Origin: Helicobacteraceae bacterium
Lineage (GTDB): Bacteria > Campylobacterota > Campylobacteria > Campylobacterales > Sulfurimonadaceae
NCBI GenBank assembly: GCA_015484575.1
Contig: WFND01000064.1
Coordinates: forward strand, 1 to 43,732
Reading direction: 5' to 3'
Length of the DNA: 43,732 bases
Both the position numbers and the translations under genes were made by a program. A model generated the notes under the pieces. It worked only from the letters and a program-made list of their open reading frames with translations. It ran no database searches and was not told where the DNA came from. Numbering within the stretch: the first letter of the stretch is position 1; each line of letters begins with the position of its first letter. Of the stretch, positions 1 through 43,732 are shown one piece after another.

Positions 1-115
1 GCGTTAGCGTAGATGGCGGAATTATTTCCGAAACCATAATATAAAAATAGCAAGTTGCGTGAGCTTTCCGCTGAGGAAAACATAGCGTTAGCGTAGATGG
101 CGGAATTATTTCCGA
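1..115. repeat. 31-bp perfect direct repeat GCGTTAGCGTAGATGGCGGAATTATTTCCGA at 1-31 and 85-115 (period 84 bp), upstream of dnaK
   Basis: Read directly. The copies diverge after base 31 (AACC vs CATC). The first copy touches the window edge, so its true left limit is unknown. Confidence 0.85.
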
Positions 116-147
116 CATCGTAAATATTGAATAAAAAAGGATACAAA

Positions 148-2031
148 ATGTCAAAAGTAATAGGTATAGATTTAGGAACAACAAATTCATGTGTGGCAGT
201 TTATGAGGGTGGTGAAGCAAAAATCATCCCAAATAAAGAGGGAAAAAATACGACTCCATCGGTTGTAGCATTTACAGATAAAGGTGAAACTCTTGTAGGT
301 GACCCTGCAAAACGTCAAGCTATTACCAACCCTGAAAAGACTATCTATTCAGTTAAGAGAATTATGGGTCTTATGATGAATGAAGAAAATGCCAAAGAGG
401 CACATGATAAAGTAACATATAAAATTGTTGATAAAAACGGTATGGCAGCTATTGATGTTGCAGGTACTGTTTATACACCTCAAGAGATTTCTGCAAAAAT
501 TCTTTCTAAACTAAAAGAAGATGCAGAGGCATATGTTGGAGGTCCTGTAACTGATGCAGTTATCACTGTTCCGGCGTATTTTAATGATTCACAACGTAAA
601 GCTACTCAAGAAGCCGGTGTTATTGCGGGTCTTAATGTACTTCGTATTATCAATGAACCTACAGCATCAGCACTGGCTTACGGTCTGGATAGCAAATCTG
701 AAGAGAATGTACTTGTTTACGACCTTGGTGGCGGTACATTTGATGTTACCACTTTAGAGATTAGTGACGGTACGTTTGAAGTTTTATCTACTGACGGTAA
801 CGCATTTTTAGGTGGTGATGACTTTGATAACGCTATTGTAAATTTTTTAGCAGATGAGTTTAAATCGCAAAACGGTATAGATTTAAAAGCTGATAAAATG
901 GCTCTTCAACGTCTAAAAGATGCTGCAGAGAGTGCTAAAAAAGAGCTTTCAAGTGCGACTGAAACTGAGATTAACCTGCCGTTTATCACAGCAGATGCAA
1001 CAGGACCAAAACACCTTGTTGTTAAACTTACTCGTGCTAAATTTGAGGGTATGATTGAATCACTTATTGATGAGACGATGGATCATATCAAAGTAGCTAT
1101 GAAAGATGCTGATTTAGATAAAAGTGATATTAAAGAGATTATCATGGTCGGTGGTTCAACTCGTGTTCCTCTTGCTCAGAAAAAAGTTTCTGATTTCTTT
1201 GGTGGAAAAGAGCTTAATCGCAGCGTAAATCCTGATGAGGTTGTTGCTGCCGGTGCTGCTATTCAAGGTGGTGTTTTACGTGGTGATGTTAAAGATGTTC
1301 TTTTACTTGATGTTACTCCGCTTTCACTCGGTATTGAGACTCTTGGCGGTGTTGCTACTAAGATTATTGAAAAAGGTACGACAATTCCTGTTAAAAAATC
1401 TCAGGTTTTCTCAACAGCAGAAGATAATCAACCGGCTGTTAGTATCTCAGTAGTTCAAGGTGAGCGTGAGTTTGCTAAAGATAACAAATCTTTAGGTCTG
1501 TTTGAGCTTACAGGTATCCCATCAGCACCACGCGGTGTGCCTCAAATTGAGGTAACATTTGATATAGATGCAAATGGTATCTTAACTGTTTCAGCAGTAG
1601 ATAAAGGTACAGGAAAATCTCAAGAGATTAAGATTTCCGGTTCATCAGGATTAAGTGAAGATGAGATTAACCAGATGATTCAAGATGCTGAAAATAATAA
1701 AGCAGAAGATGAAAAACGTAAAGAGATGGTTGATTTACGTAATCAAGCTGATGCACTTGTGGTTCAAACTGAAAAATCTCTCCAAGAGATAGGTGATAAA
1801 ATTTCACAAGAAGAAAAAACAGCTATCACAACAGCGGCAAATGATTTAAAAGAGCTTTTAAAAGATGAATCAGCTACTAAAGAGCAGATTGAAGAGAAAG
1901 TAAAGGTACTAACAGAAGCTAGTCATAAAATGGCAGAGCAGATGTACAAAGACAAAGAAGGTGGCGAAGCTGCTTCAGGCGAAGCTAAGAAAAAAGATGA
2001 TGATGACGTTATTGATGCTGAAATCGAATAG
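148..2031 (+). CDS. dnaK: Molecular chaperone DnaK (Hsp70)
   Basis: Full-length Hsp70 translation ([26 protein letters not shown], acidic C-terminal tail). The ATG at 148 ([10 protein letters not shown]) has AGGA 6 nt upstream. The TTG at 127 would add a non-Hsp70 MNKKGYK extension. Confidence 0.97.
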
Positions 2032-2046
2032 ATTTCAGCATCTTCT

Positions 2047-2072
2047 TTACATGTAAGGTCTCTTACATGTAA
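2047..2072 (+). terminator. Hairpin formed by two copies of TTACATGTAA (10-bp stem, 6-nt loop GGTCTC) 15 nt after the dnaK stop; possible terminator, no T-tract
   Basis: Copies at 2047-2056 and 2063-2072. The word is its own reverse complement, so the two copies pair perfectly. The downstream sequence CTAGGCAGATAG is not U-rich. Confidence 0.4.
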
Positions 2073-2206
2073 CTAGGCAGATAGATAAAAATAGATACAT
2101 ATATATGCTCTTATCAAAAGTACAACTATTATCTTATAATACATTCAAGATAAGGGAATTACAAGACGATTGGCCTCAACTAAAGTAGGGCCCTTATCAT
2201 TTACCT

Positions 2207-3541
2207 CTAAAATGGTTGTTTTACCATAACCCACATTGAAGAACCTTCATCTGAAAATGCCATATCAAATCGTAAAGGAACCTTGGCTGCTAAGGCACGA
2301 ATACTAAAACCTGCATCATATTTCATATCGTTTAAGAGTGTAGATATATTGTACTCCGGTGCAACACGTCCTGCTTCAGCAAAAATAACAGCTTGAAACC
2401 AGTCTATGGCTATCGGACTCCATTTTTGATTACGCATAGGATTGAAATTTGGGATAACTCTGTATTCTGTAGCAAAATAGAGTGCGGATTTATCGTTGAA
2501 ACGGTTAGAGTCATAGCCTCTCATTCTGTAAAAACCACCCAATCTAGCACCTTCAAACATAGGTGGTTGATGAGCATCGATTATAGAATTTGGATCATCA
2601 GGATTTAGCTTTTTTGACTTATCCCAAGAGGGAGAATATGCACTCCAAGTATTAAGAGCAATTACATTTTGCCTTGCCCAAGAAAATTTTGGCATCTCAA
2701 TATAGTGTGAGTATTGAGCCTCTATAGAGTTCCAACTTTGAGAGGAATTTGTCCAACCAAAGTCGATTGAAGTTTGTAGCTTCATGCTGTATCCGCGTGA
2801 GGGATTGTCTGGATAATCTGTATTATCATGTATAAAGAAAAAACGAAGACCATTTGTTCTAAATTCTGGTTTTTGAATCAGCTTATCCGCTGTCCATTTG
2901 GTATAAAAATACTCACTTCCAATAGTGCTTTGTCCGGTAATAAAAGGTATTCCTCCTCCTATCTTGTCTCTATTTACAGCTACTCCCCGTTTTAATTTTA
3001 TTGTGGGCAGAACGCTCTCTTTGCTCTCACCCCAAGGCAGTACATATCTAGCATCAAGTTTAAACCAGTTGTTAAACCCTTGTGTCTGAAAAGGGGTTGT
3101 CTCTTTTGGATTGTTTGAGTCAAGGTCTTGTTTTGATTGATGCGAACCATCTAAATATAGTCTCTGATTTGGATAGTAAGCATAAGAGCCTAAAAAACTG
3201 ATAAATGTACGTTTTGAAAAGTTAGGTCTATATCCATCAATGGCAAGTATAAAACCTTTTGCTCTTGAGTATTCAATATTGGTACTATCATCTGAATTTA
3301 ATTTTTCAACTTCTTGAGTTGAACCGATAAAAGCGGTGGCAACGATAGTCATTTGAGGTTGAATATAGCCACTAAATATTCCTACTGCACCTACTGTCAA
3401 ACCCATAGAATCTGTGCTGAAAATGTATGGAAGTGCAATCCAAGAGGAGTGCTTTTTAGAGCTGTTAACATCTTCTACGATAAATTCTGTTGCATTAAGA
3501 TTTACTACTATTAAAAGTAGAAAAATCGTTTTTTTTATCAT
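2207..3541 (-). CDS. Omp85/BamA-family (bacterial surface antigen D15 type) outer-membrane beta-barrel protein without a long POTRA region
   Basis: 444 aa with signal peptide MIKKTIFLLLIVVNLNA. C-terminal motifs GGFYRMRGY, ALYFATEYRV and a terminal ...MVKQPF (aromatic last residue) are typical of Omp85-type barrels. Confidence 0.7.
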   Translation of the reverse strand: MIKKTIFLLLIVVNLNATEFIVEDVNSSKKHSSWIALPYIFSTDSMGLTVGAVGIFSGYIQPQMTIVATAFIGSTQEVEKLNSDDSTNIEYSRAKGFILAIDGYRPNFSKRTFISFLGSYAYYPNQRLYLDGSHQSKQDLDSNNPKETTPFQTQGFNNWFKLDARYVLPWGESKESVLPTIKLKRGVAVNRDKIGGGIPFITGQSTIGSEYFYTKWTADKLIQKPEFRTNGLRFFFIHDNTDYPDNPSRGYSMKLQTSIDFGWTNSSQSWNSIEAQYSHYIEMPKFSWARQNVIALNTWSAYSPSWDKSKKLNPDDPNSIIDAHQPPMFEGARLGGFYRMRGYDSNRFNDKSALYFATEYRVIPNFNPMRNQKWSPIAIDWFQAVIFAEAGRVAPEYNISTLLNDMKYDAGFSIRALAAKVPLRFDMAFSDEGSSMWVMVKQPF

Positions 3542-4218
3542 GGTGTCATATCGACAATAGCTATTTGTGGCTTATCAGGACTATTTCGCTTCTCATATAT
3601 TATTATGAAATAAGTATGTTTTGCATCAAAATTAATAGAGTCATCAAACATAAATGGGGTATCTTGATTTTTGTATTGAAGATAGACAAGAGAGTTTGAT
3701 GCAGCATCAATATAAAATTTTTCTGAAATATTATTAAAAGATGTAAAATCAGATTTATCGCTTTCATAGTTGATATATACTCTCTTTTCAATACCATCAT
3801 TTATAGCATTTATAATTTTTATATAAGCTTTCTGTTCATGAATATCTTTTGCATCAATTGGAGGTATAGCTAGTGGTAGTGTGGAATTTTTAGAATTTCC
3901 CAAAGAGCAGATAAGGTATTTTCCTTTTAGTTTTTGTATTATAGGAAAACTGGTGGCTAAATTATCATCTTGAGCATATTTTATAGTGATGTCATCATCT
4001 TCATACCACCATATTTCATGAGAATCCTGTTTTGAGTATCTTATAGTTTTATTATAATCGTTTATATTGTTGTACTCTATTTGTATCTTCATATCATTTG
4101 ATACATTTCTGGCATTAAATACAATAAAAGTACTTTTATAACTTACATCTGTAGGTTCTGAGGAAGAGCCACAACCTATCAATATTAAAAATGCTAATAA
4201 TGTAAGTATATATCTCAT
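3538..4218 (-). CDS. Lipoprotein of unknown function, translationally coupled to the downstream Omp85-family gene
   Basis: Start moved to the ATG at 4218 (MRYILTLLAFLILIGCGSS, lipobox LIGC), with AGGA 7 nt upstream. Its stop overlaps the OMP start as ATGA (3538-3541). Confidence 0.7.
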   Translation of the reverse strand: MRYILTLLAFLILIGCGSSSEPTDVSYKSTFIVFNARNVSNDMKIQIEYNNINDYNKTIRYSKQDSHEIWWYEDDDITIKYAQDDNLATSFPIIQKLKGKYLICSLGNSKNSTLPLAIPPIDAKDIHEQKAYIKIINAINDGIEKRVYINYESDKSDFTSFNNISEKFYIDAASNSLVYLQYKNQDTPFMFDDSINFDAKHTYFIIIYEKRNSPDKPQIAIVDMTP

Positions 4219-4269
4219 TATAGTTTCCTTTAGCAAATTGTAGTACAATTATCATAAAAAAGGTATCTC

Positions 4270-5193
4270 TTGCAGTTTAACATCTATTTAAAAAATTGTC
4301 GTGAGCAGTTTCATCTTACTCAAGAACAGTTAGTCAGGGAGCTATACGGTAGTGATGAGTTATTTGAAGGTTTAGACATCAGCACTTTAAGTAGATGGGA
4401 GAGGGGAGTAACTCATCCTAGCGTACAAAAACAGATGAAAATAGTCTCTCTTTTTGGTAGTTTTAGCAATAGTATTTTGTCCTGTTTTAATGATATGAAT
4501 AGAGAAGAAGTTGAAAATAGATTATGTAAAATGGGAATTAAAAATATCATAGGCTCTTCCAGAGAGCATATCTTGAATTTTCCTAGTAAATCTTTTAAGG
4601 TAGATGATATTTTGATTAAGCATATCCGTTCAAACAGTGATATAGATAGAGCTTTAGATATGCCATATACCGTTATAGAAAATCTTACGGGCAATGTTTA
4701 TGAGATAAGCTTAGATATGTTGAAATCATGGGCATTACATCCTAGCAATATGTTCTTATTGAGTGAGTATAAGGGACATTTTCACGGATTACTTTTTACA
4801 TTGAGGTTAAAACCTGAAGTTTTTAAACAGGTTATCAATTTTGATAAAAAGATTAAAGAGATAGAGATAGCGGACTTTGCAAATTTTGAGCAGATGGGTT
4901 CAAATATACCTATTGCATTTTTTGCTTATAATGACAAAAGTTCTAGCTTACTGATTTTAAGATATTATGCTCACTTAATAGCAAATCAAAACTATATAGA
5001 GTCTGTAGGAACAACGCCTATTCTTGATGGAGCTAAAAAAATCGTTCAAAAAATGAGTTTAAAATTTTATAAAGAGAAAAAGATTAAACAGGGAGTCATA
5101 TCCTCATATACCGCACCACTATCAGAAGTGCTTATCAATGAAAATGTCTTGAAAATGCTTTTTATGAAACAAGAGTGTCCGGAAGGTTTATGA
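4270..5193 (+). CDS. XRE-family helix-turn-helix transcriptional regulator with an unrecognised ~240-aa C-terminal domain
   Basis: TTG start. The N-terminus (LTQEQLVRELYG...ISTLSRWERG) fits the Cro/C1 HTH pattern. Divergent from the lipoprotein/OMP pair. Confidence 0.6.
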   Translation: MQFNIYLKNCREQFHLTQEQLVRELYGSDELFEGLDISTLSRWERGVTHPSVQKQMKIVSLFGSFSNSILSCFNDMNREEVENRLCKMGIKNIIGSSREHILNFPSKSFKVDDILIKHIRSNSDIDRALDMPYTVIENLTGNVYEISLDMLKSWALHPSNMFLLSEYKGHFHGLLFTLRLKPEVFKQVINFDKKIKEIEIADFANFEQMGSNIPIAFFAYNDKSSSLLILRYYAHLIANQNYIESVGTTPILDGAKKIVQKMSLKFYKEKKIKQGVISSYTAPLSEVLINENVLKMLFMKQECPEGL

Positions 5194-5367
5194 TGTAGCA
5201 TTATTTTGCAACAAGTCTAATATACAGTAAAGTTCAAGTTTTTCTATACAATCATCAAGAAGTTTTAGTTTTAGTAGATACTCATCTAATGTTATATCAC
5301 CAGATGTGTATCTTAGGTAAAGTTTAAAACTTTTTACATGTAAGAGTTTTAATTTGCTTTGTGACAT
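5188..5367 (-). CDS. Possible 59-aa small protein (MSQSKLKLLHVKSFKLYLRYTSGDITLDEYLL...)
   Basis: Below the ORF-track cut-off and found by hand. Its ATG directly follows the stop of the upstream 35-codon ORF (TAAATG). The 3' end overlaps the convergent XRE gene by 6 nt. No homology recognised. Confidence 0.25.
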   Translation of the reverse strand: MSQSKLKLLHVKSFKLYLRYTSGDITLDEYLLKLKLLDDCIEKLELYCILDLLQNNATS

Positions 5368-5475
5368 TTAAAATACTTCATTGTACTGTTTTGGATCTGT
5401 ATCTCTTATGATTTTATATACAAGAAAAACCCATACAACACTAACACTAATCATAGCTAAATCTAAAGCTGTCAT
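5368..5475 (-). CDS. Possible 35-aa hydrophobic peptide MTALDLAMISVSVVWVFLVYKIIRDTDPKQYNEVF
   Basis: Hand translation. AAGGA lies 6 nt upstream of the ATG at 5475. One predicted TM helix followed by a charged tail. Sits in an otherwise empty 450-bp gap. Confidence 0.35.
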   Translation of the reverse strand: MTALDLAMISVSVVWVFLVYKIIRDTDPKQYNEVF

Positions 5476-5645
5476 ATCTTATCCTTTTTTTGTGATAAAG
5501 TAAGTATATGTAATATTATGTAATAATATAAGAGCATATATGAAAAACTTTTTTAAAAAAAGTGCCTATATTTTAAATTTTGTTTTTCGGATAGATATTT
5601 ATTTGTTTATATGATACACTATCATCTAAACAAAGGAAATGAAAA

Positions 5646-7229
5646 ATGAACAAAACTATCATAGTATCAACTCTAATGGCACTATTTATGGCTACATCTA
5701 TACAGGCGAACAAAAATATAACACCGGGATATAACAATAAAATCCCTAAAAAGATAATGACACCGAATGTAGTGCATAGTCGTATAGGTAATTTACACTT
5801 TTATGATGGTATGCCAAATGATGAAACGATCGATAAATTATATGACAATTTAGACTATATGCGTGGTGTGGATGTGTTTTTAAACTTCATACCGGCAGGT
5901 TCTATAGAGGCTATGCGTACAGGTATGGCAAGTATTGGAGCAGACTCTTCTAACAAGATAGTGATTTTTGATGAGTTAATGGACTCTAATGCTCTTTTCC
6001 TAACGGGTAACACCGATACTGTTTATGCTCTTGGTATCTTAGATTTGCAAAAAGATGGTGCAACGGTTATAGAGATACCAAAAGGTGCAGGACCGGGAAC
6101 ACTTAACGATGCTTTTTTTAGATTTGTTGTAGATATGGGAGCACCGGGTCCTGATAGAAAAAAAGGCGGTACTTATATCATCTTGCCACCTGATTATAAG
6201 GGTGAGTTAAAACCTACGCCAAACACTTTTAAAGATAACTCTTCAGCAACAGTTACTATAGCAGGTAAAGAGAAAAAAGTTTGGATAGCACAGTCAAAAA
6301 GTTACACAAACTGGCTAATTTTAAGAGGTTTTTTAAAAGATGGCAAACCTGATGCAGCTACAAAAATGTGGAAAGACGGTCTAAAAATATATCCACTTTC
6401 ACAAGCTTCAAATCCACCAAAAATGCAACATATAAACGCTTCTAAAAAAGTGTTTAATACTATTCATGCAAATAATTATGAGTTCTATAATGAGATAAAT
6501 CATGTTATACAAAAAGAGCCTATAGGCTTCATAGATGCTGAACTTCGTGGACAAGCTGCTTCTATAGGTATTATCAAGGGTAAAAAATTTAACCCTGATG
6601 CTAGAATGAGAAAAATCTTAAATGATTCTATAGCAGTAGGCAATGCAACAGCTCGTGCTATCTGGCTGAAACATCGTGATAAACGTGCTTTTTTCTTTGA
6701 TGATAGACAGTGGTACTCTGGATTTGTAGGTGGTGATTATCGTTGGTTAGACGGTGATGGTATGCGTGGTAGAAATATGGATGCAAGAACGCTCTTTTTC
6801 TACTTTGCTACAGTAAATACTCCCGCAATGGTTTTACAGATTCCGGGTGTTGGTTCAAATTATGCTCAAGTTGCACGTGATAAAGATGGAAACTATCTTC
6901 GTGGAGACAAAAACTATAAGTTACATATACCTGCTAATGTCCCTGCAAAAGATTTTTGGTCTCTAGTTGTATATGATCCTCAAACACGCTCTGAACTTCA
7001 AACATCACAGCCTTTTCCAAGTAAAAATAATAAAAAAGGTGGCTTAGTTTTCAACAAAGACGGCTCAATAGATCTCTATTTTGGTCCAAAAGCACCAAAA
7101 GGGAAAGAGGGAAATTGGATAGAGACCGTACCTTCTAAAGGGTGGTTCGCCATCTTACGTCTTTATGGACCACTGAAGCCTTGGTTTGATAGATCATGGA
7201 AGCCCGGGGATATAGAAGAGGTAAAATAG
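5646..7229 (+). CDS. Secreted DUF1254/DUF1214 domain protein
   Basis: 527 aa with signal peptide MNKTIIVSTLMALFMATSIQA. Its architecture and motifs (NTDTVYALGILDL, GWFAILRLYGPLKPWFDRSWKPGDIE) match my recollection of the DUF1254+DUF1214 family. Confidence 0.7.
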   Translation: MNKTIIVSTLMALFMATSIQANKNITPGYNNKIPKKIMTPNVVHSRIGNLHFYDGMPNDETIDKLYDNLDYMRGVDVFLNFIPAGSIEAMRTGMASIGADSSNKIVIFDELMDSNALFLTGNTDTVYALGILDLQKDGATVIEIPKGAGPGTLNDAFFRFVVDMGAPGPDRKKGGTYIILPPDYKGELKPTPNTFKDNSSATVTIAGKEKKVWIAQSKSYTNWLILRGFLKDGKPDAATKMWKDGLKIYPLSQASNPPKMQHINASKKVFNTIHANNYEFYNEINHVIQKEPIGFIDAELRGQAASIGIIKGKKFNPDARMRKILNDSIAVGNATARAIWLKHRDKRAFFFDDRQWYSGFVGGDYRWLDGDGMRGRNMDARTLFFYFATVNTPAMVLQIPGVGSNYAQVARDKDGNYLRGDKNYKLHIPANVPAKDFWSLVVYDPQTRSELQTSQPFPSKNNKKGGLVFNKDGSIDLYFGPKAPKGKEGNWIETVPSKGWFAILRLYGPLKPWFDRSWKPGDIEEVK

Positions 7230-8005
7230 TGAAATATTTTATTTTACTCCTACTTATGGGGAGTTCTCTTTTATATGCTAAAGAGGCTCATGAACGTGTA
7301 TTAAAAGGCTACCTAGATAGAGAATCTAAACCTAGCAGTTTAAAACTATTAGCTCCAGCACCATCGCCTGATTCTGTACAGGCACTTAGTGATAAAGAGC
7401 TAAGCGAGAAGCTTTTAAAACTTCAAAATACGCTTCGCTGGGAGATGGCAATAGATGATGCTTATGTCTATTTTCCAAAGGCTGCCGGAACTTTTTCATG
7501 TGCTCTTGGAATTGCTATAAACAAGGAACAAACACCTTTCATATATAGAGTGCTTAGCCGTACTCTTACTGATGCTGGATATTCGACAGAAGAAGCTAAA
7601 AAAGCTTACAAAAGGCAACGCCCATTTATGCAAAATCATAAACCAATATGTACACCAGAAGATGAAAAAGCTCTAAGAGCAGACGGCTCATATCCATCTG
7701 GTCACACAGCGTTGGGTTGGGCATGGGGTCTTATTTTAACAGAGATAGCTCCCAAGCATGCCAATACAATTTTACGAAGAGCAAAAGCTTATGGTGAGAG
7801 TCGTATGGTATGTAATGTCCACTGGAAAAGTGACGTAGAAGCAGGAAGAACTATGGGTTCAAGTGTTGTAGCTGTTTTGCACACAAAAAAGGAATTTCTA
7901 TCTGATTTGGCTTCTGCTAAAATAGAGTATAAAAAAGCCGTTAAAAAAGGTCTGAAACCACAAAGAGACTGTAAAAAAGAGTCCCAAGCTTTAAAGTTAT
8001 TTTAA
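7229..8005 (+). CDS. Class A (PhoN/PhoC-type) non-specific acid phosphatase, PAP2 superfamily
   Basis: Complete PAP2 signature: KRQRPF, PSGHTALGW, SRMVCNVHWKSDVEAGR. The likely start is the GTG at 7229 (VKYFILLLLMGSSLLYA signal peptide), which overlaps the upstream stop as TAGTG. The ORF-track start at 7196 lies inside the upstream gene. Confidence 0.85.
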   Translation: MKYFILLLLMGSSLLYAKEAHERVLKGYLDRESKPSSLKLLAPAPSPDSVQALSDKELSEKLLKLQNTLRWEMAIDDAYVYFPKAAGTFSCALGIAINKEQTPFIYRVLSRTLTDAGYSTEEAKKAYKRQRPFMQNHKPICTPEDEKALRADGSYPSGHTALGWAWGLILTEIAPKHANTILRRAKAYGESRMVCNVHWKSDVEAGRTMGSSVVAVLHTKKEFLSDLASAKIEYKKAVKKGLKPQRDCKKESQALKLF

Positions 8006-8133
8006 CTCACTCAAAAGTTATGAAATCTGCTACAGCTTGGAAAGGCTTTTAATTCGTTTTTTTGGATAGACATATTTACAATTTTGATGTATAATAATTA
8101 CAGAGGGTACCTTTAAGATGAAAAGGAGATATT

Positions 8134-8724
8134 ATGCAAGTTAATAACTCAACGAATTTATATGCTTATACAACACAAACACAGGATAATACTGCACAAA
8201 AGCCGACTCAAGAACAACTTGACAAAACTAGAGAAACTGTAGTTGATGTAGTTGGGTATCGCTCAAAAAAAGCACAGATTGATGCTTATGTAAGTGGTAT
8301 GAAACAGGCAAATGAAAATTATCAAGATTTGCAAAATACTCAAGAATACACACAAAATTATACAGATTTTGCATCAGATGTTAGACGTGCTGAAAATTAT
8401 GCAACATATTTAAATAATGCAAGAGAGCCTTCTGACTTGATTAACAGACCAGAACAACCTTCAATTCAACCAATTACAAATCCTGATGATATTACGCAAG
8501 ATAAAGCAGATACTCCTGGTCAAAGTATTGCAGGAATTGCCGGTTATAAATCTACACAAGATCAGATAGATGCTTATAAATCCGGCTCACAGCAGAGTGA
8601 AAGCTCAAAAGGCACTTATCAAAAGACACAAGAGTATGTAACAAATTATAATGAATTTGCAAATCAAGCTCGACAGAGTGAATATATCAATACCTATATA
8701 GAAAATTCAAAATTATTTGCTTAA
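8134..8724 (+). CDS. Hypothetical Q/N/T/Y-rich protein made of two ~60-aa internal repeats
   Basis: AGGAGA lies 6 nt before the ATG. The repeats are GYRSKKAQIDAYVSG...TQEYTQNYTDFA...TYLNN and GYKSTQDQIDAYKSG...TQEYVTNYNEFA...TYIEN. No signal peptide, and no Cys, Trp or His. Confidence 0.6.
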   Translation: MQVNNSTNLYAYTTQTQDNTAQKPTQEQLDKTRETVVDVVGYRSKKAQIDAYVSGMKQANENYQDLQNTQEYTQNYTDFASDVRRAENYATYLNNAREPSDLINRPEQPSIQPITNPDDITQDKADTPGQSIAGIAGYKSTQDQIDAYKSGSQQSESSKGTYQKTQEYVTNYNEFANQARQSEYINTYIENSKLFA

Positions 8725-8747
8725 TTTAGTGTGTGTATAGATAGATT

Positions 8748-9479
8748 TTAAAATCTAAAATCTATTCTGGCATACGCTTTTTTTGGTGATAAGCTTATAT
8801 TAACCTGCCTGTTTTCTGACATAAAAGCATCATGAAAAAATAGACCTATAAAATTTCCTAGTGTAACACTTATAAGTTGGTCTGCAAAAGAGTGTCCTCC
8901 ACCTTGAACTCTTGTAAGTGTGCTAGATGTTGCAAAGAGATAATTTGCGACTATGATACTATAACCACCCCATCTTGAAATATCCATTTGAGATACATTT
9001 CTTCTAGTCATTGCTGCTCCTGCGAAGGGGCTAAGTGCATGATGTGAACCTACAGCATCCATAGAGCGACCATTTGGCGTCTCTTTTGGTACATTTTTAT
9101 TTAAGAAATCTACACTCTGTCTTGAGATGGCAAAAGCACTCCACTCTACTACGAAACGTTTCGCTTTTGTCTCCCACTTGTTATCGTGAATTAATATGGC
9201 TGTGGAGTATGTTATTAATCCGTTTAGTTCTCTGTATATATCATCATTTTTCTCATTTGCTATAGGATTATCCATAAAATATTGAGTTATCTTCTCATCA
9301 CCATCTGTTGCGTATAAAGCTCCAGCTGTTACAAGTGGTACCCATGTCATAGGGTCAGTTACGGCATTGTATGAAGCATTTTTTGTTTGATTAATAGCAT
9401 GATTCAATCTTTTTTCGCTACATCCTAAAAATAATGTTATACTAAAAAAAGTTATAAGTAGATATATATATCTATTCAT
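8748..9479 (-). CDS. PAP2-like lipoprotein (putative lipid/phospho-ester phosphatase)
   Basis: Start at the ATG at 9479 (MNRYIYLLITFFSITLFLGCS, lipobox). GSHH and TRVQGGGHSFAD resemble PAP2 motifs C2 (PSGH) and C3 (SRx5Hx3D). Motif C1 is unclear. Confidence 0.5.
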   Translation of the reverse strand: MNRYIYLLITFFSITLFLGCSEKRLNHAINQTKNASYNAVTDPMTWVPLVTAGALYATDGDEKITQYFMDNPIANEKNDDIYRELNGLITYSTAILIHDNKWETKAKRFVVEWSAFAISRQSVDFLNKNVPKETPNGRSMDAVGSHHALSPFAGAAMTRRNVSQMDISRWGGYSIIVANYLFATSSTLTRVQGGGHSFADQLISVTLGNFIGLFFHDAFMSENRQVNISLSPKKAYARIDFRF

Positions 9480-10032
9480 CTGTACTGCCAAAGTTATACG
9501 TTAAACCAAATTTAAAAGAACGTTCATTTACTCTGTCTATAATATCTGTGTACGAACTATCTCTTTGCCAAAAAATCACACTTGTACTATAGTTACATGT
9601 AAGTGTTAAACTTTTTGACAGTTCAAAATTAAACCCTGCTTCAATTTCATTTATCCAACCAATTAAATCTCTCTGCTTTTCAAAAGAGATGCCAGAATCA
9701 TATGATAGAGCAGGGATAAGTGTAAAATATTCATTTTTAACTATAATATAATTTTCAAAATCATATTTATAGCCTAAGCTTGTAGATTGATAAGAGTCAC
9801 CACTGTCAAAATTGTTATACAGATATGATATACGTAAATTGTGACTATCTATTTTATATGATGTTATGACTTTTATAGATGGCTTAGAGGAGAGCTTTTT
9901 TTTTATATCTGCATTTTCTGCTACTAAAAGCTCCTCTGCATTTCCTGTTCCTATCTCTACTCCAAGTGAAAAATGATTTTCAGCTTGAAGAGATATTGCA
10001 AATACAGAGAGTAAAAGAAGTATATATCTCAT
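9472..10032 (-). CDS. Small outer-membrane beta-barrel protein (OmpW/OmpA-barrel-like, 8-strand size)
   Basis: 186 aa with signal peptide MRYILLLLSVFAISLQA. Alternating hydrophobic pattern and a near-terminal ...FKFGLTYNF motif. Start codon lies 1 nt after the cti stop. Confidence 0.6.
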   Translation of the reverse strand: MRYILLLLSVFAISLQAENHFSLGVEIGTGNAEELLVAENADIKKKLSSKPSIKVITSYKIDSHNLRISYLYNNFDSGDSYQSTSLGYKYDFENYIIVKNEYFTLIPALSYDSGISFEKQRDLIGWINEIEAGFNFELSKSLTLTCNYSTSVIFWQRDSSYTDIIDRVNERSFKFGLTYNFGSTDE

Positions 10033-10033
10033 A

Positions 10034-12394
10034 TCACCACGGCTTATGATAGTAACGATTTAAATCAAACATACCTGAAGTTAAAGGTTCACTTTTATCA
10101 AAGTACTCTTGAAACCAGTCGTAAATTTTCCAGAAGTTTTTATCACTTCTTGAGATGGCAAATTTGTGAAAGATTTTATGATATTTATCGTTATCTTCAA
10201 AATTCATCAACATATTAAAAAATTCAGGAATATCTCTCTCTTTGACGATTAAAAAGAAATTTGGGTATGAGCCTACAGGTCCTATGTGAAAATCTGTAGT
10301 ATCTTTTGATGAGTCTAAGGTGCTGTCGGCTAAAAGAAGAGAGTTTACATTGTCGTGCCAACGATTAATAATCATACTCCCCATAATAACTCTCCCATCA
10401 TTCATATCAAGACGTATAAAGAGATTGTTTGCACTATAATCTACCACATGACGTATAAAACCGGTTCCCGGAGCAGTTAAGGCACGAAAACCGTTGCGAA
10501 TATCTTCATCTGTTTTAAACTCTTTTGGCATCTTAACTCTCTTAGCTCCCAATGCTACATAGTTGATATTGTCAAACTTTATGCCTGTTTTTTTTAAAAT
10601 ATGCTTATTTACAATATTTTCTATGAACTCTTGAGCGTAGTGTGTAGTGTTAAATTTAACTCCTGATGGACGTTTCCACATATCATCTTCATGTTTACTC
10701 TCTATCCAGCCGTCACCTTTATTCCAACTTTTAAACATCTTTAGCTGTACTTTTTTTGGCATATAAGATATGAAATTGAGTTCACCTTCAAAGCGTAAAA
10801 AATCCATATATCTTCTTACTTGCACCTGATGAGATACATTTCCATATACATCAAAACCGGCTACAAGATTGTAATATATTCTCTCCAAATGCGAATAGTC
10901 AATAACCCATATAGTACGAGGAAAAGAGCCTATGACGCCCTTGTGAACAGATGCAGAATCAAAATGTCTGTATATAGTAAGCAGTGGAGCATCTTCTGCA
11001 TTTTTACCTCTGTATATAGACTCAATTCCAAGACCGTTTGGATACATCTCATCTAAAATTTTCTCTTTAGTTTTAAAGTATGCCATATATCTATTTAGAT
11101 ATTCATCTGAAAAAGTACCCAAAACAGGAGCATCGCTGCCCATCTCTGTTGGTAGAGCCAGATTGCTTGACTCTTCTAGCAAGATACTTGGACGTTGAAC
11201 TCCCATATCATATTTTGGATCTTGAAACATAACCCAAAAATCATCATGTATAGCTGCTAGTGCAATCTGCCCACGACATACAGGACCACGTATAAAAGTC
11301 ATAACAATATAGTGTGCATTATCAAGCAGGTATTGATAACGTACCTTTGGAGGTATCTGTGCATAGGTTATAAATGGATTTGCGGAGCGTTTTTTGTCAT
11401 AACTGACTATATGAGGTTTTTCACTCCAAGGCGTGTCGATAAAGAGTTTTTTTACATTTTGCAGATATCTGTCATCTGTTTTTACAACCATATGCGTTTT
11501 ATGTACAATCGTAGAGTATATCTTCCTAAATCTATAGTAAAACTTATCTACCTTTGGGTCATCGTATGGTCTTACCGTCGGTATGATTTGTATCGGTTGC
11601 GGGGATGGTGTTTTTGAGCGTATAAGTTCAAAAAACTCTCTGTTATCATTTCCAAAATTTAGATGTGCAAGATATAGATGCTCATATAGATAACGTGCAC
11701 TCATTGCATGTTTTGCATCGGGAGTGTTTAAAAACTTTTCCCACTTTTGAATACTTTTTTGAGCTTCATGACTTGGTGTTTTATAAGCTTTTATCTGCTC
11801 TTTAGTTGGTCCTTTAGCTCCTTGTGCCAACCACTCTTTTAGAGTTTTAAACTCATCATCACTCATCTTTGAAAAACCGTAAGGCATACCGCGATGCTCT
11901 TTTTTTTCAAAATATTCGCCAACCTCTTCTTGGTTACGAGAGCAGATAAGATCTTCAGTCTCCGGGTTGTAGATGCCTTCTACTTTTGGATTATTAACTT
12001 TTTCTTGCAGGAGGTGCATCATGATAGAGTCGTTAAAACCGTTTTTGGCATGGTTGTCAACTACACTAAAAAAATCTTTTTTACGCCAATCCTCTTTGCT
12101 TTGTGCATCTATAAAAAGACGAGTTTGCTGTGCCGGAGTTATACGCTCTGCTTGATAAACAGCCTCTTTACTGGCACCACGCTCTAAACCGTCATATGAG
12201 CTAAGTTTTAGTTGGCAAGGTGCATTATAGCATGAGTGACATACAACACAGCGTTTGTCTAAAATAGGCTTTATATCTGTTAAATAATCTATCTTTTTAT
12301 GACTGTTTTGAACCTTTACAGGTGGAGGAGGTGCATAAGAACATCCTGTAATAATAAGCATAAACACGCTTACATGTAACAATATCTTTAACAT
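10034..12394 (-). CDS. cti: Fatty acid cis/trans isomerase (Cti), periplasmic heme-c enzyme
   Basis: 786 aa. The N-terminal CVVCHSCYNAPCQLKLSSYDGLERGASK contains the CXXCH heme site in the context characteristic of Pseudomonas/Vibrio Cti. Length also fits. Confidence 0.85.
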   Translation of the reverse strand: MLKILLHVSVFMLIITGCSYAPPPPVKVQNSHKKIDYLTDIKPILDKRCVVCHSCYNAPCQLKLSSYDGLERGASKEAVYQAERITPAQQTRLFIDAQSKEDWRKKDFFSVVDNHAKNGFNDSIMMHLLQEKVNNPKVEGIYNPETEDLICSRNQEEVGEYFEKKEHRGMPYGFSKMSDDEFKTLKEWLAQGAKGPTKEQIKAYKTPSHEAQKSIQKWEKFLNTPDAKHAMSARYLYEHLYLAHLNFGNDNREFFELIRSKTPSPQPIQIIPTVRPYDDPKVDKFYYRFRKIYSTIVHKTHMVVKTDDRYLQNVKKLFIDTPWSEKPHIVSYDKKRSANPFITYAQIPPKVRYQYLLDNAHYIVMTFIRGPVCRGQIALAAIHDDFWVMFQDPKYDMGVQRPSILLEESSNLALPTEMGSDAPVLGTFSDEYLNRYMAYFKTKEKILDEMYPNGLGIESIYRGKNAEDAPLLTIYRHFDSASVHKGVIGSFPRTIWVIDYSHLERIYYNLVAGFDVYGNVSHQVQVRRYMDFLRFEGELNFISYMPKKVQLKMFKSWNKGDGWIESKHEDDMWKRPSGVKFNTTHYAQEFIENIVNKHILKKTGIKFDNINYVALGAKRVKMPKEFKTDEDIRNGFRALTAPGTGFIRHVVDYSANNLFIRLDMNDGRVIMGSMIINRWHDNVNSLLLADSTLDSSKDTTDFHIGPVGSYPNFFLIVKERDIPEFFNMLMNFEDNDKYHKIFHKFAISRSDKNFWKIYDWFQEYFDKSEPLTSGMFDLNRYYHKPW

Positions 12395-12417
12395 TAAAAT
12401 CCTTTATATTCTCTCTG

Positions 12418-12960
12418 CTACTTAACTCTTTTTGGAAAATCTTTTAAAATCTCTTTGATTACTTTATTGATGTATTTACTACGTTGCTGTGGAGTATCTA
12501 AAGATTTTAGTTGGTCTTTTGCACTTAGTCTATATATGATATTACTATTTTCCGGATTAATCATATCTATAATCAACTGTCCTTCATCATAGTTGTATGT
12601 TCTTGTTGTTGGAACCATCATCCCACGATAGCGGTATGGATACATACCTATGGATTGATAATCGGTAACAACCTGTGTCTTGTTTTTTATATCTATATGA
12701 TAATAGACTAAAAAGTCTGCACCCTCTCTTGCAGTCTCTTCATATCCTTTTAGTTTTAACTCATTTTTTATAGCTTTGTTGAGCCTGTTTATTGTTAAAG
12801 TGTCTCTTAGCTTTTCACTGTTTGAGATGAGATAAAATGTTTTGAGTCTGCTCATATCAAATGAAGTATCATAATCTCTGCTCACTTTGAGTGAAGAACA
12901 AGCATTAAACATAGAGACTACGAGTATTAGAGTAATCGTGTTTAAAATCGTTTTTACCAT
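12418..12960 (-). CDS. Lipoprotein, DUF4136-like
   Basis: 180 aa with lipobox MFNACSS. General pattern (FDMSRLKTFYL, ADFLVYYH, GQLIIDMINP) recalled as DUF4136. Confidence 0.5.
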   Translation of the reverse strand: MVKTILNTITLILVVSMFNACSSLKVSRDYDTSFDMSRLKTFYLISNSEKLRDTLTINRLNKAIKNELKLKGYEETAREGADFLVYYHIDIKNKTQVVTDYQSIGMYPYRYRGMMVPTTRTYNYDEGQLIIDMINPENSNIIYRLSAKDQLKSLDTPQQRSKYINKVIKEILKDFPKRVK

Positions 12961-13034
12961 TTTTTCCCTTTTTATATAATAAATTCATATCTATTTTGGT
13001 ATTATAGTATAAAAATTTAATTTAGGTTTTCGTT

Positions 13035-13292
13035 ATGAGGTATTTTATACTTTTTGTACTTTTTATATCTGTTGAATATTTAAATGCACAAGATATATCT
13101 TCTATAGCTAAATCTCTAAATCTATATCCGGGAACAAAAGCTTCTATTCAGTGGGAGAGAGTATTTGCTAATGAACGAAAATTAAAAAAATATTCTATAA
13201 ACACATTGAAAAAGTCACAGCAAGAAGAGCTTAGAGCATATCTTATAAAATATGCGGCTGATTCAGACCAACCTATCGTGCCAGGACTGTAA
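13035..13292 (+). CDS. Small secreted hypothetical protein (85 aa)
   Basis: Signal peptide MRYFILFVLFISVEYLNAQ. Immediately precedes the porin-like gene (stop at 13290-13292, next ATG at 13294). Confidence 0.5.
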   Translation: MRYFILFVLFISVEYLNAQDISSIAKSLNLYPGTKASIQWERVFANERKLKKYSINTLKKSQQEELRAYLIKYAADSDQPIVPGL

Positions 13293-13293
13293 G

Positions 13294-14745
13294 ATGATAA
13301 GAAAGATACTATTTACACTTGCTCCACTACTACTTTTAGCAGATAATACACAACTTTTAAAACGTATTGATTCACTAGAAAAAGAGGTGAAGTCATTAAA
13401 ACACAATGCCGTTGAACACAATGAAGAGTTTGAGGAAAATAGTCTGATTTTAGAAGAGGTAGAGAAAAAATCTATTTTAGATAAGATAAATTTCTCTCCG
13501 GAACTTGAATTGAGATTTGATAAATTAAACTACGAAGTAGGTGATATAGAGGGAGAAAATACTAAAATTTATGGAGGTCCTTATGATGGTGAATATAGAA
13601 GAAAAGAGTACTCAAAAGATTTTGATGTAGCAACATCTATACATTTTAAGTTAAATATGAGTGCTCAACTCGATTCAAATACAAAATTTAACGGCAGACT
13701 CTCTTTTACTTATAACTCTCAAAGTTACCAAAGACTCTGTATCCTATCAAGAGATATAAAATCATCTCCATCTTCTAGTGCATTTGATGTCGAGCGTGCC
13801 TATATAGATTATTCGCCAAATAGAGATTCAGATTACGCTTTTACTTTCACTTTTGGACTTCTTCCAACCACAGGCGGGACACCTATGCAGTTTGCGAAAA
13901 ATTATAAACGTAACTCCATGTTTCCGGCTCTAGTGTTTAATATGAATACTTATGGTCTTATAGCTACTCAAAAACTGCATAATAAAACATATTTAAGAGC
14001 TATTTATGCAAAAGCTTATACTATGCCTAGCTCATTTTACGCCTATCAGTGCAATAGAGAAAATATTGACAATGCAGATGTAATGGGTCTGTATTTAGAC
14101 CACAGTATGAATCTGTTTGGAAATACACTTTTTAGCGGAGGTGTGAATTATATAGCAAATTTTAAAGCACATCCATACTTGGGACCAGATGTGACAACAA
14201 ATAATGCAAATGTTATGGGAAATATTATGACATTGGGTCTAGGAGCGGATACGCAAGAGTTTCTCGGTAGTAGAGCAACGCTGTTTATACATACTGCAAT
14301 GTCAATACCGGATGGAAATGGCAAGATAGACGATTATCAGATAGTTCAACCTGTAGAAGCTGAAAAAACGGCTTCAGGAGATGTCGGTTTTTCCGAAGCA
14401 GAATATGCAAAAGGGGAGATGATAAAACAGAGCGGTTATGCTCTGTTTGTAGGTGCTAAATATAAGATAAATCCTGCTATAGCTGTTGGCGTAGAGTATA
14501 ACTATGGGTCAAAATATTGGTTCTCTAGTACACAAGGTGCAGAAGATATGTATAATAAATTGGCAACTAGAGGGCATGTAGGAGAGAGTTACATTATCTG
14601 GAATTTTCATAAGCATCTATTTTGTAAGATTGGCTACATGTACACAAAAGAGCAATATACAGGTTCAGGATGGCACTTTGGGTCTCCTGCTGAAAAAGAT
14701 GGCACTCAGCAAGTCGGCTATCTATCCATAAATGCGAAATTTTAA
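13294..14745 (+). CDS. Porin-like outer-membrane protein with N-terminal coiled coil (resembles the DUF3373 family, from memory)
   Basis: Start moved to the ATG at 13294 (MIRKILFTLAPLLLLADN). Coiled-coil segment LLKRIDSLEKEVKSLKH, long beta-rich body, and a C-terminal ...GYLSINAKF aromatic terminus. Confidence 0.55.
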   Translation: MIRKILFTLAPLLLLADNTQLLKRIDSLEKEVKSLKHNAVEHNEEFEENSLILEEVEKKSILDKINFSPELELRFDKLNYEVGDIEGENTKIYGGPYDGEYRRKEYSKDFDVATSIHFKLNMSAQLDSNTKFNGRLSFTYNSQSYQRLCILSRDIKSSPSSSAFDVERAYIDYSPNRDSDYAFTFTFGLLPTTGGTPMQFAKNYKRNSMFPALVFNMNTYGLIATQKLHNKTYLRAIYAKAYTMPSSFYAYQCNRENIDNADVMGLYLDHSMNLFGNTLFSGGVNYIANFKAHPYLGPDVTTNNANVMGNIMTLGLGADTQEFLGSRATLFIHTAMSIPDGNGKIDDYQIVQPVEAEKTASGDVGFSEAEYAKGEMIKQSGYALFVGAKYKINPAIAVGVEYNYGSKYWFSSTQGAEDMYNKLATRGHVGESYIIWNFHKHLFCKIGYMYTKEQYTGSGWHFGSPAEKDGTQQVGYLSINAKF

Positions 14746-16731
14746 ATGAAGATTAAAACAAAGTTGTCCATAACACTGTTTGCAGGACTGTTTCTTCTGA
14801 TATTGCCTCTATTTCTTGTGATTAATACAGTAAGTAAAACGTCAGATATTATATATTTTATTAAAAATGAGCAATCAGTTTTATTGAAGTTATCAACAGA
14901 TTTAAACAGTGACCTTAAAGATAATGAATCAGAAGTCTTAAGAGCTATCATACTAAATAAACATGCAGATATAAACTCGGTTTTAAGCTCTTTTACAAAA
15001 ATATCCAAAGATTTTCAGAAGCTAAATAATTTTGTAAATAATTCCAATATCAAAAGTGATAAATTACATAAAATAATCTCTGTCTTAAATCGTAGAATAG
15101 TCGGTTACAGAGCTGTTCATGCGTCCATTGAGGAGGCTATAAATTCTCATAATGAGATAGATATTGATGATGCTCTTATCGGTTACAACAGTATTATAAA
15201 AAAATTCAATGATAATCTATTGGAGTTAACTACCGTAGTTTCAGATGAACTTAAGCAGAATATAAAAGAGGTTCAAGAGAGTAATGCCAAAGCTCAGTTT
15301 TGGATTATATTTTCATTTTTCACTTCATTTATATTGATTGGGTTTTCTGTATATAAGTTGCTAAGTTTTAATTCACGAATTCAGACTCAGCTAAAACGTG
15401 CCGAAGATGCCGAAGCAGATCTAAAACAGTTACAAAAACAGTTATTAAAATATAATGATGACTTAGAAGAAGAGATTACAAGAAAAACCATGGAGCTTCA
15501 CACAAAGATTTATACAAACTTTATAAGTGCTATGCCAAATAGAAATCAACTTCTAAAAGATATGCACGAAGAGACATTTAATACTTTGGCACTCTTGGAT
15601 ATTGATAAATTTCAGCAGTTTAATGACATCTACGGAGAAGAGATAGGTAATGTAGCCATCAGAATGAGTGCTGAATTTATCAATGATTTTTTCAAAGATA
15701 AAAAGTACAGCATATACCACACAAGCGGAGATGAGTTCGTGGTTGCAACAAACAGAAGTGACTTAGAAGCCGAAGCTGATTTTATAGATGAGATAAATGG
15801 TGTGTTGGAGCGTTATAAAAAACAGGAGTTTAAGTATGAAGATGACAGTTTCAATCTTATAATGAGTGCGGGACTCTCTTTTTCTGGTGAAGATAAGATA
15901 TTGGCATATGCGGATATGGCTCTAAAAGATGCTAAAAAAAGAAATATTTCACTTAGTATTTTTGATAATAAAGGTCAGCTAGAGGTTGATTATAAGCAGA
16001 GAATTGAGTGTCATCAAAGACTGCTTAAAGCTTTTGAAAATGATAATATAGTATCTTTTTTTCAGCCGATTGTACCGATACAAGATAAAGATAAAGATGT
16101 TAAATATGAGTCTTTAGTCAGAATAATATATGAAGATAATGTTATAGCACCTTCTTTATTTATTGATATTGCAAAGAAAAATCGTCTCTACTCAAAACTT
16201 ACAAAATCTATTTTGCAAAACACTTTAGATGCCGTAGAGACCTATAAGGTACCATCTTCATTTAATCTCTCCGTAGATGATATAAATGATTTAGAGACGA
16301 TGGAGATGCTTTTTAACAAGCTTAATACATTCTCTTACAACAATCTCTTAACCGTTGAGCTGCTAGAGACTGAAGATTTTGATGATTATGAATCGGTAGA
16401 AAAATTCTGTAAGGATATACGCTCATACGGTATAAAGATAGCTCTTGATGATTTTGGTTCTGGTTACTCTAACTTTACGCATGTTTTAAATCTTCCTATA
16501 GATTTTATCAAGATAGATGCATCTTTGATAGCAAATATAGACAGAGATACAAATGCTTTTATAATGGTAGAGACCATAGTGGGATTAGCAAAAAAACTTC
16601 ATGTACAGACCATAGCAGAGTTTGTTGCAACTCAAGAGATATTGGATGTTGTCAAAGATTTAGGTGTTGATTATGCACAAGGTTTCTATCTTGGAAAACC
16701 AGATTATATTCAGAACCATTTAGATGATTAA
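14746..16731 (+). CDS. Membrane sensor protein with GGDEF (SGDEF variant) and EAL (ESL variant) domains, for c-di-GMP turnover
   Basis: Two TM segments flank a ~170-aa periplasmic region, followed by a coiled coil. The GGDEF domain shows LLDIDKFQQFNDIYGEEIGN ... SGDEFVV. The EAL domain shows ESLVRI, DDFGSGYSN, IKID, AEFVAT and QGFYLGKP. Confidence 0.85.
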   Translation: MKIKTKLSITLFAGLFLLILPLFLVINTVSKTSDIIYFIKNEQSVLLKLSTDLNSDLKDNESEVLRAIILNKHADINSVLSSFTKISKDFQKLNNFVNNSNIKSDKLHKIISVLNRRIVGYRAVHASIEEAINSHNEIDIDDALIGYNSIIKKFNDNLLELTTVVSDELKQNIKEVQESNAKAQFWIIFSFFTSFILIGFSVYKLLSFNSRIQTQLKRAEDAEADLKQLQKQLLKYNDDLEEEITRKTMELHTKIYTNFISAMPNRNQLLKDMHEETFNTLALLDIDKFQQFNDIYGEEIGNVAIRMSAEFINDFFKDKKYSIYHTSGDEFVVATNRSDLEAEADFIDEINGVLERYKKQEFKYEDDSFNLIMSAGLSFSGEDKILAYADMALKDAKKRNISLSIFDNKGQLEVDYKQRIECHQRLLKAFENDNIVSFFQPIVPIQDKDKDVKYESLVRIIYEDNVIAPSLFIDIAKKNRLYSKLTKSILQNTLDAVETYKVPSSFNLSVDDINDLETMEMLFNKLNTFSYNNLLTVELLETEDFDDYESVEKFCKDIRSYGIKIALDDFGSGYSNFTHVLNLPIDFIKIDASLIANIDRDTNAFIMVETIVGLAKKLHVQTIAEFVATQEILDVVKDLGVDYAQGFYLGKPDYIQNHLDD

Positions 16732-17731
16732 TTTTTTAAAAAAAGCATCATATTTTCTTATATCTGTCTTTGTGATTTTATCTGGAATTTATATAGATTT
16801 ATCTCTATATTTTAGAGTTGAAAATCAGATATTATCAATTTTTTACATATCTCTTTTTTCATCTCTTAGTCTGTTTTTTATCTACTCTTTATGGATTAAA
16901 AAGTTTTATAAGTTTACGGCTGTTTTTTATCTTGTATCTGTTGTGATATGGATGTTTTGGTATGGGAGCATTAGAGCGTCAAATGATAGAAACTGGCAAA
17001 AAGATGTAGCTCTCTTGTCTTATGCAACCATAAACGGCAATCTTATAACAGTGCATAATATACGTAATTTTAAATATAAAAGTGAGTTTGATTACAGAGT
17101 CTCATATTATGATAAAACTTTCGATATTGACAGGTTAAAAGGGATAGATTTTATATCTACATACTGGATGGGACCTGACGTTGCACATACATTTTTAAGT
17201 TTTAGTTTTCAAAATAATCAACACCTAGCAATCTCAATAGAAGCACGAAAAGAGATAGGTGAATCATACTCCATGATTAGAGGTTTTTTTAAAGATAATG
17301 AACTCTATTATGTTGTTGCAGATGAGCGAGATTTGATAGGACTTCGCACAAATATACGAAAAAACCCACCCGAACATGTTTACATGTATGAGATAAATGC
17401 AGATATTAAAGATATGAAAAAAGTTTTTCTAAATTATATAAACAAGATAAATGAACTAAAAAAGAGACCCCAATTTTACGATACTTTGACGAGAAATTGC
17501 ACCACAAGTATATGGAACAATTCGCTTGTTCATAAATCTAATATGTCACTTACTTGGGAGATATTGCTTAGTGGACATACAGCATTTTATCTATATAAAA
17601 AAGGTTTACTGAAAACGTATGGTTTAAGCTTTGAAGAGTTGCAAAAGAGAGCCTATATTAATCCTTTAGTAGAACATAGCAAGATAGATGAGAATTACTC
17701 TAGCAGGATTAGAAAAAAACTACTTAAGTAG
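16724..17731 (+). CDS. DUF4105 (Lnb N-terminal periplasmic domain) membrane protein
   Basis: N-terminal TM helices. Pattern NIRNFKY ... HTFLSFSF ... SIEARKEIGESYS ... YVVADERDLIGLRT ... FYDTLTRNCTTSIW is typical of DUF4105. Overlaps the upstream stop by 8 nt. Confidence 0.7.
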   Translation: MINFLKKASYFLISVFVILSGIYIDLSLYFRVENQILSIFYISLFSSLSLFFIYSLWIKKFYKFTAVFYLVSVVIWMFWYGSIRASNDRNWQKDVALLSYATINGNLITVHNIRNFKYKSEFDYRVSYYDKTFDIDRLKGIDFISTYWMGPDVAHTFLSFSFQNNQHLAISIEARKEIGESYSMIRGFFKDNELYYVVADERDLIGLRTNIRKNPPEHVYMYEINADIKDMKKVFLNYINKINELKKRPQFYDTLTRNCTTSIWNNSLVHKSNMSLTWEILLSGHTAFYLYKKGLLKTYGLSFEELQKRAYINPLVEHSKIDENYSSRIRKKLLK

Positions 17732-19417
17732 TTTTTGAAACTCAATGGAGTTTTCTAAAAGCTCGTCATAAGTTCCACTATCTACTATCTTGCCGTCTTG
17801 AAATACCAAGATGTTATCTGCATGTTTTATGGTGTCAAGACGGTGGGCTATGATGATAGTTATCTTATCTTTTGCATAATTTTCTAGTGCATCTTGTATC
17901 CTCTGTTCACTTGCATTGTCCAAGGCACTTGTCGCTTCATCCAAGATAAGAAGTGAAGCGTGTTTGTATATCGCTCTTGCTATAGCAATTCTCTGTCTCT
18001 GTCCACCAGATAGATTTGCTCCAAACTCCTCCATCTGTGTATATATACCCTTATCTAAGCCCTCGGCAAATTCTAAAGCATCTGCATGTTTAAGAGCCTC
18101 ATAAACTTTGGCTTCATCTATCTCCTCACCATAGGCTACATTTGCTGCTAATGAGTCTTGAAAGATATATACACGCTGAGTAACCAAAGCTATATGATGA
18201 CGCAGTGAGTTTTGTGTATAGTTTTTTATATTTTTACCATTTACATGTAAGCTTCCGGAGCTAAGATCATAAAAACGCATAAGAAGGTTGATTATGGAAC
18301 TTTTACCGCCTCCACTATCACCTACAAGTGCGATTGTCTCTCCTGAATTTAGTTCAAAAGATATATCTTTTAGTGCCTCTTTATCTGCGTATGAGAGTGC
18401 TGCTGATTTTAATGAGATATTGTAAATATCTTCATTTAGTTTGATATAACCGTCAACTATTTTTGTCTGCGTATCTAAAACATCAAAGATTCTTTCACTA
18501 GCAGCCACAGCATCTTGAATCTTTCCATATATAGAGCCTATACGTCTAATAGGTTGAAACACAAGACCTACGGCAGTTAAAAATGCAGTAAATTCACCTA
18601 CGCTCATATTGCCACTATATACTTTTTGACCGCCTATATATATGATAGTGGCAAGACCTGACGCTGCGATAATCTCAAGCAGTGGAGAGACAAGCTCGCT
18701 AGAATATACCGATTTCATATTTATATTAAAAAAGTTCCAGTTCTCTTTTGAAAAACGCCTCATCTCATATCTCTCTGTAGCGTTTGCTTTTATAACTTCA
18801 TTATTGTTAAATACTTCCGTCAGGCGTGTTACAACATCAGCATTTTTCTCTTGAGAGCGGTGTGAGAGTTTTTTTAGACGCTTTGCTATTCGGACTAAAG
18901 GGTAGATAATTAGAGGCATAACGATAAAAGCGTAAAAAGATAAAGAGGCATCAAGGTAGATAACATATCCGACAAGTGCAACAACAGTCAGGCTCTCACG
19001 AATAAGTTCAGGTAGCATACTAGAGACAAAATACTGAACACGGTTAATATCATTTGTTACGCGGGAGATAAGCTCCCCGCTACGATTAGCATGTAAAAAC
19101 TCCATATCAAGATACAAGATTTTTTCTAAAAGCATCTCACGCAATCTTGAGATAATATGCAGACCGACATAGTTTGTATATACAGCTTGAATATAACGCC
19201 CCACAGATTTTACTATATAGATACCTATAAGTGAAAAGGGGATGATAACTAGCATGTTTGGATCTTTTGAGATAAACATCTCATCCATTAACGGCTTCAT
19301 AATATGGGCAGTAGCAGTGGTTGCAGCAACGGTTAATATAATGCCTAAAAGTACAAGAAGAAAGTGACTTTTGTACTCTCTTAAAAAAGGCCAATAACGT
19401 TTAAAAGTAAGTTTCAT
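17720..19417 (-). CDS. msbA: ABC transporter permease/ATPase, lipid A/LPS flippase MsbA-like
   Basis: 565 aa with six N-terminal TM helices. Walker A is GDSGGGKSS, the ABC signature is LSGGQRQRIAIARA, and Walker B is LLILDEATSALD. Located in an LPS cluster. Confidence 0.75.
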   Translation of the reverse strand: MKLTFKRYWPFLREYKSHFLLVLLGIILTVAATTATAHIMKPLMDEMFISKDPNMLVIIPFSLIGIYIVKSVGRYIQAVYTNYVGLHIISRLREMLLEKILYLDMEFLHANRSGELISRVTNDINRVQYFVSSMLPELIRESLTVVALVGYVIYLDASLSFYAFIVMPLIIYPLVRIAKRLKKLSHRSQEKNADVVTRLTEVFNNNEVIKANATERYEMRRFSKENWNFFNINMKSVYSSELVSPLLEIIAASGLATIIYIGGQKVYSGNMSVGEFTAFLTAVGLVFQPIRRIGSIYGKIQDAVAASERIFDVLDTQTKIVDGYIKLNEDIYNISLKSAALSYADKEALKDISFELNSGETIALVGDSGGGKSSIINLLMRFYDLSSGSLHVNGKNIKNYTQNSLRHHIALVTQRVYIFQDSLAANVAYGEEIDEAKVYEALKHADALEFAEGLDKGIYTQMEEFGANLSGGQRQRIAIARAIYKHASLLILDEATSALDNASEQRIQDALENYAKDKITIIIAHRLDTIKHADNILVFQDGKIVDSGTYDELLENSIEFQKLLK

Positions 19418-19430
19418 AAACGTATTATAG

Positions 19431-21419
19431 CTAGTTTATAGGTTTTGAGCCTTTAATAAGATATTCGCTGACGGCTAAAGAGGCTTTGTAATACTCATTG
19501 CATTTTTTTTGAAGGGGGGTTTTAGGTCTGTCTAGTTTAAATCCTCCATCGGCACTTATAATCACTCCGGCATCATTAAAACCACAATGCAAAGCTTTAA
19601 AATCTCTTAAATCTGTTCCGATAGACGTATAAGTCTGATTTGAGAGTGTAAGGTTGTATAGTGTGGGAAATATATCTTTATGTGAACCTGCAACGCTTGT
19701 GTTAATATCGTTTACATGTAAGGCAGAAGGCAGATAGAGATAAAAAGGTATTTTCTTTGTCTGTGTATAGTAATCATCATAACTCATTATCCCCTCAACC
19801 GTGTTATTGTCTCCGGTTATTGCCACGACACTGTTTTTGGCTAGAGAGCTGCTTTTAATCTTATCCATAAATCTTCCTGCCATATCGAGTGCGTACTGAT
19901 AGTCACTAAAGCGTTTATGAGCCAAATCCATATCTCCCGTGATATGTTTTTTTAACTCTTTTGAGAAGTTTAGTTTTTTTGAATTGTACTCTTTTGAGAT
20001 TATGTATGGTGGATGATTATTTGTTGTAAGTAGAAAAATAAATTGCGGTTTTTTAGAGTTTTTTAGCTTTTTAAGTACAAAATCGTAGCTGTATTTGTCA
20101 TAGATACCCCAATCATGATAGGCATCTTTACTCTTTACATGTAAGGCTTTTGAGATAGCGGCTTTTCCATAAGTATGCTCAAAACCTTGACGACTCATAA
20201 AGCTCCCGACATTACGCCAAGACAGATCTCCGCCATAAACAAAACTCGTCTCATATCCGGCATCTTTGTAAACCCTTGCAGATGCTTGTTTAAAAGAGGT
20301 GTTTAGATACTTGCTTTGAGCAAAAGATGTGCTTTGTGGACGTGCTGTTATATTTAGTAAAAGTGGTTCAAGCGAGACTATAGTACCATTTGAAGCAGAG
20401 ATAAAATTTGTAAAAACCGTATCTTCGTCAAAATGTTTTTTTAATCTTCGCAATATATCAAACTTTTCACTTTGATACTTCAAGATTGGCAATCCAAAAC
20501 TCTCAACCATCACAACGACAACATTTGGAGGATTTTTTTCAAGATAGCTGTTTTTTGGTGTACTTTTCTCAAGATTTTTGATGAGGTTACTCTCATCTAT
20601 GGGTGCTCTTACATGTAAGGCAAAAGCTCTGTTTATTTTACCCTTGTAGCCACTCATTTTGATTAAATCATAGCTTCCGTCTTTACTTTTTGAGTATTGA
20701 TCGTAAGCATCAACCATAGCATAAACGGCATTTTTAGGCAACTTGTTTATTAGCGGGTCATCTGAAACATCGGCTATGTCTTTTGCTAAAGGAAACAGAC
20801 CGATAGAGCCGCGACCGATAAGAGAAACAGCCACTATTAAAAGTAGAAAAAATCCTGCTTGAAGAGAGACAGTAGCCTCTTTGGAAGATAGAGAGGGGCG
20901 TCTGTTTAACATATAAGAGATATATCTGTATAAAGCGATAAGATATGAGATACCAAAGAGCGTAAAAAGAGGAAGATTGTAGTTTTTTTTGGCAATTTCA
21001 AAAAGTGCTTTTGTATCATCATCTATAATTCCAAAAATCATCAGGGTGATATGTTCTGAAAAAAATGAAAAATAGCCTATATCCATAATCATCAAGATAG
21101 TGATTAGCGTGAGCGTAACAAAAAGATAGTATTTAAACAGAGAGTAGCTTTTTTCTATAATAGAGTGAAGTCTAAGTATCCATAAAAACAGCAGATACAG
21201 AGTGGGTAGAGCCATAACATAGGCTAAAATACTTGCATCAAGTCTTAAACCCAGAAAAAGAGCCCAAAAGAGATCTAAATAACTCTCTAAGCCTTTTGCG
21301 GCGTAGTTGATAAATAGATAGATACGAACAAGACTCATAAGAGCTAAAAATGAGAGCAAGACTATAAAAATAGAGAGTAGTTGGCGTTTTACATGTAAAA
21401 ATGGATTGATATGTTTCAT
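19431..21419 (-). CDS. LtaS-family (sulfatase-fold) membrane phospho-transferase, paralogue 1
   Basis: 662 aa with a polytopic N-terminus plus an extracytoplasmic sulfatase domain (VVVVMVESFG, TTNNHPPY, ITGDNN). Carries four copies of TTACATGTAA. Confidence 0.75.
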   Translation of the reverse strand: MKHINPFLHVKRQLLSIFIVLLSFLALMSLVRIYLFINYAAKGLESYLDLFWALFLGLRLDASILAYVMALPTLYLLFLWILRLHSIIEKSYSLFKYYLFVTLTLITILMIMDIGYFSFFSEHITLMIFGIIDDDTKALFEIAKKNYNLPLFTLFGISYLIALYRYISYMLNRRPSLSSKEATVSLQAGFFLLLIVAVSLIGRGSIGLFPLAKDIADVSDDPLINKLPKNAVYAMVDAYDQYSKSKDGSYDLIKMSGYKGKINRAFALHVRAPIDESNLIKNLEKSTPKNSYLEKNPPNVVVVMVESFGLPILKYQSEKFDILRRLKKHFDEDTVFTNFISASNGTIVSLEPLLLNITARPQSTSFAQSKYLNTSFKQASARVYKDAGYETSFVYGGDLSWRNVGSFMSRQGFEHTYGKAAISKALHVKSKDAYHDWGIYDKYSYDFVLKKLKNSKKPQFIFLLTTNNHPPYIISKEYNSKKLNFSKELKKHITGDMDLAHKRFSDYQYALDMAGRFMDKIKSSSLAKNSVVAITGDNNTVEGIMSYDDYYTQTKKIPFYLYLPSALHVNDINTSVAGSHKDIFPTLYNLTLSNQTYTSIGTDLRDFKALHCGFNDAGVIISADGGFKLDRPKTPLQKKCNEYYKASLAVSEYLIKGSKPIN

Positions 21420-21500
21420 TAAAAGTAACTGCTTCCTTAATAGACTTGTTAGGACATAATCTATATTATAACTAAGACTTCTTAAGAGTAGTACAATTTT

Positions 21501-21509
21501 TGCTATAAT
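21501..21509 (+). promoter_or_regulatory. Extended -10 promoter element TGCTATAAT for the plus-strand LtaS-family gene
   Basis: TGnTATAAT match at 21501-21509 in the divergent 115-bp intergenic region. It contains the ORF-track ATG at 21508, which argues that the real start is 21535. Confidence 0.45.
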
Positions 21510-21534
21510 GGCATCAATATTTTTAAGGATTTCA

Positions 21535-23550
21535 ATGCAAAAGTTCTCTTGTGAAAAGATACCTCCGTTTTTACGGATGTTTTTTGTCTTACTCTTTCGT
21601 ATAACAGCTCTGTTTTTTCTACTTCATCTTATCTTCTATTATGTTTTTGAGCCAAAAGAGTCACCTTTAAGCTCTTCTGATTTGATGACAGCTCTTTGGT
21701 TGGGGTTTAGATTTGATTTGCGAGTAGCTATAGCTCTGCTTTTACCTCTGTTTTTTATAGGGTGGATACCTCTTATATCTCCTCTGCGTTCTGTAGTATT
21801 TCGTAAGATTTGGGTTGTTGTTATAACTTTGGGATTTAGCTTTATAGCTTTGGTATATGCGGTAGATTTTGGACATTATGCGTATCTCTCAAGACGTCTC
21901 GATTTTACGGCTATGAGGTTTTTGCAAGACGCTGCTATCTCTGCACAGATGCTCTGGGAGAGCTATCATATTGTCTGGATTTTGATAGGATATGCGGCAT
22001 CTATCAGGCTCTTTTATTTTATGCTAAATTACCATTTTGAATACTATTCAAAAATAAAAGCGGTTAAATTGTCAAAGATGAAACTTTTTGTTATCTCTTT
22101 CATCTCTTTTTGGTTGGTTGTTATAGGAGCATACTCAAAACTTTCTCAATACCCTCTGCGTTGGTCAGATGCTGCATTTTCAAAACACCCTTTTGCTGCA
22201 CAACTTACATACAACCCTGTTCACTATCTGTTTGACACATGGAAAAACGGACGTGTCAATTTTAACATAGCTCAAACAAAAAAAGCTTATCCGACAATGG
22301 CAGAATATTTAGATGTTGACAATCCAGATCAAGAGAAGTTAAATTATGTAAGAAAAGTTGATGTAAAACCTCTGGCAAAAAAACCAAATGTAGTGCTGAT
22401 TTTGGTGGAATCTTACGCTGCATACAAGACCTCTATGTCAGGAAATCCACTAAATCCCACTCCATACACGAACAAGATGGCAAAAGAGGGTATCTATTTT
22501 CCAAACTATTTTACACCTTCAACAGGAACGGCACGTTCAGTGTTTACCATGATAACATCTATGCCGGATGTAGAACTAAAAGGCACATCTAGCCGTAACC
22601 CTCTTATAGTTGACCAACACACCATAATGAATGAGTTTGATGGATATGAGAAGTTTTACTTTATAGGCGGCTCTGCGTCATGGGGAAATATACGTGGAAT
22701 TTTAAGTAAAAATATAGACTCTCTTCATCTGTATGAGGAGAAAGATTATGATGCTCCTAGAAATGATGTCTGGGGTGTTTCGGATATAGATATGTTTATC
22801 GAGGCGGACAAAGTTTTAAAACGTCAGAAAAAACCGTTTTTTGCTATCATTCAGACATCAGGAGATCATCGCCCTTATACTATGCCTGATAAAACTTACG
22901 GCTTTAAAACAAAACATATAGATAAAGAAAAGGCAAATCGTTACGGTTTTGAGACAGAAAAAGAGTACAACTCTTATCGTCTTATGGATTACTCTATAGG
23001 ATATTTTATACAATTAGCAAAAAAATCCGGATATGCCGATAACACTATATTTGCTTTTTGGGGTGATCACGGTATAAACGGATATGCAGGTGAACACAGC
23101 TATAAAGGCGAGAGTACATCAGAGCTGGTTTTAGGCTCACATCGTGTACCTTTTGTTATATATTCGCCAAAACTTATAAAACCGCAAGTTGTTAAGAAAA
23201 CAGCTTCAGAGGTAGATGTTATGCCTACTATAGCAGCTCTAGCAGGGCAGTCATACAGCATACAGACTATGGGACGAGACCTTTTTGACAGTAGATATGA
23301 TGATAAGCAGGGAGCTTTTACTATTAGACACGGCAACCAGCCTTTTATAGGGATGGTATCTGGAAATTACTACTTTTTAAGACACTATGGAGTAGATGAA
23401 GGGGCTTTACATGTAATAGATTCCAACACACCGCAAAAAGATGTGTCAGCCGAGCATAAAGAGCTATTTGAAAAGTTGAAAAACTTAACAAACAGTTACT
23501 ATAAAACAGCACAGTATATGCTCTATCACAACAAGAGGATAGCTAAATGA
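21535..23550 (+). CDS. LtaS-family (sulfatase-fold) membrane phospho-transferase, paralogue 2
   Basis: Start at the ATG at 21535 (MQKFSC...) with AAGGA 5 nt upstream. Polytopic N-terminus plus a sulfatase domain ([26 protein letters not shown]). Confidence 0.75.
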
Positions 23551-24482
23551 AAAAACGTATCTTAGTAACGGGTGGAGCCGGTTTCTTAGGCTCTCATCTA
23601 TGTGAAAGACTTCTAAAAGAAGGTAACGATGTTATCTGTTTGGATAACTTTTTCACAGGAGATAAAAAAAATATAGAGCATCTGATGGATAATAAATATT
23701 TTGAGTTGGTGCGTCATGATGTGAGTGAGCCTATCTCTTTAGAGGTGGATGAGATATACAATCTTGCCTGTCCCGCATCTCCTCCGCACTATCAGTTTGA
23801 TCCGGTTCAGACAACAATTACCTCTGTTATGGGTGCTATCAATATGCTAGATATTGCAAGACGTACAAAGGCAAAAATACTTCAGGCTTCAACAAGTGAA
23901 GTGTATGGAGACCCAGAGATTCACCCACAACCAGAGAGCTATAAAGGCTCTGTCAGTACGACAGGAATCCGTGCCTGTTATGATGAGGGAAAACGATGTG
24001 CCGAGACTCTATTTTTTGATTATTACCGTCAATATGGAGTAGATATTAAAGTTGTCCGTATATTTAACACTTACGGCTCAAATATGAATCCTTATGATGG
24101 ACGTGTAGTTTCAAACTTTATAGTTCAGGCTATAAAAGGTGAAGATATAACTATATACGGTGACGGTATGCAGACACGCTCATTTTGTTATGTTGATGAT
24201 TTGGTCGATTCAATGATACGTATGATGAACTCTCGTGATGGTTTTACAGGTCCTGTAAATGTAGGAAATCCGGGTGAATTTACCATGTTGGAATTAGCTC
24301 AAAAAGTCATATCTCTAACAGGTTCAAACTCGAAAATTATTCATCTACCGCTTCCACAAGATGACCCTATGCAACGCCAACCGGATATTACTTTGGCAAA
24401 AAAAGAGCTAAATTGGGAGCCGCATGTAAGCTTGGAAGAGGGACTGAAAAAGACTATTGAGTATTTTAAAGAGGTGATTTGA
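23547..24482 (+). CDS. UDP-glucuronate decarboxylase (UDP-xylose synthase, UXS type SDR)
   Basis: 311 aa. Contains [55 protein letters not shown] and VRIFNTYG, which are near-canonical UXS motifs. Confidence 0.9.
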
Positions 24483-25296
24483 GTATTCCATCAAGACAAA
24501 AAACTTCACCGTGATTTTGTTTTAACTTCATAAGCTCAAAATTTTTTCTGTGAGCCTCTCTTCTATCAGCTCTTGGATGGTTTAGATGGAGCAGATTTGC
24601 CGCATATTTGCAAGATCTGTTCTGTACGCCTATGGCATTTAATCTCCACTCTATATCTACATCATCAGCCACATCTCCGGAGGGGTATGACTCATCAAAA
24701 CCGTTTATTTTTAAAATATCTTCTTTATATACAGAAAAATTACAGCCGACAAGACGTCTTTTTTTATCTAAAATCTTTATGATAAAGTTGTAAAAAGCAG
24801 AAGCGGGATATAGAAACAGACCCTGCTCTATATGACGTGCTTTATCATCTTTCATCTGCCTGTAAAATGAGAAGAAATTCCTCTCTATCGTATTTACATG
24901 TAACTCTTCATTTCGTAATTTTTTGCTTAGTTTATCGCCTAGATTTACTCTGCGTCCACATAAAACAGTCTCTTTTTGCATAAGCTTTACATGAGCTTCA
25001 ACAAAGGTGCTGTAAGGCAGACAATCACCGTCAAAAAATATAAGATACTCTCCCTCACTCAATTTTATAGAACCATTTAGTGCTTTTGCTTTTCTCCAGC
25101 CTCTGTCTTTATGGTGATAATGTTTTATTTTGAAGTTAAATTTTGCAGATTTTATATATTTTGCTACCTCTGCATCTTCATCATCTTCAGCAACAATAAC
25201 TTCAAAATTTTTATATGTCTGCATATTTAAAGCGTTGAAGATAAGTTTTAAAGCCTGTAAATCTTTGTATGTAGGTACAATTACGCTTATTAACAT
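24466..25296 (-). CDS. Glycosyltransferase family 2
   Basis: The N-terminus [10 protein letters not shown] ... FEVIVAEDD ... FFDGDC has the GT-A/GT2 DXD pattern. Its 3' end overlaps the convergent UXS gene by 17 nt. Confidence 0.8.
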
Positions 25297-26396
25297 CAGA
25301 GAGTCTCTAATATTTTTGAGAGTTTTACAAACTGTTTTGTATCTGAAAATTTCTCTTGTGACTTCTTCATGCCTTTATGGGCTAGAGCCTCTCTTAGGGT
25401 GTCGTCACCGTATAGCTTTTTTATAGCACCAGCTAGTGAAGTGACACTTCCTTGTTCAAAAAGAAGACCATTAACCCCATCATCAATAATCTCAACAACA
25501 CCACCGCTATTTGAGCCTATAACCGCACTGCCAACCTGCATAGCCTCTATCAAAACAAGCCCAAAAGTTTCACGCTTTGAGGCTAAGACAACAACATCAG
25601 CCATCTGGTAAAAGTGGTGAGGGTTTTTCATAAAGCCTAGAAAATGAATACGACTGCTTACACTTAGCTCCTCAGCCATTTTCTTAAGAGAATCTACATA
25701 TCCTTTTTTCATCTCGTGACCTACAAAATAGGCGTGTACCGCACTATCTTCTATCTCTGCAATGGCCTTTATCAGTAAATGTTGTCCTTTTGCTTCATTT
25801 ATACGACCTACCATACCGACTACAAATTGATTATCCATGCCAAATTCTGTACGTTTTTTATCTATCTCTTTTACATGTAAGAGTTCAGGCTTATCCGAAC
25901 CCATATATAAAACTTCAATCTCCGGACGTATATCTTTAGGAATAAATTTCTCTAGCTGGGCTTTTACTTGATGAGTGACAGGCAGCATCAGGTCTATGTT
26001 TTTATATAAAAAACGGTGATAAAAATCATCTTTGAAGCGTGTCATTGTCATATTTCTAGTCTGCACAAGTTTAGGCTTGTGTGTAGATAATATCTTTGCT
26101 AATACGGCTATGGGAATATCTTTGCTCCAGTGAAGATGAAGTACATCTATCTTGTTTTTATCTATAATATCTGCCAACTTTTTAGCTGCTAAAAACATAA
26201 ATATATTTGATTTTTTCTCTATCATCTCATAAGCATATCTGCCATCTTTGTAGTATTGTTGCAGTTTTCCTTTTGAGTTTATTACACTTATTACATGTAA
26301 AGAGTCATCTAGTGCTTTTGCAGATCTAACCATATACAGCTCTAAGCCTCCCAAGTCCGGGGAAAGGCATAGCTCTAGTAGATTTTTTTTACTCAT
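25296..26396 (-). CDS. Glycosyltransferase family 4 (GT-B, group 1)
   Basis: 366 aa. The C-terminal half (VVLASKRETFGLVLIEAMQVGSAVIGSNSGGVVEII) carries the GT1/GT4 E-x7-E region. Confidence 0.8.
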   Translation of the reverse strand: MSKKNLLELCLSPDLGGLELYMVRSAKALDDSLHVISVINSKGKLQQYYKDGRYAYEMIEKKSNIFMFLAAKKLADIIDKNKIDVLHLHWSKDIPIAVLAKILSTHKPKLVQTRNMTMTRFKDDFYHRFLYKNIDLMLPVTHQVKAQLEKFIPKDIRPEIEVLYMGSDKPELLHVKEIDKKRTEFGMDNQFVVGMVGRINEAKGQHLLIKAIAEIEDSAVHAYFVGHEMKKGYVDSLKKMAEELSVSSRIHFLGFMKNPHHFYQMADVVVLASKRETFGLVLIEAMQVGSAVIGSNSGGVVEIIDDGVNGLLFEQGSVTSLAGAIKKLYGDDTLREALAHKGMKKSQEKFSDTKQFVKLSKILETL

Positions 26397-27135
26397 TTTC
26401 TTGCATCTCCAGTATTAAAGCGTATTTCATATATGAGCTAAATGAAGAGATAACCGCAACATTTAGACCATCAATTCCGTGAAAGATACCGCCTTTTAAG
26501 ATAAGTGCTTTAAACAACGCACCAAACCCATGCGTGAATGGGTCGAAAACAGAAGCCCTTTTGCCATTTTCATAAGCTATCTTTGCACCTCTTGTTATAA
26601 ATTTGTGTGTTGTTTTTATCATGTGTGAGTAGTTTTCATACGAGTAGTGAAGCATATGTGCATCTAAATCTTTTATCTTATCACACTCGACTTTTGCATG
26701 TCCACCGGCAGTTGAAAATGAGCATTTTTCTCTATCGTAGAGTCTTGTGACACGATCCGGATACCAGAGTTTTATAAATTTTTTGCCTACAAAAGTTTTT
26801 CTTGCAAAGGAGAAGGCACTATAAGGCGTCTTTTCAAGATTTAGCTCTTTTATGGCTTTTATAGCGTCACTGTCCAAACGTTCATCTGCATCTATGCTAA
26901 GTATCCAGTTGTGTTTTGCAAGTGGTGCGCCAAAAGCTTTTTGAGCACCATCTCCTAGATACTTCTGTTTTATAACTTTAGCACCCATAGACTCTGCTAT
27001 CATACAGGTGTCATCACTACTGTATGAGTCTATAACTAAAACTTCATCACAGACCTCTTGAACGGACAAGATAGACTCTTTTATGTTTTTTTCTTCGTTT
27101 AAGGTGATTATATTTGCGGTAATTTTCTGTTTCAT
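26389..27135 (-). CDS. Glycosyltransferase family 2 (LPS-core WaaE/KdtX-like)
   Basis: 248 aa. ITANIITLNEEKNIKESILS ... VIDSYSSDDT ... SIDADE resembles small LPS-core GT2 enzymes. Confidence 0.7.
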   Translation of the reverse strand: MKQKITANIITLNEEKNIKESILSVQEVCDEVLVIDSYSSDDTCMIAESMGAKVIKQKYLGDGAQKAFGAPLAKHNWILSIDADERLDSDAIKAIKELNLEKTPYSAFSFARKTFVGKKFIKLWYPDRVTRLYDREKCSFSTAGGHAKVECDKIKDLDAHMLHYSYENYSHMIKTTHKFITRGAKIAYENGKRASVFDPFTHGFGALFKALILKGGIFHGIDGLNVAVISSFSSYMKYALILEMQENE

Positions 27136-27190
27136 ATACTTGATTTTATCCTATAAGTGGTAAAATTACAAAATTTAAAAAGGAAAATTT

Positions 27191-28225
27191 ATGAAATATT
27201 TGGTAACAGGAAGTGCAGGTTTCATAGGATTTTTCTTAACCAAAAGAGTTCTTGAGCGTGGTGATGAAGTTGTCGGCATAGACAATCTTAACGAATATTA
27301 TGATGTAAATTTAAAATTAGGACGACTAAAAGAGTTGGGTGTTGAAGATATAAAAGGTGGAAAATCATCAAAATACAGCAACTTTAGATTTAAAAAGATA
27401 GATATTTCCGATGATAAGTCCATGCAAGAGCTTTTTGAAAAAGAGAAGTTTGATGGAGTCTGTCATTTGGCGGCACAGGCAGGTGTGCGTTACTCACTAG
27501 AAAATCCTCACGTATATGTACAGAGCAATATTGTAGGATTTTTAAATATCTTAGAGGGGTGTCGTCATAGCGGAGTAAAAAATCTGGTTTTTGCATCTAG
27601 TTCATCTATCTACGGGTTAAATAAATCACAACCGTTTAGGACAACAGACAGCACAAACCACCCTGTAAGCCTCTACGCTGCAACCAAAAAATCAAATGAG
27701 ATGATGGCACACACTTACGCTCATCTTTACGGCATAAGAACTTCGGGAGTCCGCTTTTTTACCGTTTATGGACCGTGGGGACGACCAGATATGGCTCCTA
27801 TGTTATTTAGTGATGCTATTTTAAACGACAGAGCTATTAAGGTTTTTAATCACGGAAAGATGAGTCGTGATTTTACATATGTCGGAGATATAGTAGATGG
27901 TCTGATTAAGATAATAGACAATCCGGCAAAATCAGATAAATCATGGGACGCTTATCATCCAAACGTGAGTACATCATCAGCACCATACAGAATATATAAC
28001 ATAGGAAATAACAGACATATAAGTCTAATGCGTTTTATTGAGATATTAGAAGATGAACTCGGAAAAAAGGCAAAAAAAGAGATGTTGCCTATGCAAGATG
28101 GAGATGTGGAGTCCACTTATGCTGATGTTACAGATCTTATACAAGAGTTTGATTATAGACCATCTACTGAGTTAAAAGATGGCATAAAAGCTTTCGTAAA
28201 GTGGTATAAAGAGTTTTATCTATGA
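27191..28225 (+). CDS. NAD-dependent UDP-glucuronate 4-epimerase (makes UDP-galacturonate)
   Basis: VTGSAGFIGFFLTKRVLERGDEVVGIDNLNEYYDVNLKLGRL, YAATKKSNEMMAHTYAHLYG and RFFTVYGPWGRPDMA are hallmarks of the CapI/WbnF UDP-GlcA 4-epimerase clade. Confidence 0.8.
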   Translation: MKYLVTGSAGFIGFFLTKRVLERGDEVVGIDNLNEYYDVNLKLGRLKELGVEDIKGGKSSKYSNFRFKKIDISDDKSMQELFEKEKFDGVCHLAAQAGVRYSLENPHVYVQSNIVGFLNILEGCRHSGVKNLVFASSSSIYGLNKSQPFRTTDSTNHPVSLYAATKKSNEMMAHTYAHLYGIRTSGVRFFTVYGPWGRPDMAPMLFSDAILNDRAIKVFNHGKMSRDFTYVGDIVDGLIKIIDNPAKSDKSWDAYHPNVSTSSAPYRIYNIGNNRHISLMRFIEILEDELGKKAKKEMLPMQDGDVESTYADVTDLIQEFDYRPSTELKDGIKAFVKWYKEFYL

Positions 28226-29373
28226 GAGTTGCCGTTATTGTAAAGAGTCTTAAAATCGGGGGAATGGAGAGAGCTGCCATAAATCTTGCAGAGACTTTTG
28301 CTCTTGAGGGGCATGAGAGCCATCTTATCTATTTTAAAGACAGAGACAAGGCGTTATCTGCAAATGATGATGTTCATACACACCTTTTTAATATTGAGAA
28401 GATACTAAAAAAGAGCGGTATCGGACTGATATTAAATCTATTTGCCAAAATATTAAACGGCATTATCAGGCACAGCTATTTTTACTCTCAGGGAATACTG
28501 CTAACTCCTATCTTTAGATGGAAGATGAACGCTTTGGAGAAAGAGTTTGGTAAGTTTGACCTTATCTTGATTCGTGGGCAGGGTACTTTTGAGATGATAT
28601 GGAGATACAACAGAGCTGAACTTGTGATTCAGCAGGTCAATATCTTAAGAGAGTATGATACATTTTTTAGTGATTTTTTTAGAAGAGCAATCTTTTCTCA
28701 TAAACAGATAATCTGTAACGCTCCTAGTGTAAAAAGAGAGATAGAGTCTGGATTTAAAGCAAGTGCGGTTGAACCGAAAAGTTTACATGTAATACCAAGC
28801 CCTATAAATGTAAAACTGATTCAACAACGCTCAAATGCCTATAAAACAGAGTTTAATGAAAAATATATTATAAATATAGGACGTTTTGCACCCGTTAAAA
28901 ATATCTCTCTGCTCATAAAGTCTTTCGCTTATGCAAGAGAAAATTTTAATCTAAAACATAAGCTTGTTTTAGTGGGTGATGGTGGACTTAAAAAGAGTCT
29001 TCAAGAGTTGGCTGAAAGTTTACATGTAAGCGATAGCGTCCATTTTACAGGAGCTTTAAACAACCCATATCCATGGTTGAAAGATGCCGAGTTATTTGTG
29101 TTTACCTCAAAAAACGAAGGTCTGCCAAATGTTCTTCTTGAGTCACTATCATGCGAAACAGATATAATCTCCACCCGTGGAAAAGGTGGAACTATGGATA
29201 TTATGTCAGGTGATTTGGCTGAGTATCTTATGGATTTTGATGTTAAAGAGATAGCTAAAAAGATAGTTGATGTCTTAGCAGATACAAAGAAGTTAGAACA
29301 TCATAAATACCTAAAAATATATACTCCGTCTTTTGTTGTTCAAGAGTATAAAAATCTCTATGTAGATAAGTGA
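28222..29373 (+). CDS. Glycosyltransferase family 4 (GT-B, group 1)
   Basis: 383 aa. Contains GRFAPVKNISLLIKSF, LVGDG and FVFTSKNEGLPNVLLESL. Overlaps the upstream stop as ATGA. Confidence 0.8.
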   Translation: MRVAVIVKSLKIGGMERAAINLAETFALEGHESHLIYFKDRDKALSANDDVHTHLFNIEKILKKSGIGLILNLFAKILNGIIRHSYFYSQGILLTPIFRWKMNALEKEFGKFDLILIRGQGTFEMIWRYNRAELVIQQVNILREYDTFFSDFFRRAIFSHKQIICNAPSVKREIESGFKASAVEPKSLHVIPSPINVKLIQQRSNAYKTEFNEKYIINIGRFAPVKNISLLIKSFAYARENFNLKHKLVLVGDGGLKKSLQELAESLHVSDSVHFTGALNNPYPWLKDAELFVFTSKNEGLPNVLLESLSCETDIISTRGKGGTMDIMSGDLAEYLMDFDVKEIAKKIVDVLADTKKLEHHKYLKIYTPSFVVQEYKNLYVDK

Positions 29374-29378
29374 GATAG

Positions 29379-30761
29379 ATGCTCTTTAACAGTTACGAGT
29401 TTATATTTGTATTTTTGCCGTTAAGCTTTTTTATCTATTTTTACCTTCTACAAAAGCGTCTTATAACAGGAGCAAAAGCCTTTTTGGTCTTTAGCTCACT
29501 CTTTTTTTACAGCTGGTGGAATGTCAGCTATCTGCCTATAATCTTAAGCTCAATGCTCTTTAACTATACGGTAGGAAGTAGCTTAAATGATAATACTCAT
29601 CATATAAAAACAGCTAAAAAAAGAGTGCTTGTCTTTGGAATAATAGCAAACTTATCTCTGCTTGGATACTTTAAATATGCAGACTTTTTTATACAAAATA
29701 TAAACTTTCTCACAAATACCAACATAGAGCTTTTACATATAGCACTTCCTCTAGCTATATCATTTTTCACTTTTCAACAGATAGCTTACCTTGTCGATTC
29801 ATACAGAGGTGAAACAAAGGAGTATGATTTTTTAAATTACTCTCTGTTTGTCACATTTTTTCCTCAACTTATAGCAGGTCCTATAGTACATCATAAGGAG
29901 ATGATGCCACAGTTTGTTTTACGTTGGAACTTGGCTAAAAGATATAAAAATATAGCAACAGGGCTGTTTATCTTCTCTATCGGATTATTTAAAAAGGTTG
30001 TTATAGCAGATACTTTTGCACTCTGGGCTACAAATGGTTTTGATGTGGCACAAACCTTAAGTACGGCAGAGGCATGGGCAACTTCACTCTCATACACTTT
30101 TCAACTCTATTTTGATTTTAGCGGATATACGGATATGGCAATAGGTGCAGCACTGCTTTTTAATATAAAGCTACCTATAAACTTCAACTCTCCTTATAAG
30201 GCTCTGAGTATTCAAGACTTTTGGAGACGTTGGCATATCACACTCTCACGCTTTTTAAAAGATTATATCTACATACCTTTGGGAGGAAACAGAAGAGGCT
30301 CATTAAAAACATACTCAAATATTATGCTCACTTTTATATTGGGCGGTATCTGGCACGGAGCAGGGTGGACATTTGCTTTTTGGGGTTTTTTACATGGGAC
30401 AGCTCTGGTTATTCACAGACTTTGGCAGAAGATGGGTATAAGTATGCCAAAAGTTATAGCGTGGTTTATCACTTTTAACTTCATAAATATAACTTGGGTA
30501 TTTTTCAGAGCCAAAGAGTTTGATGATGCTTTAAAAGTTTTAGGTGGGATGTTTTCTCTCTCATCTGCTTCACATGTAGAGTCTAAAACTCTCTTATGGA
30601 TAGTCTTGGCTTTTATAGTTGTGCTGGTATTTAAAAACAGTTTTGAGCTTCATCAGCGTTTTAGGTTGAGTTATAAAAATCTTCTTATAATTCTTACACT
30701 TTTATATCTCTCTTTAGAGCGTTTAAGCTCATTTAGTGAGTTTTTGTATTTTAATTTTTAG
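29379..30761 (+). CDS. MBOAT-family membrane O-acyltransferase (AlgI/DltB/PatA-like)
   Basis: 460 aa and polytopic. MLFNSYEFIFVFLPL start, FSGYTDMAIG, FWRRWHITLSRFLKDYIYIPLGGNR, and the conserved His in GGIWHGAGW. Confidence 0.9.
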   Translation: MLFNSYEFIFVFLPLSFFIYFYLLQKRLITGAKAFLVFSSLFFYSWWNVSYLPIILSSMLFNYTVGSSLNDNTHHIKTAKKRVLVFGIIANLSLLGYFKYADFFIQNINFLTNTNIELLHIALPLAISFFTFQQIAYLVDSYRGETKEYDFLNYSLFVTFFPQLIAGPIVHHKEMMPQFVLRWNLAKRYKNIATGLFIFSIGLFKKVVIADTFALWATNGFDVAQTLSTAEAWATSLSYTFQLYFDFSGYTDMAIGAALLFNIKLPINFNSPYKALSIQDFWRRWHITLSRFLKDYIYIPLGGNRRGSLKTYSNIMLTFILGGIWHGAGWTFAFWGFLHGTALVIHRLWQKMGISMPKVIAWFITFNFINITWVFFRAKEFDDALKVLGGMFSLSSASHVESKTLLWIVLAFIVVLVFKNSFELHQRFRLSYKNLLIILTLLYLSLERLSSFSEFLYFNF

Positions 30762-30769
30762 GTATTTTT

Positions 30770-31681
30770 ATGAGTTATAAGAAATTTTCATATATAGTTT
30801 TGATATTTGCCTCTGCTCTTTTTGTGATAGCAGGATTTTTACACTCACTACATCTCGTATATAATGAAAACGATAGAATTTTAGCCTATCAAGAGCATAA
30901 ATTACAAAAATTAACCAAGATAGAGACTCTTATAGTCGGTGACAGCTCTGCAGGAAACGCTATAGATGCAAAATATTTCTCTAAGCTATCTCATAGCAAA
31001 ACACTCAATGTTGCACTTACCGGAAGTTATGGAATTATAGGCTCACTAAATATGCTAAAAAGAGTTGCAAAAGAGCATAAAGAGCTTAAAAATGTCATTA
31101 TTATGCAGAGCCTTGATGTCTGGTATAGACCTCTTAATCTAACAAGTTATTTTAAAACACGCTCTACACCTCTTAGCGAGATGAGTGGCGTTATAGACAG
31201 TCTCTACTCAAAATATTTCGCATTTTTATTTAATATAAAAGAGATAAACTGGTTTATAAAGTACCTGTATGAAGATAAAGATAGCACTATAGATATAAAA
31301 CATGACTATACAAAACAGAAAAAATATACTTTTGCCAATGGGAAAAAGAGGTTAAAAGAGGGTGTTGGACTCAAAGATAAGATAGATAAAGATAAGCTAA
31401 AAATTTTATCTCTGATGGATAACTTTTGCGGAGAGAAAAAACTGCAATGCTCATATCTGCATGGAGCTTTACATGTAAGCTTGGTAAAAAAAGATAAAAA
31501 GATAATAGAGCATATAAACACAGAGCTTTCAAATGTGATGAAAAATATATACTTTGTTCCAAAACCACTAGCCATACAGCAGAGATACATGGGTGATTCA
31601 AATGACCATGTTGATGTCTCATATAAGCTTCAAAGTACAAAAGAGAGCTACAATAGAATAAAGGAAAATCTTGAGTTATAA
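30770..31681 (+). CDS. Membrane-anchored partner of the MBOAT enzyme, possible SGNH/DltD-like acyl-transfer protein
   Basis: 303 aa with an N-terminal TM anchor. The GDS block (LIVGDSSAGNAID) sits where SGNH block I is expected. Its position directly after the MBOAT gene matches AlgI-AlgJ and DltB-DltD logic. Confidence 0.4.
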   Translation: MSYKKFSYIVLIFASALFVIAGFLHSLHLVYNENDRILAYQEHKLQKLTKIETLIVGDSSAGNAIDAKYFSKLSHSKTLNVALTGSYGIIGSLNMLKRVAKEHKELKNVIIMQSLDVWYRPLNLTSYFKTRSTPLSEMSGVIDSLYSKYFAFLFNIKEINWFIKYLYEDKDSTIDIKHDYTKQKKYTFANGKKRLKEGVGLKDKIDKDKLKILSLMDNFCGEKKLQCSYLHGALHVSLVKKDKKIIEHINTELSNVMKNIYFVPKPLAIQQRYMGDSNDHVDVSYKLQSTKESYNRIKENLEL

Positions 31682-32417
31682 GTACAGTTTAAACGATAAA
31701 TATCTACATTTCAAAGATGCTCTGTTAGATGTAAAGAGATATTTTGATGCTTCAGATGAGAGTATTCATAAAGCGAGAAATGAGCTTCGTATCTCCGAGA
31801 TAGAGAGTGAAAAAGTTGTTATAAAAGCTTTTAAAGTGCCTCATCTTATAAATCAGTTCGCATATGCCTACCTTCGTGATGGAAAAGCTCGTAAATCTTA
31901 CGATAATGCTATAAAGCTTCAAGCCTTACATGTAAACACTCCTACACCTATAGGTTTAATTGAATTTTACCGTTTTGGACTCTTAAAACAGAGCTACTTT
32001 ATTGCTAAATATGAAGCGTATGATTTTACGATACGTGAAGCTTTTCATAGAAAAATAGAAGATTACAAAGAGGTTATAAAGGCTTTTGCACTCTTTACTT
32101 ATGACTTACATGTAAAGGGTGTTTGGCATGTTGATTACTCACCGGGAAATATCTTAATAAGCAGAAAAAACGGCTCTTATCACTTCTCTTTGGTAGATAT
32201 TAATCGTATGGAGTTTAGAGATATTGGAGAGTATGAAGGTCTGGAAAACTTTGCAAAATTTTGGGCAAAAGAGGAGGATTTAAAACTACTAGCAACAAGT
32301 TACGCAGAGGTTGCGTCACTAGATGTCGATAAAGCTATACAGAGAGCTTCTGATGCAGCAAAAAAACTTCAAGCCAAAACAGAGTTAAAAAGAAAACTAA
32401 AAGGTGCTAATTTTTAA
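31671..32417 (+). CDS. Lipopolysaccharide kinase (Kdo/WaaP/InaA family)
   Basis: TTG start with AAGGA 5 nt upstream. The protein-kinase-like catalytic loop WHVDYSPGNILI ... LVDINRM is typical of the LPS/Kdo kinase family. Confidence 0.6.
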   Translation: MSYKYSLNDKYLHFKDALLDVKRYFDASDESIHKARNELRISEIESEKVVIKAFKVPHLINQFAYAYLRDGKARKSYDNAIKLQALHVNTPTPIGLIEFYRFGLLKQSYFIAKYEAYDFTIREAFHRKIEDYKEVIKAFALFTYDLHVKGVWHVDYSPGNILISRKNGSYHFSLVDINRMEFRDIGEYEGLENFAKFWAKEEDLKLLATSYAEVASLDVDKAIQRASDAAKKLQAKTELKRKLKGANF

Positions 32418-32432
32418 ACTTTTGTTATCAAA

Positions 32433-32774
32433 TTAATAGTTAATTTCAATAATTCCAGTGATATTCTTTTCAACTATGGAAGAGATTTCAACTTTATATT
32501 TTAGCAATGCTTCTTCTACTCTGGACACTCTACTATTACCAAGCCTAAGCCAAATAATATGTGGAGGAAAATTATATAGCGTACAGATGTCATTAAAGTC
32601 AGAATCTTTAGAAACTAATGTATATCCATTTTCTTTTGCATATTTCCATACATCTATATCGCTTGATTTGTCTAATCCAACAGTTTCTACATGTGTAGAA
32701 TTTGGATAGCTATCTTTTAACCTTGATACCAAACGATAGGATAAATTTTGGTCAAATAATAATTTTAGGCACAT
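32433..32774 (-). CDS. DUF5615 family PIN-like nuclease (putative toxin)
   Basis: 113 aa. LLFDQNLSYRLVSRL ... DIDVWKYAKENGYTLVSKDSDF fits the DUF5615/Mut7-C-like PIN pattern. Overlaps the upstream DUF433 gene by 10 nt. Confidence 0.7.
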   Translation of the reverse strand: MCLKLLFDQNLSYRLVSRLKDSYPNSTHVETVGLDKSSDIDVWKYAKENGYTLVSKDSDFNDICTLYNFPPHIIWLRLGNSRVSRVEEALLKYKVEISSIVEKNITGIIEINY

Positions 32775-32989
32775 ATTGAAAGTTTATGTTCTTTATCAGC
32801 TGCATATGAGAGAACAGCATAAATATCATCTTCTCTTAATTTTGGATAATCTTGCATGATTTCATTAAAGCTCATACCATCAGAAAGCATATCAAGGATG
32901 TCATATACAGTTATCCGCATTCCACGAATAATTGGTTTGCCAGATCTTATATTTGGATCTATTGTTATGTGACTTTGATAATTTTGCAT
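32765..32989 (-). CDS. DUF433 protein (putative antitoxin)
   Basis: 74 aa. ITIDPNIRSGKPIIRGMRITVYDILDMLSDGMSFNEIMQDYPKLREDDIYAVLSYA is a near-textbook DUF433 sequence. Confidence 0.75.
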   Translation of the reverse strand: MQNYQSHITIDPNIRSGKPIIRGMRITVYDILDMLSDGMSFNEIMQDYPKLREDDIYAVLSYAADKEHKLSICA

Positions 32990-33099
32990 AATGTCTCCTT
33001 GTAATATATCAGTGGGATGTGTATAGCTAAATCATACCAAAATTATAGCATATACTCAAAATTATGGAGCTATGGATTTATGGTGCATAAGGTCAGTTA

Positions 33100-34680
33100 C
33101 TAATTTTTTGGTATCTCCAAAAAACCTGCCAAGCCAGATATATCTCCGCCACATACATAACATGGTCTTTGCGGGTGTAATTTACTTGTATCGTATCCTA
33201 AAAGTTGGGCAACTATTTTTGACATCTCAAAGTGAGAGATAAACTCTTCATCCGGCATTTTAGGTATCTCTTTTTTATTTACATGTAAAGCATATATGAA
33301 AAATGGTACTTTATGCTGCTCTTTAAACTCTATGTGACCGTGTCCATAACGTCCATCTTGACCGACACTCTCTCCATGATCTGCAGTAAATATAATATAT
33401 GTGGGTTTTTTTGAGCTGTTTTGAAGATATGTAATGATTTTTTTTATAACATCATCCGTATATAACACGCTGTTTTCATACGCACTTCGCTTCTCGTCTG
33501 TATCTTTAAACTTCTCATATCTACTTGGGTATCTCTGAGCATAAGGTGAGTGTGAGCCTACCTGATGAAGTACAATGAAATTAGAGATATTCAGATTAAC
33601 GCTTTTTAATTTCTCAAGTAACTTCTCATCGCTGTCTGTGTGGTGAATATCTGCAGCTGAACTACTGCCGTCAAGATAACTGTCTATCCATCTAGTGCAT
33701 AGATAACTCTTTATATTGCTAAGTGCGTCTTGCGATTGAGAGCTAAAAAAATGGGTGCTAAAACCGCTGTTTTTTGCCATCTTAAACAGACATGTATTTG
33801 TGCTTATTATCTGTGGCAGTCCGTTAGGACGATATATCATATTAAAGAAAGAGGGAAGTGAGACATCTGTATATACACCAGAGGAGATTCCTTTTTTATA
33901 TATAAAATTTGGACTCTTTTTCAGGGAGTTTAAAAATGGAGTCGTATCTTTTTTATACCCATAAAGTGACATAAAGTTTCTATTTAGAGATTCTCCCATG
34001 ATAAGTACAATATTTGCATCTATATCTCTTTTTAACAGAGGCAGTGGCTCTATTATCTTTTGAGATAGAGTAGTATCTTCATGCAATATCATTTTTATAG
34101 CTAAACTGCCTCCTAAATAACCGAGAGTCTCTATGGCATTTCTTAGTGGATTTACCTCTACATTTGGACGAGCTCCTTTATCTGAGTTATTAATCCAAAC
34201 TCTACCGGGAATAAATATAACAAGAGCCAACCACACATAGCCCAAATAGGGGATAATAAAACGTTTTTGAGGCAATTTTTTTAAAATATAGATACCCGAG
34301 ACAATAGATACTATGATAATGATAAAAGGCACAATCATCATATTTAAAACTTTAGAAAATGTCTCAAATGTATCATAAAATTTAGTAAAAAATAGTATAA
34401 ATTCAAGAGGAAATATCCAAGAACCATAGTAGTTAAAGTGTAAAAGTTCTGCTGAAATTAAGATAGATATAAGAGTGTATATACCAAAAATCACTCCTCG
34501 TTTTGATAGAGAAAGTATAAGAAAGTTTATTAAAATTAGTTCGCCAAAAGTATTTAGGGTGAGATTAAAGTTTAAGATAGGGTTGTATATACGATAACTC
34601 TGCTCTAAGAGTATAAAAATCAGAGTCATACCTAAAGAGAGCAAAAGAGTATGAAAAAAAGCTCTTAGTTTATCTCTCAT
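33100..34680 (-). CDS. Phosphoethanolamine transferase (EptA/EptC/CptA family)
   Basis: 526 aa with an N-terminal TM bundle plus a sulfatase domain. Contains IMGESLNRNFMSLYGYKKDTTPFL, HQVGSHSPYAQRYPSRYEKF, YENSVLYTDDVI and TADHGES. Confidence 0.85.
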   Translation of the reverse strand: MRDKLRAFFHTLLLSLGMTLIFILLEQSYRIYNPILNFNLTLNTFGELILINFLILSLSKRGVIFGIYTLISILISAELLHFNYYGSWIFPLEFILFFTKFYDTFETFSKVLNMMIVPFIIIIVSIVSGIYILKKLPQKRFIIPYLGYVWLALVIFIPGRVWINNSDKGARPNVEVNPLRNAIETLGYLGGSLAIKMILHEDTTLSQKIIEPLPLLKRDIDANIVLIMGESLNRNFMSLYGYKKDTTPFLNSLKKSPNFIYKKGISSGVYTDVSLPSFFNMIYRPNGLPQIISTNTCLFKMAKNSGFSTHFFSSQSQDALSNIKSYLCTRWIDSYLDGSSSAADIHHTDSDEKLLEKLKSVNLNISNFIVLHQVGSHSPYAQRYPSRYEKFKDTDEKRSAYENSVLYTDDVIKKIITYLQNSSKKPTYIIFTADHGESVGQDGRYGHGHIEFKEQHKVPFFIYALHVNKKEIPKMPDEEFISHFEMSKIVAQLLGYDTSKLHPQRPCYVCGGDISGLAGFLEIPKN

Positions 34681-34681
34681 A

Positions 34682-35605
34682 TTAAGCGATAATCTCTCGT
34701 AATTTCTGCTTTACATGTAAGAGTGTATCTTGACGTTTTTTAATATCTTGGCTTAACATAAAAGGGTGTTGAATACTCTCATCACTTACGGCTTTCCATC
34801 TCTTAACAGAGGCAAAAAGCGAGTCTGCAAAAAATGTCATCGTTTCGGTACCGACTAAAGCTGCTAGATGATAAGTCCCCGTAGAGGTACTTACAAAAAG
34901 TTTCAGGGTACTTAAAAATTTGCCAAAAGCTACCAATCCATCTTTTGAGATATAAAACTCTATCTCCGTATTTAGCTTTTTTGCCTCTTGTAAAAATGTA
35001 TTATCAGTAGGACCAAAAGTCATTACAGGGGTATATCGACTCTCATTTTTAACTATCTGTGCTAGTTCAAAATACTCTTTTATAGTTAAATTTGCATCAC
35101 TAGAACCACCAAAGCCCACATGAAAAGCGATAATATCCTCTTTTTTACTATCAAAGCCTAAAAGAGGTTGAGGATATGAGCTGTTTATATCTGTAAAATA
35201 GCTTTTGACAAGTGCTATATTGTACTCATACTCTGCCATTTTTACACGTGAACGTCTCTGTTTGACTCTCTTATTGTAAAAAATCTGTGCTACCTTTGTT
35301 GCAGGTGCTACACGCAGAGAAATACGAGCCAAAAACTGTGCTAGAGCCACTTTTGTATCTGAAAACAGAGTGAAAGATATGTCAAAATTGTATGGTTTTA
35401 GCTTTTTTGCAAGTTCTAAAGCGTTTTTAGTATCATCAACAATAACATCATCTATAAAATCACATCTGTTTGCCAACTCCTCATTTAACGAAGATATGCA
35501 GACGGTAATCTTAAATTTTGGATTATACTGTTTTAAAATTTTACATGTAGGAAGAGCAGTGATAAAATCACCGAGCTTATCTGTACGCACTATCAAGATA
35601 TTCAT
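34682..35605 (-). CDS. Glycosyltransferase family 9 (LPS heptosyltransferase-like)
   Basis: MNILIVRTDKLGDFI is the typical GT9 N-terminus, so the ATG at 35605 is preferred over the TTG at 35620. The C-terminal STSTGTYHLAA motif also fits. Confidence 0.7.
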   Translation of the reverse strand: MNILIVRTDKLGDFITALPTCKILKQYNPKFKITVCISSLNEELANRCDFIDDVIVDDTKNALELAKKLKPYNFDISFTLFSDTKVALAQFLARISLRVAPATKVAQIFYNKRVKQRRSRVKMAEYEYNIALVKSYFTDINSSYPQPLLGFDSKKEDIIAFHVGFGGSSDANLTIKEYFELAQIVKNESRYTPVMTFGPTDNTFLQEAKKLNTEIEFYISKDGLVAFGKFLSTLKLFVSTSTGTYHLAALVGTETMTFFADSLFASVKRWKAVSDESIQHPFMLSQDIKKRQDTLLHVKQKLREIIA

Positions 35606-35626
35606 ACGCAAGTATAACAAATTGTA

Positions 35627-35657
35627 TTTACATGTAAGATAAACTCTTACATGTAAA
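35627..35657 (-). terminator. Hairpin formed by two TTACATGTAA copies (11-bp stem, 9-nt loop) 9 nt after the ahpC stop; possible terminator
   Basis: Copies at 35628-35637 and 35647-35656, with T35627/A35657 extending the stem. Only a weakly T-rich tail follows on the minus strand. Confidence 0.4.
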
Positions 35658-35665
35658 GGAGAGTA

Positions 35666-36262
35666 TTAAAGCTCTTCTTCGTGTTGTGCTAAATACTCAG
35701 CAACACCTTCAGTAGTAGCTTTCATACCTTCGTCACCTTTTTGCCAACCTGCAGGACATACTTCACCAAACTCATCAGTAAACTGTTGAGCATCAATCAT
35801 TCTTAACATCTCATCAACATTACGTCCAAGTGGAAGATCATTTACAACTGCATGACGTACAGTACCGTTATTATCAATCAAAAATGAACCGCGAAGTGCA
35901 ACCGAATCACCTAAAAGCACATCATAATCACGAGCGATATTTTTTGTTAAATCTGCTACAAGTGGGAAATTGATACGACCTATACCACCTTTTTCTACCG
36001 GAGTTTCTCTCCATGCAAAGTGAGAAAACTGACTATCTACAGATACGCCGATAACATTTACACCACGACTTTGGAACTCCTCATATCTATGAGAAAAAGC
36101 GATAATTTCAGATGGACATACAAAAGTAAAATCTAATGGATAGAAAAATACAACAGTACCTTTTTCACCAAAATTTTCACTCAATTTAAAATCTTCAACT
36201 ATTGAACCATCTGCTAAAACTGCAGTAGCCGTAAAATCAGGAGCTGGGTTTGTTACTAACAT
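35666..36262 (-). CDS. ahpC: Typical 2-Cys peroxiredoxin (alkyl hydroperoxide reductase AhpC/TsaA)
   Basis: 198 aa. Contains PAPDFTATAV, the peroxidatic Cys in FTFVCPSEI, and the resolving Cys in EVCPAGW. Confidence 0.95.
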   Translation of the reverse strand: MLVTNPAPDFTATAVLADGSIVEDFKLSENFGEKGTVVFFYPLDFTFVCPSEIIAFSHRYEEFQSRGVNVIGVSVDSQFSHFAWRETPVEKGGIGRINFPLVADLTKNIARDYDVLLGDSVALRGSFLIDNNGTVRHAVVNDLPLGRNVDEMLRMIDAQQFTDEFGEVCPAGWQKGDEGMKATTEGVAEYLAQHEEEL

Positions 36263-36355
36263 GTGTTACCTCTTTTTATTTATTTTGTTGGTGTAATTTT
36301 AGCATATAAATATTAATTAAAATTGGAAAAAATAAACTAATAAAAATAGCTAAAA

Positions 36356-36371
36356 GATAATTATTATTATC
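36356..36371. promoter_or_regulatory. Fur/PerR-box-like inverted repeat GATAATTATTATTATC in the ahpC-pyk divergent intergenic region
   Basis: GATAAT and ATTATC arms separated by 4 nt, 94 nt upstream of the ahpC ATG. Resembles the Fur-family GATAAT-based consensus. The AT-rich background lowers its significance. Confidence 0.3.
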
Positions 36372-36415
36372 TATATAAATTATTTTAGATAGAATTGCAT
36401 CAAAAAGGTATAATA

Positions 36416-37873
36416 TTGAAAAAACGAACAAAAATTATAGCAACTGTAGGACCGGCATCAGATACCATAGAGGCACTAGAGTCATTGATATATGCAGGTG
36501 TTAATGTATTTCGTTTAAATTTTAGCCACGGTACTCATGAGTATCACTCAAATGTTTTAAGCAAGATAAGAGAAGCTATGAAAAATACGAACTTGAGTGT
36601 AGGAGTTTTACAAGATATAAGCGGACCTAAAATTCGTATCGGTGATTTAGAACATCAGTTTGATTTAAAAGAGGGTGATTGTATCACTTTTCATAAAGAG
36701 AGATGTCTGGGAAAACAGACTTCAAAAGGGTGTTTTGAGGTATCCATAAATTATAGTGAGATTTTAGACCAACTTCATGTAGGTGATTATATCTATCTAT
36801 ATGATGGAATTATTCGTACAAAAGTGATAGAAATTTTTTCGGATAAAGTGAGAGTAGAGGTTGAAAACAGCGGTGTTCTATCTTCAAAGAAAGGTGTAAA
36901 TTTTCCAAATACCAGATTGGGAGTCGATGTTTTAACTCAAAAAGATAGATTAGATATGCAGTGGGGAGTTGAAAACGGCGTTGATTTTATGGCTATCTCA
37001 TTTGTTCAAGATGCCAATGATATGCTAAAAGCAAGAGAGATTGTTGACTCTTTAGGCGGCAGACAGATGCTTATAGCAAAGATTGAAAAATTTGATGCTG
37101 TAGAAAATATTGATGAGATTATAAAAGCTTCTGATGGTATTATGGTTGCACGTGGTGATTTAGGTATCGAAGTACCTTATTATGAAGTTCCAAATATTCA
37201 AAAGATGTTAATACACAAAGCCAATGAAGCCTCTATTCCTGTTATAACGGCAACACAGATGCTTTTATCTATGACAAAGAGTGAGAGAGCAACTCGTGCA
37301 GAAATAAGTGATATAGCAAATGCTGTTTTAGATGGTTCTGATGCCGTAATGCTCTCTGAAGAGAGTGCAGTCGGTCTTCATCCATCTTTGGCGGTTAAAA
37401 CTATGTTTGAGACAATTCGTGAAACAGAGATAAATTATCATTATCATAAATTTAATGATTTTAAAAGAAACGATATAACAGACTCTATAGATGAATCAGC
37501 TGTAAGATTATCAAGAGATTTGGATGTTGCCGGTATTTTAACTTTGACTGCTTCAGGCTCTTCGGCTCGAAAATTGGCAAGGTATCGTCCAAAAAAACCA
37601 ATTTATGCTATCACTCACAATGATGTGACAAGGAGACAACTGACGCTTTCATGGGGAATAGTTCCTGTTTTTAGTGTAAGTAAGGAATCTTTTGACATGA
37701 CATTAAGCTCTGTTATGGATTACGGTTTGAAACATAACACATTGAATATTGAAAAGAGCTATATACTTACAGCAGGTGACCCTACCGGTACTCAAGGCTC
37801 TACAAATATGATTAGGCTTTTAAGAAAACATGAAATCCTGTTTTTTCAATCACTAAAAGATAAATCTGTATAA
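36416..37873 (+). CDS. pyk: Pyruvate kinase
   Basis: KKRTKIIATVGPAS, FRLNFSHG, MVARGDLGIE and SEESAVG motifs. The TTG at 36416 (AGG 7 nt upstream) gives the canonical N-terminus. The in-frame TTG at 36395 is an alternative. Confidence 0.92.
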   Translation: MKKRTKIIATVGPASDTIEALESLIYAGVNVFRLNFSHGTHEYHSNVLSKIREAMKNTNLSVGVLQDISGPKIRIGDLEHQFDLKEGDCITFHKERCLGKQTSKGCFEVSINYSEILDQLHVGDYIYLYDGIIRTKVIEIFSDKVRVEVENSGVLSSKKGVNFPNTRLGVDVLTQKDRLDMQWGVENGVDFMAISFVQDANDMLKAREIVDSLGGRQMLIAKIEKFDAVENIDEIIKASDGIMVARGDLGIEVPYYEVPNIQKMLIHKANEASIPVITATQMLLSMTKSERATRAEISDIANAVLDGSDAVMLSEESAVGLHPSLAVKTMFETIRETEINYHYHKFNDFKRNDITDSIDESAVRLSRDLDVAGILTLTASGSSARKLARYRPKKPIYAITHNDVTRRQLTLSWGIVPVFSVSKESFDMTLSSVMDYGLKHNTLNIEKSYILTAGDPTGTQGSTNMIRLLRKHEILFFQSLKDKSV

Positions 37874-37894
37874 TAATTATGTACAATACCGCTT

Positions 37895-38626
37895 ATGTTT
37901 AATATATTTTCATATCCTTTTGTAAGAGTAACTCTATATGCGGTTATTGTAGCTTTGGTTTTGGCATTTAGATTTCCATCATTTCATGATAATAAAAAGA
38001 TGCAAAATCTAAAAAAAACTCCAAACAGTGTCAAGGTTACGCTGTTTTCTCCTGTAAAAACCGAAGTAAAGAGAAAAATTAAACGCAAAAAGATAAAAAA
38101 GAAGATTAAAAGAAAAAAGAAAAAGCCAAAGCAGAAGAAAAAAATAAAAAAAGTTTTAAAGCCAAAAGTGCCTGTTAAAGCCGTAGTTCCTGATAAAAAT
38201 ATAACTAAAACTATAGAAAAAAAGATTGAAACCGTAGAGACGATTAGTAAAGAAGTCGTACAGAGTAAAGAGCCTGTTAAAACACAAGAGCCTCAAGTTA
38301 AAGAGCCTGAAATAGTCAAAATATCATCAGCACAACAAGAGAAAATTAAGCTTTATGAAGAGTATGTGTATAATACGATAAAATCTGAAAAAAGGTATCC
38401 GACAAAAGCTAGACGTATGAGACAGCAAGGCAGTGTCAGAGTACGTTTTTTAATTGACAAGTATGGAGAGATTTTAGAACATAAGATTATAAAATCGAGT
38501 GGTTACAGAACACTTGACAGGGCTACAAACAAGCTTTTTGAGCGTATAGGTAAGTTTGAAGTACCACCGGAAAAACTTGAAACACCTTTTGAATTTAGTA
38601 TTGAGTTGGTATATAGATTAAAATAG
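37895..38626 (+). CDS. tonB: TonB-family energy transducer
   Basis: N-terminal TM anchor, a Lys-rich then Pro/Glu/Lys spacer, and a C-terminal TonB domain (YPTKARRMRQQGSVRVRFLIDKYGEI). Confidence 0.8.
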   Translation: MFNIFSYPFVRVTLYAVIVALVLAFRFPSFHDNKKMQNLKKTPNSVKVTLFSPVKTEVKRKIKRKKIKKKIKRKKKKPKQKKKIKKVLKPKVPVKAVVPDKNITKTIEKKIETVETISKEVVQSKEPVKTQEPQVKEPEIVKISSAQQEKIKLYEEYVYNTIKSEKRYPTKARRMRQQGSVRVRFLIDKYGEILEHKIIKSSGYRTLDRATNKLFERIGKFEVPPEKLETPFEFSIELVYRLK

Positions 38627-38643
38627 GAGTCAAAATGACTCCT
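38625..38643 (+). terminator. Stem-loop AGGAGTCA-AAA-TGACTCCT followed by TTCTT, overlapping the tonB stop codon
   Basis: 8-bp perfect stem and 3-nt loop, read directly. The T-tract is short. The stem also sequesters an AGGAG/ATG pair (see the small ORF). Confidence 0.4.
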
Positions 38644-38715
38644 TTCTTGCCGACAGGCAAAGCTTTAGTGACTGAGTATAATTTGAACTTGTTCAAATTA
38701 TACGAGATTTATTAG
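38635..38715 (+). CDS. Possible 26-codon small ORF MTPFLPTGKALVTEYNLNLFKLYEIY between tonB and exbB
   Basis: It is preceded by the same 15-nt TAGGAGTCAAAATGA that forms the exbB translation-initiation region (38624-38638 vs 38716-38730). Its stop TAG (38713-38715) abuts the second copy. Confidence 0.2.
   Translation: MTPFLPTGKALVTEYNLNLFKLYEIY
38677..38702. promoter_or_regulatory. 26-bp inverted repeat TATAATTTGAAC-TT-GTTCAAATTATA upstream of exbB; candidate promoter/operator
   Basis: Perfect 12-bp arms. Each arm ends in TATAAT, so a -10 hexamer is embedded in an operator-like palindrome 25 nt before the exbB ATG. Confidence 0.4.
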
Positions 38716-38726
38716 TAGGAGTCAAA

Positions 38727-39293
38727 ATGAATGTATTACAGCTGTGGTTAGAGCAGGATTTGGTTATCAGGACTTTGATAATCGCCTTTTTTATAGCAAG
38801 TGTTATTATATTGGAAAAACTTTATCAGCTTGTACGTATGACAGGTATAATTAAAAATCTAAATGCACAACATTTAGAAAAAACAGATATGAGTATTATC
38901 AAAAATGCTATTATCAGCATAGAATCTTTTGCCGACAAAGAGAGAGCTTTATATAATGCAAATATAGGAGTTCAGCTAGAAAAGATAGATGAGTATCTTA
39001 TGAAATACATAGGTATTATAGGTCTTATAGCGATACTTAGCCCTATGTTGGGATTAATAGGAACATTTTTTGGAGTCTGGCATGTGTTTGAGGGTGTAGG
39101 CTCTATTGGATTAAACAATCCCGGTGCAATAGCTCGTGGTATAAAAGAGGTTTTAGCAGATACTATGGCTGGACTTATGGTTGCCATCTATGCCACCATC
39201 GCTTACAGACTTCTTGAGTTGTGGGTTCGCAACTTATCTATTAAATTTGAAGAAAAGCTATATCATTATATCGGATTTAAAGATGAGGCGTAA
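38727..39293 (+). CDS. exbB: MotA/TolQ/ExbB-family proton channel (ExbB by context)
   Basis: 188 aa with three TM segments. The conserved C-terminal block is GLIGTFFGVWHVF ... ALADTMAGLMVAI. Lies between tonB and exbD. Confidence 0.8.
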   Translation: MNVLQLWLEQDLVIRTLIIAFFIASVIILEKLYQLVRMTGIIKNLNAQHLEKTDMSIIKNAIISIESFADKERALYNANIGVQLEKIDEYLMKYIGIIGLIAILSPMLGLIGTFFGVWHVFEGVGSIGLNNPGAIARGIKEVLADTMAGLMVAIYATIAYRLLELWVRNLSIKFEEKLYHYIGFKDEA

Positions 39294-39690
39294 GCGTAGA
39301 GCAATAGATTTTCATCTCGATATTGCTCCTGTAAATCTTATCGATCTTCTTTTGGTATTGCTTATCTTTTTTGTAACTACTACTTCATTTTTACAGCTTC
39401 AGGTGATAGATCTCACCTTGCCAAAAACAGATGCAAGTAAAAAAATTCAACCAAAAGCCGATAAACATTCAATAAATATCGACCTTACATGTAACACATA
39501 CCTAGATAAGAAGATGTTAAGTTTAGATGAGTTGAAAACTGAATTGATAAGTATAAAAAAAATGGGTAAAAAATCATACTTTCGCGTAGGGGCAGACGCT
39601 TCATCTCCTCATGAATGTTTTGTAAAGGTTTTAAACGTTTTACAAAAGGCAGATATAACAGATATACAGATATTAACAAAATTAAAATAG
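39283..39690 (+). CDS. exbD: ExbD/TolR-family biopolymer transport protein
   Basis: Start moved to the ATG at 39283 (MRRKRRAIDFHLDIAPVNLIDLLLVLLIFF), overlapping exbB by 11 nt. The ORF-track start at 39181 lies inside exbB. Confidence 0.8.
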   Translation: MRRKRRAIDFHLDIAPVNLIDLLLVLLIFFVTTTSFLQLQVIDLTLPKTDASKKIQPKADKHSINIDLTCNTYLDKKMLSLDELKTELISIKKMGKKSYFRVGADASSPHECFVKVLNVLQKADITDIQILTKLK

Positions 39691-39698
39691 GTACTTAA

Positions 39699-41600
39699 AT
39701 GCAATATCATACTAAAGCACTCTTTGTTTACGATAATGAAGCACTAGATTGGATTGAACTTGTCAAAAATAGTGACTTACATGTAAAGATAACAAGTTGC
39801 AATATCGAACTTTTTTTACAAGAGCCTCTAAAATATATAAATGAGGGCGAACATCTTATAATTGCTGCAGATACGCAAGAGATAGAGAAATGTTTACATG
39901 TAGCTATAAAACATAGTTTATCTATCGGTTTTTTACCATTTGCACGTCAAAAACAGCTGATACGTCACTACTGTTTATCATCAAATCTACAAAGTAATCT
40001 AAATATTGCTCTTTTACAGAGTGATAACAGTGTAGATTTAATCGAGTGTGGCGATAAGATAATGCAGGTAAAAGCGACGTTTGGCGAGATTCCTTTGGTT
40101 AGTAATATCTCATATAAAAATGGTTTTTTTGCATTTATAGAGAATTTAAAGCGTGGGATAAAAGAGTTTTTTAAAATAACTATGCAAGAGGTTAGTATAA
40201 CTACTGAAAATGATAAAAAGATAAAAACCGTAGTAAGCGGTGGCTCTTTGGTTCAATCATCATACAAGGGCTTCTTCTCAAGAGTCTCAGGTGTCAAACA
40301 CTCTGTAAGAGATTCTCAGGTTAAAATGATTTTAGTATCTCCTTTCTCAGTTATAGAGTATATGAAATTTCTATTTTCAGTAATCTCTTTTTCTAAAAAT
40401 AGTTCAAATTTATCAAATGCTGTAGGTCTAATAAAATCAAAATCAGTTACTATCGAGACTAAACGTTCTAAAAGATTACATATCGACGATAGTTTCCATG
40501 TCTATCTGCCTGTTACATGTAAGATTATCGATTCTGCCGTTAAAGTCAGTGCACCAGAAGAGTTTTGGGAGGCAAATCCAAGTTCGGATCAAAATAAGGA
40601 GTCCATTAAGACAGATAACCTTCCCGATGAAAAAGAGAGTGAAAGATATAGAGATAAGCATATCCCATTTTTTTCATACGCCTCTGAAGAACACTTTAGG
40701 GAGCTGTTTTCTGCTCTGCGAGATGATGCAAATATGCACTCTATATATGTTGTGCTGATGTTACTTAGCACCCTTTTAGCGACTATAGGTCTCTTTGCAA
40801 ACTCTATAGCCGTAGTTATCGGTGCTATGCTTTTAGCTCCTTTGATGGCACCTATCGTATCTCTGTCTATGGGACTATTAAGAGCAGATACCAAACTTTT
40901 AAATGCCTCTTTGATTAAAATATCATGGGGAGTTCTTTTAGCTCTCGGTGCTTCGGCTCTGGTTACATATATTTTGCCAAGCATGGATCTGACTTCTGAG
41001 ATGAAAGCTCGTATAAACCCGACTGTTCTTGATTTGGGAGTGGCTATCATATCCGGCATAGCAGCAGCTTATTCAAAATCTTTTAAAGAGATTATTCAAT
41101 CATTGGCAGGTGTTGCTATCGCTGTGGCACTGGTTCCTCCGCTCTCTACTGCAGGAATTGGTTTGGGCAAGGGTGATATGCTTGTATTTTTACAGGCATT
41201 TTTACTATTTTTTACAAATCTGATAGGCATAACTCTCTCTGCTACTTTAACATTTTTTGTATTGGGATACTCAAGCGTTTTAAAGAGTAAAAAAAGTCTA
41301 ATGCTCATTATGTTAATAATGATATTTATCTCTTTTCCTCTATATACATCATTTCACAAAATAGTTGAAAAAGAGCAGGTATCAAAAGCTACAAGATATG
41401 AGCGTTTTTTAATAAATGGAAAATATATTATCGTAAACAGTGCGACACTTAGATATACAGAAGGAAAAGATGTTTTAGATATTGGATTAAAGGTGCGTGA
41501 GGGGCTAAATCGTAATGATTTATACAAGCTAAAGAGAGAAATTGAGAAAAACTACAAACGTCAACTACGAATAAATGCAAGTGTGGAGTATATATTATGA
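39699..41600 (+). CDS. Fusion protein: degenerate diacylglycerol-kinase-like (DAGK/NAD-kinase fold) N-terminal domain plus a DUF389/TIGR00341 membrane domain
   Basis: The C-terminal half (LLSTLLATIGLFANSIAVVIGAMLLAPLMAPI, AGVAIAVALVPPLSTAGIGLG) matches the DUF389 pattern. The N-terminal ~290 aa align by eye to the YegS/DAGK layout, but with AADTQ in place of GGDGT. Confidence 0.6.
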   Translation: MQYHTKALFVYDNEALDWIELVKNSDLHVKITSCNIELFLQEPLKYINEGEHLIIAADTQEIEKCLHVAIKHSLSIGFLPFARQKQLIRHYCLSSNLQSNLNIALLQSDNSVDLIECGDKIMQVKATFGEIPLVSNISYKNGFFAFIENLKRGIKEFFKITMQEVSITTENDKKIKTVVSGGSLVQSSYKGFFSRVSGVKHSVRDSQVKMILVSPFSVIEYMKFLFSVISFSKNSSNLSNAVGLIKSKSVTIETKRSKRLHIDDSFHVYLPVTCKIIDSAVKVSAPEEFWEANPSSDQNKESIKTDNLPDEKESERYRDKHIPFFSYASEEHFRELFSALRDDANMHSIYVVLMLLSTLLATIGLFANSIAVVIGAMLLAPLMAPIVSLSMGLLRADTKLLNASLIKISWGVLLALGASALVTYILPSMDLTSEMKARINPTVLDLGVAIISGIAAAYSKSFKEIIQSLAGVAIAVALVPPLSTAGIGLGKGDMLVFLQAFLLFFTNLIGITLSATLTFFVLGYSSVLKSKKSLMLIMLIMIFISFPLYTSFHKIVEKEQVSKATRYERFLINGKYIIVNSATLRYTEGKDVLDIGLKVREGLNRNDLYKLKREIEKNYKRQLRINASVEYIL

Positions 41601-42721
41601 TGAAACTTATTGTTGCGGTTAGTCTGATTTTTTTACTCTCATCTTGTGAAAAAGATAGAAAACCTTTACCTAGTGGAAAAAAGATATACGTACAGGTTAT
41701 TGCATCACAAAGTGGTTCTGGAGCTGCATTTGGGCTTCAAGGTCTGCAAGGACTCTTTAGTGCAAAAGATTTAAAACCTCTTCTGCCAAATGGAGATGAA
41801 ATTGTATTTAAAATACAAGATGATAGCTCAGATGTTAAAAAATCACAAAAATATGTTGATATGATAGATAAAAATTCTACGGCACTTTTAACTTTTTGCT
41901 CTAGTGCAACCCAACTTGGTATAATTCCTCAAGTTCAACATAAGAAAATTCCTACATTAGCTGTTATAGCAACTCATGATGACTTTACCAAGGTCTGCTC
42001 ATATATGACTCGTTTAAGTATGTCTAACTCAAGAGAAGCAGAAGTGAGTGCCTCTTACATAAGAGATGAACTGTTGATGAGCCGTGTGGGAATTATATAT
42101 AGTAAAAATAATATCTACTCAAAATCAATATCTGAATATTTTGAGAGAAAATTTAAACAATTAGATGGTGAAGTTGTTTTAAGCAGAAGTATTGAAAGTT
42201 TTAATAACAAAAAAGAGAACTATCAAAAACTTATAGATGATTCAGATCTTGATATTATCTTTTTAAGCACTAATGCTCTTTTGAGCTATAAATTTTTAAA
42301 AGTTTTTAACACTTTGCAAACAGATGTAAAAATTTTTGCCACAGATGGGCTGCTAAGTGATATGCACAAACATTTTCCTAATGATATGGATATTTTAAAC
42401 GGGGTGCTGACTATCGATCACTATTCTCACAGTATGGAGTTTAATGAGCAGTCTAAAATTTTAATAAAATATCTAAAAAAACACAAGTTGTCTCTAAACT
42501 CTTTTACGGGATTAGGATATGAAGCTTATCAGATACTATATGATGCACTGCTTGCATGTAAAACATATAATAGAGAATGTGTTAATAACAAGTTGAGAAA
42601 CTCAAAACTTTTTGACGGTGTTATATCTAATCTTCAAACAGTAGATGGAAATATGCAAAGAGCTATCTATGTAAATGAAATACAAGATGGAAAAATGTTA
42701 CGTAAAGTAAAGGTTTACTAG
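41597..42721 (+). CDS. Lipoprotein with a periplasmic-binding-protein type 1 (LivJ-like) fold
   Basis: Lipobox LLSSC. Size and alternating alpha/beta pattern fit PBP1 but recognition is weak. Start overlaps the upstream stop (ATGATG/TGA). Confidence 0.45.
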   Translation: MMKLIVAVSLIFLLSSCEKDRKPLPSGKKIYVQVIASQSGSGAAFGLQGLQGLFSAKDLKPLLPNGDEIVFKIQDDSSDVKKSQKYVDMIDKNSTALLTFCSSATQLGIIPQVQHKKIPTLAVIATHDDFTKVCSYMTRLSMSNSREAEVSASYIRDELLMSRVGIIYSKNNIYSKSISEYFERKFKQLDGEVVLSRSIESFNNKKENYQKLIDDSDLDIIFLSTNALLSYKFLKVFNTLQTDVKIFATDGLLSDMHKHFPNDMDILNGVLTIDHYSHSMEFNEQSKILIKYLKKHKLSLNSFTGLGYEAYQILYDALLACKTYNRECVNNKLRNSKLFDGVISNLQTVDGNMQRAIYVNEIQDGKMLRKVKVY

Positions 42722-42792
42722 ACGCACAAACCTTAAGTAATAATTTTTATAAGAGATATTGTATAGTATGCAAATTAAAAAAGGTTTAAAAA

Positions 42793-43608
42793 ATGTCTTA
42801 TATACCGATAATCGCAAGAGTTAACTCTCTACCGCCACTACCGGAGTCGGTAGTAAAATTGGAGACACTGTTTGCTCAAGGTGACCCAGATATAGATAAG
42901 TTAGTTAAGATTATAGAATCAGACCCACCGCTAACCGTAGATATTCTCTCAAAAGTAAATGCACCTCTATATAGCTTTAGCCGACAGATTATATCTGTTT
43001 TACAAGCTGTTACACTTTTTGGAAGTGCGAAAATAAGAGCGATGGTGTTATCTTCAACAATAGAGCGAAATTTTGATATTAACTTAAGCCCATACGGCAT
43101 ATCAACAGCAGAATTTGCAAAAATAAGTCTTATGCAGAGTGAATTAACATTTCAGTGGTATATGGGAATAGATGTAGATATAGCAAAATTACTAACACCG
43201 ATTGCTTTTTTAATGGAGACAGGAAAAATACTAATAGCAAGAGATGTTATAGAGAGAAAAAAAGAGGATCAATTTCTTCTTGATGTTCAAAATTTTGAGA
43301 AATTAGAATATGTAGAAAATATACATGTAAATATGACTACCACTCAAATAGATGCTCTGATATTTGAGCATTGGCAGTTAAACAGCACTTTTGTAGAGTG
43401 TATGAAGTACCTTGATAATGAAATTGAAATCCCATCTAGTGTTAAGCAAGAAGTTGATGCCTTGGATATAGTAAGATCAAGTATTAATGTAAAAGAGCAA
43501 TTTAGTGAATCATCAATACAAAATGCAATAGAAAAAGTAGAAGATAATTTTTATGATGTAGATAAATTTATAAACGTACTTAATCGAGTAAAAAATAAAT
43601 ATATGTGA
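42793..43608 (+). CDS. HDOD domain signalling protein
   Basis: LPPLPESVVKLETLF ... DIDKLVKIIESDPPLTVDILSKVNAPLYSFSRQIISVLQAVTLFG is the characteristic HDOD N-terminal region. Confidence 0.8.
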   Translation: MSYIPIIARVNSLPPLPESVVKLETLFAQGDPDIDKLVKIIESDPPLTVDILSKVNAPLYSFSRQIISVLQAVTLFGSAKIRAMVLSSTIERNFDINLSPYGISTAEFAKISLMQSELTFQWYMGIDVDIAKLLTPIAFLMETGKILIARDVIERKKEDQFLLDVQNFEKLEYVENIHVNMTTTQIDALIFEHWQLNSTFVECMKYLDNEIEIPSSVKQEVDALDIVRSSINVKEQFSESSIQNAIEKVEDNFYDVDKFINVLNRVKNKYM

Positions 43609-43677
43609 GAAAATTTCTCATAAATAGCAATAAAATAGAAGTTTTCCCCCAAATTCCAAAATTCTTTCAAAAACCTC

Positions 43678-43706
43678 TTGACATTAATAAAGAATTACTC
43701 TATAAT
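43678..43706 (+). promoter_or_regulatory. Consensus sigma70 promoter: TTGACA, 17-nt spacer, TATAAT, directed out of the right edge
   Basis: TTGACA at 43678-43683, a spacer of exactly 17 nt, and TATAAT at 43701-43706. Phased A-tracts upstream (AAATTCCAAAATTCTTTCAAAAA) look like an UP element. Confidence 0.7.
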
Positions 43707-43732
43707 TCCCGTCCACAAAATGAGTGAAACGC

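Follow-up and report, generated by a model that had tools for sequence, protein, structure and literature searches.

A highly iterated palindromic word in uncultured Sulfurimonadaceae and its possible role as a self-DNA tag

Results

Our results revealed that the 10-letter palindrome TTACATGTAA is a lineage-specific, genome-wide 'highly iterated palindrome' of some uncultured, sulfur-oxidising Sulfurimonadaceae. In the window, that is, the whole stretch of 43,732 nucleotides analysed, 26 exact copies were found against about 0.1 expected, a roughly 200-fold enrichment. Dinucleotide shuffling of the window (100 shuffles) gave an expectation of 0.13 with a maximum of 1 copy, and Markov models of order 1-3 gave 0.10-0.13. 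TTACATGTAA was the commonest 10-mer and TACATGTA the commonest 8-mer, outranking A/T runs. Of the 26 copies, 21 fell within 14 genes, which lie on both strands, and 5 were intergenic; when synonymous codons were shuffled within each gene, 1.6 +/- 1.1 copies (maximum 6) arose against the 21 coding copies observed. ACATGT occurred 36 times, 26 of them within the 10-mer and 31 within the octamer TACATGTA, and the exact copies were preceded by a pyrimidine (base -1) in 23 of 26 cases and followed by a purine (base +1) in 20 of 26.

A preliminary description of this DNA had reported the same 26 positions, an enrichment near two orders of magnitude, about 36 ACATGT with 26 embedded in the 10-mer, the symmetric flanks and the spread over 14 unrelated genes, and our recount reproduced all of these. 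The five one-mismatch copies it listed exist as well, but a sixth (31725, TTAGATGTAA) had been overlooked. The window is ordinary chromosome from an uncultured member of the Sulfurimonadaceae, with dnaK, msbA, LPS genes and pyk; the phylum, Campylobacterota, had been guessed correctly in the preliminary description. The copies are listed below; the strand in brackets is that of the gene, and LHV is the Leu-His-Val frame.

Exact copies
2047-2056, intergenic; left hairpin arm, pair begins 16 nt past the dnaK stop codon
2063-2072, intergenic; right arm of the dnaK-distal hairpin, 6-nt spacer
5334-5343, intergenic; 141 nt past the stop of an HTH gene (4270-5193)
9593-9602, OMP beta-barrel gene 9472-10032 (-), frame xTT-ACA-TGT-AAx (Leu-Thr-Cys-Asn)
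12370-12379, 5' end of fatty-acid cis/trans isomerase gene 10034-12394 (-), LHV
18241-18250, msbA 17720-19417 (-), LHV; aligned position kept in L009
19712-19721, LtaS/sulfatase-family (LtaS-like) gene 19431-21419 (-), LHV; aligned position kept in L009, homologues often LKP
20135-20144, same LtaS-like gene (-), LHV
20609-20618, same LtaS-like gene (-), LHV
21389-21398, N-terminus of the same LtaS-like gene (-), LHV
23407-23416, second sulfatase-family gene 21508-23550 (+), LHV
24894-24903, GT2 glycosyltransferase gene 24466-25296 (-), LHV
25871-25880, GT4 glycosyltransferase gene 25296-26396 (-), LHV
26291-26300, same GT4 gene (-), LHV
28783-28792, GT4 glycosyltransferase gene 28222-29373 (+), LHV
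29020-29029, same GT4 gene (+), LHV
31469-31478, gene 30770-31681 (+), LHV
31926-31935, Kdo/WaaP-like kinase gene 31671-32417 (+), LHV
32106-32115, same kinase gene (+), LHV
33279-33288, EptA-like phosphoethanolamine transferase gene 33100-34680 (-), LHV
34711-34720, heptosyltransferase-like gene 34682-35620 (-), LHV
35628-35637, intergenic; hairpin arm immediately 3' of the ahpC (-) stop codon
35647-35656, intergenic; other arm of the ahpC-distal pair, 9-nt spacer
39485-39494, ORF 39181-39690 (+), Thr-Cys frame
39777-39786, gene 39699-41600 (+), LHV
40513-40522, same gene (+), Thr-Cys frame

Outer-position variants with the octamer kept
17380-17389, TTACATGTAT
35541-35550, TTACATGTAG
39894-39903, TTACATGTAG
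43321-43330, ATACATGTAA

The sharp core of the word was the octamer TACATGTA, and variation was tolerated only at the outer T/A: enriched one-off variants in carriers differed at positions 1 and 10 only, and 4 of the 6 one-mismatch copies in the window deviated at an outer position alone. Flank information stopped at position -3, and the word carries a weak extension, (c)(c)Y...R(g)(g), around this core. The earlier proposal that the long word is selected rather than the hexamer held. Under a simple Markov model that ignores the reading frame, ACATGT outside the octamer reached about 0.4 of the expected count, both in carriers and in non-carriers, consistent with the earlier remark that restriction targets are avoided. 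Under the same model, half-site variants [ACG]ACATGTA were depleted (6 against 23 expected). Transition variants, in small numbers, were seen twice each (TTATATGTAA, 1.8 expected; TTGCATGTAA, 1.3 expected).

In genes, the word was read as TTA-CAT-GTA (Leu-His-Val) in 18 of 21 copies and in the Thr-Cys frame in 3, while the third frame holds a stop codon. Among the tripeptides of the window, Leu-His-Val ranked first, with 21 occurrences where 1.7 were expected; exactly TTACATGTAA spelled 18 of them, one codon triplet of 48 possible. At the LHV or TC sites of carriers, orthologues from non-carriers had a hydrophobic-variable-hydrophobic pattern, e.g., LKP or IDL; at one LHV site of the LtaS-like gene, LKP was present in 59 of 120 homologues. 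What is maintained is the DNA word itself, to the detriment of the proteins that it traverses.

Enrichment was not confined to the window. The word was likewise enriched in over 15 independent assemblies of related genomes, all of them uncultured MAGs, which came from different studies and spanned G+C contents of 30-53%; the pooled carriers held 88 copies of TTACATGTAA in 260 kb against 0.48 expected, and 128 copies of the octamer against 4.3 expected (simple Markov model, reading frame ignored). A comparison of core with accessory genes and with sister species had been suggested in the preliminary description. Accessory genes of carriers (cas9/cas1, a type IIG R-M gene) were also filled with the word. 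In sister Sulfurimonas/Sulfuricurvum, about 65 loci with a total of 1.07 Mb contained no copy, and no alternative hyper-abundant word was found in the sampled loci of sister lineages. Carriers were patchily placed on the DnaK tree. Sites were retained between species with a DNA identity of only 52-70%, and the rate of sharing was 25-100 times the background for identical 10-mers. Abundance of the word is thus independent of base composition, and its placement is conserved from one species to another. A genome of 2-2.5 Mb with 0.34-0.6 copies per kb would carry roughly 700-1,500 copies. We found no prior description of this hyper-abundant word in the literature.

The word was also observed on phage and plasmid-like contigs, in phased or gene-proximal arrays. 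On viral contigs, which had no host assignment, it formed clustered intergenic operator-like sites.

Discussion

The nearest known counterparts of TTACATGTAA are the Highly Iterated Palindrome HIP1 of cyanobacteria and the uptake sequences of Neisseria and Pasteurellaceae. HIP1 is a palindrome of 8-10 bp with an O/E of 15-300, conserved sites and one-off variants at the ends only, and TTACATGTAA resembles it in palindromy, size, O/E, site conservation and end-position variants (PMC4390886, PMC5861425). With USS and DUS it shares density, O/E, frame bias, tripeptide inflation and paired copies (PMC2817400). However, TTACATGTAA is palindromic and the known DUS and USS are not. The likeness to DUS/USS had been recognised in the preliminary description, but HIP1, the closest analogue, had been overlooked. 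Transformation was up to 100-fold higher with methylated HIP1 (bioRxiv 10.1101/2024.09.10.611283), and type IV secretion system proteins correlate phylogenetically with HIP1 abundance, which the authors read as DNA-uptake machinery (bioRxiv 10.64898/2026.06.24.733823). In C. jejuni, a member of the same phylum, only DNA with the methylated palindrome RAATTY is taken up (PMC10046745). With methylated RAATTY and methylated HIP1 as precedents, an uptake sequence and an orphan-methylase word, offered earlier as alternatives, need not exclude each other.

Tentatively, with a probability of roughly 0.4, we read TTACATGTAA as a self-DNA tag recognised at uptake or recombination, possibly in a methylation-dependent manner. 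A DNA uptake sequence is a hypothesis compatible with all findings and is the mechanism we favour. A symmetric (dimeric) protein would read the word during natural transformation, when DNA is taken up and/or subsequently recombined, perhaps only with the central CATG methylated. Fragments bearing the word would be taken in and substituted for resident alleles at a higher rate. Molecular drive would therefore spread mutations that create or perfect a copy, unhindered in intergenic DNA and, in genes, wherever Leu-His-Val or Thr-Cys is tolerated by the encoded protein. More than 1,000 sites, each at a cost to the protein, are more easily maintained by drive than by per-site selection, an argument drawn from established USS theory. 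Since the sampled sister loci contained no alternative word, the uptake model would imply several gains or losses of specificity. Neither a methyltransferase nor a competence gene nor a candidate receptor was found within the window, and a crude search for motifs in about 600 kb of carrier DNA returned a type IIG enzyme only. A nucleoid protein or a repair system reading the word would be expected to give the same site conservation and frame bias. If the self-tag reading is true, TTACATGTAA joins the words that a few other bacteria use to recognise their own DNA.

Methylation-linked repair, as in Elhai's model for HIP1, might have left the word as a by-product or tool without any uptake role, which we consider unlikely. 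An orphan methyltransferase would mark CATG, ACATGT or TACATGTA, and very-short-patch (VSP) or methyl-directed repair would convert near-cognates into the cognate word, which would accumulate and persist. The palindrome has CATG at its centre, a sequence often targeted by methyltransferases in Campylobacterota. Its presence in resident DNA of all kinds, cas9 and the R-M gene among them, the depleted half-site variants and the restriction of one-off variants to the first and last positions, as in HIP1 (PMC4390886), fit as well. However, the correctable transition variants, few as they are, were not depleted, replacement of LKP by LHV changes several nucleotides and exceeds single-mismatch correction, and no methyltransferase or Vsr-like gene was found in the window or in the crude screen of carrier DNA. 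The VSP effects known so far are far smaller than a 200-fold enrichment and span about 5 bp, against a specificity of 8-10 bp here.

A site for an abundant dimeric chromosome-organising or nucleoid-associated protein, a dense analogue of those of SlmA, Noc or MatP, is decidedly unlikely. Selection for chromosome structure or segregation would then keep each copy. For known systems of the kind, the number of sites in a genome is in the tens, against an estimated at least 1,000 here, mostly intragenic and costing rare His/Cys, so that selection per site would be very weak; patchiness among close relatives is also odd for a core chromosome function. Nevertheless, the strict palindrome would suit a dimeric reader, different species share conserved positions, close pairs have variable spacing, readers of the palindrome appear to exist, judging from the arrays on phage and plasmid-like contigs, and a nucleoid role has been proposed for HIP1 (PMC5861425). 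We judge it quite improbable that TTACATGTAA is a self-marker read by a nuclease, either a Chi-like signal taming AddAB/RecBCD or a defence-sparing signal, with degradation of DNA that lacks the word (from phages or foreign sources) and repair or recombination of DNA that has it. The known Chi and KOPS words are asymmetric, replication-oriented and 5-8 nt long, whereas this palindrome lacks polarity and its ten base pairs are long for Chi. The word is genome-wide, lineage-specific and enriched in all resident genes, accessory ones included, as a self-marker would be, and a Chi-like role has been raised for HIP1 (bioRxiv 10.1101/2024.09.10.611283); but on viral contigs it takes the form of operator-like sites, and phages of a carrier, sought for word mimicry, were not found. 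There is practically no chance that the word is nothing special. Codon usage has some influence on the ACATGT/CATG statistics, and a simple Markov model ignoring the reading frame misses it; yet chance or composition, codon or peptide preference, a dispersed mobile element and an assembly artefact are refuted by the dinucleotide- and codon-preserving shuffles, the independent assemblies of widely differing G+C, the absence of conserved flanks beyond 3 nt, and the single codon triplet behind 18 of 21 LHV, besides the intergenic and Thr-Cys-frame copies. The earlier dismissal of a MITE/REP element, a protein repeat or a CRISPR array agrees with these flanks and with the 14 unrelated genes.

Intergenic sequence, about 5% of the window, holds 5 of the 26 copies (about 4-fold enriched). 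Hairpin-forming pairs lie directly behind dnaK (fold -15.3 kcal/mol, z -3.3) and ahpC (-15.3 kcal/mol, z -5.3); together with the density of the word, they had been compared earlier with DUS/USS, and this comparison stands. USS pairs occur in terminators (PMC5217627), and under the self-tag reading the intergenic pairs may serve also as transcript-end hairpins. A terminator role is not established because clear U-tracts were absent at the intergenic hairpins of the window. The copy at 5334-5343 forms the apex of a longer hairpin (AAAACUUUUUACAUGUAAGAGUUUU; fold -11.1 kcal/mol, z -1.8), and the dnaK-distal pair, or a single copy, recurred across carriers, in the same place in loci L001, L002, L004, L006, L010, L040 and L060.

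Abundance of the word

The 10-bp palindrome TTACATGTAA (hereafter the word) was found in 26 exact copies in the window, 0.6 per kb, and our search returned the same number at the same coordinates as had been listed by eye in the preliminary description. Markov models of order 1-3 predicted 0.10-0.13 copies, while 100 dinucleotide-preserving shuffles gave 0.13 on average and never more than one. The word was the most frequent 10-mer of the window, and its octamer core TACATGTA was the most frequent 8-mer, ranking above the A/T runs. There were 36 ACATGT hexamers, 26 of them within the 10-mer and 31 within the octamer. Earlier flank counts (a pyrimidine at -1 in 23 of 26 copies and a purine at +1 in 20 of 26) came out the same when recounted, as did the placing of 21 copies within 14 genes. 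The five one-mismatch copies reported before were all present, but the total is six, and four of the six differ only at an outer position.

Gene context and placement of copies

The window is ordinary chromosome. It carries dnaK, msbA, ahpC and genes for an Omp85-family protein, a fatty-acid cis/trans isomerase, a GGDEF-EAL protein, two LtaS/sulfatase-family proteins, several glycosyltransferases, an EptA-like transferase, pyruvate kinase (pyk), TonB and others. Rfam and tRNA scans found no RNA families or tRNAs in the window, and it contained no methyltransferase or competence gene. An identical DnaK was found on an ENA metagenome scaffold (L001), and the 80 nearest dnaK loci of species-representative genomes all belonged to Sulfurimonadaceae or Campylobacterales MAGs, with a best DnaK identity of 94%.

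Twenty-one of the 26 copies (81%) were coding, and the other five fell in the approximately 5% of the window that is non-coding. A transcription-factor regulon or operator was rejected, since the copies are mostly coding rather than concentrated in promoter regions and the intergenic ones lie downstream of genes. Twenty of the 26 copies were located at 18.2-35.7 kb (18241-35656), from msbA through the LPS-core cluster, giving 1.1 per kb vs 0.23 elsewhere. This crowding could be due to protein tolerance or to frequent exchange of the region. G+C content was even along the window (0.31-0.37), and dnaK and pyk had no copies of the word. A small gene pair within the LPS gene cluster was also free of copies:

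32433-32989 (-): toxin-antitoxin-like pair, consisting of a 113-aa DUF5615 (PIN-like) protein and, overlapping it, an ORF of 74 aa, which by eye looks like a putative DUF433 antitoxin.

Intergenic copies and hairpins

Two pairs of copies were situated directly 3' of stop codons, one after dnaK (spacer 6) and one after ahpC (spacer 9). Each pair was folded into a 10-13 bp hairpin of -15.3 kcal/mol, with z values of -3.3 (dnaK) and -5.3 (ahpC), and the single copy at 5334 formed the apex of a longer hairpin. At the same site after dnaK, other loci with the word (carriers) had either two paired copies or one copy joined to a G+C-rich stem, the surrounding sequence being different. Close pairs forming hairpins at gene 3' ends, a pattern known for uptake sequences, recur in relatives. 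No clear U-tracts were seen at the intergenic hairpins, and a terminator role is putative. One further structure was observed directly upstream of the first copy, so that the dnaK 3' end has two consecutive hairpins:

2014-2042: 12-bp stem-loop across the dnaK stop codon, GATGCTGAAATCGAATAGATTTCAGCATC.

Effect on proteins

The coding copies were strongly biased in reading frame. Eighteen of the 21 were read as TTA-CAT-GTA (Leu-His-Val) and three as xTT-ACA-TGT-AAx (Thr-Cys), whilst the third frame would include TAA. The same bias was found in relatives, where 42 copies were in the Leu-His-Val frame, 15 in the Thr-Cys frame and 31 were intergenic or at gene ends. As a result, Leu-His-Val was the most frequent tripeptide in the window proteins (21 vs 1.7 expected from composition), a roughly 12-fold inflation, and in 18 of these 21 tripeptides the coding sequence was precisely TTACATGTAA, where 48 codon triplets could have been used. 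When synonymous codons were shuffled within each gene, only 1.6 +/- 1.1 copies (maximum 6) were obtained vs 21 observed.

Orthologue alignments gave a similar picture. In an 841-residue protein encoded upstream of dnaK, certain columns read L-H-V or T-C in carriers, and at these columns loci without the word (non-carriers) have a hydrophobic-variable-hydrophobic pattern (such as IDL, VNL or LVV). In a set of 120 LtaS-like homologues, LHV was nearly confined to the closest relatives, and at one site LKP was found in 59 of the 120 and LHV in carriers. The frames, the tripeptide excess, the codon null and the orthologue residues together mean that the DNA word overrides protein sequence; selection acts on it as DNA, and neither peptide preference nor composition accounts for it. 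Frame bias, inflated tripeptides and a preference for poorly conserved residues are also features of uptake sequences, which override protein sequence more mildly, with about 2-fold tripeptide inflation (PMC2817400).

Recognised unit and conservation of sites

One-off variants in carriers were concentrated at the ends of the word: those at positions 1 and 10 numbered 30, or 8-31 times expectation, while the inner eight positions gave 8 in total, at or under expectation. Such an end bias is also characteristic of highly iterated palindromes (HIPs). Flank information was present at -1 (Y in 85%) and at -2 and -3 (C in 41% and 36%) and none farther out, resulting in a compact and symmetric unit, (c)(c)Y-T-TACATGTA-A-R(g)(g). 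A REP, MITE or other mobile or dispersed repeat was discarded, because no extended flanks were shared past -3 and 81% of the copies lie within genes. In the carrier L036, half of the half-sites had C at the outer position, favouring CTACATGTAG; the numbers are small, and this form is a possible dialect-like variation of the word.

Outside the octamer, ACATGT was found at 0.37-0.42 of the second-order expectation in carriers and non-carriers alike, and the half-variants [ACG]ACATGTA in carriers at 6 vs 23 expected, this null being blind to reading frame. A restriction target was rejected, since the octamer is about 30-fold enriched rather than avoided and only ACATGT outside it is depleted. Several other short palindromes were under-represented in the pooled loci of both groups under the same frame-blind null, namely GGCC (0.47-0.61), CTAG (0.55-0.60), GATC (about 0.72-0.75) and CATG (about 0.7). 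All of these deficits, that of ACATGT included, could reflect restriction pressure or codon effects.

Sites were conserved between carriers above the background of identical 10-mers, as has been found for HIPs:

Sites of the word shared between pairs of carrier loci
Pair; DNA identity; shared sites; background of identical 10-mers
Window vs L009; 67%; 2/4 window sites and both L009 sites; 2.0%
L001 vs L004; 70%; 2/2 and 2/3; 3.6%
L001 vs L036; 54%; 1/1; 0.36%

The motif columns were also common to carriers in the protein alignment, and sites were gained and lost among carriers too.

Distribution among relatives

The word was counted in 81 fetched loci. Carriers (L001-L010, L036, L037, L040 and L060) had 0.1-0.5 copies per kb at G+C contents from 33 to 53%; L010, for example, had 10 copies in 20 kb in spite of its 53% G+C. 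Two more carrier loci had G+C contents of 29.5% and 48%. In the pooled carriers (260 kb), the 10-mer occurred 88 times vs 0.48 expected and the octamer 128 times vs 4.3 expected. With about 0.6 per kb in the window, this corresponds to 340-600 per Mb and an observed/expected ratio of about 180-200, the genome-wide claim for the enrichment being made from about 17 loci of different assemblies. By contrast, the word had zero copies in about 65 other Sulfurimonas/Sulfuricurvum loci (1.07 Mb). When each of the 81 loci was screened, TACATGTA was the only strongly enriched palindromic octamer, and no comparable hyper-abundant one was found in non-carriers.

In a single-gene neighbour-joining tree of DnaK, built without support values, carriers fell into at least three groups with the non-carriers L011 and L014 nested within. 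Among the carrier MAGs are GCA_054013295.1, GCA_050304715.1 and assemblies with the prefixes CAMZLS01, JAYEGP01, JBNKJB01, JAFGUB01, CAITKP01, JAVHOA01, JAHJGM01 and JALSLQ01, and JADGEC01 and CAZYEW01 are nested assemblies free of the word. This patchy distribution implies repeated loss or horizontal gain of the factor that maintains the word. Copies were also found in accessory genes: three in cas9 and one in cas1 of the 48% G+C carrier L262, and three in a type IIG restriction-modification gene (Eco57I/MmeI-type) of a carrier contig. Therefore, the word is not limited to ancient core genes. The Cas genes of L262 belong to the following locus:

L262:16287-20873: type II CRISPR-Cas with cas9 (HNH domain), cas1 and cas2, adjoining msbA/PAP2 genes.

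A motif (regex) screen of about 600 kb of carrier DNA for a methyltransferase or competence determinant returned only the Eco57I/MmeI-type type IIG enzyme, and the two extra carrier loci gave no determinant candidate. Two 9-mer matches considered as alternative words were set aside, one being the CRISPR array of L006 and the other a modest one-strand word, YAAACGCAGC. The latter was observed in two sister Sulfurimonas MAGs that do not have the palindrome (L065 and L072). Over 18-22 kb it occurred 6-7 times, mostly in syntenic places and, with one exception, on a single strand. It may be a skewed Chi/KOPS-like word, and the window has no copy of it. The CRISPR array is located in a 50% G+C carrier MAG:

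L006:12283-13199: CRISPR array some 400 bp downstream of dnaK, with a 66-bp period and at least 14 repeats (GTTTTAAGACCCCTGCAAACCCCTTTGCGTTAAAAT).

Comparison with known genome words

Hyper-abundant genome words are rare and informative; DUS and USS, for example, revealed sequence-specific DNA uptake. HIP1 has been a cyanobacterial puzzle for 30 years, and its link to transformation is only now emerging. Words such as Chi, KOPS, matS, SBS, NBS and parS also serve genome-wide for chromosome-maintenance proteins, and matS, SBS, NBS and parS are palindromic. However, these four number in the tens per genome, far below the roughly one thousand estimated for the word, and are not known to alter the proteome. 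Chi and KOPS, unlike the word, are asymmetric and strand-oriented, and an oriented word of this type was rejected because the word is its own reverse complement and so has neither asymmetry nor strand bias.

The word resembles HIP1 (GCGATCGC, cyanobacteria) and the alternate HIPs in being short, exactly palindromic and built on a core of 8 bp, with a symmetric extension to 10 bp in many cases. HIP1 occurs at 300-2700 per Mb with observed/expected ratios of 15-300 (PMC4390886, PMC5861425), and the word, with 26 vs 0.13 copies in the window and 88 vs 0.48 in 260 kb, lies well above the ratio of about 15 that marks a HIP. Like HIP1, it has copies in coding and non-coding DNA, sites conserved between genomes, end-biased one-off variants and a patchy distribution in which related genomes do not have it (PMC4390886, PMC5861425). 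It differs in belonging to Campylobacterota (Sulfurimonadaceae) rather than Cyanobacteria and in its sequence, an unrelated A+T-rich word that is neither GCGATCGC nor a GC-rich alternate and has CATG rather than GATC/CGATCG at its core. With a different phylum and a different sequence, it is therefore HIP-like in behaviour but not HIP1. Moreover, HIPs are accompanied by cognate orphan methyltransferases, whereas none was found for the word in the window or in about 600 kb of carrier DNA, and for its strong single-frame bias and 12-fold tripeptide inflation we found no HIP1 counterpart in the literature.

Resemblance to DUS (Neisseriaceae, GCCGTCTGAA and dialects) and USS (Pasteurellaceae, AAGTGCGGT core) was also extensive. 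These are lineage-specific words of 9-12 bp with dialect-like variation that occur at about 0.5-1 per kb, exceeding expectation by a factor of 100-1000. The word has a like length and a like density, 0.6 per kb in the window and 0.1-0.5 per kb in relatives, and is found in both orientations, the orientation symmetry being trivial because it is a palindrome. Frame bias, tripeptide inflation, preference for poorly conserved residues, intergenic excess and close pairs giving hairpins after genes are all shared with DUS/USS (PMC2817400, PMC5217627). However, DUS and USS are asymmetric whereas the word is a perfect palindrome, and the tripeptide inflation is about 12-fold for the word vs about 2-fold for USS/DUS. 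Competence, biased uptake and a receptor (ComP in Neisseria) have been demonstrated for DUS/USS, whereas any role of the word in uptake is putative.

Within the same phylum, C. jejuni gates uptake by a methylated palindrome (CtsM, RA(m6)ATTY), indicating that Campylobacterota can use a symmetric methylated word for this purpose (PMC10046745). Here too the recognition element is a short palindrome. RAATTY, though, is a six-base degenerate motif made frequent by composition, with no reported hyper-abundance, whereas the word is amplified about 200-fold. In full-text searches, no paper mentioned the 10-mer or the octamer in connection with bacterial genomes, and no uptake sequence or iterated palindrome was described for Sulfurimonas or Campylobacterota. 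Descriptively, the word is a highly iterated palindrome that is a member of neither HIP1 nor DUS/USS by sequence or phylum.

Possible function and significance

The enrichment is robust and striking; what follows is a proposed function. We favour, with a probability of roughly 0.4, that the word may act as a self-DNA tag for natural transformation. The tag would be read at the uptake step, the recombination step or both, and methylation of its CATG core might precede the reading. We prefer this reading because the features of the word match those of uptake sequences and because about a thousand costly sites would be kept more easily by drive than by per-site selection. It is favoured also because transformation is boosted when HIP1 is methylated (bioRxiv 10.1101/2024.09.10.611283) and type IV secretion system proteins, interpreted by the authors as DNA-uptake machinery, show a phylogenetic correlation with the abundance of HIP1 (bioRxiv 10.64898/2026.06.24.733823), and because C. 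jejuni, of the same phylum, gates uptake on methylated RAATTY.

Other explanations seem less probable. A methylation-linked repair bias could produce or maintain the word, which we consider unlikely. The word might instead be a dense nucleoid-protein site, and this explanation appears rather less likely again. Least probable of all is a nuclease self-marker. Genes that track the presence of the word should name its reader or writer, and the carriers and non-carriers among close relatives, at 30-53% G+C, provide a natural comparison set in which an uptake tag, a repair product and a nucleoid site could be told apart.

After HIP1, the word is another highly iterated palindrome, of unrelated sequence and from a different phylum, and thus an independent example. 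It is also a clear case of DNA overriding protein, with Leu-His-Val made the commonest tripeptide and conserved residues replaced. Somewhat more tentatively than the transformation tag itself, we suggest that TTACATGTAA, read as a symmetric tag in methylated form, might be the first uptake/recombination signal of Campylobacterota as well as the first that is a palindrome. If so, HIP1, RAATTY and the word would jointly point to a general, repeatedly evolved principle in which methylated palindromic self-tags gate transformation and can be amplified by molecular drive until the proteome is visibly reshaped. A possible use of the word is as a binning marker for this lineage in metagenomes; should it prove to be an uptake tag, it might also aid the genetic tractability of vent and sediment Sulfurimonadaceae.

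The same palindrome in viral and metagenome contigs

A scan of viral contigs for paired copies gave 59 contigs, in which the copies were mostly clustered and intergenic with longer conserved flanks, for example ATCTTACATGTAAGATA preceding genes of a phage that has terminase and portal; one viral contig had HIP1 as well. These contigs look like unrelated operator or promoter uses and are uninformative on the carriers' phages. Three spacers of the L006 CRISPR array had no exact match in IMG/VR. One phage from IMG/VR (47% G+C, with terminase and portal genes) was represented by two contigs:

L113:7576-11552 and L128:602-2840: 5-7 copies of a 16-17 bp palindrome, ATCTTACATGTAAGAT(A), all intergenic and several just upstream of ribosome-binding sites.

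This palindrome looks like a phage promoter or operator with the same 10-bp core. The metagenome scan returned many contigs at a host-like 0.5-1.5 per kb; they were heterogeneous, and few loci could be tied to Sulfurimonadaceae. L246, an AT-rich contig, had its copies mainly in intergenic DNA. Raw counts in the metagenome scans were raised by tandem repeats with no relation to the dispersed copies:

L149:2396-2899 and L260:5206-5434: tandem repeats with periods of 38 bp and 21/30 bp, respectively, each containing the 10-mer.

A phased array was observed on another contig (Ga0210384_10477721):

L163:746-1027: six (A/T)TTACATGTAA(A/T) at spacings of 21, 42, 63, 125 and 21 bp, with degenerate copies between.

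These spacings are near multiples of two helical turns, and the 21-bp-phased array resembles the iterons or centromere-like arrays of plasmids or phages.
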